Source of the DNA: Balanoglossus misakiensis
Lineage: Eukaryota > Animalia > Hemichordata
Length of the DNA: 64,000 nt
Reading direction: 5' to 3'
NCBI GenBank assembly: GCA_040954595.2
Contig: CM082581.2
Coordinates: forward strand, 8,206,059-8,270,058
The position numbers and the translations under genes were made by a program. This document shows positions 1 through 64,000 of the stretch, piece by piece. The notes under the pieces are model-generated. The model had not been told where the DNA came from and ran no database searches. It worked only from the letters and a program-made list of their open reading frames with translations. Within the stretch, counting starts at the first letter, position 1. Each line of letters opens with the position of its first letter.

Positions 1-344
1 ACCAAAATCCAAGAGTCTGATTTTTTTCACAGAGAGTGTCAAGACGTATTATGATAAAAACATATATACGTTGAATATAAATGTTATATACAAGTATATG
101 ACTATATATAACTATATATATATGTAACTTTATACATATAATTTTCAACTTCTATTTTTTGAACATAAATCACAGTGTCACAATACCGTTATCAGGTAAT
201 CGCGTATGGTTTAATGAATAAAAGTCAAACGCTTTGGAAGTTTTGACTCGCATAAAAGATGCTGACAACTCCAATAGAAATGACAAAATAGAAGATTAAA
301 ATGGACACAAACAAAGCGATGTTGCGCGCCATTATCCCGGGGTT

Positions 345-1345
345 TCTTCTCCATTAGACGATTGCGATGGCGCTTTGTTATTTGAATAGAGCGAGGCGCA
401 GTCACTCGAGATAGCGTCATTTCATCTCCACGTTTATTGCCCAGGCCTGTGCTGCTCATTACACGCTGATATTGACACGGTACAAGCAAAAAAAATCAAA
501 CACAAGGTTTGTGTACAAAATCTGCTTTTCACTGATTATCATTACTACTTGACGTCACGTGTCCTTTGTAATCGACATCGTATGAATGTGAAATGAACAA
601 GTGGGCACAATGGCCCGGCCCCGCACTCGCCTAATTTGCGCTCCTGTCGAATGCCGGGAAACTTCTTACAATAGCTTACACCGTAAACCCCGTGCCTCAG
701 ACCCAGCCATCAACTCTGCTCCTCCTCCCCCCCCCTCATCCCGAAAAAAAATCAATTTAGCCCAGTAATGACAGAGTGGTGCCCCTGCAAGAAACGGTGC
801 AATCTCGTTGATCATTTTTTATTCGCTCGCTCCACTGTGGTCTGAAAAGTCCACGCTTTCTTCACCGAGACCACTTAGACTTAATGGCTTGTACCAATTT
901 CCGCCGTTTACACTGAAATCATCTTCCCTTGTAGCAGGAGGACGTACTAATTGGCACAGCCCTTTCAACACACTTTTTTTTCACGGGAAGATCCTGCCTC
1001 AACTCGGGGGGAAAGTCGATCCTCTACCTGCGATTTGTTGAAATTTACACCTTGAATCGGATACGCGCCAAGTAAGCGGTGGAGATCATGTAATTTCTAT
1101 AGTCCGGGATTTAGCACAAACGCAAACTGCCATTAGCGGCATCGAGGTGAAATTTTTAAAAAAGGAAAAGTGAAAGAAAAGTGAGAAAGGAAATGTTTTA
1201 CACACAGATGTCGACTGATTAATGGTTCAGCGCCCACAACATTGGAAAAATAACGCCGGAAAATTAGTCCTTATTACAGGAAAACCTATCACCGGCGCGG
1301 CCAACAATGTTGGTGCTAATTGGGTCCGAGCATGCGCTCTGGTGG
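345..1345 (+). repeat. Left copy of an inverted-duplicated non-coding element (candidate enhancer)
   Basis: 456-614 is the reverse complement of 62520-62676, and 868-909 of 62210-62251 (41/42). Weaker collinear matches: 1256-1268 vs 61861-61873 (13/13) and 1274-1294 vs 61582-61602 (18/21). Outer limits are approximate. Confidence 0.9.
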
Positions 1346-1443
1346 GCCAATTAACTCGCCGGACTGCCAGAACCGGTGAGACTATATCGTATATCCGGGT
1401 GATTGTGGCGGTTAAGATAACAATGGCTGCCTTTCCAACACTG

Positions 1444-1903
1444 ACATAACTTTTGCCCCGAGATATATGCCCCACCTAATATGAGCTCAAGAGTTTTCAT
1501 TATACTCAAAATGATGCAATTTTGAATAATCCCTTTATAGATTTCATTGTGTACACACCAACTTTTTTGGGTTGCAAACGAAGGAATGTCCCTTACAAGA
1601 TCTATCCAACACCACTTGTAGTGTTTGTAAAACCCCAAGTACGTATAATTAAATTTGAAAACGCACTGTTTTATCTGAAACACTGAAATCTGAAAAACTG
1701 TTAATTTTATTAGATCTTGGCACACACAGGAATACTCTAGAATTAATTTACATAAAATGATTAAGCAAAATGTGGATAAGCGTATGCAAAGATGAACTGT
1801 CAACGGAATTTGAATATTGACCTCAATCAACAGGTGATATCGAACCGAGAGCCTCAGGCAATAACTGTGTTTCTTTCTCACACACCATCTGACCACCCCT
1901 TAA
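1444..1903. mobile_element. Possible DNA transposon fragment
   Basis: AT-rich block ending GACCACCCCTTAA (TTAA-GGGG type terminus); no matching second terminus found. Confidence 0.2.
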
Positions 1904-4900
1904 AGATGCGAGCGATCCGAATATCTTGGTCCCACACTTCATCCACGGACACAATTTCCAGTCACAAATATGACCTCGATCGCATCCTGGGCAAGAATAA
2001 TTTTAGAATTTTAAATGCAAACTGGAGCATTTTACAGACACTATACAAAGCCGCACACAAGTGGTCGTCTCATCGATTCGTTCGCCTTTCATATTTCCGC
2101 CCGACCGACCAAATCTGTTAGCCCCAACGACGAGAATAAACTCAAAATGTCAAAATATGAACCGGTAAATGTCAAGTATAATCGGATTATGAAATCACAC
2201 CAGCCCAGATCAGCATATACAACATTTTCTTCCTAAGACAAAATCTCCATATTTTAATTTTTTATTATTTTAAATTCAATATTTCATGCCAAGAAAGGAA
2301 AAGTCACGGGTAAACTGTGTCACTAACGTGGGGGTTCTCTCCCTCTCCACAAAGACTTCGATATCTCATAACCTGTACTTTCGTGTTGTGTGCAATTACG
2401 CAGTATAGTTCTAATTCTGATGAATTGAGCAATTACGGTATTGTCCACGCTGCCCAGAAGACCCATAATTACACGACCAAAAGGTTTCGAATTGTCATTA
2501 TTAATGTTGAAACACTAATTCAAGACATGACTGTTAGTACTTGTTACATGTAATTAGTTGTTCGCACACTCCAGGCAACGGCCGGGGCAGATATGTGATT
2601 CTCCCCGGTTCCGGCAAACACGCACACGTGCAAGACCAAGTTGCGATCTTGTTCTACGACACAAAGCCGAAAACTGCATGTGACAGGGGGGTCTCACCGG
2701 TCCCCACGTGTAAAGTGCTACCAGAGCCGTGAATTTTGAGTCGGTTGGTTAATTCAACACTCGTCGTCTCTCCGTGGCGGTAGATTTTTTTCTCGTAACG
2801 GCACATTTGCTTATTTGATCTGAATATCGCGTTTCTTCGAGAGCCACAAGTTTCTCAAAATATTAGATAAAATTACCGAGTCCTCGAAACCGCCAGTAAA
2901 CAGCTCGTTGAACATTCGGGGTCAGGCTTTACCTTCCATGACATAAACAACTTTCATCTTTTTAAATTTTATTTCAGGGGATGTTAATAAAGAAATTTCT
3001 TTGTTAATTTGTTCTTACTTGATTTATATGACATTGACAGTGCCTGCCTTTGTGACGGCTTGAGCATTGAACCAACCAATTTCAAAAGGGTAAGATTTAA
3101 GTGCTCGTCAAAGCGAATAAAAAATTACAGTGCCTCGTAACAATAACAAGACGATAATGGCGAAGTGACACAGTCACCAGCCAACAGCCACTCAAGGACT
3201 CTCATAAAAAAAAGCACTGTGCGTGGATTTCACATTTCTGTCGTCGCGACTCATACCGGCCGTACAGTTTGATGTAAATTCGCAGCCCAGAGGGACTTCC
3301 TGCGCCGAGGATGGGCCGAATTAAAGCGAGTCTCTTACAAAGTTCTATTCTGCTGCGGGGCACACTGTATATCGACGGATTGTACAAAACTGACATCCTG
3401 CAGAGTCAATCGTGATTTTGTCTTCATCGCTGGCAGATAACATATAATGGCTGGGCTGCGATTGATTCATGAATATAGGGTGTCGTACATTCGTCAATTT
3501 GTCAGGCGCTCTGCACCAGACGACCTACTCCCTTTTTACTTTCATCATCTCCGCGTCACAAACTCTGATATTTGAAACAAACAGAAAATGATTTTTCTCT
3601 CGAACGACACTACGTGAATTTGCGATGTCTTTGGCGTAGATCTCGATGGCCGCGATGGTTGTCGTGTTCAGACTCTCTAAGTACAAAATGCCCAATGCGG
3701 ATTGATTATCTAAAATAGGAGGGAGAAATATTGTAAATGGACAGAGACCTTCGCGGATGGAGAGACAGAGAGACATAACAGCAGTGTTTGAAGGAGCAGC
3801 ATTGTTGTACAAGTGGCACAAATCAATGGGAGCAGGCCCACAAATAGAATGCTAGAGAAAAAAAAGAGAAGTCGACAGGTTGAAAACAAACAGATGTGTT
3901 CTGGCAACATAGAGTAGCATCAAAAGAAAGAGGAGAATCAATAGGCGTCGTTTTGTGTCAAAGGTAATAGCGTGACTGAATATATTCGAATTCACTAAAA
4001 AAGCGGACATATTGTCTTTTGCTGGCCGGAATTCACCACATCTTTTGGTTCCTTTGGATGTTGTTCACGAGCGAGGGTGCGTTTGGTAGCTTAATTGGTT
4101 AGTTCGACGAGTCTGGTTAAGATCAATTTTGGCGTTGGCATAGTGACCGGTGTTAAAGCGTCACTTCGTGGTCTTCTGAAAGACCCTTGGTATACCCTTA
4201 GGAGTGTCATTTATCATGATGAGTGCTGTGGAGGGCGTTACTTGTTCTGCTGCTTAGTGACACATTAGATGGTGCACCTTAATTGTGTTGTTTTTAAAGG
4301 GCCAATGCACATGTCATTTGATTTTTATTGCGTTTGGAATCTGCTTTTTGTTGTTTTGTCATTTTAAGCATATTGAAACTAAGGGCAAGTAAGAGCCCAT
4401 GCGCGCGCACACAGATTTGTTCTTGCCTTGAGAAATACACGGAAGTGATATAAAATCAAAGAAATACTCTACAGTACGACTATCAGTTTGCCATGGGTGA
4501 ATCCGTTGATTTGTACCTGTGTCGAAAAGTAGAAGGAAGGGTGGTGGGAATCCCAGCCGACTGACACTCCACTCGACCTTTACAATGTTACACAACCACT
4601 TTAACTTGATTGCCCCGGATCGTTGCGAACCGCGACTGTCATCGAATGTGTAGATCTCCGTGTTCGGGCTATGTTTATCTCCACCATATCGCGTCACATT
4701 AAAGGGGAGATCATCGGCGAGGATTTCCTTGAACGGTGAAACGTGTCTCCACTATCAGTTCTCAGAATTCTGTATCCATAACAACTGATGGAAATCTTGG
4801 TGTGTGTGTTTTTTTTTCCACTTTTTGACGTCGCTGAACCCTTGGATACATGTATACAGCGAGATCCCCTTTGCAGTGTAGGGTGCTCAGCGCGCTTGGT

Positions 4901-6052
4901 CACGAGCCCTTTGTTTAAGTCTTATTCTAGCCAATAAGTACCTCATATTTAAATCCCCTTAAAATGTGTCAAGTTTTTTGTTAAACAAAGCAACATAACA
5001 GAAACGACGCAATTTGTTAGAAAATCGCGTTAATGAGTAAGGAGCATTAAGGTGCGCGCATTCATTAAAGAATAAAGCGCTTAATAAACATATTCGGTTG
5101 TTGGTCCTGGCTAAGTTTAAAAATCTGGATATGATGTCTCATTCTGACGCCATTAGTGCTTAGAAATACGCCGACATAAAACACTTCAAGATTTTCAAGA
5201 ACGGCGTTTCAACGCGTGGCCACTAGTTCGATTTAAAAATTACAGAAATACGAGTACAGTAAAGTAAGACTTCAGTACATTTACATCGTCATCGCCATAA
5301 ATGGACGGCGCCACCTAGATTTTGTTCTCTTCGCCGACTATCGTGCCGGTGCGTATCCTAAAATAGAGAAACCCGTCTTTCTGAGAAAATTCGACTCACT
5401 CCTTAAACGGTCCCTATCTCTATATACCCAATCAAATCACAATAATTGATAGTCATTTCACTACACTTAGTCAAATGACTACGATTTATATTAATTTCGG
5501 CGCTTGTTCTTTCCCCAGTATTCGTAATTCGCCATCGCCTCGGGTCTTGGTCTGCATGCGGTACGTTTTAAATATGCCGCGCTGCCTTTGGGCGTTGGGT
5601 TTCCCTGATGTGAACGCGAGTTTTGTTAAAAGCCGGCGATTTGCACAACGACAATCCTGTCTCGAACATACTGTTTGTAATATTACACATAAAATCTCAC
5701 GGGACTTTGTAAAAAAACACGTAACCTCGTGCACATTTCGAGGAAAGCATAAAAAACAACATTCCCCGGGTTACAATGTACATGTACACCAGAACATCAC
5801 CGCTGTGCCCTAAAAAATACAAATGCACCCAGTTTACCGAAACGAGTTTAACATCATTATTTTTGGCTGCATACGGCTGGTGAACCCCTATTTTTGACAA
5901 AAAGGGTTATTTTTTGGTGCCCATTAGAAATGTGATTTGTTGAAGTAATTAGTCCCTCAGGGCCTGTGTGGTATTTCAGTAGCTTCAGCGAAGCCCGGAA
6001 AATACGTCGCATGTTTTATATCTTGTGATTACGAAAGAAAGAAACGGGGAAA

Positions 6053-6085
<33 letters not shown>

Positions 6086-6087
6086 GA
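6053..6087. repeat. (AG)n microsatellite
   Basis: Directly visible. Confidence 0.95.
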
Positions 6088-6763
6088 AACAATTTGAGGA
6101 ATCTGAGCGTTTTAAACCCATGTATTGCGTCTCAACATCACTGGCTGTGTGATCACACGGAACGATAGACGCGACAAGCCAGACAAAACAGGAGAACGGG
6201 GCTGGTGGCAAAAAAAATGTAATAGTCCGAACACAACAATGCAAAATCGCTTTAAGGGATCACAGTCGAGGTCCAGCGCTTTGTGTGGCAGAATTAAATT
6301 GGGGGAAAACAAGCTGGTACTCTTCCAGAGTTTTCGGAGCAGCCATTCCAGAAATAAGCCGATTCCCACTCCGTGTCCTTTCCATTGAAATCTTGCAACG
6401 TATAAAACCACCGTACAAATGGGATTAGTCCATTTCGGGGTTGTCTCCAACTAGCTAGCTGCATGCGCGCAGATGGTCTAAGTGGCGGAAATTTCGGGGG
6501 GGGGGGGAGTTGAGTCGAGATTGTAGAAAAAGATAACCAGACTTTCAGACTTCCTAGTTAATTTACTGCCTGAAGAGCAATTATCTAAATAATGAAAATG
6601 TTTGAAAAGAGCCTTTATTATTTGAGATTCGCATTTTATTTCCACAATTTGACTTAAATTGGAACGGTATTGTTATAGCTATCGGTAGCGATCAGTAGAA
6701 AAGTCAGCAGACACTTCACTACAACACAGAAAACACGTCACCTCTTTGTGATTTGTTCATGCG

Positions 6764-7027
6764 TATGTATGTATGTATGTATGTATGTATGTATGTATGT
6801 ATGTATGTATGTATGTATGTATGTATGTATGTATGTATGTATGTATGTATGTATGTATGTATGTATGTATGTATGTATGTATGTATGTATGTATGTATGT
6901 ATGTATGTATGTATGTATGTATGTATGTATGTATGTATGTATGTATGTATGTATGTATGTATGTATGTATGTATGTATGTATGTATATGTATGTATGTAA
7001 TGTACATGTATGTAATGTATTATGTAT
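6764..7027. repeat. (TATG)n microsatellite, long and nearly perfect, with a degenerate tail
   Basis: Directly visible; produces the spurious MYVC/HTYI ORFs. Confidence 0.98.
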
Positions 7028-10000
7028 GAGTATGGCGTGTATGTCTTATAGAAGAAATTTAGATGTGTGTATAATTGAATATTGTGAAGTTGGGCAAAAC
7101 TCTCGTGAGAATTGACAATAAATGTCGTGGAATGCGAGATTTTGGGTCACTGCACATGCACAGTCTGTGGCGATTTGCGATATTTTATAATGTGTAAATG
7201 AAATCAAAAGCAAGTTTTTATTAATACTATAAAGCAACTGAGACGCTCTCCCACCTTAAAACTTTTCAACGAACCTGATTTTTTTTAAAACTTCCCCACC
7301 AACCAGGTCGCCATTTCTATTGACACGGACCTAGCTACGTGATCATAGTATTAACAAATATCTCCTTGGGATAATTAGTAGAAATATTGTCATTTTTATT
7401 CAAATAAGCAGCCCTACTCGTAGAGTTTCAATTGTAAAGGTTGTTTTGATGTCTGGAGAGACGAGACGACACACGTCTTTGTGGTTTGTGGGCTCTTGAC
7501 GGCACTTCTCAACGATCCGTAAGTTTATGGCACCGCTGGGTCCAGTCTATGTTTCCCGTCCTCGGGCGGCGAATAACTCCAGTAATTCTTTCCGAGCGAG
7601 TGGATCTCGAAACAAACTCGGGCTCTGTAACAGCTTATTTGAACGCGCAGAAAACCGTGAAGACAATGCCCACTCTTCCATTCTCTGGTCAATTTTATCT
7701 GTCTTCTTTATTTGATCAATGGCGGTGACGTGAGTGGGGGGATGTCCAGACCTCCTCCGCGTAAACCACGAAAAGTTTTTGTGTGTCTCTCTCTCGGCGC
7801 TAAATATAGATGCGCATTTTGCCGATGTTTGGAGACGAGACGCCAGTTAAGTAGGTGAAAAAGAGATCACTCTGCCAATCAAGAGACTTAGAATGAAAAC
7901 AATTACCGGCTAGTCACTGGAGCAAAATTCAGGCCATTCACGTCACACCGTATCCCGGCTGAGGGGCGGTTTGGTGCCGTGGAGGGGAGTCCAACAAAGA
8001 CTTGACTTGATGTGGCTTGACAGGTAAGCGCGGCGATCGCAATGTTTACGCTCGCCCCCACTGTGAAATGAACACAACTTGCTCTCATTAAGTTTTTATT
8101 AATTGCTGACAATCTGATAATTGGCGCTTAACAATTCGTTTGGAACAAACCTTTCCCCCAACTCTGTGTGACAATTGCCAGTACTGCACGTTCCATTTCC
8201 CCCATACAATCCCCAGCGCCGGCGATTATTGGTAGAATTTGGCAGCATTGTTCGCGGACAAAACGATGGCATGCATCCCACATTCAGGCAGGCGTCACTG
8301 TTCCCGAGATGATCAGGGTTCAAGTATCGTCTAATTGCTGAAATTGCCAGCTCAAAGGACAACAAAAAAATCAATGACTGACATAGGAATATCCTGACAG
8401 TTAAAGCTTCTTCGCGAACTTTCGACCGGTGATGTCAGGCATTTCAACGCAAAAATATTAACTGAAGCAACTCCAATTGTGTGGTATTACGTAGTATTCT
8501 ACACAGTAGGATACGTAAAATGGCCCGTTTTGGACAGCTGTGATTTCAATCACTTATCAATCTAACTTAGTTTTGTTTTTGCTCGTGTAGTATCGTTTGT
8601 TTTTGCTGCAATAACGTGGGTCGATAATAATTTGAGCATTGAGTCTGTTCTCTGTTTCATAATATCAAGTCATGAAACCCAGTTGACCGGGAAGCCAACA
8701 ACGGGCGCTCTTACCTCTAAATGAGCTAAAAAAAATAAAGATGTCTGTGATTTTCACCAGGGAGCCCCTTCAACTCCAAGGTGTATAAGCTTCCTGGCGT
8801 ACGATCACAATGGCCTGAAGTAGAAGCCATTGTTTGAAGGAGGGGGATAATGATTGGTACGTGAAAGGGTGTGCGAATAGCCCTGTGTAAGTTCATTATT
8901 CTGTCACAGGTGTGAATCAGCTGGGACTTGGATAATTGGACAGCGAGATGGCCATTTTTTTCTTGGCTGTTTTATCCATACATGGCTACACGCGGAGCAG
9001 CTCCTTGCTCTACTACTGGGGGCCTTGTCTGTTTCATAAGCAGTTGTGGTTTTAAAAGTTTGATTCTTAGTGCAAAAGTCGGCGAGTGTGTAAAATTTGA
9101 AAAAATGTCCGAAGTTATTGATTAAGCATTTTTTATTTTAACAGTTGTCTGAGATTTAATGACTTTATGATTTCTCTACAAATAATGATACGCAATTGCT
9201 AATACCAGCGCGGCGAACAAAAAGACTAATTTCCCTCAGACACCAGTAAAATTTAAGCTGTTTGCCTGTAGTGGGTTTGGCTGACGAAGTGCCGTGTACG
9301 AGCACTGACGAAGCGATGGTGGGGACGGGCAGCGAATATCGACTGAGGGGAACAGGTTGTGTACTTTAACTGCGCATTGTCGAATACCGCTTAGTTTACA
9401 CAACTTGCAAAATCCCTTTATGTCCGTCAGTCCGCAAAACAAACCCTCTAAATCACCAAGCAAACACTTGAAGATTTCTAAGTAAACACGGGTGAGAGTG
9501 AATGAGATTCGCTCTTTGCCTATAGACAGTGGTGTCTATGGTCTTGCAAAAAAGGGTCACTCCTGTGGGCCTCTTTTGTGTTTCAGGACGGTTTAACATA
9601 CCACTACAAGTACAACGAGCATTGTCCTTGTTTAGGGGGGAGAACTCTAGCGCCAAGAGTTTGCACAAAGGGGACAGAAGCAAGAGGCACCGGTGAAGTG
9701 GAAGCGTTTTGTTTGGGAGCCTCTCAGTAATTGCCCTCTTAAAATCCCATGTTAATTGCTAGGCGTGGCGCCATCGGGGTGAGAATTTCGGAAAATCAAC
9801 ATAATTTGGGCGAAAAACACACAGTCAAATGTGTGGGCAATAAACGCTACAATGGACAATAGGCTAGGCTCAAACAAAAAGCTCTAAATTGGGGTAAACC
9901 CTAATCACCCTCCTTCGGGGCTTGCTTTAGCAACAACTACAGTCATAATTTGAGCACTTTGCGAGACTAAGATGTCGATTTGCGATAACGGACCGCCACT

Positions 10001-12214
10001 AAAAAACAAAGTATGTCGCAAAGAACTTCTTTTTCAGCGATGTTATTTAATCTGAAAAAGTTATCCGAGTGAAGTATAGAAGGCCACTCTGTGTTTATTC
10101 TTCTAAATTTCACTTGTTGTGTTGAACGTCTTTCAGATTCGACACAATGGCAGACAAGCAGTCGACGAGACGCTCAATTTGCTGTGCAATTTAACCAGCT
10201 TAAAGGTTGGACAATAGCCCCGCTAACATCCCCGGAGAACACGCAAACGGAGTGGGTTGGTCTTTAATTGCCTGTCGCTTGTTTTCGCCGTTCCCCGTTC
10301 GGTCCCTGGTTGGCCAGAGCGCCGGCAATTAAGCCTGTGAGTGGGGGGGGGACTGGGAGTCGGCTAAATAGGAAGATATAAACGTGGGCAAATTGCCCGC
10401 ACCTTTTCAACAAGAGAATCTTTAAGTTGCGAGCGACTATTGTGCAGAGAAAAAGATAACACGCCGCCGCCATCGCCTCGTCTAATAGTATGACTAGTCT
10501 GAGAAAAGGGAGGAATTCGGCGTGAAGTGGGGACTCGTGGGGGAAAATTGCCATTCGCTTTCTTCCGATTAAAGAGGGAAATTGCAGCCCACTTTTTGTG
10601 TGATAGTTTAATTGCAAGCTCACTCAAATTCAATTTTCAACGACTACACATGTCACCGTGCTCTTGTTGGGGGAGGCAGCATCCGGTTCAAGTTGAGTTT
10701 TCACTTTGCTCTGTGCCCCGCACCGGTAAAGAAGGCCGTCTCGCTGGGCCCACACAACGGCACATCCGACTATCTTCTTCAATTTAGCTTGAATGCACAG
10801 ATACGGGGGATCGGTGTCTTATTGCGAAATTCCGCTCTTTGCCGCGATCGTTGCGGACCGAAATCAAAGACCATGAGACCGTTTTTGTCGAGCAGATTGT
10901 TAGTTCGAAAATGCTGTGTAATTACGCCAATTTCGCATAGAGAAAAAAAAAACGACAAAGCTACGCACAATTGCTCGAGTTGACCCCTGGCAGTCAATGT
11001 CTAATGCTTAGGAACCGCCGCTCGATAACCCTGGCTACACGCACATGTTGAACCATGGGCTGCATGAACACTGGAAACTTAAGAAAAAAATAACAAAAAA
11101 ATCGCTGCATGCCACGGGGGACATTAGCAAAGAACATGCTCCTTTAGCCCCGAGACCTTACACTCTTTTCTTCAGACACCCATTACAATATTCTGTTGTA
11201 ACTATTGCCTAGCACCGACCACTTTTACTCGTTGAATAAGCCGCTCATTTATACCAACAGTGGTGACCCGTCGATCCCACCTGTCCCCGCCGCGGAGAGA
11301 TATCCCACCGACTCTGCTGGACGTGACGCGGTGAATAGCGACCAGCTCAGAGTGGGTGTCTCATAACTTTTCATAATTTATAGACTGTACATGCATGTCA
11401 TTTCAAAGAACCGTTTGTTTCCTCCACCGGTGAATGATATCACACCGGAAATGACGTCAAACAGCCCAAAACGGACTAGTTCGCCCACATGATTCAGAGA
11501 TTGAGAAGTGTGCCCTCGGAAGCAGCGAAGCTATCTTTCATTTCATTATCAGCGTCTATACAGTGCACCCGGGGTGAAAATTTACAATTCTGCATTTTCC
11601 ACACGCGGCGACTGCATAGGTTGTCGGATGGACTTCAAGCACTCGCATCGGTAAATGTGGGGATAATTTGCTCCAATAATTCGAAAATTGACGATCTCTC
11701 AGAGAACTCTTTTCAAAAGGATAAATGTTTAAGGTTTCCCTCGGCAAAGCACTGTCAAAAGTGTTAAACTTCGGGGTTGGCGGTTGAATTTCAAAATACA
11801 TGCATTAGTAAAATTTGAGATGTAATTTACAAAAAAAAATTGATGACTCTCACGTACTCATTTCAAAAGCCCTAGGGGGAACAGTTTAAAAGTCTCCTTC
11901 CAGGACACCTTGTGCGAATACTTTATTCTGGGTATACAATTATCCATAATTTATCCTGGCTAACTGAACGGTTATAGAGTACCCGGTACCTGAAGGCGCT
12001 CATAATTGCGGACATTTACAACGCCAATATTTGTGCAAATTGCCACCGGTTTCTTTCAGTGGCAAAGGCCGACTAACCTTTAGCACTTACCGTAAACACC
12101 TAGTGTGAAGTCTGAGAAGGGCCGTGAATTAAAAGAAAATTAATTTTATCATCAGATGATGTCTGAGATTTGCCGTTTTTGATAAATCGCCAAATATTCA
12201 CAGAGTTTATACTA

Positions 12215-12217
12215 AAA

Positions 12218-12268
<51 letters not shown>

Positions 12269-12270
12269 AT
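12215..12270. repeat. (AAAT)n microsatellite
   Basis: Directly visible. Confidence 0.95.
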
Positions 12271-13718
12271 GAAAATATCCAATATATACATAGGTCAGTG
12301 TGTTAATGTGTGTATTGAGCATGTTTTTTCATTTCACATTTGCACTCGTAAGCTTACTCGTGCACTCGAGCACTAAGTTGTAACATTTATTACAAAGAAT
12401 GCGCACGCAATTCCACTTTCAGGCGTTTCCCATCCACGGCAAATTGAAAGCCTGAGGCACATAGATGAAAAAAAACTGCTGTTGAAGCGAAGAGACAACT
12501 TCTCAGCTTAAAATTTGTCAAATTGTGTTCCGCCGCAATTTTCGTATTAGCTTCGGCTGTTAATAACACGAGTGTATTATTATGTGCAGCGAAGACAGCG
12601 CGTATCTCTGATAGGTCGCTGACGGGTCCCGACCTGCATCGAAAACTATTAACCGATAAAAACCCTGGTTAAATGGAACTCAATTCCTAACTTTCAATCG
12701 GTCCCCGGGTTAATGACCTCATTTGAAAGATGTATCGGCAGTTTGGGTACACAATAAAAACTCTTGAAAATGAAAAAGAGGGAATATTTAGCCGCAATAT
12801 GCAACTTAATAACCAATCACAGGCGCCTTTTATGATTCTAAATGGGCGAAATTGTTAAATCATTCATTCAAAAAAGCTCACATATATTCCCACTTTGTCA
12901 GTGTCTCAATTATAGTAGTCCTTTGATACGATTTTTCATCCATGGCGGTAGTGTATATGATAGAAACTCTAGTGAAGTCAACTCCCACGGGGGGCTCGTT
13001 TTTTTGTTCATCCTGATTGCCAAAACCAGAGTAATCTTCAGTCTGGCATTTCTGACTTCCTTACACTCTTTTGCCCAGTCCCTCGGTCGTTTAGCTTTGT
13101 AGGGGCCAGACAATGCGATTAATTACAATTATAACCTATCGGGGTGACTGATCGATTGCAGAAGATTGGTTGCAATTACGCGGCCATTGACGACATCAAA
13201 CGGAGAAATTGCCTCGACATTTCGTCGGATGGAGAGTTCGAGTCTGTGCACTTTGTTCTGGTGCTGTCCTGGGGCGGTTGCGGGAACACTGAGACAGCGA
13301 GCGGAACATGTGCGGTCCACTTGCACTGACCGCCATATTGGTTGTAGGGCTCATCTGTTTATTGACGGCAAGGCGACGAGGTACGCAGTCATCTCGCGTG
13401 GGTTATGCGCACGATCCAAGGAGATCTACAGAACTAATAAATAAAACACGAAATCGCCTGTTATTGCTAATAGATACTTACTTTTTACCAGTGGTATTAA
13501 AATAGCACATTGCAAGGATAGCGACCAAAAGTTATCCCTGTCCTACATGTACACGTGGCCGGTTTAAAAACAATGATCTGAGGTCGATTCATCAAATAAC
13601 GTGCCACTGTGAAAATGACGTCTCAAGTGTCGCTTTCATCTCTTGCATTCGTTGTTTGCGGTAGCATGAATCATAACAGAGACAGTTAGTAGACCTTGCA
13701 TAGAGATATGAAGAGGTG

Positions 13719-13862
13719 AGACAGTCAGACAGACAGATAGATAGATAGATAGATAGATAGATATGGATGGGTGGACAGACGGATGGATAGGTGGGTGGAT
13801 AGATAGATGAATCAGTGGATGGATAGATGGATGGATGGGTGGATGAATGGATGTATATGGAT
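13719..13862. repeat. Compound (GACA)/(GATA)/(GATG)n microsatellite
   Basis: Directly visible. Confidence 0.9.
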
Positions 13863-16800
13863 CAGCTCATTTTCACCGCTATCTTGTAAAGTTCAACTAA
13901 GTCAGGTGTTCGCACACGTCTTCGCCGCGCCTTTTCAAATCTTGCCGAGGCGTCTGCGTCGTCTACTGGTAAAATGATGAATAGAAAGGAGCTAACGCGG
14001 AGAGTCTTTTCAATCTAAAATTGAACGCTTGTGCTAATATGAAACGCGATTCTCACCTGGCGGGTTTTAGAGGTAATAAAAAGACGAGGTCTTCATTATT
14101 TGCTAGCCAGTGGAAAAACAGTTTTGTCTGAGGAGACGATCGAATTTACAGGCATCGGTGGGAAATATCAATTATTGAGCCCGAGTTGGTTGGAGATCTC
14201 GCCGAATATAAGTTCGCACATATGAGAACCGTCTGAGCGCCAGGAAAAAAGATTTACGGCTTTAGCAGGTTGATAGGTTAAGTTTCAAACGAGCCATCTT
14301 CCCGATGTCACATTCTATTTGCCGACTCGTTCCTTTTTATTAGCTAGGTGATGGACCGGTAGTTGATCGTACATTAAGAGGCCATTCTCAAAAGCGATCT
14401 CTGTAAATTTGCTTTTAATGCGGTCTGGTTATGGAGCTGTTTGTAATCCCGGGTTCTCTTTGCAGTTCCCCAGGTGAGCCTGCGCGGTATCCTCGCGTGG
14501 ATTCCCGGCAGAAGCGCCGGCCTATTTGGACGCGACGCTAAATGGAAGGCGAAAGCCCAAGACGTCACTGCGCCAGGCGAGAGGGGTTTTACTTAAAATG
14601 GCTTCTTCTTTTTTAAAAGCGCGGGACTGTTTTAAGATGAATTATTGACGAGGGTTTTAAGTCCGCCAGGAATGCTTTTAAGGGTAAATAGAGAAATCGG
14701 GCCGGCACGTCATAGTGAATACATCAGTTTTCTTGGGTAGAACAGTCTCTCTGCCACCACTAAGACAGTCCGAACCGCTGCCGAGTCAATTATGCCTCAT
14801 ACTTTATTGATGAAATTATATTGGCGGCGATTAATCTGTTCCATGCATTAATGATGACACATTGATATAAATAAAAGGTTTAAATGTGTGAGATATTGGG
14901 GCCTTTCATGAAATGATAAAAACACTTAATAATATACGCCAAGAGTGGATGAGGGCTGCTCCCTCTGCGACCCCCATCACACCGGTGCGCCTGCGCAGAC
15001 GGTTATCAGCTCCAAGTTTCTGGTTATAGTCATGTTTATTGAATGAGAGGCAATTTAGTCCCCTGTTCAGTTTGAACACAGTGTTATACAAGCTTTAAAT
15101 TTGTCCGTCCTTTGTTATCGGTACACACAGTTTACGACACCGTTCGAGTCGATCGCTAATGTGCCGCGCCGCTTCATCAGCGCGATGAAGTCGGTCGTAT
15201 ACACACAAACAAGAATTTTTTTACGGACCTGCTTCTTAAAGCACAGGAAGGGGGCGGGTTGAACGGCAAACACCGTTCGGCGGCGGGTGCGGATCTCTCG
15301 GGTGCACAAAGAAACCGAGCACCGTTTCCCTTGTAAAAAAATATAACGAGGTCCTGGCTTATCTGTTATTATAATAAGTCGGTAAAAGGGAGTAATTTTT
15401 TTTCCTTAAATGCGAAATTGGCGATGCGCGTATGCCACAGAACCGTCCCCTGCCCCGAGATTGTGTATGTCTTAGCGAGACCGGTAGCCTATCCCCGAAC
15501 TGCAATATTTGTTTTTGCAGGGGTCACGTGTTTGCTCCCAGGAACATCGTAGGAAATAAAAGAAATTAATTTCACTCTCCAATCTGTTTGAAAGCTCCAT
15601 TAGAACAGGGTTATGGCATAAAGGGCCCAGTGTATTAAAAGGCTTTATGCGGTAATACAATTTTGGCAAGGCTTTAGCCAAGCGTTTAATATTTTGGCTG
15701 ATGTTAAATGCCCATGCCGATTATAAGGCGAGTGCTTTTTCCTGCAGTCTGTTTTAATATAGTTCCCTTAATGAATGTGCTTGTATGTCCTAGTAGCCCA
15801 TTACCGCCTCGGGAGTATTTGGAAAGCGATTTTCTATCCTTCTAATATCGCTAATAAAGGCGGCTCGTACGCCAGACGCGGGATACAGTTCCGAAATGAT
15901 ACACAACAAAGCGCACGGCCGCAGTCTCTTGGAGCCGCTCGCTCGGCGCAGTATGGGGTTCGGTAGCCGTATACAGCGCCGTGGCGTTGCAAAGAAAAGC
16001 GAATATGAACAGCGCAACAAGCCGTGTTATTAGGCGGCCAGCGCGGCCATTGAAAGTGAGCGGAACGAGAAGCAGGGTGAGGGGAAATGAGCGAACAGGC
16101 GATAGAAAAGGCGACAATTGGTTGGTGTCCCCTGGAAGTGAGGTGAAATGCCGCTGTGACAAAGATTAAAGGCAAATAAAGTCACAAAAGTTCGCCCGAG
16201 CAAAATAGAGCAACCAGGCAGACGCGGCGTTGGTGTGCATGCAACTATCTCTTTAAAGGCCGCAGTGTTTTAGTATTGTTTACAAAATAGATGCATTTTA
16301 GCGCCCGGCGGAAAGTTGGAGGAAGGTCATGTTTATGCGGTGACGAACATGGTATAAATGAAAACAACGAGTAAATGAAATAGGCGGTATCATGTAAAAA
16401 ATTAAAAATAAATGAAAAAATAAAATGGCGAAAATAACAATAAAATAACAGAAAGAATACAGATAAAATAATCGCACCCCTGTAAGCTTATTTTGATGAA
16501 CTCTGGCTGGCAATTAATCTAAAATCACCACCAACGCGTCAAAATGATGTCAATCACGCTGGCTGTCCGCGAAAAGCAATGCAACGTGTACACACGCAGG
16601 AATGAGAGATTTTCGGGGTCACGAACCAGGGCAATGAAAAATATTGTAGCAATTTGTTCAGTGAGTGAAAACCCCATCTAGTTTTTAGTGGTTTTAACGA
16701 GGTATTAGAAACTGTATATTATACGGCCACTACTCAAATGAAGAGCCAATCACGCTCGCATTATTGTGCAAATTTTCTTGTATTACGGGGAGACAGTGGC

Positions 16801-19800
16801 TACACACCCGGTGGCCTCTTTTTCGTTTGTGTTACCCGCGCAACCGATCATTCGCGCGTCGCGACAATTCAGCGCACCGCTCCCGGTCTTACGCACTCGG
16901 CTGTGTTTTCATGTTTTGTGTGTGTGTATACTTCCTGTTCGTTTTCCGATTCATTTTGATCCCCGCGCTGATATTTACCAAGCCCGCCACTGTTTTGATG
17001 GTGGGAATTTGACTTTCAACTATACGGAGGTATATTTCTCCCTCACCCCCAGGACGAAGACGTCACCGTGGAAATGATGAGGGGGGGGGGGATTAAACAA
17101 TCTGATCTGTGGAATCAATCTTCAAACCTGAAACGGGATATCTTTCAATCTAAATGCTAAAATCCTTAGAAATTTTACCACTGAATCCACCATAAAATTG
17201 ATATGAAACGGCGTATCAGACTAGCATATAATCAACATCTCGAGTTTTTTTTCGTGGGGCTCGGTAAGTGATATGCGAGTATAAATGGTGTTGAAAAAAA
17301 TGTATGGTTAGGATCCACTCAAAGACTATAATAGTGAGACGTCCGTTAGCCAATCGAGAGGTAACAGTGTTCTAAGACACCACGCTTCATTTCCCCGCGT
17401 TAAGTCTATCTTTCAATTTCCGAAAGACTCCTCTCGTATCTGTTTATAGCCCAAATTACCCCAATGAGGCGTAAGACATAGACGGATTAAAGGCAGTCGA
17501 GGACTCCACAGTCGCGGCACACCGCACTTCTCCGCTGATCGCTGTTCACTTTGTTTTAGGACATGAGTACATGAGTGTACGGCGGTTGCGTAGGTGCCAA
17601 CCGAATTTCCCCTTCGCATCTGCTCATTCTGTCGGTCGGCGCGACAAAGGAGCTTGCAAACCCCCTCCAAATTGTCTGTTTTGTGGAACGATGATGCTCC
17701 AAGCGATATTTCATTGCAAAAAAGATCCGAAATTTTACCTGACCGGCTCGCTTCTTTCTCCCCTTTACTCCGCTATAATGGTTTGTAATCGCATTACTTT
17801 ACAATTTGAGATCTGCTGTATTGAAAGTGAGGTGATTACGCGAGAGAGAAATAGAAAGAGAGAGAGCCCAAAAATGAGATCTCGGGGGAGCCGGTCGGTT
17901 TGGATTGGCGCAAGGAAGTGGACACGATAATACGCGAGCAACAATTCAGTCCGAGCCCCTCCAAAACGCGCCAGTTACTGTAAAGTCTCACACGAGAACG
18001 GCTCCACATTCGACGGCCACGGCGCAGGGTGATGCCGTATGCCCAGCCGTGACTCTTGAAACAGTACCGTTCTTAACTGTAATTGTGTAGCCCCGAGCCA
18101 CTCTTAGTAAGGCTGTAGCGTATTTTCTACAGGTTGGCTATTTGAAAGGAAAGAGCTATTCATAAGCGACGGTGGTACAATGCCAAGCAATTGTCAGTGC
18201 ACTACAGTCTATAATGGCTGCGCTCTTATACTTTCAATCAGTTGAAATGGACATAATAATAACCTTCCTAATTACCATACTATGGAGGCAAATTCTCCTC
18301 GTTTCAAGCCCGGCGCAAAATCAGGAAGTGCTACGAGTAATAGGACGCCCGTTCTGTGACGTTGGTATTATGTTCGGAGGGGACGTTTTGACATCTTCTT
18401 AACATCGAGCCCCCATTCGGCGGCCATCAAAAAGAAGGTACCGCTGGTGTAACAACATCGTGATGTAGATTGCGTTTCCGCTCAACGACTAATCGCTTTG
18501 TTGAAATGAAACACATGAAAATGAGGCGGCGAATCTATTGGGAAGACTTTTCTCGCTCAGCAATTCGCCGGTGTTCATTTAAAAACAAAGAAACGTTGTC
18601 TCTTTCGCAATCATTGTACGCAATAATGCTTAACTCGTAAATTGGTCAAAATTTGAATTTTTCTCCAAGTCATTCAACATTATCTTATTTGTTTTATTTA
18701 TTTATGTATTAAGTCAACGTTACACGATTTTTTGTCTTCGGGATGCAACGTTTTCATCCCCGCTGATATTGAAGCGCACTGAGGAGACAGCACCGCGGAA
18801 GCGCGGATATCTGAGGCGAGGGGACTCATTATTTCTCACCGCATGAATCAAGGAAAATAGCCGGTTAAAAAAGAAACTCTTTCGTACCGTTCGTCGCAGT
18901 CGCTTCGCCTCGGAATCAGTGCACGATTTACATCGATTTGTAAGAACCCGCCTTTGAAGAGGGGGAATAGCAAGCGATTAGGCTGGACAATGCCGACAAA
19001 ATAGCTACAATTTCTTATGATCATTGCTAACGGCTGACATACGAGATCTTCCATTAAACGCCGACTCTTAAGTGTGTGGCAGGGAGAGAGAGAGAGATAA
19101 AAAAGCCTGGTAGATAATGTTGCATGTTCTCATGTTCTAATTCTGGCTACCCCTTTCCTCTTCTTTTGCCCGCTGCTGATAATTGTATCGTGTACTATGA
19201 GGTGCTTTGAGGGTCTAATGAATGAAAAGCACGGCGGCCTAACGACGTCAACGGCTGCATTGTGCACCGGCAGATACCAGAGTTTAACTATAAAAAAACG
19301 TACAGCGTGCTGTATTCACCCGAAAACGTGTCAGATTTCATTGTGAGGAGCAAACGTGTTGTTATGAACTACATTCATTTTGGCGACCCGTGTAACGTAC
19401 AGAGCAATAACCAGACACCGTTACATTCAAAAAATTTAACAAGGGAGTGTACGATATCACACGTCGGAGCAAGCAAAACAACTCGTCTTCTTTTCTCGCC
19501 TCTTCCTTTACAAACTCTAAAAAAAACTTAACTTCTTTTCTACTCGCAGGTCTGATACGCACAGCAATTTTCGCCCCGTCGTTTATGCCTTTTACACCAT
19601 TATCCGGGGCCCGCGACTAATAGTTCTACGGCTTTTATTCTCTTAAAGCTACCCGCCGTAAAAATGGATCAGATATAATATTTGTATTAATATTTTAACG
19701 ACCCATTCTTGCTTTAAAGGGTTGCCTTTTTATCACCCCTCTACGATTACACCAGCGTCGCTGCCGACGTAGCCAGAAAACTCCCCCATTCATTCTCATT

Positions 19801-21308
19801 ACGGGTGGAAAATTGACTTTTATAGAACACGAATCGCGGGCATGAGCGCATCAATTTAGAGTCTCTAATGATGGGACTTCAAACTTCAAGAAAAGTAGAC
19901 ACCACCGCATTCTGCCTTTCTTTGCACTCCTATTATGTGCTGATAGCCGCAGTTTCACGGCACTTTCTTGTAAATGCTTGTCGAGAATAGAAATGGCAAT
20001 TTTCGATGTGGGGGATAGCAGTTTGAGTGAAGACGGCATCGTTTTCTCTCAACCCCTTCGGGGGAGAAATGGATGGAAATTACCGCCGCAACTATTGAAG
20101 ATCGCCTCGTTGATAGACTTTTAAGTTTTTGTTTTGAATTGCGTTTCTCTCGCGACATCGGATGAGTGAGATAGCTCGGCTATTGTGCTCGGTTTGTGTT
20201 GCCCACACCAGTGAGTAATCAGCCCGTGATTTCGTTGGCTGTGATACTTTGTGCACTTTGGGAATATATCGGCAACATTTTCAAAATCCTTTCTTGTCGC
20301 CGCGTGAGATGAAATTGCATATCGCAGACGAATCGGGGGAGATTGATTTCTCAACGTAGAAAGAAGGGGCACTGAAAAACAGTAAAACAAGATTCGCTTA
20401 AAATACCGTGTCGTTGTCTGAATATAAACAACGCATTAAAAGTTCCGCATGCGTTTCAAGTGTTATTGCCGTATGAAAGGGGAGCTGTAATTGGCCTGAT
20501 AGCAGCAAGCGCAAGGTAAACCTTCCATCCGGGATACTGGGCCCGGCAACAATTAAATATGCGCCCTATCAACGAGACGGCGCTTTGTAGATGACGTAAT
20601 ACTTCGTGCTTTGCTCGTGTGGATAGAAATAATCACAAATCATGCCAGATATTAAAAACCGTTTGTAACATATTTACGCGTTTAAAAAAATTAAGTTGTT
20701 CTACGGACTGTATGTATGATGCTGTCATATGAAGTTTCATGTATTCGACGTGATTAGCGCCCCCTTCCCACCCATACAGAACAGCCCACCACCACCTTCA
20801 CAAAATGATTATCACATCTACGACAATAAACACGTCCGTCACTCCGTTGCCAATCTCTCTTCGCTTAAGAAGGATCAATATTATTTTTGTTTACACATTT
20901 TCTTCGGCTCGCAACGCAACCCGAACGAATCCGATCGGACGACAGGACGCAGGCGCAGACTATTTTTGGACACATGAAGGAAGAGTGATTTCTTTGAGCA
21001 GCAACAATTGCACGTCCGTCAACACCTTTTCCTGATTCATTGGGGAATTGTTTTGTAACATATGCGCATTTGCTTGTTTCCACCCGGCTCGAATTTAACA
21101 GAAATAGAAAGTTCTTGACGAAATTGCATACTTATACTGTGCGGCAAAATTAACATATTAAACGTGTCAAGAGCAGGTTTAATTGGTCACCTTCCACACT
21201 TGTGTTCGGATATCATTCAACATTTGACAGAACTTTGATCGCTCTCAATCTAATGCACTGTTCTATTCTTTGCAAAATAAATATAGACACCACGGTTGAT
21301 AAAGAGGA

Positions 21309-21834
21309 CAGATAGTGAAATATAGTCACTTTGGAACAGTATTTTTGAAACAGTTGTGACGTTTCGATTTGACTACAACGGAACTTGATCACGCAATGGT
21401 GTTAATTATTCAGCGTTGATGTCTCAGCAACAGGCGGAATAATATGTCCGTAAATAGATGGCAGGTGATATCCTTGGTCTCTGTTCATGATTGGCCACCG
21501 TTGTTTGATACAGGTGGATTCTTTCACTTTACGTTTCAACCAGTCCTGTTCCCTGGCTAGAACCTTGGTATTATGCCAGGAAACACTATGGCCGCGGTGG
21601 CGTTGCAGTGCTCCCCAATTCCAGTAGACTTTTCCTTGTTGGTGTGTTCTTTGAAACGGACGCATAGTGGACGTTGGGACTCGCCGATGTATGCGCGACG
21701 GAATAATTAACACCATTGCTTGATCAAGTTCCGTTGTAGTCGGATCGAAACGTCGCAACTGTTTCAAAAATACTGTTCCAAAGTGACTATATTTCACTAG
21801 CTACTTTGAGTCTTGGAACCAGGAATTTTCCATG
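21309..21834 (-). mobile_element. 5'-truncated Penelope-like retroelement (PLE) insertion
   Basis: Minus-strand peptide GHSVSWHNTKVLAREQDWLKRKVKESTCIKQRWPIMNRDQGYHLPSIY resembles the C-terminus of Penelope/Poseidon GIY-YIG endonucleases. 99-bp inverted repeats at 21313-21411 and 21701-21799 (95/99); the right copy has a ~35-nt tail. Direct repeat GATAAAGAGGA at 21298-21308 and 21835-21845 (TSD). Confidence 0.82.
21716..21758 (+). ncRNA. Minimal type I hammerhead ribozyme-like motif in the PLE pLTR (possibly degenerate)
   Basis: TTGC-TTGATCA-A-GTTCCG-loop-CGGATC-GAAACGTC-GCAA: stem I TTGC/GCAA, CUGANGA-like box, stem II, GAAA, palindromic ACGU and a GUC cleavage triplet. The 3-8 pair is non-canonical (U3/C8). 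Confidence 0.5.
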
Positions 21835-23917
21835 GATAAAGAGGATGTTTGTTGTGTGGCTTCTCAGGACCAAGACGACTCTGACAGTAAGTTGATTTTT
21901 GTTAGTTACATTGACATTCGTGTTTTTTTAATTAACACTTTTAGCTAGTTATTTCGCATTTAGCTCGAATTCGCCCACGGTACATGTACAGTGCGGCAGA
22001 GCTGGGACGATTATGCGAATTCAAACTGAATGGGACTGCGCTGGCGAAGTTTGTCATGTACATGTACTGGCTGAAAAATATCACCGCCTGGCATTTTGGT
22101 GGACACACATTGAGTAATTTACGACAATTCACATTTCACCCCTTTATTTCTCGTCGCGGTAATTAGGTGACACCATTTTTTTCAATTTGACAATTGGAGT
22201 TCAAAATTAATTCGGCCTCCGTTATGCAATTTCCTTGGTCATACGTCACTCACTTGATAATTGCACCCGTGCCCCCCTCTTTAACGCCATCGCCGGCGAA
22301 GCGCTCGCGCAATTGTTCATTTCCATGTCGCGCTTGTTTTTTTTTTCGGTGAACGCGGTGAGACAACTGCCTTCCGACGAATTGACAACAAAATACAACA
22401 AAACGTGTCAACGTCGAAATTAACACACAAAATATGTCTGTTTCAATCAAGCTGTTTTCAACTCCAAATCTATCATGTCACAATAGTGTCTGCGGGCAGG
22501 TGCCACCGTTTTATTCTCTCCTCTTCACGGACAATGTCCCCTGTCTGCGGCGGGGCCTGCACCAGTATCCCTGTCTCTGTCTGTCGCCGCTTGCCTTGTT
22601 TTCATGTTAATTTTCTACTCAAGTAATTAGTTTTTCGCACCAGAGAGCGGTTCTAATTCTATGGGTCGACAACGGGCCGCTTTGCAGCAATCCCGGCTAA
22701 GGCTATGTTGCACGCACTTCAGGGTAGCGGATGGAGCCCAGTCTCACACAACACATACACGCGTATTTCATCGTCAGTGGAAATGTATTTATCTATCCAA
22801 TGTGTTAAACTCTTAGAGAACTGTACTTAACAACAAAATTAATGGAACTCGGCAATCATCGCGCCACACTGCCCTAATCCATACAGATTACAAAAATCCG
22901 CACATTGAAGCGACTGTTTACATTCAAAACTTTAATCACCATTCGGTGACAAGCCCGGAAAATAAAACCGACTATTGAGTTATAATTGACAAAGTGGTAA
23001 GCTTCTTGACAATCAATATTTTTGCAGTCAAAATTCATTTCCAGTCAAATGGTGCTTTCTAAATTACCGTTACTTCTGTTCATTTCCGCGACGCTGCTTT
23101 CATAGGTGAGCTTTGTCACGGAATAAGCTCCTCCGGTTTGTTAGCTGCATCCCGTTAATATTTAGCTCAAATCACAACTTGTCGATGGCTCATATATGGG
23201 TTCAGTTGGAAACTAAATAAATAAATAATAAATACATTTTAGATACATGTATATGCAATATATACACACAGGTATACATGTATATAAGTAAATTGTATAA
23301 TACATTGTACAATGTATATACATGCAATATATGCTATACATGCTATATAGCATATATGTACATATAATGCATATATGTTCTTATATACCATAAATATGTA
23401 TATATATGCGTGTGTGTATTTCGAAAGAGAGAGGGAGAGAGAGAGGGAGATATGCGCGTCCCTAGATCTATTGTCATTGTTACCATTCTCGTAGTCATAA
23501 CGTCAAGTCAGAGAGCAAATTTGCCCCATGAAAAAAACGACACCACAACCATCATAGGCGAATTATTCCCGGTATGAAAATAAATTGCCACTCCTTATCA
23601 TTCATTGCCTGGCTTTGTGACGCGCGCGCCAGAAAATGGGGTCCAGAAATTGAGACAGATCTCGCTTTGCTGTTCCTTTCACACCGGGACAATGGAGTGT
23701 TGATCAGCAGATAAGCTACATAATGGCCATTTAGAAATTTACATGTTGCAGTATTTCAAAATATAAAATGATACATTCAGATGAGTATTAGGTGTGATTC
23801 ATTCCACGAATGGCAATTCGTCTTTGTTGGAAAATTACAGCGTATCAACGTTACATTATTGTAAATATTAACTGTAAATGACGGCGAGTGAAGGATATCT
23901 CCTTATAGCTTTTTGTC

Positions 23918-24032
23918 ATGTATGTATGTATGTATGTATGTATGTATGTATGTATGTATGTATGTATGTATGTACATGTATGTATGTATGTATGTATGTA
24001 TGTATGTATGTATGTATGTATGTATGTATGTA

Positions 24033-24068
<36 letters not shown>

Positions 24069-24070
24069 CA

Positions 24071-24157
<87 letters not shown>

Positions 24158-24206
24158 ATGTATGTATGTATGTATGTATGTATGTATGTATGTATGTATG
24201 TATGTG
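23918..24206. repeat. Compound microsatellite (TATG)n-(TG)n-(TGCC)n-(TGTC)n-(TATG)n
   Basis: Directly visible. Confidence 0.97.
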
Positions 24207-24788
24207 CTTATAAATATATGTTAGTTCATATCAGATATACATACATGCATATTTATTTATTTATTTGTAAGTGTATCAGCAGGAGTTAAATATGTTGAGC
24301 GATTTCATATTAATTCAGTCGGTAGATAATTTCGATAATTTGGGGGTCTAGAATAGATACATATCAGTATGTATCAGTATACACGGGTGACTCTTTTGAA
24401 CGAGATGATCTTTCAGCGTGGAGATTTTTTTATTAAAGTGGTTCTCTCGGGTTTCGAGGATATCGGATTTCCAGAATCTGACAACAAATTTTCTAGCGCG
24501 AGTGTTGAAAATGAGCATAGCTAGCTGGCGGCTGTTGTACCAGCTTTCTATACAAAATCTTCCATTTTAGGTTCCCCCCTCTTTTGGATGTATGACTGAT
24601 CCTGCAGGGAGGGGGATTTTGGAGCTCATTATGGCCGAGATTCGAGTTACCGAGTTCCGAGAACACATAAACCCGCTGCGGGGACAAGGGTTCGTTTCGT
24701 GTCACCCAGACGTTTAACAAGCACCGGATGACGACACGAATTTCAGCGCAGATGCGCTTAAACTAAACTATTCCAAGTTTCTGCTTTT

Positions 24789-24858
24789 CTCTCTCTTCCT
24801 CTCTCTCTCTCTCTCTGCTTTTCTCTCTCTCCCTCTCTCACTCTCCCTGTCTCTCTCT
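24789..24858. repeat. Imperfect (CT)n microsatellite
   Basis: Directly visible. Confidence 0.85.
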
Positions 24859-25676
24859 GATTTAATTTCATTTCTTACGCGCTGATAACATTTCGCGGTT
24901 GGGCTCTCGCAAAAAATGTCCACGCCACGTACGCGCATTACGCGCATGCACACGGGCACAGCGCGCGCACACGCCGTTGTATTCGATTACATTCGGTCAG
25001 CTTTGTCCCCCGACCGTGAGACGAGGCAAACTTTGGAAACAGTTTATTGCGACATCACGGTCCCACTGAACTCCTCGGGGCGTATCTACCCACGACAAAT
25101 GTGATATAGAGACCCCAGTAATGCAATAAGCCCGAGAAAGCCCCGGTAATAGACCCAATATTCGGGTAAGTAGCAAGCGAAAGCTTTTGTAGGAAATTGT
25201 TGGTATTAAATTAGAGCCGGTAACCCAGGTAGTCCCTCTCGCATCGTATTGTTCAAGATTAGCCTCTGCTGTCGTCAGCTTTGAAGTATGATGACTCTAA
25301 TAATCGGCTAATCTCTAGCATTCATGCTTAGAACAACAACAAGTTACACTAGGGTATTTCCGCATCTTGGATTTCAGTATCCACTTGTATGCAATATTCA
25401 AGAGCGTCTTGATTTCGTTTCCTCGTACATGATCAGTCGGGTCCGTAAATGCTTATTTGTACACGGCGAGCCAGCAGAACCAGATAAAGCGAGTCTTTGA
25501 AGACCACGTGACGAGAATTTTGCACACTTTGGCATGAAACTTGTATGTATTTTTGGCTTAATCGTCTCATCATTGGGGGAAATAATGTCTAGAACTTGTT
25601 TCTAGAGGACGCCATTTAAAGACGATTCACCGTCGTGGAGAACACGCACACATATACTTCTTCGTTGGTCTTTATC

Positions 25677-25679
<3 letters not shown>

Positions 25680-25768
<89 letters not shown>
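25680..25768. repeat. (TC)n microsatellite
   Basis: Directly visible, perfect. Confidence 0.97.
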
Positions 25769-25771
<3 letters not shown>

Positions 25772-25834
25772 CTAGCATAATGAAGTGGCGGTTAATATGC
25801 GAACGCTAATATTTTGCATTCGTGGATAATTCCC

Positions 25835-26016
25835 ATCAATTAATCAACCAATCAATCAATCAACCAATCTATCCGTCGCTCGTTCGCTGAGCCGCCCTCT
25901 CACCTAGTCACTCAATCAGCCGACCGACCGACAGACTGACTGACCGCGAACCGATCGATCGACCGATCAATAAATTAATCAATCAATCACTTAATCAATC
26001 AATCAATCAATCAATC
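25835..26016. repeat. Degenerate (ATCA)/(ACCG)/(ACTG)n tetranucleotide repeat
   Basis: Directly visible. Confidence 0.8.
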
Positions 26017-27219
26017 GACTTGCTCTCTTTCCTTGATCTAAGAAGGACCACACACGGTGGAGGAAAGAAGCCACGATGGAAAAGGTCCATTTTATGGGGG
26101 TTGCTGTCTTCCGCACGATTTGTGCATCGTGGCAGCCTTTTGGTGTCTATGGTTGCTTCTCGACCTCGAGCTAGTATGGCATTACATATTTATATTTACT
26201 CGCATACGTTCATGGCATAACATATTTTTTATTCATTTATTCATTCAAACTTGATTTTTCAGTTCCCAGAGTAGCGATACGAGGCTAAATATCCAATATT
26301 CGTGTTGCGCAATATAAAAAAAGTCTGTCAGATCAATGAAGCGTCTCCTTTTTTGTCTAAAATCATAACGATTCATGAATCGAACAAAAAAGTTTCTCAC
26401 GGACCAGGCATAGGTCATGCCCCGGGGTTAGCCAGGTTGCGCTGTTGCAGTCTCCCGCCTTGGGCAACCGGGGTCGGTCGGCTGTACCACACGCAGCAGC
26501 ACACGGCACAGCAGACCGTGGGTCAAGTCCAACGATCACTGGGAAACCCTGTAAAACTCCCGGCGAAGAAGTTGGGAATTGCGCGTTCCGCGGTGTGACA
26601 AGGGTTGGTGGCCGCATCACCCGGGAGTGGAAATTGAACAAAAATCTTCGCCGCCAACTTCGACAGACGCCCGCCGAACTTGCACTGCCTCCCTCTTCAA
26701 AAGTTAATGACAATGTATGTGTTGTGTGTGCGAACACAGGCGCTGCTTACAGATCTTCAAAAGAAAAGCCACTTCGCGTTGGGAAATAGCTCATTTATAA
26801 AGTGATACTCTTCTGTCTGTGTTCTACGAGGCAGACGACCGCTGAGTTAATCACATAACTAGTTGGGCTACAATCGCGATAAACAATACAGGTGCCTGGC
26901 AGACTATACCTTAGTCGGGCTCTGCCGGCCAGACCACTTGTTATGGTAATTAGTCGCCCCATTAAGAGAGAGGGGTTGGGCTTATTTCAATGTCTCTCTA
27001 TTTTAGAGATCTGTCTCCCGAAGATGTCTACCCTTACAATGACGGGCTAGGCAAAGGAAAAACAAATAATGTAAAAAGGATAAATGCCCCGATATTTGCT
27101 TTAAGTCTTTCTGGAGGTCGAGCGATGTCCGTATTCGCGGGCCGGCTGGAAGCGCCGTTTCCTTGTCGATCGCCAGTGCGCGTGCTGAGCTGTGACGCAC
27201 GACGCCTTGTATGCACCAT

Positions 27220-27680
27220 AACACAGCAATTACATCAGAAGCATGTGTGTATAATTGCCTGGGAATGGTTGTTAATATATCATATTATGTACACGGCGCA
27301 TCATCTTAGCCATGCCGAGTTTTTAGATCATATTTTACTGAGCCCAACCAAATCCTTGTTTACGGGGAGACACACGTTAATGCGCAGAATCGGAGGTCAC
27401 TCTTACGAACCAATTACAGGGCAAATTGCGGCGGAACAGCCAATTGCGTGAAAGTAAAAGAAAAAAAAATCATTTAAAAACGTCAACAACTGGCACCTTA
27501 ATTGCTTTCTTAATTCGCCCAATAAGGTAAAGTTTTCATCACTCATTACATTGTGGGAAATCTGGTGGGCGGAGTTAGAAGCCACTCTCGCTTACGCTAA
27601 TCTCATTACGCATTGTGTGCGTCCAATCGCAGCGCCTTGCTTGCATGTCAGACATTTAACTTGCATGACACTTTTATTCA
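27220..27680 (+). promoter_or_regulatory. Putative Hmx proximal promoter
   Basis: 450-900 bp upstream of the ATG: CSL/Su(H)-type TGTGGGAA 27552-27559, GC box GGGCGGAG 27567-27574, CCAAT 27623-27627, several CAATTA/TAATTG homeodomain sites including TTAATTGC 27498-27505. No clear TATA box; the TSS cannot be placed. Confidence 0.5.
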
Positions 27681-28121
27681 GATATTATTATCGCGTTCGG
27701 TGAACGGCGCCAGTTCGGCTCTTTCTCGTCGCGCACCGTATTCAATAACTCGTGAGTTCTCAAGCATTTGGGGACTATGCACCAGTTGGTGTAGGACTTA
27801 CAGTTGGCTACCACCAACATTCCCGTGTCTCACATCTGTCAGCGCTGTGTTGGGTTTGCGAGGAACTGACTGGCGAAAACAAAACTTTCATCGGCTCTCG
27901 CTCGCTCGCTCACTCACTCACTCGCGGGAGGACCTTATCCGGATCGTGCAGATACACATGCACACGGCGCGGTTTTATTAATTCGATCACATTGGAGATA
28001 CTCCCCAAAAGCCGCAGCTTTTGAAGAAGAAAAAATCACACTCGTCGAGAAAGACATTTTTATATTTATTTGAAAGAACTTTGATATTTCGCGCGAGCGA
28101 ATAATAAGAAGACGGCGAAAG

Positions 28122-28401
28122 ATGTCGACGGAGAAAGAAGAGATGGGCTCGCCAAAGTCGAACAAATTCTCCATACAGAGCATACTGAGCACAGACAGCA
28201 GCAAACAGAGGAATGCGGACAGTAATTCGGACGGGCGACCGTCCTCTGTGGAAGACTCCACAACAAACAAGGCGGAACGAAGCGATCTCTTGTCGTACAC
28301 GTCGGTCGCACAGCACTTTGTCAGCGACAGCGCGGTCGCCCGGCCGAACCCCTGGTACCCGTGGATAGCCGCAAACCCATATCTTCATTACGCATTTGAA
28401 C
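28122..28401 (+). CDS. Hmx: Hmx/NK5 homeobox gene, coding exon 1 (93 codons + 1 nt)
   Basis: ATG at 28122; encodes MSTEKEEMGSPKSNKFSIQSIL with an eh1 Groucho-binding motif (FSIQSIL, 28167-28187) and a W/Y-rich NPWYPWIAANPYLHY motif typical of HMX N-termini; ends at a strong donor GAAC|GTAAGT (phase 1). Confidence 0.9.
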
Positions 28402-29660
<1,259 letters not shown>

Positions 29661-30865
29661 GAAAAGACAAGAAACTCTAAATATATTTAAATATCAAAAC
29701 AGAGACTTAAAAACTCTACCAGCGAACTGATGAGTACAAGAGTACGCAAGGTTCTACGAACCACGTATATACGTCGGTATAAAGTTACGGATATGAAAAT
29801 ATTTGACCAAGACTGGAAAAGACATCTGTATGCAGTGCATCTTGATGCTGCGCCTTAGAAACGCCTTAAAAGGTCGGTTTCATCATCAATAATATGTATT
29901 GTGTATAATAGGAAGCCCTTTTTAATGTGTAAATATTGTGGAAGAGAGTATTCTAATGGCCGTATGTTATGCGATTTTTTTTCCACCCTTGTCCGAGACA
30001 ACTGCACGGGGGAATACACAAAACCAATTCCACAATGCGCATTTTTATCATTTTAATTCCAATTACTTTAAGAGTCACCGACAATCAGAATCATTTCAAT
30101 TCAGATTGTTTTCACAACTGCCATTCTTCAGTACTCGTGTTGTCGTTTGTAGGGAAAGTTGCGGGCGGGAAAAGAGACCGGATTCAATCGCAAAAAAATG
30201 TCAGACGAACAGAAAACAAAAAAAAACCCACATGACATATCATTGTTATATGGTTGACATGATATTATAACCTTGCCAAAGGGAGGCATTTTGTCGGCAG
30301 AAAAATGGCCGCCCTTCATTTTTCCATCCCCACGGACTAGATGTGTGTATATTGTGTGTACAAAAGCGTATCGGTCATTTCCCCCACCAAGATGTACATG
30401 CTTCTGGGAAACGTGCATTGTCGCTCGCGAAAAGAGCACGTCTTTCTTGTGAGTTGTAGGTAACCACGGTAACTACAACAAGTGCATATTTTTTTATATT
30501 TTGTATGAGCAATATTTATGTTTTGTAATTCCACGAAATTATGCATATCATACATGTACGTGTACAATGGACACTATTCTCAGTTCTAACGTACCACTTG
30601 GTCGCATGATGCAATATATTGGGTTGTGTATTTTGTTTTCAATTTGCTGTTTGTCTTGCTCGGTCGACTGTACATACGTAATTGTATTCGTGAAATTTGC
30701 ATAAGTGACTTTATTATCACTTTTGTCATTCCTATATATATATTTTTGGTATATATTGCCTTCGTTTGGATTTTCGAGCTCATAAAGTTGTCAGCGTTTG
30801 ACCATTTTTACTTCCCGTCATAGACTCACACAAAAAGAAATAAAACAGAAAATATGTATAGTTTA
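29661..30865 (+). other. Hmx: Putative Hmx 3' UTR
   Basis: AU/UG-rich region after the stop, Pumilio-type TGTA(A/C)ATA at 29928 and 30669, AATAAA at 30839-30844. The 3' end is inferred. Confidence 0.45.
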
Positions 30866-33800
30866 AGATGTACCCAGAGCCAAGTTGTTGAGTTGTTATT
30901 TTTTGTGAAGCCATGTTGATCCACTGGTAATTGTCCAACCGTGTACACCGGAGTGGGACGTAAAACTCATATGTCCTCGTCAAATTTCGAAATCGTCTGA
31001 CGTAAAAAAATGGAGCGCTATTTGCTTGCAAGGATAGTGTTGGAATGAAGGCAATACACGTGGAATCAAAGAAAACAGTTACCCATATTATGATATGCCA
31101 GTATCTGTCTGGCTATACAAATACTAGTACATTCCTTCTTTAATCTCTCGGGTTAATTTTCAGCGGAGTGTTAAAAACAGCGAGATGGTTGCCCCTTTAT
31201 AAAACAGAACAACTCCAGAGGATTATTAACTTTTAAGATGCACCTTGTGTACGTTGCTTGTTTATCGCCGCTCGTGAAATCGCTCTCCCCTGCTTTGGCG
31301 AGTTAAAAGTTTAACTCCCCCCTCTCTCTCTACGGAAGGAAAGCGCCAGTAGGAAGTAGTCGCTATATGGCTTTAATTGAATAGTAGTATGTAAGCAGCG
31401 GAAAACCAATATTGGAATAGCATGTCAGGGAGCATGGTGTAACATAACAGCATGGAGTGCTTTGTTAAGTGTTCAGTAAACAAAGCACAGTGATACACTG
31501 TATGAATGAGGCAGACACACGACAGCGATCAGCTCCCGTTAAAAGCTGTCCCTTCTCTCTATATATAAAAAAAGTATTATCCAAACTTTTATGAGTGATT
31601 CTTCGCTTCTTTCGTCGAATTGAGATTTTCATCCCACTCTCCTCCCCTTCTTTGTTGGAAGGGGGTGTGTGCGCGCACTTCGCGATGTTAAATGAAACAT
31701 GAAACGGTTCGCGTGGACGCGAAGTTTTCATCAAATGCTGGGCTGTGTACAGAATTAAAGCGAGCATGACGAATCCTTTGTTGAAATCAGATTATTTTCT
31801 GGCGAGTACTTCCTGTGTGTTTTATCTAAAATGTACGTTTATAGCTCAATTTAGAGCGGGCAGATAGTGAAGCCTCCCGGGGTTATTTCCCCTGTTACTA
31901 GGGAATAGACCAAGATCTGCTAAGCATTTTAAAAACAGATCAAAATTGACTCCAATTATCTGTGGTCAAGCTGGTGGATATATTTGGGGAGTTTCGCGCT
32001 TCTGTTGGGAGATACAGCGGCGAGGTCGAGTTTTCCCTGGAAAGTTTGCCGATGGATATCGCCATCCATAAAAAAAATAAAACGTGCACTTCGATCTCGG
32101 TGTACGACACTGCGCCCAGAATCCCGCCGACTTCGGATTACATTAAGTGAAATTAAACACACGCGTGTAATGCACATAAATTTCGGCGAGGCGTTGCATG
32201 ATTGCGACTTATCAACTATTACATCGGTGACAGAAGCTGCAATGACAGTCGGCAGCGCCCGCGTTGTTATCATCGCCCGGCCTCTTCGCCCCCTCCGTCA
32301 ATTCGCACTGCATCGAATTAACACTAACCGTTAATGGCAGGGGCGCCGTGTGTTTTTCACCAAGAAGGCTGTCCGTTTGTCACCCTCCGCGAAATGAACA
32401 CAGACAGGTGAAATTGCTCAAAAGGGGTGAAAACCACTCCGTAACGTCGAGAGGAGTCGGCGAACACACACACGACACGATTCCGCCCTACAATCCACCA
32501 TGCAAATTTCACCCCGCCGCCAGCTCCTTCCCCTTCCCATCCCCTCTTCCTGAACCCAGATGCATTTCACGTTTCCAAAGGATGTATTTCTTTCGGGAAA
32601 TAATTGTTAGGTATGACATGATACCGACACATATGATGCTCAGTCAATTTCAAGCAGAATCGATTTCACTTGCTTCATTCCAACCGCTTTCAGTTGATCG
32701 CTGTCTTTATTACGCGCGCATTCTCACCGCGTATCATTTTACTCCGCGTGGCGAGTACGACATATCAGACTTCACCGGCAGATTTGTGTACCACGAACCC
32801 GGCGCTCCTGATTTTCCCCAGACCGCTTTCTCTCATTTCATGGCTGCATAGACTGAGAGTTCCCTCGGCTCCTAAGGTGATTTATAATTTACATGGTGAT
32901 TTCATATCTGCAACATCCCATTTAATCTCGTTAAAGGAGTATGGACAGCTCATCTACTCCGAACAGAGCATGAAATCGCCTAGCTGGAAAATGTACATAC
33001 CTAACAACCAGGCGCCAAGACCGTGCACTCGACAGCCCCGTCATAACTTACGCCCTCCCCCACGGAGGTAGTCCCCTGTACACCTCTCCCACCTCTCCCC
33101 GACCTCTTCTGATTCCACCGGGTGATTATATCCTTTATCTTTACCAATTTGACTCCGTTTTTTTTTACCGAGCTTCAAGATCAAACTAGAGCGGTTGGCG
33201 CGGTCCATCCACCGAGGACATTTTTTATCTTGCTGTCTGGCGAACACTCGAAGCTATGTTACAGATAGCCCTTCGTAATTTGTATTTATGACTTATCCCA
33301 TATTCTATAAATATTTCAACGGGACTAATTGCAGCGGGTAAAATATTTATCCGCCTGACGATAAAGTATGGCCGGAATGAATCGGGGGTGAACACACGAC
33401 GGCAATCGAGTCGGTCTCGCAGCCACCTGATAGCCCAGAACCTCTTAATCTAAAAGCAGCAACATTTTATTACCAATATCCACTTCAACCACGATACAAA
33501 GCTGCCCTCTGTGAGTTATGGCTGTTTGTTACGGCCACATATGAGACGTTTCGTCTTCACCGATTATACCGCGTCCAGTGGGGATTACGCGCAAAACGAC
33601 TACGGGGATCATCGCGAGCTTACTCCTTTCTTCTCCCGTCGACGATAATAACCGCTATCGTATTGCTTATCCACGCAAATTCAATACTTCAAAGGGAAAG
33701 ACAACGGCCAAGGAGATTCATCCGATAAATTTCAGCTGCATCCAAACTTACTTTCCTTCGGGCGATATTAGCGATCGTGGGTGTGGTCTTTTCACTGTGT

Positions 33801-36097
33801 CGTCTTCTATAATGGTTTTGACAAAAATAGAACAAAATGGGCTATTATTTTCACGGATTTCCTTCATAAAAGCATGTTCCTTAAACTTTCAGATATCGTC
33901 TTTTTGAACATACCAGACAATACATGTATACCCGCGGCATGATCTGTCTAGAGACAACAATTTCGCTATGAGAGTGTATGTGTGTATGTGTATATGTGCG
34001 TGCGGGCGCGTCCCTGTGTGCTTGCGTGCGTGCGCGAACGTGTATCTCTTCGCTCGAACCATCACGTGACACCTGCAAGATGTGCACGAACTAAATGAAG
34101 AATATGAGAGAACGTTTACAAAGCATGCAATGGGAGAAATTCAACCAGGATATTTTTTGTCTTGTATCAAATCGATTTGTCCAAAAATAAAGTAACTGAC
34201 CGCAGGGAGACATTGATTTCTATCAAAAGAAGTGAAAAAAAGTCACGACGCCTTTCAGTCGACCAACAGCAATAACCCCAACAAAAATGACGCTTATTTA
34301 TTTGTTCACCAAAAAAGTTGCCGGAGGCCATTTCAAGAACGCCCCCGTCAAAAGGTGGCAGTGAAGGTTACATACGAAGCCAACCTTCGAAAAGGAACTC
34401 GACAGATATATATGACGGGAGTTAAGATTTATTGAAATGATGTTCAGTCAGAGATCAATTAAAACAAACGACATTGAGCGAGGTCAAAAATAATGATGAA
34501 ATCGAGCCTTCTACAGTTATTTATACATAACCTTAGATAAATAGGAAATGTAAAGGAGTGCTGTGTTGCAAAACATGAACGTAACCACTTTATAATTCTT
34601 GTTGCTGGGATAAGCGTTGTTGTTTTTATAATTGGTCATTGGAAGGCTTCACCTTGAAAAGAAACCATGTTATTCTCAATGTAACAGAAGCATATTTTGT
34701 CCAACGAAGACAGCGCAGTACTCATCTTGCTCGTCGTGACTGCAACGGTAGCACCATAAAGCTTCCGTTGTTTTATGTGTCCTATTGTTATCACGCCGTC
34801 ATCAATTAAAAATATATAGTTTTATATCAATGTATATATATTGCACAAATGCCAACGACATGGATCAGAATTGCACATTCGGATCTCTCCAGGGCATTTG
34901 AAATAGAACGGCGTGATCACGACAGAAGATCGTACAAAAAGTCAAGCCTCTTTAATTATTCTACCTCGGTGTGTAAGAGGAACTCATGGGTGGATTTTAG
35001 AAATTTAGAAATATATGCTTGGTTTCGTCAGAGAGGATGATTAAACTGATAGCATAAAAATTGATAGCCTAAAATTGCCCGACGAAGGTCCTTGGTTGCC
35101 CGCCGTGGTTCGCTCGTGATTGTGCAAGCATTCAGTTCTCGTTCCATTTGTAACTCGTTAGCTCTGGCAGGGGTGAGATTTCTCCTTCGTCGGCCACCTG
35201 GGCCCTAAAGACCCTTAAACGGTCTAGTCCTCATATTGCGGCACAATGACTCGCACATTTCCCACGACTTCGATCTGATATCGTCTGCTCACCGGGCAGG
35301 GATATTGAAAATTATCAGCTCGGCCCATCGTGGCTTTAAAAAGGGGAGCTGATCCTGGGGAACCTCGCGCGCCTTGATGAGGCGGGACCGCCATCGCGCG
35401 CCATCATCTGTTAATACGACGGCAGATCGGGTGAAAAAGTCATGATGCGACTTCTTAGCGACTCCTCTCGCGACGGTGCTATTGTCACCTAAGCAGAAAT
35501 GACCGCCACTCTCGGCATCATATATCATATCTGTCTTGCCAAGCGCCTTTTTAATGGCTCTTATCAAAGTCTCGCGGCTTCCGTGCCCTTTCCCCATCCT
35601 TCGTCAAACATCTTGGGATAAATTACAAAGAAACTCCACCTGTCCCATTTTTTTCGCGCCTCGTGCATCAAAGTGAACGATATAACAAGTCTCATGTTAT
35701 CGTTATTATGTTCATGTCTAATCCCGGCGTTACCATGGTAACTACTATTCAAGTCAGTTTTTTTCCCACCCATATGCTCGTACTTGTCCCTTTAACACTA
35801 CTCCGCTGGAATTAAGAGACTTTTCCGACGAAGGTATTTAGTTCATGTTAACATTCCGACACTTAAACAGCAGTGTTGCCTATTTTCAAAACTGTTAAGC
35901 TGTAAAGAGAGTGTAACAAAACTATAAAGCGATGCCTTTATACCGTGTGACTACGAAGAATTTTAATTGGCGTGGCTGTGTCTGTGATACGTACACTCGG
36001 TAACGGGAAATGAATTCTGAGAAGAAATCAGCTATACGTTAACCTACTAACTCAAACACTGGAGCTATTGCGTGCGAATGGTTTTCATAATGATCAA

Positions 36098-36220
36098 ATG
36101 TATGTATGTATGTATGTATGTATGTATGTATGTATGTATGTATGTATGTATGTATGTATGTATGTATGTACATGTATGTACATGTATGTACATGTATGTA
36201 CATGTATGTGGATGGATGGA
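36098..36220. repeat. (TATG)n/(TACATG)/(GATG) microsatellite
   Basis: Directly visible. Confidence 0.95.
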
Positions 36221-39200
36221 CGGATATATGCAATCTTGTGCGAGTGTTTCTACTCCTATATTTTCATGGATTTAACAATTTATACATTGCAGGAAATATC
36301 ATTCCAAATGCATTGTTATTACCCCTTGAATGAATAATACACCTTCGTTTTATTGCTCGTTCCGGAGCGTTGTGAAGACGCCTCGTTTCATCCGATGTGT
36401 CAAAGTAGAACCCCCCCCCCCCAAAAAAAAAAAATGACGATGACGACTTGCCCAGATGGATCCAAATCAGATTTTGCAGCGGATCTCCTAACTATTAAAT
36501 GCCCTAATACGGTGAAGCAAAGTCGAAAATAGCCGTGGAGGGATTTTATTACACGTTGCGCAGCAGAATGACAAAATGGCAGATATTAACTTCGTGCACA
36601 GCGCCACTCTCTTTTTGTTTTCCTATCAAAAACGTATTACATTTCCCCGGTCTTAATTAGAATGAAGTGTTATGGGGACCAGGCTGTATACGAGGTAGAC
36701 GGCAATCCCACGGTTCGCCTTTCTGAAGTGGATTCTCTTATATTCTTGAAAGCATTTTGATTGCTCAACATTTAAGTTGTTGGGTTGCTTACCACACTAG
36801 GCGTAATGGAGGGGCCGATTACCCAGAGTAGGCTTTTAATAATAAATGCAAGTTATATATCAAAAAAGTAGCCATTGGTTTACCCCGGGCTGCGCGCCAT
36901 ATGGCTGTCTCCAGTTTTTTTTCTTCGGCCCGAAAGCGACGATTGGGGCATGGGACCGGAAGAAAAATGTCTTTAATGTATACCCCCATACGACATCAAT
37001 CGGTATATTTGAGGTGTGCTGCTACCACCGTCCCTGATCCGTGAGTGTTACGTGTAGGTATCAATTTATGACTTTGATAACGCAGAACCGGCAAACAACA
37101 CGGTTTGTCTCTCCCTCCTGGTGCAAATACGGGACGTCCGTCGTCACACACGGAAATTATTCCGAAATCATGCCTCTACGACGCGCTACACGCAAAGCAG
37201 AACCAGTTTCACCTCGTATATATACTTGTCCCCCCCTTCACAAAGGCTGCCGAAAAGTTATCAAGCCGCGTTCACCTGCCCCTCTGCGTGCTGCTCGAAC
37301 GACTGCGATAATAGGTCGTCGGGAGTTTCAGCCAGAGTGTCTGGCCAGCCCGGACAGCGGAGGGGACATAAATTACAGCGGTGGAGGAGCTTTTTGAAGA
37401 TCCGCGAGACACCCTCCTCAGTCAGCCGAATCGGTCTTGTGAGAGCGGCGGAGCGAACAATGGCTGTCACGAACAACTAGTCTCATTCATCTTTTTAAAT
37501 TGTGGCATAAAATGGGGAATCTTTTTTAATCGTCGATAAGGCATGAAAACACCCCCTTTTAACGGTGATTTGCACATACCATCCACAACGAGTGCTTAAG
37601 TGGGACCCGAAGTTACATTTGAGTGATCACCGACGATAGCATCTTTTAACTTAAATGTAACGTGTATGGTTATGTTCAGTGTTTGTGCAAAAAAAAGAGA
37701 GAGACCCGTCTCTATATAGATGAAAAGAGGGTCGCCATACAAGCCCATTGTTGTCTAACATTAAAAGGCGATTCTCGGTTCCCTGCCACGATATGTTTAC
37801 CTGTTTTATATATGTATCACGGAATTAAGAAGCGCAACAGTAACACGGTCGACGGCTCATGCTTTGCGATAATTATACCAGTTGCGCGAACCGACTCTTC
37901 ATTAGGGGAATAGGATAAACATGTACTCGGAAATTTGATAGAGAGCCAAAAAAAATAACATAATCATAATTCTATTCCGTCCGTCATTAAATTTTCTAAA
38001 GCCTCTGTATAAAATATAGATATCGGATACGCCACCGAGGACAGGCAAGCGTTTGTGGAGATGATACCGCAGTCCCCTATCTTCTCCGCTGTTCAGTAAT
38101 TTCGTAAATTGATAGATGCGCGCACAGTGTAACTCAATTGCTGCAGTGGCCATCAATTGTGACGTACACGGGTACTATCGCACGCATTATCAGCCGCTGC
38201 TTATCTGCGAAATTCACCAGTTTAGGTAAGGCCTGCGCAGATCACTTCCTCTGTCGGAAGCAGGAGTGAAAAAAAAAACGTAGAGGGGGGGGGGGGGCGA
38301 AAAATACAAACTAACAATACAAATAGAGTGACGTAACTGCGGCAATCCTCACCCCCCCCCTGTGTATTTCAAATTTTGTACCTTGCTAAACAAAATTCAA
38401 ACCATCGATTTTATTGTAAAAAATAAAATCAAAGCGTCCCGACAGTGTATATACATAACGTTAGATTTGTAAAGGTGCTAGGCTGATCTCCAACAGACGG
38501 GCATTAATTATATGTGTATATACGATCACTTAAAAAGAATAAAGTATGACTCAGCGTTAGCGATAACAACGAGGAAAAAGCTCCGAAATTGGGCGCTCCT
38601 AAAACCCACAGATGAAGATGTTTGATTGAGCCAAATTAATTGTTCAAAATATGAAAAAGTCGGATATTTATTGCGCGCGTGTGAGAGTTTAATTTTAATA
38701 CACAGCGATAAAAAACTAGCTGCGAACCAAAAAATGGGCGGTTTTAACGAAAGTATATGGTGACGCGATCAAACTGATAAGTGCAGAGTGGGTGCTTAAA
38801 GTACTCTAGAAGACTTCTATTTATGCGTGCATGTTGAATATCTGGAGCTGTGTGATCTAGCCAAAATATATGAAAAATGCCTTGGGGTAAGCTTACTTTA
38901 CCGAAGTAGGGTGATCGTCACTATGTGTAACACACCGGCTGGAAATCAGGCTAGTCGAGAGAGGGGGTGCGTGGTAATTGCAGTCGGGCGTAATAGTAGA
39001 AGCAGTCGACAAAAGCCAGCGATTTTTGTCGATGTTTTGTTTCCTATAGTCGCACCCAACCCCTTATAAGGATTCCTCAATAGGTGAAATCTGGGCCTTC
39101 TCGTATTACACCAATTTACGGGGGACCGACTGAATCGTACCATTGAAATGATTGCCGGGGAATCAATAGTTAATCGGCGGCAAATTTAACCTTGGCTACT

Positions 39201-42200
39201 TGGCATCAGTAGCGAGGCACAATTGTAGCGTATTGTTATATCGGCGGCCGTAATGTAAAGCCCCGGGTTCCCATCTGCCGGAGGCTGAAGGCACGACAAC
39301 TCTGAGCATGCGGGGTAAGGGGATGAGAGAGAGAAAAAAAAAATGGCGCGAGTTTCTACAACAAAAGTGGCAAGTCTACAAAATCCCGGAACAGTTTGAC
39401 CATCGCGCCTGCGTATTAGATTACCCTCATGGCTCACAGAAAATGATATTAATAATTGTAGAATCGGTCATCATTGTCATGAGCACCCCATTAAAATGAT
39501 TATACCAATTTTTCCGGCTGTAAACATCCACTGCGCGGAAATAGGCGCGATGCCGGAATTATATTTATTTTAAGTGAGGAGCGAGTTGCTTTGATGTGAA
39601 GCCCTGTCTCGCAGATTTATATGGGGTAATACAAAACGGAGACTTTACCTCAATGCCCCGGTTCATTTTCCTGATGGCCAGATTCGAAGATTAAAATAAG
39701 CGCACAACAACAAGGCAAGACCCGACTTTAATAACATCTTATGTTCGCCTGTGCAAACGTCTTTTAGCCGCGGCGATTTCACACGAAAATATTGTGCCAT
39801 TTTGTCGGCGTATTACTTTAATACGAAAATGTAGTTTTATTTCTATAACAACACAACGAAAACGCTGTCAGTGAGATGGGCTCTCCCCGTGCGCCGTCGT
39901 CGTAATGTACCGAACATAAGACTCGAATTTAGCAGATTACCTAGCGGGGGAGAGTCGAGAAAGAACCCTAATAACAATGCCTCTCGTACTATAAACGTCT
40001 ACTTTTTCGTCCAAATAATTTCCCCATTATTCAAAACATACAGAGCTCGCAGTAATTGTACTGGTCTTTCGGAATGGAATCGCGTTTATCGGCGAAAAGC
40101 CATTGAAATTAGCCGTCTGTGGTTAAATTGGCTTTGCCTCAGTAGTCATCGAAAATTCGCGCCAAAAAGTTCTTTTCCACTGAAACCAAATTACCTCTTC
40201 TACATGAGTTAACCCCAGTCAGGAGATTTATTTTGATCGGCCTGAATGTTAAGAGGCTAATTTTTGTTCTCAGTCTAAATGAAGATTTGGACATGTCGTA
40301 TACGCCTAACCTAAACAGGAAAAAATATCACCGGGAGGAAATTAAAAGGAAAAAAAGACAAGTGTTAGTTCGGGAAAGCGATATTCAATGTACCATCAGT
40401 GTTAGTGTTAATAAAACGGATATAGACGGGTCCGGGATACACGTGAAATGTCAAAATGGCTCCTAAATTATCGTACATATTGACAGTCGTGTACAACACA
40501 TTCAGTCAAACTATGATGCGCCTTCTAACAATGTCATTTTGCAAGTGGGTTGTCCAAACAACAAAAGTCAAATACTAACACACAAATAAAATACGCGTAA
40601 CGAATAAATCCAGGCATTTTTTGTCACTTTTCTTGACTCTATCAAAGACGTCATGTCGAAAGATTATTTTCCATAACATGCGCCCATGAATGCGGATTAT
40701 TACTCAGAAGAGGATGATGTGTTTCGGAGTCGGATTTCTATTCCATTTTTAAACAAGAGATTACGAAAGCCGAGTGCGATTTTAACGGTTGCCTGTTTTC
40801 TCATTCATAATGCGGAGTGCTAGTGGCGCTTGTCGGGTAAGTGAACGTTTGCTCTCCGGTGTTTAATGATCATTAGTTAGGCTGGAAATACGAAGAAAGC
40901 CAGAAGAAGAGGAAGAAAAAAGTAAAAAACAAAAAAAAAATCGTTGGCGGATTCAGTTACCCAGCATGGGACGAACAGCTGCCTGTCTCCAAAAGGGTTT
41001 TAGAGTCGGTTGTTACAATCGATGATCTCGGGGAAAACGACGCCAAAATGGTGCAGAGCAAAAGAGATAAAAAGTTGGCGGAACCTCGGCTGACCCCCTC
41101 TATTACGCAGAGGTCAGGGGGTCACCGCGCTAACTAATACCACTCAATACTGCCAACACAGAGGTATTAGCGCGGTTCTCTGCCGTGTGCTCCGTGTGGT
41201 TTCCCCCCGTCGGTACCAGCGCGGTGATTTGACGAGATCGTCTCCAACCAGCCAAAAAACAACATGTAGCTAGCCGCCGCTCGATTCTTTTTTTCTCCGA
41301 GCCCTTGGGGCTCGAATGGATTCGCATTTCATCAGGAGTCGACTCAACTAAAAAGGTTTAAATCAAATTGCTATTGCCAGATAAAATACCAAAGAAATCG
41401 ATTTGGGGGAAAATTGCACCGGATGGCTGTTTTCTGCTCGTCAGGGATGAGCATTTGCAACATTGTGTAGGGAACGTGATCGCTCGATTTGCTCTTCAGA
41501 TAATTCAAGTCGAATAAGGAGTGGATTTAATCGAATCTGTAGACCTAAGGAGCCGTGTCTCTTCTTCCGCGGTAAAAATATCTAAAAACTAAAACAAAAC
41601 ACCCCTACTGCCTGGGTGCTGAGAATTATCAAGAAGAAAGCATTACTCGAGCATGCGCGCGTGAAATGAGATTTCTTCAACTTTTTTTCGCCTTTTCTAT
41701 TTAACATGAACTCCAAGAACGAATAGCGCACGTATATTGTCTGCCGCTATCCATTGTGGATTTACAAGGCACAGTTTCCCTAAGAGTCACGACTGTATTG
41801 TAAGAGCATCAATGTCGATCTTTTAGAAGAACTATCGATTTCACAGCGATGACACTCAAACTGCCCCACAAAAAGTTCAAATCATTCTCTTTTTGCCTTT
41901 GTGTGTCAAGGATGGGTCAAGTTTCGCAGAATAAAAAAGTAGACTAAAATATGTGCATAGTAATAAAAAATGTTCTTAATTCCAGTGTCTGTGGTCAATG
42001 GCGAAGGTATATAGTCTCAGCGCCGAAACCGGAATCGGTTGAATGAGTGTGTCGAACACTTGTCATTAACCGATCTTATGCAAATGAGACTTGCTTGTGT
42101 AGCCTGCGATATATCAAATCGAATCGAAGCCAGGCCTATAATTACGGACAGTGTCCTGTGCCATTGACGCGGCAAAGTGTTCCCCATCTCGACTGTCACC

Positions 42201-45200
42201 ACGGGCTCCCAAAAGTCGCAAAATAATTCGCTAATAGGCCGGCAATCACTCATTCCCGGTGACGTGAAATCGAACTTAGCGAGAAAAAAAAGTTTTCTCT
42301 GACTTCGATTTGCTGTGTTGTACAGGGAGGAAGAATGGCGCGCTGGAAGGGCGGAGGGGGGGGGGCATCTAAATATCGTCTATCGGTTACTGGTAACTAA
42401 CTGAAGGCGAGGGCGGCGGGCTGACTTGTCCGTAAAGCCGTTGCGTCGGAGACGGAAAGTTGCCGTGCGTTTGTTGTCTGTTTGTCGCTCACAGCTAGTC
42501 GAACAGACAAAATGTTGCAGTGCACTAGCGCTGCAAGTGACACTAATCAAAGTCATCGATAACCAATCGCTTTTAAATGGAGACGAAAGGGGAGTTCTTT
42601 CGATTGTTACCGGGCTATCTTGGGTCCTTCGGGAACAAACTTAAAGGCCATTAATGCCTATCATTGTTGGACCTCGCCAGATCGCTGGAGCGGTGAAAAT
42701 GCAGCGATTTTCGGTCATTAATATCCTGTTGGCTTTGAGTTTTCCCGTTGACCTTATTCTCGACTGGACCATTATATGAAATATTACAAATTGCTATTGT
42801 AGGCCGAGAAACAGTTTACAACATCTTTTAAGGAACCTCGAGAATTGCTGGTTTTGAAAGTTGATAGATATTAGACGCTAAGGTCTTGCGCGTATAGTTA
42901 AACTATAAGAATGGGGGGGGGGCGACAACAACAGAAAAGTAGTACTGTAGCTTTTCACGGAGACACCAGTCGTCATTCTGACACAGACTGTGCCGCGACA
43001 ATCCCATCGACCGGCTTACACAACTTCCATTCTACTGCCGTTTCCACCTCATCTGCTGACGACAAATACATCGAAACATGCCAATAAAAGCCGAGAATTC
43101 CCACGCTGCTGCCAATTGTCCCCTCAAATCGTTGAGTCGGCCCGCGTGCTCGCCCTAACCTGAAAAACACTGATTTCTCCCATTGTACGATTTACATCGT
43201 CGATTTATTTCAAGAGGGGTGGGGGATTGGATATCGTGCGTAAGAAAAGGGACACGTATTGGTCAAGTTCTGTACAAAATGGCTGCAGAATCAGGCGGAT
43301 TTTACATACGCCTCCATGTGTGCAAACCGAATCTTTTGACATTAGGCAACATATAAAGAAAGAGCTGTTTATGGTCATGGCTTGTTCCGTCAAAACAAGG
43401 GAGCGATGCATTTTCTCCCTTTGTGAGGGGCGCGCTCTTGAAGTTGTGCGGGCGGGTGACCAAAAACAACCCAATTTCTGCGGAGGCTTTATCGTGTATC
43501 CTTTCATCACTACGTGACAGCAGAGATAAGCCGCCACAAAAGTGGCACGAAGGAGTTTCTGGTTTTGTACCAGTGTTTTAACAGTGTACTCACTGGGAAC
43601 ACAAAAGAAATGAAAGCAAAGGAGCTCATCTTGAAGTGACGTTTTCAATAGAACTAATTGACAAGCTCTTGGCAATTAAAACGTAAGCTCCGAGACTTTG
43701 GGACGCTTAGTGAAACAACAATTGTTAGCATGGCCCATTAGCCTCTTAGAGGCACTTGACTTCAAGAATAGGAATGGTTTTGCTGGATAAGTGTCTTTAT
43801 TTAAAAGATTCGCAATTGTTTCCTTGAAAATCATGTCACAATCAGTCTCATTGATAAGTATGTATCTCTTATATATATTTTACTTGATATATACTGATAT
43901 AATAGATATATCATATATCATACATCATATACATCATACATACAGAAACACAGATAGACAGACACACAGACGAACAAACAAATAAGTAAACAAACACAAG
44001 AAAAATACAAATAAAAAACGAACAACAAACAAACAAACGGGAGTTAAATCAGAGACTCCAAGTGACCAGAACATTGTTTGAAGGGCCTCGTGATTAAAAA
44101 TACTTCAACCAGACGAGATCGTCGGTGAAGCACATGTCATTATTGGCGAAGCGATTAAAGCGTACACTTGTTGGCTCTGGTCTCTGTGTTCGGCAATTTT
44201 CGAAATCGACTTTGCTCAAGGAGCGCCACTAAAATGTCACTTGTGTTTCCTTCACAGTTTTACCTCTCGCTCTCTCTCTCTCTCTTCAAGATAAGTAGAA
44301 AATGAACGTTAACTTGACTCCCGTCAATTGGGGGACGATAATTGCAACTAGAGGGCATGTTTTCATGGTTTACCCTCAAATAATTGTAATTACAGACCGT
44401 CCACACAATAATTATCTCCTATTGTTCAACGCGCATTCAGCTAATAGATTTCTACATCCTGGAGCAGAATCCCATCGTCGGTTAACATTGAAGTGTGCCA
44501 CCCTTTGCTTCGTCATGTACGCTGTGCACGTATACAGTTTCCTGAATGGTGTGTGTCTTAGGGGAGGAGAGATTTTTTTCGCCGATGCGTGTACAAGTAT
44601 ACCCGTGCAGCGGTTGTATCTTCGACATAAACGTGATCGGCGGCCGGGAGCTCTCACTTTTTTGAGATTTTGATGATACCACCACTCCTGGTGGGGCTGT
44701 TACGCGTATAGGTACCTGATCTCGTGAAATTCGTGAGCTGTGTATGTACAGTTGTACACACTTGTGGGTGTTCGGTGCGTTTACGGCACTGTGGGGAGGA
44801 CGAGAAGAAGAAACAAAGTCGCAAATCACGAACAGATGGATCGGTAATTGCTGGGTTTTTTTTGCAGATTCGCTTTGAGTTGACCAACGTGAAAATTACA
44901 CACCGATTTGCATACCCCCTATCACACGTGCCCCGATTGTTCTTTTTTTCCCGAGACCCCACGTCGCCATGGTAACCACGGTGATGCTGATGGGGTTTGA
45001 TGAGACGGGTCATCATCGCGCCATTGTTGGAGAGAGAAATCACTCAAGAAGCAGGCAAATGAGCCATTAGAGGACTGGCAGCATCCGTAACACACTTCGC
45101 AACAAATTAATTAGCGATATTTCAGCAGATTACACCGCCTAATCCGCTAGATGGGGTGAAAATTTGTCATTTCCCTTACTAGCAGCTTTTTTCTCCCCCA

Positions 45201-47373
45201 ATCTAATTATCCGCAGATAGCTTTCTGAAGAAGTAACAGTTTGTCACCATTAAGTCCGTGTCAAAAATTAAGCTGCGGCGACGTTTTCGCACGCCTCCGC
45301 CCTACCGCACAGACAGTGACACATCTCATCAAAGACGAGGACCAAAAAATCAATTGAAACAAGAAATTAATCAACCGGTGTGGAACTTTTTGATTCACTT
45401 TCCGAGTGACGAGGAGGTGTACCGGATTTCGCGGTCGATTGTTTCAAGAGCGCCAAGCGAACAACAACCGCCCTACCCCCATGAAATACTTCGAGAAGCG
45501 ATCTTTTGTCTTGTCGTGGTAAAAGACCAAGTTTTTTTTATTTATGTGTAAACTTGTCTAGACACAGTACTGCCAAGCAGAATGATTAATGCGAGGGCCG
45601 CATTGTCTTACGGCAAACCGGCGGCGTCAGCGTCGATTTTCACTGTCGTCTGTCCTCTACGGTGGCATAATTTTGAACTTGAGAAGCTTTCCTCCTTTCA
45701 TTACGGAGAGAGTATATTTGCCGGCAGGGGAGTTTACTCTGAACGCCATTTCATCAACTTGAGAAGCATCGCCTTGTTTTCGTGGAAGCGGTAGTCGCCG
45801 CCCGTGCCTTACAGCGACTCTTTAGACGTTCTTCCCAGCGAGGAAAAAGACAACATTTCCTTCAACAAAAAAGCTCACACAACTACAACAAGTTGTTGGT
45901 CGTTGTGGCTGTAAGTTGTCCGAGAACAAACCGACATTGAAGAGATCATTTTGATGACATCCTATTATATCATAGTATGTCTCTCCGGTGCCAATCAAGC
46001 GACTTCAAGTTGACAAGATAAACTTGCTGTCACCATCACTCGGTCACACAAAAACGTCCGAGTAGACCCCATTGCCTTAGACGATGCACACTCACTCGGT
46101 CTTTTTAAAAATAAATCACCTCGTTGAGCGTTTCCAATTTTTGAACGGAAATCCTTGCAAATTTTCATTCAGTGTCGACTAACGGAATATACTGGTCTGC
46201 ATCAGTTAACAGATAAGATCACACTGAGAGTCTAAGGAACCATGTACTGTCTGAATTACCGTGTACCATTAAATAATTAAAGGTACAACGCACGGAAATG
46301 GTTGCTCAATAGCTGTGTCGTGTTCGCGGGAAAATAAAACATGCAAGCCACCCTTACAAAGATGTTTGGTATAATATAAAACTCCTTTTTCTCGATCGGT
46401 TCAATTTTAGCCTCGTGTTCACAAACAGGGCCGAATGTCGTGGCGATGTCTGTCTGTCAGTCTGTCTGTCAGTCTGTCATGGTCTGTCGAAAAATATGAA
46501 GTCACGCAGCAGTCGAATCAACTGAGCATATACCATTCACATCAATCCGTGCGTTTGCGTTTGAGAAACCCCCGTTGAATGGATATTCGCACTGCGTATA
46601 AAATCAAAACTATTTAGACGAGAGATTTATTGGCTTAAATTGAAATATTTGATTGCAACAACAAAAACGGCAGTCACTGGAGGCAGCCGCGAGTTTCGAA
46701 ACACAATGCGTCAGCAATTTCACGCAGATAATCATTTTGAACAACTTGTAAATATTTCGACAGATGTTTCTTGTCATCTGATGAGGGGGGAAATGACTGC
46801 CTGTGTGAACGGACGATTTTAATGCAGAGATGATTTCGTCACTGGCGACAGAAGTCGGCGCGGCAGCTCCATATTGAATTGCATTGATTAACGCGGACAG
46901 TTCCAACGATTTTTATCGATTTTTGTTCATTTTTTTCGTGCGCGACAGGCGGCTTGAAATTGACTGACTGATACAAGTAGAAATCGAGGTCTTCTTTTTT
47001 TTCATCAACTCGATGTTACTCGCATCGGTCGAGGTTAGGGAGTATCAGTTTAAAAAGATCAACACTCTACAAAGATGCCTGGAGGTCGAGAGATGTGAAC
47101 ATGCACTACAATCGCACTACATGCCTTTTAAAATGCAAGAGCGTAGCATCTGCGGTCTCCTTCATCGACACACAGACGCATATCAGGATGTCGCGTGTGG
47201 TTTAAACTTTCGAAGCGACGGTGAGGAGGAAGTTTGCTGCCTCGATATGCACATGTTGCGTTCACAAACACCCAACAAGTGAAATGAGGTTTTACAATGC
47301 ACACAGTGGCAAACATTTGTCATTACTTTTATAAACTTTGATATCACATGTGGTGAGCATACTTGCCTCCCCT

Positions 47374-47472
47374 TTGATCCTTTCGCTGCACCCAAGCCTC
47401 CTCCCCCCGGGAATCCAACTTTACCATAAAAAACAATGGATTTGGACCTATCCATGGTGGTGAAAGGGTTAA
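47374..47472. mobile_element. Short piggyBac-like (TTAA-CCC) MITE remnant
   Basis: Right end GGTGAAAGGGTTAA; left end TTGATCCTTTCGC matches its reverse complement TTAACCCTTTCAC at 10/13 positions. Confidence 0.4.
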
Positions 47473-48159
47473 GCCCGGATTAGAAAGTCAGGGATATCTA
47501 CACTGGCCGTTCTCGGATTTTTTTTTTCACGAGCAGAATACGAGGCGTTTCCTTTAGAGGAAAATAAATAATAAAAGACACTTACAATAGCAAAACTAAT
47601 TCTTGTTTATGGCTATAGTGATATACAATAATTCCAATACGATGGCGATCCCAAGGCATGGAAATAAAACTTGTACAACAGACAGAAAATTCAAGATAAG
47701 ACAGAGAATAGGAGAGTATTTTTAGAAAAGGGATTATTCATAAAGAGTTTCGCGTCGTGTCGAAAAAATGGGGGTGTCGGACAATATATGTAAATAGTGT
47801 TTAATATACATTTAAAAAATCTACAATATAAAACGTGTTCGTGGAAATAAATGATTGTCATTTTGTTAATCGAAGTATCCTAAATTGTCAGTCGTCAGGC
47901 CTCCCATCTCATTCAACTTCTTGGTACAACACAAAGTGATGACGTCATAATTTTGCGCATTTAGCCAATGATTGGTGAATGAACTGGTGTAGTTAACAGA
48001 CGGTAACTTATCACATTCTACGCACGTTTACAGCGAAGATCGTTCGCACGGTATGTCCATCGATATCTGTAGATGTACAGCACTTCAATAATGCTGCAAG
48101 AATAGTGGGGTTTAGTCTTATGCGCATGCGTAGTACCGTCAGGTGTGTCATGTATTTGT

Positions 48160-48243
48160 CTCTGTCTGTCTGTCTGTCTGTTCGTCCGTCCGTCTGTTCG
48201 CCTGCCTGTCTGTCTGTATGTATGTCCGTATGTTTGTTTGTCT
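48160..48243. repeat. Degenerate (TCTG)n repeat
   Basis: Directly visible. Confidence 0.8.
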
Positions 48244-51200
48244 ATATAATGTGCGCTTTACATCCCAAATATAATATGTATGATTTAAGTACATTGTAAT
48301 ACAATCTAAAGCATTCTAGAAGACTTTCGACTCTCAGTACAGGTCTGACGGTAATGCTCCATCACCAACAGATTACCTATAAATCTCCCCGTTTCTCAAG
48401 CTACAGCATGTCCCTCTTAGAATCCAATCTACTCCCTCGATTTACGCTTTTATAAACAAGTTAAATCCTTAACGACAGTGCAATAATACTGAAAAGGTAA
48501 GAGACTGATCGCAGATAACGACTCAAATAAGACTGCACTTGGCATCACAATTCACAAGTTGACGATTTCAAGATATATGTTGATGGGTGATGATCAAATC
48601 GCCAAGTTCATTATCAGCATTGTTTTTATCATGTTTCTTCGACAGAGAGATTGATATTCAGGGTTGGGATTATTGAATAAAATCAATATGTCACGGGATT
48701 AACTTGGCAGTTACGAGGCTTTGAAATACACAAACTTCACTCCACCCGATCAGACTAAAATTCTGCAGTTGGATCGTCCACACGCGTATTATATATTTAA
48801 TCTGTGTCTTGAAACGTTACATTTATATGTTTTGAATATAATTCAACCACGGTGGATATTGACTGAGCGTTTTGTTTGTATTTGGAACTTCTAATGGCCG
48901 TCGACAGATCATTTTTTATCAGTACTTTTGAATTATTTAGATTGTCACTCCGACATATTTTTTTTTAATTTGTACATATAGCATTGTTCAGATATACCTA
49001 GTAAATACATGTTTTTATATACCGGTGTATATAATATTCGTTGCTATTCTAATAAACTGAAACATATTTTCATTCCGTATGTTAATGATTCTCATGACAG
49101 CACTGAAATACCGATGAATAGAGCTGTTTAGTGCGGACGGTTAAACAATTTAATCATCGATTGTAAGAAATAACATGGCATAAACCACAATGCAATATGA
49201 AAACAATGGCACATTGTCGCTGGAGTATTGGGCGAGGAAACAAAACATAACGCGTTAAGTGATGTTGCACAGAGTGGAATCCGGCAGGTGTTGATGTTTT
49301 GGTAACAACATACTTAAACATCACAAGTGTTTTAATGACATGCAGTACAAACTAACGCACAAATAAGCCCGGTTCTGTTACCCAGACGTTTAATCAGTGG
49401 AGACATTTTGTGGCATCGGCGCAGTGATCAGGACGGCGATACAACACGAGCGATAACCGTGGCACAGCGTTGACAAGGTGCATGTTACGCCGGGACCGGT
49501 TGAGATGCGGCGATATGAGGGGGATGCATGATAAGTCTTGATGCACTGAGATACGATTGAACCAGAAAAGACGAGAAGAAAAACCCACACCAAAAGCCCC
49601 AGTATTGACGACTGGCTACTATAATTACCGCCGAGGGCGAACTCGACTGAGACCCAACTAGATTGAAAGTTGATGGAGACTAAACAGAAATTTCCTCGAG
49701 CTCAGATCAGTTATCGCATCAAATAGTACACAGGATTGATCGAAAAGAGGATGACAAAAGGGGGAAGAAATAAGGCGATCAGCGCAAGCAGACGGAATCC
49801 TACCCGATCGAAGTCCACCAAAGACGCTGAGAGATTATAACAAAACTCCCCACTCATCGTCGTGTAGCTTTTCCCTGACAGCGCACGGTCATCAATTATT
49901 AAATTTAATTTTGTGTTTTACTGTGTTAAGTGAAGTAGTCCCGGTTGTAATCTGGCTCCGAGGTTTGGACTTATTATCAATAAATTAAGAAACAAAGACG
50001 AGGAACAACGGGGTTTTGGATCATCCTGAAAGGGAATTTATTAAAGTGGTTTCCAGTTTTTTTTTTTGCCCCATTCGACTATTATGGACTGTATAGCTCT
50101 TCTTAACCCGATTATTGCTTGAAACGATCTCAAAATCACAGCTGCTTCTTCGAATACAAGTAGCTGTAGCGATGCGGCTCCCGGAGCGGCTGCATCGCAT
50201 TGGTAAATGGCGGGAAAACACTGTTGCACAATACCAAGGCAAAAAAAATGTCTGACCGGTGACGTTTATATGTGCGCGCGCGCGTGGTGGTGGGAAACTT
50301 CTCAAACTCACAGTTGGCCTTTCAGAGACCCACCTGGTGAACCTCTTTCCGCTTCGTGCAGTCGTTCTGGGCGTTAAGGGGCATAGCTGATGAGACATGT
50401 TATTTACCAACCTGTTATCACCCACCCACATCCAATTGATTTTTATTTTTCTCCTTTAAAACGTATACGTTGTATACGAATTGAACTATATGTAATAATT
50501 GATGGTTGAATCCGTTTAAAAGATAAAATGACTGAATTTAACTGAATATTTTTTGCCTCCTGACAAAAATCATTTTCGGGGGGGGGGGGTTCCAACCATT
50601 CCCCATTTAGAAGATTTTTCACGGCTTCGGCGGGCAAGGTCACTGCAGACCTCGAAATTTTCAACAAACCCTCGGACGTTGAAATAAAATATAAATATTG
50701 ACGAGGCGTTTTTTTATCCTTTCGAGTATCACATGCCGCTGCCATCGTGGCGCGGCGACTGCGCGGGAACACCGTCGGCGTGCGTCCTATACGTCAGCAC
50801 TAACTTAAAGATGACGCCACGCCCGAACAACAGAAAATTGGACAATTGCAGGTGAAACTCTCAGAGTTGTACTGACATGCAGATAAAAGGACGAATAAAA
50901 TTGAAATATCGCATTGACGACACAAAGAATATTTCAGTCTGTTTAATTTCGCCGCGTAATGGAAAGATAACCCCGGATTTTGTTACCCGAAGCCAGAGAG
51001 AAGGGGGCCACATATCTAATTCATGAGGACGGGTCGTTTCTTTGTCCCGTTTCATTTGTCAGAAGTCTCGGCTCACTGCGACCGACCGCCTAGATGCCGA
51101 TTTGCACTAACACACGGCAACGCACACGTACGGAACTACGGATTATCAGGAGGCATTAACACTAATACCGGTCATTAATTTTTCATTTGGCAAACATTTC

Positions 51201-54200
51201 CCTTCAATTATACATAACACAGGAGCCGGAGATCAAATCAACATCAAAGTTTTAGCTTCTCCCGTTGAATCGCCGCAATAAAGTCAAATAGAGGAGCCCA
51301 AGTCGAAGTATTTCAATCACCATTCAGAAATCTTGATAAGACATAATGCGTATCGCTGTGTTATTGGCGAGGCAAGAACTTAAAGTGTGCAATATTTTAT
51401 GAGAAATCCTCTTAAAGCGTATCTTGATTTATTTTTCATTACCCGGGACATAGATACGAGTACAAGTCTTTTAAATCAGTGGCATGCATAATACAACTGT
51501 AATCTCGGGTAATTTTCGTATTTTGGAATAATGATTTCCCTCAGGTACAATATGTGGCATTGCAATTACTACAAATTGACTTTTCCCAAATAGCGATTGT
51601 TCATATTTTATGTACTTATATTTCTTTGCCCCGCGTGTGATTTTGCAAATTCATCTATTGAAAAGCAGCAATGGAGCCGGTGTGTTGCAGATTATCGGGG
51701 GGAAAACTGGAAATTGGAACGATATCACAGTGAATTCCTTTCGGAAATTAACAAGGAGAAGTGAAAATAAATGACTGGTTTAATCTATGATATACGGCGC
51801 GACTCTGACACGTCTGTCCTCCGGGGCGCGTTGCCGTAAAGTTGCATGATTGTACACCGACTTTCTAAAACTACTAAGGCTATATTAATTAGACTGTGGC
51901 TCTCTCGTGTTAAAGGACTGCGTTTTGACAAACACGTACGCTTAATAGGAGTGTCTTTATGGGGGCATCGATCCCCCCTAGAGTAAAAACAAATGAAATG
52001 ATAATATATAACGACGCGACCCATCCTGCGTAGCAATGGATGGGTGATAAATCGCTATTTCTTTACTGCCCCTCGTTAGCGGGGATTTTCTCCGTGGCGC
52101 AGTGAAATTGATAAAATGAATGATCTACCTATATGCTATATAGTGTAGGTTGCTTTGTGATTGGGCAGATAATCGACCGTTTCAGATGTGCAAGAAAGAA
52201 ACAATTTGTCCGGGAACGAAATCGACGCAAAATATCCATGTACTTAGCGGGCCTGAATGGCCGTGGCTGTCTATCGACAACGGAACTGACACGAATGGGG
52301 GTTATTTCTTCAGTTATATCCTGACCTAGTGAAAAAAGAATATATTAAAAGTGGATATACGGACCATAACAATTAATAGGTTCTTTTGGGCCTATTTAGG
52401 GGTTACGTTGTTATTGGGAAATGTGCCGACCAGCTTGACGGTAGCTATGACCACCTGTTGGCTTGGCTCACGCGCAAACTGCATCCGATGTTTGCCATCA
52501 AATTGGCTGTTGACATTACTCGAGTGGGTCATTTCCCAGCGGAGCTGTTGGAGATCGGCGGATTTTATGTTCAATGCACTGGGAGGATGTACTCCGCCAG
52601 CAGATTGTCATCGCCGCGATGTCGATGCAGCTTCCACGCAGTCAGTCGCGTGGTCGTCTCCGATCGCTGACGACGAAGTCAAACTGTCTGCGCGGAATTG
52701 GAATTTCGACCGACCGGGCCGATCGATCGATTTCAGTGATCGAAACCAATCTTAAATTTAGTGGAGAGACTATGACCTTTAAATAAGATCTGTTTGGTTC
52801 CTCCACTTTTACAGTGACACTACAATGTAGATCGGGTGTGATATGGTAATGTTGTCTTGGGGGTCAGAGTTTCAGGTCAATTTTTTGTTACAACAGTCTC
52901 TCGCAGCTTGGTTTTCTGTATACACTCCAGCTATTTTTAGTCACTAGGTAATTTACACATCAAATTTTCCCGCATTTTATGTAAATCACCCCAACTGGTC
53001 AGTCTTACGTAACACCTACCATTCATTCAAAATCGCTGTCAGTTCCACTTAGGCTCTCGGCATGTTACGTCCATGCTCTCGGCAAGTGAGTACAGTGTTC
53101 CTTTACCTCCTATTCATCTTTGCGTATTTTAGTTTAAACCTCTTATTTTACACCATTTTTTATATCACTTATTGCAGCGTTTTGCAATGTACTGCAGCGT
53201 ATACGTTCAGTATTCAGTATTATTCTAAAGGCGATTAAATTGTAATAGCAGAGGCTCTCACACCTTTCTCCATGACTGACGAGTGTGAATGTGACATTTT
53301 ATGTCAAATGTTGATACAGTAGTAAGTTGAAAGTTTTGGGCTTTTAAATGTTAATAGTTCAGATTGAGTGGTTTAAAAGCTTACGCTGGTGACGAACAGA
53401 CATCGCTGCACATAAAAATAAGTCAACCGGAAAAGGTGGCACTGGATTGCTGCTCATATTCCCGTGAGAAGAATCAGCAAGTGTGAGAGGCAGCGTGGGG
53501 ACAAAGGCGAGGGGGAGGGAGGAGGCGGAGAGGAGGGATTGTACGGGGAGGTTTGAGGCGGGGGAATGGATGCACGGAGGTTGCAAGGTCAGCCAGGGGG
53601 TGGAGGGGGGGGGGGATTTTCAAAGCATGGGACGCATTGTCCCGTTTCATGTCCGCCATCGAGCGTCCTTTGCGGTCGTTTAAAGATTGATACTCCCTGC
53701 ACATACAATGAGCTCTAATTTGCCTCTTCTTTCGACGCAGGTTGAATTTTTCATCGGATTTTCCTTGAAGTCAGAGCCTGTTTTTGTTTCGTATTCAAGC
53801 CGGGAACGAGTAATAGAAAACGGAGAGGGATTCGGCACCGTGATATCGCGGCGAGGACTAACGGGCGACGAAGAGGCTAAATATCGGGGGCAAAGGTCAC
53901 CGTTAATAGTGATTACTCACGAGAGCAATGCAACGTGACGACAATTACGATACACGGTAGGATGTCGTTTATATGCCTTGAATCCGTGTAAGACGCAGAT
54001 AAACGGAGACCCTCTAACAGTCATGGTTCTACTTTCGAATTATTTTAATGAAAGTGACCGATGATCGTGAGCTTTACGTCACACTATCCTTGGTCTGAGT
54101 CGGAGGGGGTGGGGGGGGGGGGTGGGTTCAGAGAAATTGGAACGACTCTCCACGTGTCACCAAGCAACGTGAGACGTGAGTATAAAGCGCGTGCTCAAAC

Positions 54201-55670
54201 GAGTCCATGTTGGTTTGGCAGTGTTCAGTTAATTGCGGGAGTAGACAGCAGTTGTGAGGAACTCCGTTAACGTTTATAACAGTGAATAAATTTAAGGAAG
54301 TAGTCCAATAGATAGCCGAGAGCATCGTCCATAGTACACGGTTTGACCGCTTCTAACAAAAAACAAAATACTTAATTCTCTAAATATGTGTGCCATCTTG
54401 TGGGTCCACACTCTACTGTTGGATCATAAAATAACCATGAGCTTCACCATGACAGATCAACTCCTTAAACACAGCGCAAATATAGGATAAAGATCTTTCA
54501 AACGGTTAGACGCACTTGTAAACACACCACGGCAGATGTGGAGGCATACGATATCCTGGCCACAGTACACTCTACGTGCCCTGTCAAGTATGCTACCGAC
54601 GCCTGATGAAAGTAATCCCACTGTTTTTATTTTACAATGAATACAAACCATGGCATATCACACCTGTATAGAGTGGATAAAGTCGATTTTTTTACACGAC
54701 ATTGCTTGTTTTGTAAAAAGCAAAATTCCATAGGCGCAGAGATAGTACATGTAATACACTATGGGCACTGGTCATGTTTTCGCTGTTTGTATATTTTCGT
54801 TCTGTCAGTCTACGACGATTACCTGTCGAAATACTGGATACAAATAATTCTCTATATCGCATACTAGCCTAGCCATGTGTCTAGAAATTCTTCCTCAATT
54901 TCGATCGCCACAGGCGTGGTATTTTTGCGCACAATATCAGAAAACCGGCACCAACAAAAAATAATGGATTAAACAATACCGGGGCTGCATCTGGTCAAAC
55001 TTTTCAATCACTTCGCCACATTTGTCGCACAATGTAAGCCGGGCTTTTAGGCTTAATAAACAGTAGGCCGAGAAATCATTTCGATTGCTGTAAAGAACAT
55101 CACAGGGAAAAAAACGTAATCAACTTGAAATGTATATTTCTAACTGTGATGTCGATTTCCATGTCGATTGCTGGCGGCATTTCGTACATCGACAATAGTT
55201 GAAAGCATGCGTATAACAAAGAGAAGACACCGAAATTGACAACAGTCGGGCTTTGTACAATAAGTCGGCCATCTTCTTGAATTGGCATCTCGTCTCAAAT
55301 TGATTGCAAAAAAATTGAAACTTATCCAGTCTTCGGGCATTTCATTACGTTGAAATGCCGACTCAAATGGACTAGCAGAGCAAGACGGTAAAAAGGCAAA
55401 CAACGGCAGACGGCCGAATCTGACAAATATATTGATTAAAAACGTGTTGAATGGATATATAATCAAGACGACAGTCACTTTTTCGGCAAGCGGCGGTAAG
55501 TAAAACCAGCAAGGTGCGAACAAACGGCCGTGAAGGGTTACACGTTGAAAGAATTACGCGAAAGGCGCGTATACGCTTGGTTGGAATGTCATTAAAATGA
55601 AACTCAGTGGCGAAGTGGTGACGATCGTTCGCTAGCCAGCGTCCATGCAGTATCCCAGTGTAATTCAACA

Positions 55671-56145
55671 TTAAAGGGTCGTTGCCGCCAGTTTTGACAC
55701 GATTTGGACCGTATTTTAGTTTCGTACACCGAAGTCACTATTCTCCCATGGCATTGGACCAGAAACGGTGTTCAGTTTATGAATGTAACATTTATATGTG
55801 TAATGGCCGTTGTTATTGTTGACAAATGAATCCAAGCCTGGGCTTGATGCAATATTCAAAGATAATTCTGACTGAACTCAAATTAGTGGTGTTGATAAGC
55901 AAAATTCTAGTGATTTCATCATGGTTTAGTGTTTGAACATGAAAATTCAGTATATTAAGTATTTTTACAGAACAAAATGGCGAAAATAGCCAACATTTGA
56001 AGGCAATGGAGTTTTGAGATTAGTGTCTATACAATATGTTATGTTTCGTAAGCTTTAAGACAAGGCTACATATACCAACATTTAAATTTTTAATTGATAC
56101 CCGAAACGCATCAAATAATCCGCCATATGTTGCTGAACGCTTTAA
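55671..56145. mobile_element. Possible Kolobok-like non-autonomous DNA transposon remnant
   Basis: Bounded by TTAAAGGGT... and ...ACGCTTTAA (TTAA TSD-like, AG termini); AT-rich interior with a degenerate internal palindrome (CAAGCC/GGCTTG near 55840). Terminal similarity is short. Confidence 0.3.
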
Positions 56146-58875
56146 AGAGCTGAGGTGGTCATATTTCTCTCTACTTTAAATATTAAACGATTCATTTTGA
56201 CCCCTTTGGTCTAACTAGAAACGATCCATCGTCAGAACGAATACTCTTCGCGGCCTGATTTTTTAAAAAAAGTTTTCTTTGCTGGGGGGGGGGGTGCTAT
56301 ATCTGTCAGGTCGATCAGCCAAACTTGGCTTTAAAGCGTTGACCACAACTGCAGTCTGTAGTCTTTGGGGCAAATAAACGCAGAACGCAGTATACACACA
56401 CACACACACTCAAATTCATGTATATTTCACACCCTGCTGGTAAAAATACACGTATTTCAAAGCGATATGCGCATGCGCCGTTTGGCACGCTCCCAGATTC
56501 ATTTTGCGGCGCGGCTTCCACAGGGATAAGGATGTCTCCTTATCTATATTTAATTTCAAATAAAAACAGCGAATAAACGATGAAACTGCTGATTTTTACA
56601 CTAAGCGGAAGTTGTCTTTTTCTCGCCCGAGAATACTGGGGAGACAATCCCGCGAAAGTCGCCTTTGAAGATGAAACACGCAAGTGTTAACAGAACAGAC
56701 GGCGAAGATGAGATAGAAAATATCACATTACAAAATTATACTGATTTGAAAAGGAAAATACCACGGTGAAACGAGCCAAATCGCTGGAAATAAGTGGTGA
56801 CTGTCTGTTTTTTTCGGATAATTGTATACTTTATAGTGGCAATCTTGTACACCCTTAGGTGTGAATGTAATGGCGCAGCTGGTATGCGCTTCTGTCTTGC
56901 TGTGGTCTTCTTTAGAAATAAAGATGTCTGTAGGAAAAGGTGATCTCGTCACGACAATAAGCCTCCATTTACATTTTGGCGATTTTTTCAGAGCGCATTC
57001 AAGATTCAGAGATGTAATCAATTCAAGCTGCAGCGAATGTAGTCCGCTCCATACCACCGGCAACGAACCCTTTTCTACCAGCAACACAAAAAGGGATTAC
57101 TAGTAATAACAGCGTTCGGTTTAATTCAACCAGTGGGGGGAAATGGAATGAACGGGAGAAGAAGAAAGTCAACTTTGTTTGTCAGAACGGCAGTGTGTTG
57201 TATTTCGCGGTGTACACACGGATATTGTACTTCCTTTCGCTTTCATCACACTGATTCAAAAATAACTTCTGAAAGTGTCGGATTTCTTCTTCAGCGGAAT
57301 ATGTTACTCAGACGCCTCGAATATTATTACCCAGATGCCCCGAAAACCCTCGCCCTGACTGTAACTGGCGCCGGCGCAAACTCGCTTCCTGTTTTAAAGC
57401 AAAGATGCAAAGCGCATGATCAAGTGCAAATTTACGACATCTGTGAAGCTGTATATGACGTGTAACCCCTAGCAACAAAGGTTGCATAGTGAACGTCTCA
57501 TATTAGTTTAGTCGAAAGATTGGATTCTTCTGCTAGAGTCACGATCCTATCAGAATAATTCTTTTAATTTCCAACAACGTTCGAAACTCAATGAATTGAC
57601 ATTTCGCTGTTGCTCTCGGCTACAAGGGAAGATGGAACAACGCTTGTTGGATCTATCACGATCCCTTTAATAATAAATTCTTTGAATGTTGATAAATGGA
57701 GGAAAATGTCATAACTTCAACATTTCTGTGGTCTCTGAATGTGTACACGCGTGGTGCCCTTTTTACGCTGTATGGTTCTATTACCACTTTTCGTTTCAGT
57801 GCGCGGTTGAAAAACAGCACGTCTAGCAAAGTTGATATGCAGCTGAAGTTATACATGAGAGATCAACAATATTCGATACAAGCTCCGACATTTTACCCGG
57901 TAAAAAATAAAACAAAGATAGTTGATAACAATAACAAAAGAGCATCTTTGCCATTTATTATGATTAAATCAAAAAATTTCTGACTTGCAAATATTTACCT
58001 TCTTAGATGGAAGGGAGCAGGAAGGGAATGGACGATAAGAGAGAATGCACGAACCATTTTAAGTGTGCTGAATTTTTCGAAAGAAAGGGGCTGTTCTCTT
58101 AATACTCTTTTTTGGAAGAATTACTCACAACACACGTATGTAGACGATTCCAGAATTCACACAGAGAAGCATTTGGTTCATTCGTTATATAGGGTCATAG
58201 CTCGTCGAAAATAATTAAAATATTCAACTCACTTCGTGTTCCGGTGTCCTAAATATAACAAAAAAGCGAACTCTTCATTAAAATATAGCCATATTAATCG
58301 TTAGTATTCGTTATTATTTGACAGGAAAAGGGTAGAGTCCCTTCGCACTGCTAGCTGTCCTTCAAAAGTGAGCCAGTACACCGGCTTTAGCTATTTTTTT
58401 CCATCTTTCTACCTGGAAACGGAATATGGTTTTAATTCCAAGGGGGATGTCTGTGACAATCAGAAGGCCACCGCTCTGATTAGGGTAGAAGCCATTGTGA
58501 ACGATGCCTGGTAGCGGCCGAAAACCCGAGGCGCTATACATTAGAGCTAGCAGAGAAAGAACAAGCACTGAAATTAATATCAATTGCAGTCATTTGACTG
58601 CATATACGTGGACCAAAATTACTATCGATTCTTGTAATTTAATTGAGTAGTCGGATTTGACTGCAAGCGATACGGGGGACCTCTGATCAGACATGGGCGA
58701 GCGTCTCTTTTGTTTTTACAAAGGTTATCCCGCTAATTGGTGGAACCGTCAAGCGGCGTGCGCGTACGTGTGGCGGCGCGGGGAGAAAGTCGGTATAAAA
58801 CGCGATGCAACAGGAGGGGACTGGAAAAAAAGATGAAGTTAAAGTTTAAAGTTTAAAAGATGCGTACATGTACAT

Positions 58876-58886
58876 ACAGACGGACA

Positions 58887-58919
<33 letters not shown>

Positions 58920-58945
58920 ACAGACAGACAGATAGATAAATAGAC
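58876..58945. repeat. (AGAC)/(AGGC)n microsatellite
   Basis: Directly visible. Confidence 0.9.
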
Positions 58946-61200
58946 ATTCCGATTGTACAAAATACATGTATTGTGATTCAGCCTGTCACAATGGACATGC
59001 CTTTATTTGCGAACCCTGGTCCGTTTCCATGCGAAAAGCAGGCGTTACTGTGGTAACAGTTACAAACACGGAGTTCAATCAGTCGCTAAGTAGCTCTTGA
59101 AATGCAATAATAACCCCCTCACCTCGAGTTAGACTCCCGATTCGAATCAGCGAAACGTCAACAAACCATGAAATCAGGGGACCACGCGGTTGCGTCTGTC
59201 ATTATTCCAACGAGTCAGACGGAAAATATTGACCGACAAGCAATTTCCAAAGTTTCCGTCTACGTAATTCAGAAATCAATTGCTCGCATTAGGTAAAGCA
59301 TTACACTCTGGGTAATTCGAAATTTGTGCAAAACCGTGTTAACTTCAATCAAACCTGTCTGACCGTTCTAAAAAGTTAATTAACTATGCCAAATATTACT
59401 GTAAGGTGGCTTTAAGCTTTGTCAGAGCTTGTAGACCGTGATGTCGGAACGACGGAATTCAATTCGCGCGTTTTCTGCCTCTTGGCCTCTGGTTAAGAGC
59501 ATTTGCAACTTCTTATGAAAAAGATTGCTTTTAGAGATTACTTATAAGGCAAATTATATACGTGTATATTGGCCTTTTAAGGTCTTAATTGACGTTGGGA
59601 GAAAATTTTGCGGTTTATCCACATTCGCCATTTTCAGAGTACAGCCTTTATTTAGATTCGTAACTCTGTACCGTTCGGATTTAAATGTGATCATTGTTCA
59701 TACTTATGTGCTTTATTTTGTTCTTAAAGATGCAGTCTATTTATACTGTCCTACTTAGTGTAAAATTCAAACTAATACCTTGATGGTACTTTTCCCGCCA
59801 TTTTGGCAAGGCCAGCGCATGACTCGCACACTGACTCGCGCGCATGTAGGTGGGTACATGTATAAGGAGTTCATTAACGTGCCTGTAGATCATATAATAT
59901 GCTTATACGATCGACTTATTCATCCACACGTACAGCGGGAGTGGTGTTTTATTGTAAAAAAAAACAGGTATGTTTCATCGAAAGCCTCGGAGCAAGATGT
60001 GTCAAATTCTGAAATGAACAAAAGTAACCATTTGAAAGATGGCGACCAGACATGCACACAAAAAGACTGGGAAGATATGGAGAGAGAAAAAAAGAGAGAG
60101 AGGGGGGGGGGGGAGAGAGGGAGAGATAGACGACAGACACAGTGGTGCGTAAATTTGAAGTTTTCAACAAAAACCCTCTATTCCATCGCGACTGACCAAA
60201 TTTGGTCACGTGGACAATTCTCTCGTTGGATTAAACCGCGGATGTATGTCCTCGTCTGATTGGATAGATCTCTGACAATTAAATGAATCGGCAGACATGC
60301 TGTCCAAAGAATCGGTCTTTTTGTAAAAAAAAAATCCATAACGACTGACAAGAATCTTGCTTACACAACCGTAGTTTTCTGATGTTTGCGGTTTCTTGGA
60401 GAAGACTGTTTCAAAAGCCTGCTAAGCTAATTGGAAAAGTAAGGTTTTCCGAGCGTGTGCGCGCCCGTTTTTTGGGTCGATGTAAGATGCACAAAGAGGC
60501 AGTTCGTGTCATTACGAGACTTCCATAAACAAAACTAATTATGCATCGTCCGTCTCGTCAAATGCCATTTCTCGACTCAGCGTGGAACCCGCCGAAATGT
60601 TTCCCCCTCAGGCAACGGCAAAGAGTTGTAAAGAATACGCAACATATCTGACCTTCTCGCTTGTTGCCAGCGATAAAATTATAAGCCCAGTCATTACCTT
60701 TTCCATCATAGCACATGCACGCCATTAAATCGTCTCAAGCCTCGATCTTTTTTTCAATGGCGAGACTATAAGGACTTTCGTTGAACGGGGGAGATCTGGA
60801 AGCTTTGAACACGGATCATAAAGGCTTCGGGATGCAAATTTTTCATCAACCGCCTTGCCACTTGTGACGAAGCAACGAGAAGTTCGGTGTGAGAGATTCG
60901 TCTAAATTTTTGAAAGACGATGCAAGGACCGGATGCAAGAAAAATCTCCCGAGGTCAGGGCAAGACATGAAGATGTCATACTGAACGGCGAAATGATGCT
61001 ACACTAGAATACGTCCAGTAAACTTGCTTTATGCTTAGAAGTAGCGTTTGTTTATTCTCCTGCGTTTTTTTGACAAAGAAAGAAACTCAAGTAAGAGTTT
61101 CGATATTTTAAATCGGATGGTATGCGGTTATGGTAAAAGTACCTCTTCATTACCTTTGTCCCGCCATTTGAATATTTTTAGTCAACCTAACAACCCAGCC

Positions 61201-61376
61201 AGTCAGTCAGTGAGTCAGTGAGAGAGTCAGTCAGTCAGTCAGTCAGTCAGTCAGTCAATCAATCAATCAATCAATCAATCAGTCAATCAGTCAATCAGTC
61301 AATCAGTCAATCAATCAATTAATCAGTCAATCAATCAGTCAATCAGTCAGTCGTCAGTCGATCAATCAATCAATCA
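61201..61376. repeat. (AGTC)/(AATC)n microsatellite
   Basis: Directly visible. Confidence 0.93.
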
Positions 61377-61529
61377 GCAAGTCTAATAATATAACAGAAC
61401 ATGTTTTTTCTCCTGAATATAAATTTCATGAATATTTGATATTCCGAAATGCACACACATGACGCTTATTACCACACTCCAAGTTTGTTTATTTCAGCTT
61501 ATAACGCTGGAGTGCATCTGAGCGAGCAC

Positions 61530-62760
61530 AGAGGTCCGCGCTGGCTCCTAATTAGCTCCAAAAACCCCGGCAATAATTGGGCGGTGAAGGGTTTTCCTGC
61601 AAACTAACACCTCTGAAGTCGGTCTCACTGAGTCAATAACTAACAGCGCAGTAACTAGACACCCCGGACTATACGGTTACTTTGAGACTAAATTAACAAT
61701 AGGGGCAGACACTAAAGCTTTTCGTCCCACAGGATCGGTTCGCGCAGCTTTCAATCCAACTAATTGGTAACCCTTTATCTACGCCTTGAAACGCGATCTG
61801 TGATTGGCAAGGGCAGCATTTCACATGATTGCCGCTCGTTCTCATTAAATTGCCGATTCTACTAATTTTCCGGTCATCCTTTTTCTCCCCGAACTGATTG
61901 GTTCGAAAGTTGACGTTAAAACTTGGCCACTTGAGACATCGAATGAATGTGAATACAATTTTTTCTTCTTCTTACGAATGATGCTTTTTCATCCCGATTC
62001 TCCGTCGATCGGGTTCTCAATACTAATACCGTTGTTAAGCGCCATGAATAAGCAAAAAATATTCCTTGAAACCGTATGCACTCACAATCTTAAACGATCA
62101 GCCTCGGCTCAGATTTCATGTATTCTGGAGCTTGATCTTGCATGGATAGCAGGAAAGAGTGTACCCAATTACGGGGCTCTCTCAGGCACATTACATGGCG
62201 ATTTGCTGCAAACGGCGGAAATTGGTACAAGCCATTAAGTCTAAATGGTCTGATAAGAACGTATCGAGGGCTTTTAAACACAATATTTCTTAATAACGAG
62301 AATCGCGGCAACTATGGCATATCATTTGGGTATTCCGATCACAATATTTCGGTCTAAGTATATTTTTTTAAATCTGCAATGTTTCCTTAAGCCCGATCAT
62401 CGTACGCTTTCCTATTAGTAAGCCCCACCCGACCGATGGTAATTATTTCCACCCATTGTGAAATCTGGTGAAATCGTTTTCGGCGGCGTACAAATCGCGC
62501 GAGCATTTTGTGCGCTCAAGCCATTGTGCCCACTTGTTCATTTCACATTCATACGATGTCGATTACAAAGGACACGTGACATCAAGTAGTAATGATAATC
62601 AGTGAAAAGCAGATTTTGTACACAAACCCTATGTTTGATTTCTGCTTGTACCGTGTCAATATCAGCGTTTTAATGAACGGCAGAGGTCTATAACATAACA
62701 AATACGAGGAGGAACTAAGTTTTATTGGTTTCGTGATGCGCTTGTTGACTGGAGAAGGTG
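61530..62760 (-). repeat. Right copy of the inverted-duplicated non-coding element (candidate enhancer)
   Basis: Reverse complement of ~345-1345, with islands at 62520-62676 and 62210-62251 and similar inter-block spacing. Confidence 0.9.
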
Positions 62761-62872
62761 GGCGTGCGAGAACATTCGGATCGTGGTAGTCTTTAGTGTT
62801 CAGAAAGAGGGATAGAGGGGAGAGGAGAAAATGGAGAGGTGGTAAGAGAGAGTTACAGATAGAGAGAGAGTC

Positions 62873-63019
<147 letters not shown>

Positions 63020-64000
63020 CACATAATTTTCCTTTACATATGATATTTACACACGACTGAAAAAAAACGTGAATAAATTATAAGTGACGGCAGCTTTTGA
63101 TAATCTTTTCAAACTAGACGAACTGTAAAAATATCCGTTTTGTACATGAATTCCATAATTCGCGCGCAAAAAAATTGTGCGCACCAACAAAGAAACCTGC
63201 AGTACAATCCAAAATAAGATTATGCTGGGGAAGTCATTCCTGAATGAAGTTGACAAATTCGTTCCAATCGCCTTTAAGTTGTCTTTATCCGACTAAAGAC
63301 GCTAAACATATGGTCGCTCTTACCTTGTGTGTCACTAAATGCTTTTCCAATCAGCCATTGGCAAATTAAACATAATTTTACACGCTTCTCCAGCAAGGCT
63401 AATAATTGAACACAAATTTATCACGCATAGATGGTTTTGATTTAGAGTTATCTAAATTGAACTTGGCAACGACGTCGACTGTGACCATAAGTCTTGCAGT
63501 ATTAATGGGGTAGCTTTTAACACTCAGCTTTGTTGGAATATTTTATTTTTATTTGACCATATGATGTATCATAATGGTTTATTTTCTGCGTGTATACATG
63601 TATAGGGATGACTGGACGTTGACCGATCAATGACAGAGGTGTGAAAGGTATAGGCGGTGATCAAAAGATCCCTCTTCTCGCAAGATAGAAAAACAAGACA
63701 CAACAAAGACTTTCCAGAGAGCATGTCGGCACAGGAACAGACGAGGTTTGCTCGCTCAGCGGTGGTGAATAGACACGGGAGGGATGGGGGGAGACGCATC
63801 TCTAACTGGCAATCGCAGAGCAGTGAAAAGGGAGACTTGAGCATGCAATCATTCAGTATTCACGCTAACAAAAGACCGGCGAAGAATGCCATTTTTTGCG
63901 TTTTTTTTGTTCACCAGCTTGACGAATTCGTGACCAGAACTGCAGCGCCGAGAAGGTCTCGCTGCTAACAATCTCATTTCGCCTGCGGATGAGGCAGGAG

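Follow-up and report, generated by a model that had tools for sequence, protein, structure and literature searches.

Mirrored non-coding islands on both sides of a predicted Hmx gene in Balanoglossus misakiensis are probably relics of an ancient inverted duplication

Results

The window, the whole 64,000-nt stretch of DNA analysed here, contains a predicted Hmx (NK5) homeobox gene on the forward strand at 28122..29660. Its reading frame and splice sites define two exons and 312 codons, with the predicted ATG at 28122, an intron at 28402-29001 and a stop codon ending at 29660; the family name is presumably correct, given the homeodomain features and an upstream enhancer match. Hmx is the sole recognisable gene between the two arms described below and the only gene seen in the 64 kb. 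Apart from the Hmx exons, the window has 42 long frames, none of which matched a Pfam family, and a single homeobox was counted, with no second homeobox or Hmx pseudogene in the window. A 65-nt inverted match from the start-codon region to 33679-33614 was considered as a remnant of a second Hmx and rejected, as its score was at noise level.

The window also carries one copy of the pan-animal Hmx enhancer of Royo et al. 2011, as relayed by Frith and Ni 2023 and displayed in their Fig. S11 (PMC10735318), placed by motif matches at about 27515..27715 on the forward strand, 450-600 bp 5' of the Hmx ATG. Exact matches to CCCAATAAG..TTTTC..CACTC and ATTTAACTTG(C/G)ATGACA occur only at 27518 and 27654. 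This enhancer lies outside the mirrored pair and has no detectable similarity to its islands: the islands contain neither motif, and none of the eight island copies aligned to it above the 5% level.

Four non-self matches came out of a self-BLAST of the window after repeat masking, and three of them belong to one mirrored pair of sequences on either side of Hmx. An earlier note on this DNA had described such inverted collinear copies, and their extent proved larger than it had stated. Five segments (A, B, C, C2 and D) occur in the same order and in mirror orientation in both arms, on the forward strand at the left and on the reverse strand at the right. Each segment alignment was scored against 1000 random same-length pairs from the window, none of which reached the observed score for any segment; for the weak segments C and C2 these values are optimistic, because segment borders were chosen after the matches had been seen. 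Island A (443..614 and 62520..62689) is 92.5% identical (E 7e-66), with a fully identical stretch at 463-488 (26/26) and a core at 506-614 that differs at one position (108/109); its left copy contains TAAT, CACGTG, CTTTGT, CAAGTG and CACAATG motifs. Island B (868..912 and 62207..62251) is 95.6% identical (43/45, E 3e-13), with a weak tail to ~965 on the left. Anchor C is an exact 13-mer (1256..1268 and 61861..61873) within a segment of 14/18 identical positions. The weak island C2 (about 1272..1341 and 61529..61602) is ~60% identical (z 5.8), which taken alone is at or below whole-window noise.

The spacing of these segments is largely shared between the arms, with 253 and 268 nt between A and B and, from the exact end of B to C, 346 and 336 nt (347 and 337 in the earlier reading). 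Collinear spacing breaks down at C2, before which the right copy has ~260 extra bases. The A-B and B-C spacers are as strongly diverged as had been claimed, with 47% identity and z values of 0.7 and 0.9, equal to random; because the spacers are unrelated, the copies are not alleles. The element had been thought to start at ~345; no similarity exists in 300-442 (z -0.4), which places its start near 430-443. The mirror axis falls at 31.56 kb when calculated from A-C, as expected from the ~31.6 kb given before, and at 32.03 kb from D.

Island D (5425..5555 and 58514..58649) is an additional block that the earlier note had overlooked. Self-BLAST aligned 5425-5513 with 58649-58555 at 76.8% identity (E 3e-13), and the full alignment of the two copies has 94 of 136 positions identical (69%, z 13.1 against 1000 random pairs). 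For a stray repeat pair, the chance of inverted orientation together with a location no more than 1 kb off the mirror position is ~1.6%. The alignment contains exact motifs of 10-12 nt, including the inverted-repeat motif AGTCAAATGACT, and such motifs in a 69% background are the pattern expected of putative site-level constraint rather than of a conversion tract. Beyond A, B and D, no mirrored block rose above forward and reversed controls among 114 tiles compared with the right half of the window or 135 band-restricted tiles, and none was found past D. The window holds no third copy of any island.

Hmx is the likely target of the mirrored islands. The margins of the window beyond the islands are only 0.4 and 1.3 kb, so target genes other than Hmx are possible. 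The islands could be paralogous enhancers of a duplicated gene pair outside the window, with Hmx merely in the spacer, and their position at the extreme ends of the window would suit such an arrangement. We consider it unlikely, however, since the similarity ends where A ends on its outer side and extends inward as far as D, and Hmx is the only gene in view.

The identity of the islands exceeds what evenly acting neutral decay would leave, as had been proposed: P for 108/109 is 1e-16 even at a 69% background. It also, in our judgement, exceeds what selection alone typically leaves in paralogues with saturated flanks. Old duplication patches without function might be kept alike solely by repeated gene conversion. 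The 109-nt tract with its single mismatch and fairly sharp inner edge would fit, and conversion tracts of ~150 bp are reported between inverted Dlx genes of Capitella (PMC3199776). Slightly less probable still than a gene pair outside the window, this explanation has to contend with several separate islands with graded shoulders, with a D that was kept motif by motif, and with neutral decay, which everywhere else would erase the homology that conversion requires.

Motif content is consistent with regulatory function for A and D. With a panel of developmental motifs that was chosen after the sequence had been seen, A had 13 matches where 5.0 were expected (p 0.002) and D had 8 where 3.8 were expected; the known proximal enhancer had 11 (expected 5.8), and three spacers had 3, 10 and 7 (expected 7.3, 7.7 and 8.2). 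Enrichment of the panel in B and C2 was not significant. The suggestion that the copies could anchor a loop found no support: a CTCF consensus matched 5 times where 5.4 matches were expected, and the arms have one CTCF-like site with two mismatches, at 1332-1345 on the left, and none on the right, hence no convergent pair. Conservation of the islands is read here from paralogy, as two copies within one window. Exact scans for motifs of A and B in metagenome contigs and of B in viral contigs gave no loci; these collections hold no animal genomes, so the empty scans are uninformative on conservation.

Copy number was examined in short-read contigs. The stretch is carried by three runs, all from one sample, and by no RNA run among the runs listed. 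One run, X1, was read whole for A and B at 80% likeness and gave two entering and two leaving flanks, all matching the left or right window copy. The depth of the collapsed core in X1 was 78.1; two loci would be expected to give 78 and three loci 108. The finding of no more than two flanks at A and B speaks against a family of repeats and against an artefact of collapsed assembly, and the view that this is not a dispersed transposon family holds for these two islands at that likeness. It is quite improbable that the pair consists of two decayed copies of an old transposon, of its terminal repeats or of a rare dispersed repeat. Inverted orientation would suit such origins, and the flank count extends to A and B at >=80% likeness, D having been seen within the window alone; against them, divergence is uneven, no coding remnant was found, and three trial ends showed no target-site duplication, although old ends would be eroded. 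X1 differs from the left window copy at 8 positions, all outside A and B, which is not significant (0.25 for 7, ~0.2 for 8).

A comparison with vertebrates had also been drawn, in which a pair of conserved elements was said to flank the Hmx3-Hmx2 cluster. In the published layout, uCNE is found on the 5' side of Hmx3 and dCNE in the interval that separates Hmx3 from Hmx2, the two having arisen by tandem duplication (Papadogiannis et al., bioRxiv 10.1101/2020.09.07.281501), so the pair does not flank the cluster. Both systems retain paralogous non-coding elements in cis at Hmx after a local duplication. The vertebrate elements, however, are each 5' of their own retained gene, are longer than 1 kb, 500 bp of which form the core, and drove activity in CNS and cranial ganglia in reporter tests, whereas those described here are inverted islands of 45-170 bp around one homeobox gene, with one copy 3' of it and no sequence link found. 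Homology to the vertebrate pair is unsupported and, in our estimation, very improbable. In its favour are the shared gene family and a motif of 11 nt, located where A ends on its inner side, that matches the chimaera hmx1 row of the Hmx enhancer figure (one of six motifs tried; 12 nt by eye), but this match is a Sox-type site without extension, and the deep Hmx enhancer has its counterpart here in the single proximal site, to which no island copy aligns above the 5% level.

Reading frames, Pfam, Rfam and folding all indicate that the islands are non-coding and are not structural RNA. No Rfam family reached its gathering threshold, and two bacterial Rfam matches were judged to be chance. Left D forms a strong hairpin (z -4.6 and -5.3), as duplicated non-coding RNA genes or exons might, but right D lacks that hairpin and A folds worse than its shuffles (z +0.8 and +1.3), making such an origin highly improbable.

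An assembly artefact is the least credible explanation: the 62 kb distance and the orientation are known from the window alone and X1 may be the window's own source sample, but the junctions of both copies and the 268-nt right spacer are present in short-read contigs, and the window contains no N. Record 9 of X2, which joins the outer flank of the left copy to the inner flank of the right copy, was rejected as evidence of an inversion allele: the two copies share exact runs of 47 and 61 nt, longer than the word length, and such a path can therefore arise in either arrangement.

Discussion

We favour the reading, with a probability of roughly 60%, that an ancient inverted duplication, 4-5 kb long or longer, left the two arms as its relic, and that selection kept clusters of binding sites in both copies, probably as twin distal Hmx enhancers and perhaps with help from gene conversion. 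One old inverted duplication would have left both arms, and purifying selection would have held the islands in each as putative clusters of homeodomain (TAAT), Sox, Tcf and E-box sites. CAAGTG/TAAGTG sites of the NK/Hmx type would also make autoregulation possible. Each arm would reach the Hmx promoter from a different side of the gene and give redundant or additive (shadow) input, and the 109-nt core may owe part of its near-identity to conversion between the inverted copies. What was duplicated may have been the distal module alone, or the whole locus tail-to-tail with later loss of the second gene and its promoter. We offer a fuller form of the latter only tentatively, and on balance doubt it: after Hmx and its upstream landscape were duplicated tail-to-tail and the twin gene disappeared together with its promoter, the survivor would have adopted that twin's distal enhancers and be driven from both sides, with selection and gene conversion together keeping the cores near-identical across 62 kb.

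Shadow enhancers are usually defined by common activity, not by near-identical sequence. The mirrored islands resemble them in that two distant elements are predicted to act on a single developmental gene, and differ in that the pair is known from sequence and position. To our knowledge, known paralogous enhancers adjoin paralogous genes. The inverted Dlx pair of Capitella is a similar case, a homeobox locus duplicated locally in inverted orientation, in which a short tract stays near-identical amid diverged sequence, but there both genes reportedly survive and the tract lies in the homeobox, while here it is non-coding and one gene is present (PMC3199776). Duplicate conserved non-coding elements are also retained after whole-genome duplication, although these are reported to lie at separate paralogous gene loci and not on both sides of one gene (PMC11034925). 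The available portion of the Hedgehog paper of Irimia 2012 contained no precedent for a mirrored pair, and Hmx is unmentioned in the text and in part of the supplements of Clarke 2012. A literature search, with most subscription papers and several key ones outside its scope, returned no report of a mirrored enhancer set around a single Hmx.

A single gene with mirrored sets to its left and right amounts to a natural experiment: target and nucleus are the same, neutral DNA is saturated, and yet the 109-nt core differs at one position. Such a locus makes it possible to test why redundant enhancers stay letter-identical, whether cis-regulatory DNA is maintained by conversion, and whether duplication followed by gene loss can give rise to shadow enhancers. 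If the favoured reading is true, enhancers at Hmx would have been duplicated a second time, and independently.

A mirrored pair of non-coding islands flanks Hmx

Comparing the window with itself, we recovered two non-coding islands as inverted pairs, A (443-614 vs 62689-62520) and B (868-912 vs 62251-62207), and farther inward a further pair, D (5425-5555 vs 58649-58514; 69% identity, z 13), inverted and in matching order. The inverted, collinear pair described in an earlier note is thus real and larger than first reported: its proposed start at ~345 did not hold, as nothing outside A aligned in 300-442, and it extends inward to D, so that the duplicated unit measures no less than 5.1 kb in the left (low-coordinate) arm and 4.2 kb in the right. 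Exact runs of 26, 47, 61 and 35 nt are common to both copies; on the direct strand, no match in the masked window exceeds 16 nt. Judged against 1000 random same-length pairs, the A core (108/109 identical), B (43/45) and C (a 13-mer common to both copies) scored above random and C2 reached z 5.8, whereas the spacers were at random level (47% identity against 45% for random pairs; z 0.7 and 0.9), bearing out the reported contrast of near-identical islands and diverged spacers. Island spacing is 253 nt on the left vs 268 on the right, then 346 vs 336. Tile searches of the window revealed no further mirrored blocks above controls, and no third island copy was found in it. Long di- and tetranucleotide microsatellites (6763-7050, 23918-24229, 25670-26016, 36098-36230, 58870-58947, 61196-61376 and 62872-63025) explain nearly all remaining self-matches.

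Gene content around the mirror axis

A homeobox frame of two exons is predicted at 28122-29660, and we take it to be Hmx because of its homeodomain features and two exact motifs of the published Hmx enhancer just upstream. The symmetry axis does fall just 3' of this gene, 1.9-2.4 kb past the stop codon, which fits a duplication that took in the gene as well, the second gene being later lost; yet no second homeobox or homeobox remnant was found in the window. Pfam matched 0/42 other frames of at least 110 codons, in a scan that excluded microsatellite frames and frames at Hmx and that short exons would escape. A small element at 21310-21802 has 102-bp terminal inverted repeats (95%) enclosing about 290 bp; its minus-strand frame (21405-21800) has no Pfam match, and its terminal residues are reminiscent of the endonuclease tail found in Penelope-like retroelements.

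Selection on the islands is favoured

Even decay of both copies is ruled out for the A core (P 1e-16, even at D's 69%), which upholds the earlier argument from uneven divergence. Selection is the favoured explanation: the islands are several and separate, their shoulders are graded, and D retains exact motifs of 10-12 nt interspersed with mismatches. A motif panel for developmental factors, which we picked after seeing the sequence, gave 13 sites in A vs 5.0 expected and 8 in D vs 3.8, an enrichment about equal to the 11 vs 5.8 obtained for the known proximal enhancer; none of three spacers examined was enriched. Candidate NK/Hmx-type sites (CAAGTG and TAAGTG) occur in both A and B and would permit autoregulation. 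We put at about 0.6 the probability that two sets of distal binding-site clusters survive from an ancient inverted duplication and would each have been kept because both act on the single Hmx promoter. Gene conversion may have a share in the likeness of the 109-nt core; a comparable tract is reported for inverted Capitella Dlx genes (PMC3199776).

That the islands act instead on targets outside the window is unlikely. Slightly less likely is gene conversion without function. The proposed loop anchoring gained no support, matches to a CTCF consensus being at chance level.

A transposon origin is very unlikely. Three short-read runs from one sample are listed, and two of the three contain the stretch; we compared their contig sets, X1 and X2, with window 300-1500 at 80% likeness. 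X1 (339 million letters, searched in full; possibly the source sample) gave 10 matching contigs and, among the matches listed, only two flanks into A, two out and two at B, not the many dispersed copies that the earlier note had named as refuting. X1 differs from the window's left copy at 8 positions, all outside A and B, which is not significant.

The islands are distinct from the known Hmx enhancer

A published Hmx enhancer is conserved from human to cnidarians (PMC10735318). Its counterpart here is single, at 27515-27715 (+), 450-600 bp before the predicted ATG and therefore promoter-proximal; one motif is exact at 27518 (0/100 shuffles) and a second at 27654, and by eye it is similar to the rows for acorn worm and lancelet in the paper's species alignment (Fig. 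S11), which makes an invertebrate deuterostome a likely source. None of the 8 island copies aligned to this deep enhancer beyond chance (best, 56/1000 controls). The suggested homology to the vertebrate uCNE/dCNE pair is improbable, on a comparison made with the deep enhancer rows; from its reported position near HMX3, we infer that uCNE contains the deep element. Six short motifs were tried against Fig. S11 and one was found: 12 nt at the inner end of A (603-614, minus strand) are shared with the chimaera hmx1 row, a Sox-type site without extension by eye. Judged by sequence, the mirrored islands are not the known Hmx element.

Structured RNA is unlikely, and we give it very little weight. 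In left D we noticed a long hairpin (5430-5500; z -4.6 and -5.3, in a stretch picked after looking), which is due to a near-copy of the AGTCAAATGACT motif in inverted orientation at 5451-5462; a folding comparison found none in right D.

Copy number and assembly

The core 506-614 forms one collapsed X1 contig at depth 78.1, and its single-copy neighbours have depths of 47.9 and 49.1, from which the expected depth is 78 for two loci and 108 for three; B core depth is 93. As evidence for exactly two copies of A and B this is good, though not final: contig depth is not itself a copy number, six pieces fell outside the listing, some records were removed by a filter and the source sample may be X1 itself. 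X1 records 2 and 5 (right-copy flanks) have depths of 23 and 29, about half those of the left-copy flanks (48-56), even as core depth agrees with two full loci; greater heterozygosity near the right copy may be the cause.

An assembly artefact is highly improbable: the loose ends in X1 are the window's right-copy flanks, the one exception being a purine-rich match at 1149-1184 that is unrelated, and one 335-nt contig holds the right copy's 268-nt A-B spacer. This read check covers A and B (300-1500), and the 62 kb distance, beyond contig reach, rests on the window. In X2, record 9 (window 300-614) links the outer flank of the left copy with the inner flank of the right, showing the right copy's letter at 553 on the way, and extends 324 letters further without a listed join to B; it is probably a graph path rather than an allele with an inversion or with a longer spacer, as far as contigs can show.

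The mirrored pair is two-copy as far as examined. A literature search of partial coverage found no prior account of a mirrored Hmx pair; the feature itself is of known type, and what is new is its arrangement as a mirrored pair at Hmx.

What the first reader, a model, noticed from the sequence alone, without database searches (positions are those of the whole stretch)
456..614. Island A: ~160-bp near-invariant core densely packed with TF motifs
Seen: 506-614 matches the reverse complement of 62520-62628 at 108/109 positions, and identity collapses right after 614. It contains Sox-type CTTTGT and ACAATGG, an NK/Hmx-type CAAGTG, the E-box CACGTG, TGACA, and TGATTAT/CATTA homeodomain-like cores. 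The single mismatch (553) changes a perfect CRE palindrome TGACGTCA (left) to TGATGTCA (right), so the two copies could differ in bZIP input. Inference: an enhanceosome-like core under base-level constraint, or a recent conversion tract.
Basis: partly seen in the sequence, partly recalled or inferred. Interest (0 to 1): 0.75.

Follow-up and report, generated by a model that had tools for sequence, protein, structure and literature searches.

The report
Mirror-image twin enhancers flanking Hmx
A 109-letter stretch of non-coding DNA sits as two mirror-image, almost identical copies about 30,000 letters on either side of a single Hmx developmental gene, likely in an acorn worm; it is likely an old duplicated gene switch kept by selection, a known kind of element in an unusual layout.

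Summary
Window 506-614 equals the reverse complement of 62520-62628 at 108 of 109 bases (C/T at 553), and identity then falls to background. The island is one of three clear collinear inverted islands (A, B, C) plus a faint fourth (D), separated by spacers at near-random identity. They point inward at the only gene found in the window, a two-exon Hmx (Nkx5) homeobox gene, 86% identical to Ptychodera flava Hmx, so the host is likely an enteropneust hemichordate. Contigs of one public sample hold both copies with their own flanks at roughly summed depth, which argues against an assembly artefact or a high-copy repeat. It has no shared ORF, Rfam match or RNA fold. Best reading: an old inverted duplication of a regulatory block of 5 kb or more, whose enhancer cores stayed under purifying selection in both copies and likely serve Hmx. 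Gene conversion may have polished the core; these data cannot separate the two. The named motifs are present, but the high density is partly post hoc. No orthologous sequence could be obtained, so cross-species conservation, enhancer activity and homology to the vertebrate Hmx uCNE/dCNE pair are untested.

The parts
443..614 (+). Island A, left copy (5' part 443-505 less conserved; core 506-614)
   Evidence: 160/169 aligned identical, core 108/109
62520..62689 (-). Island A, right copy, inverted (core 62520-62628; mismatch at 62581)
533..544 (+). TGATTAT plus CATTA, homeodomain-type cores (label recalled); identical in both copies
550..561 (+). Overlapping CRE palindrome (550-557) and E-box (556-561) (labels recalled); holds the single mismatch 553
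564..569 (+). CTTTGT, Sox/TCF HMG-type site (label recalled)
598..603 (+). CAAGTG, the canonical HMX1/NK site; candidate autoregulatory input (inferred)
   Evidence: PMC3742133 passages
607..613 (+). ACAATGG, Sox-type site (label recalled); homology ends one base after it
868..912 (+). Island B, left copy
   Evidence: 43/45 to 62251-62207
62207..62251 (-). Island B, right copy
1264..1341 (+). Faint island D, left (pairs with 61607-61529); weak
   Evidence: 0/200 shuffles in a hand-chosen box, p 0.065 against genomic null in a wider box
61529..61607 (-). Faint island D, right; weak
5425..5555 (+). Island C, left (71-77% to 58649-58514); could also be an unrelated dispersed repeat
58514..58649 (-). 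Island C, right
28122..28401 (+). Hmx (Nkx5) coding exon 1
   Evidence: GT donor at 28402
29002..29660 (+). Hmx coding exon 2 with homeodomain

Best explanation
Island A is one half of an inverted pair of non-coding blocks that bracket a single Hmx gene, and it is likely the core of a duplicated distal enhancer that purifying selection has likely kept almost unchanged in both copies. Shown: the pair, its collinear sister islands, near-random spacers, two copies in a public sample, and Hmx as the only gene found between them. Inferred: an old inverted duplication copied at least 5 kb of regulatory DNA (A-B-D-C); unconstrained spacers decayed while factor-binding cores were retained; both modules loop to the Hmx promoter (27.5 kb 5' of the ATG, 32.9 kb 3' of the stop) as redundant 'shadow' enhancers reading Sox, homeodomain/NK (possibly Hmx itself), bHLH and bZIP inputs, probably in neural ectoderm. 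The 553 change would swap a CRE for a TALE-type TGACA in the right copy.
For: Separate islands in the same order and similar spacing on both arms: offsets from A 362/768/4919 left and 377/1026/3979 right. The A-B spacer is near random (48% global identity against 45% null, p 0.035; best local alignment p 0.225), so the duplication is old while A (108/109) and B (43/45) stayed near-identical; core and B do not differ in identity (Fisher p 0.20), so one process can explain both. B, at 45 bp, is below the 50-bp minimum homology for conversion cited in PMC3199776 (passages), though that paper also cites much shorter tracts in yeast. Homology ends one base after a Sox-type site. Of 144 ORFs of 80 aa or more, only Hmx passed a Pfam cut-off. 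No Rfam hit; fold z-scores 0.14 to 1.38 in 4 of 4 strands; longest stop-free frame shared across the core about 48-58 codons with no shared gene. Precedent: vertebrate Hmx has a duplicated CNE pair with reporter activity (10.1101/2020.09.07.281501, whole text).
Against: No orthologous sequence was obtained, so conservation between species is not shown. No functional data. The core is far more similar than the 5' part of the same island (1/109 against 8/60 mismatches, Fisher p 0.001 with a post hoc boundary), a step that conversion also predicts. Only 442 bases lie left of island A and about 1,300 right of its twin, so a nearer target gene outside the window cannot be excluded. All 7 allele-like differences in run X1 lie outside A and B, but that is not significant (about p 0.18 by my arithmetic).
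Confidence: 0.58

Rival explanations
1. Concerted evolution: selection keeps a homologous island, but the 108/109 identity of the core is owed to recent or recurrent gene conversion between the inverted arms 62 kb apart.
For: Step in identity inside island A (p 0.001, post hoc). Linked inverted pairs are a classic setting for conversion: a 150-bp tract between the inverted Capitella Dlx genes (PMC3199776 passages). Nearly all spacer bases between motifs in the core are also identical.
Against: B is equally similar (p 0.20) yet short and cut off by a 253-bp near-random spacer. Conversion alone does not explain why islands survived while spacers decayed. Non-coding elements can hold 100% over 200 bp between mammals (PMC2781166 passages).
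Confidence: 0.22
2. The modules are duplicated enhancers, but of other genes just outside the window (for example a paralogous pair or NK-cluster neighbours), with Hmx in between as a bystander.
For: Both islands lie at the window edges. Hemichordate nkx5 sits in a cluster nkx5-msx-nkx3.2-nkx4-lbx-hex (PMC4729200 passage). Duplicated CNEs normally accompany paralogous genes (PMC2781166) and no second Hmx is in the window.
Against: All four islands step inward toward Hmx; no significant homology outward of A in the 442 bases available (genomic-null p 0.135); the quoted cluster lists no paralogous pair around nkx5.
Confidence: 0.12
3. The arms are transposon-derived: terminal inverted repeats of a large element, or two chance insertions of a dispersed repeat.
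For: Inverted arms at both ends of a long segment; island C (71-77%) could be such a repeat; the window holds a separate retroelement-like relic with inverted arms.
Against: Identity fades gradually on the outer side and stops sharply on the inner side, the reverse of a TIR; no target-site duplication at 4 of 4 boundaries inspected; no transposase among 144 ORFs; only left- and right-copy contigs were listed on A at 80% likeness, core depth 78 against 48-56 and 23-29 for the flanks (16 of its pieces shown, 6 not shown, and a filter drops some records).
Confidence: 0.05
4. Assembly artefact, or a duplicated non-coding RNA or exon.
For: One contig of run X2 joins the left outer flank to the right inner flank. 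No RNA data bear on transcription.
Against: Run X1 holds all four flanks as separate contigs around a collapsed core, with the right-copy differences as in the window; C is read in X1 and T in X2 of the same sample (this sample may be the window's own source). No Rfam match, fold or shared ORF.
Confidence: 0.03

Closest known systems
Vertebrate Hmx uCNE/dCNE pair (Papadogiannis et al., 10.1101/2020.09.07.281501; whole text seen, supplements not)
   Same: Two homologous non-coding elements at an Hmx locus, produced by local duplication and both retained.
   Different: Vertebrate copies are tandem, over 1 kb with a ~500-bp shared core, lie in a two- or three-gene Hmx cluster, and are shown enhancers. 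Here the copies are inverted, 45-172-bp islands, flank one Hmx gene from both sides, and are untested. Sequence homology to uCNE/dCNE could not be tested.
Duplicated CNEs (dCNEs) near paralogous developmental genes (PMC2781166, passages)
   Same: Short paralogous non-coding islands in decayed flanks beside a developmental transcription factor gene.
   Different: Those arose largely in vertebrate genome duplications and sit by paralogous genes; here both copies are in cis and no paralogous gene is in the window.
Capitella teleta inverted Dlx pair with gene conversion (PMC3199776, passages)
   Same: Linked inverted duplicates with a ~100-150-bp tract of unexpectedly high identity at a homeobox locus.
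   Different: That tract covers homeobox coding and intron sequence of two living genes; this one is wholly non-coding and about 30 kb from the gene.
Shadow (redundant) enhancers (concept recalled, no call)
   Same: Two elements predicted to drive one developmental gene redundantly.
   Different: Shadow enhancers are defined by overlapping activity and often share little sequence; here sequence identity is shown and activity is not.

Membership tests
Duplicated conserved non-coding element (dCNE) | Non-coding, not a structured RNA | tested here: met
Duplicated conserved non-coding element (dCNE) | Low copy number, paralogous copies with decayed flanks | tested here: met
   2 copies in the window; roughly summed depth in run X1; spacer near random. 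No whole genome was held, so diverged copies elsewhere are not excluded.
Duplicated conserved non-coding element (dCNE) | Lies near a developmental regulator | tested here: met
   Hmx at 28122-29660
Duplicated conserved non-coding element (dCNE) | Each copy accompanies a paralogous gene | tested here: inconclusive
   No second Hmx in the window; only a non-significant helix-3-like stretch at 40218-40159; outside the window not available
Duplicated conserved non-coding element (dCNE) | Conserved between species | not testable with these tools
   No animal genomes searchable; pattern scans gave only chance hits
Duplicated conserved non-coding element (dCNE) | Enhancer activity | not testable with these tools
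   needs reporter or chromatin data
Vertebrate Hmx uCNE/dCNE | Sequence homology to the ~500-bp shared core | not testable with these tools
   preprint supplements closed; journal version not held
Vertebrate Hmx uCNE/dCNE | Tandem arrangement in a multi-gene Hmx cluster | tested here: not met
   inverted, around one Hmx
Gene conversion tract | Identity above flanking paralogous sequence, with a step | tested here: inconclusive
   step against the 5' part p 0.001, none against B p 0.20; constraint predicts the same
Gene conversion tract | Within-species clustering of paralogous copies | not testable with these tools
   no orthologues
Transposon terminal inverted repeat | Sharp outer ends with target-site duplication | tested here: not met
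   4 candidate boundaries; outer side fades gradually
Transposon terminal inverted repeat | High copy number or internal transposase | tested here: not met

The most novel reading that the evidence does not exclude
A hemichordate Hmx locus underwent an inverted duplication, lost the second Hmx gene (a faint homeodomain-like relic may lie at 40.2 kb on the minus strand), and kept both enhancer sets as mirror-image twins that gene conversion still homogenises; the core descends from the same ancestral element as the vertebrate Hmx uCNE/dCNE, so the same enhancer was duplicated and retained independently in acorn worms and vertebrates.
Probability: 0.08. Interest if true: 0.75.

Novelty: new variant of a known kind. 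Interest (0 to 1): 0.42.

Why it matters
Two copies of one element in one genome, with decayed spacers, act as a built-in phylogenetic footprint: they mark candidate Hmx enhancers in a hemichordate to the base. Hmx regulation is central to the debate on the origin of cranial sensory ganglia, and the duplicated vertebrate Hmx CNE pair was described as apparently unique. A second, differently arranged duplicated pair in a non-chordate deuterostome would test whether Hmx favours doubled enhancers. The pair is also a clean case for separating selection from conversion in near-invariant non-coding DNA, with a natural one-base variant at a CRE. If the element proves an ordinary lineage-level duplicate, the value is modest.

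Tried and rejected
Whole genome: none held, so no genome-wide copy count. No RNA holder listed among public runs. Earlier scan notes: nothing in 4 of 4 look-ups. Structured RNA and coding readings rejected (two sub-threshold Pfam hits, v110 E 0.004 and Zn_ribbon_Elf1 E 0.008, taken as noise). Methyl-CpG decay as the cause of C/T at 553: not supported, because window CpG observed/expected is 1.03-1.17 in 8 of 8 bins, so the direction of the change is unknown. Relic of a second Hmx at 40218-40159 (-): top ungapped homeodomain score outside Hmx (48), but 4 of 60 shuffles reach it, the HMM score (4.5 bits) is below the null maximum (6.6), and DNA rank is 89 of 626: hint only. The X2 contig joining left-outer to right-inner flank is read as graph collapse through the shared core; contigs cannot tell it from an inversion allele. 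A recollection that Royo et al. 2011 reported an Hmx element could not be checked (not held); the table passage in PMC5010895 credits that paper with Msx, Six3/6, SoxB2 and ZNF503/703 elements. Maeso et al. 2013 was also not held.

Full report
Observation. Identity falls to 4 of 20 per bin after the bin spanning 614. The island runs 443-614 against 62689-62520, 160 of 169 aligned bases with two indels, so only the 109-bp core is near-invariant. The named motifs are present; TGACA is at 473, outside the core, and the T allele adds a second TGACA on the opposite strand while breaking the CRE. Motif labels are recalled, except CAAGTG, which PMC3742133 gives as the canonical HMX1 site (passages).

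Context. The window holds one recognisable gene: Hmx/Nkx5, exons 28122-28401 and 29002-29660, 312 aa. It is 86% identical to Ptychodera flava Hmx, 78% to Glandiceps, 77% to Saccoglossus and 56% to a Branchiostoma protein over aligned residues, and these three acorn worms are the top 3 of the 120 listed hits. The host is therefore likely an enteropneust, nearest to Ptychodera among those listed (inference). Of 144 stop-free frames of 80 aa or more (microsatellite-like frames filtered out), only Hmx passed a Pfam cut-off; short exons would be missed. Island A lies 27.5 kb 5' of the ATG and its twin 32.9 kb 3' of the stop.

Anatomy of the duplication. Self-comparison finds three inverted islands in the same order on both arms: A, B (868-912, 43 of 45) and C (5425-5555, 71-77%), plus a faint D (1264-1341; 0 of 200 shuffles in a hand-chosen box, p 0.065 against a genomic null in a wider box). 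Offsets from A are 362/768/4919 on the left and 377/1026/3979 on the right. The A-B spacer keeps its length (253 against 268 bp) but is near random in sequence (48% against 45% null). This is the pattern of an old duplication in which only constrained blocks survive (inference).

Is it real and low copy? Logan contigs of two runs of one sample were laid on 300-1300. In X1 the core collapses into one 109-bp contig at depth 78, between left flanks at 56 and 48 and right flanks at 23 and 29; the shared part of B has depth 93. The right-copy contig carries the same 3 substitutions and 3-base gap as the window's right copy. X1 reads C at 553 and X2 reads T. Both copies and both letters thus exist, at about two copies. 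Limits: the sample may be the window's own source, contigs drop variants, 6 pieces were not shown, and a filter removes some records. One X2 contig joins the left outer flank to the right inner flank; graph collapse explains it, and an inversion allele cannot be excluded.

What it is not. No Rfam match in the window at gathering scores or in 300-1500 at E up to 1. Fold z-scores are 0.14 to 1.38 on 4 of 4 strands. No shared reading frame of note. It lacks the sharp outer end and target-site duplication of a terminal inverted repeat.

Motif density. With an 18-family panel the core has 7 families (4 of 560 background windows reach 7). Because the named set was chosen from the island itself, density is weak evidence. 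The identity between copies, not the motif list, carries the argument.

Selection or conversion. For selection: several separate islands, B as similar as the core (p 0.20) although only 45 bp long and isolated, and a boundary that falls at the end of a Sox-type site. For conversion: a step inside island A (8 of 60 against 1 of 109, p 0.001, post hoc) and the precedent of a 150-bp tract between inverted Dlx genes in Capitella (PMC3199776, passages). The 7 allele-like differences in X1 all fall outside A and B, which is not significant. The window shows no CpG depletion, so 553 cannot be polarised as methyl-decay. These data favour constraint as the reason the islands exist and leave conversion open as the reason the core is this similar.

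Mechanism. Most likely both modules act as distal, redundant enhancers of Hmx (inferred, 0.58), probably in neural tissue: Hmx is expressed in the CNS of amphioxus, Ciona and lamprey (10.1101/2020.09.07.281501), in amphioxus hypothalamus-like cells (PMC11758999, passages) and in the head of panarthropods (PMC13088399, passages). I found no hemichordate Hmx expression data. An inverted duplication including the gene would have left a second Hmx on the minus strand. None is intact in the window; a helix-3-like stretch at 40218-40159 (-) is the best candidate but is not significant (4 of 60 shuffles).

Comparison with what is known. Vertebrate Hmx loci carry a tandem duplicated CNE pair with reporter activity (10.1101/2020.09.07.281501, whole text; supplements with the alignments were not visible and may bear on homology; the journal version was not held). 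Duplicated CNEs by paralogous genes are well known (PMC2781166, passages), as are deep CNEs in hemichordates (PMC4729200, passages; PMC13317027, passages). The element works like a dCNE, but membership rests on cross-species conservation and activity, neither testable here; the inverted, single-gene layout differs from the vertebrate pair.

Is it in print? Searches for Hmx with hemichordate, amphioxus or sea urchin and CNE terms returned 0 papers, or only the vertebrate/Ciona Hmx paper and an ERR paper; broader listings showed no title on this locus. 'Hmx' has 0 occurrences in the main text of PMC13317027, PMC5010895 and PMC11618098 and 0 in 2 supplement files of PMC4729200. In 5 supplement files of PMC13317027 the four Hmx identifiers searched occur only in an orthogroup row (2 of 22 'hmx' places shown). 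The library lacks most subscription journals, so this does not prove it is unreported.

Verdict. A real, probably functional, duplicated regulatory module in a mirror-image layout around a hemichordate Hmx gene: a new variant of a known kind, interest 0.42. The boldest reading (lost gene twin, ongoing conversion, shared ancestry with the vertebrate element) has probability about 0.08.

Noticed in passing
window 21310-21802: A ~490-bp segment with 102-bp inverted arms (21310-21411 / 21701-21802, 95%) around a frame (21402-21800, minus) that resembles the end of a retroelement endonuclease by eye (recalled); no Pfam hit. Probably a transposon relic.
   Followed up: partly
window 40159-40218 (-): Weak homeodomain helix-3-like stretch on the strand and side where a lost inverted Hmx twin would lie; not significant.
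   Followed up: yes
window 1149-1184: A short piece shared with another locus: contigs of both runs match here and run on into unrelated sequence; likely a dispersed repeat fragment.
   Followed up: no
whole window: CpG observed/expected 1.03-1.17 in all 8 bins: no CpG depletion, as expected for a germline-unmethylated developmental-gene domain (inference).
   Followed up: partly
window 6766-6990, 23919-24200, 25680-25770, 61200-61360, 62870-63010: Long TGTA, TCTG, CT, TCAG/TCAA and CA microsatellite runs; they account for nearly all other repeat hits.
   Followed up: no
outside the window (PMC13317027 supplement, orthogroup OG0002833): Strongylocentrotus purpuratus has two Hmx entries while Saccoglossus, Patiria and Branchiostoma have one each; their orientation could be checked against the lost-twin idea.
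   Followed up: no
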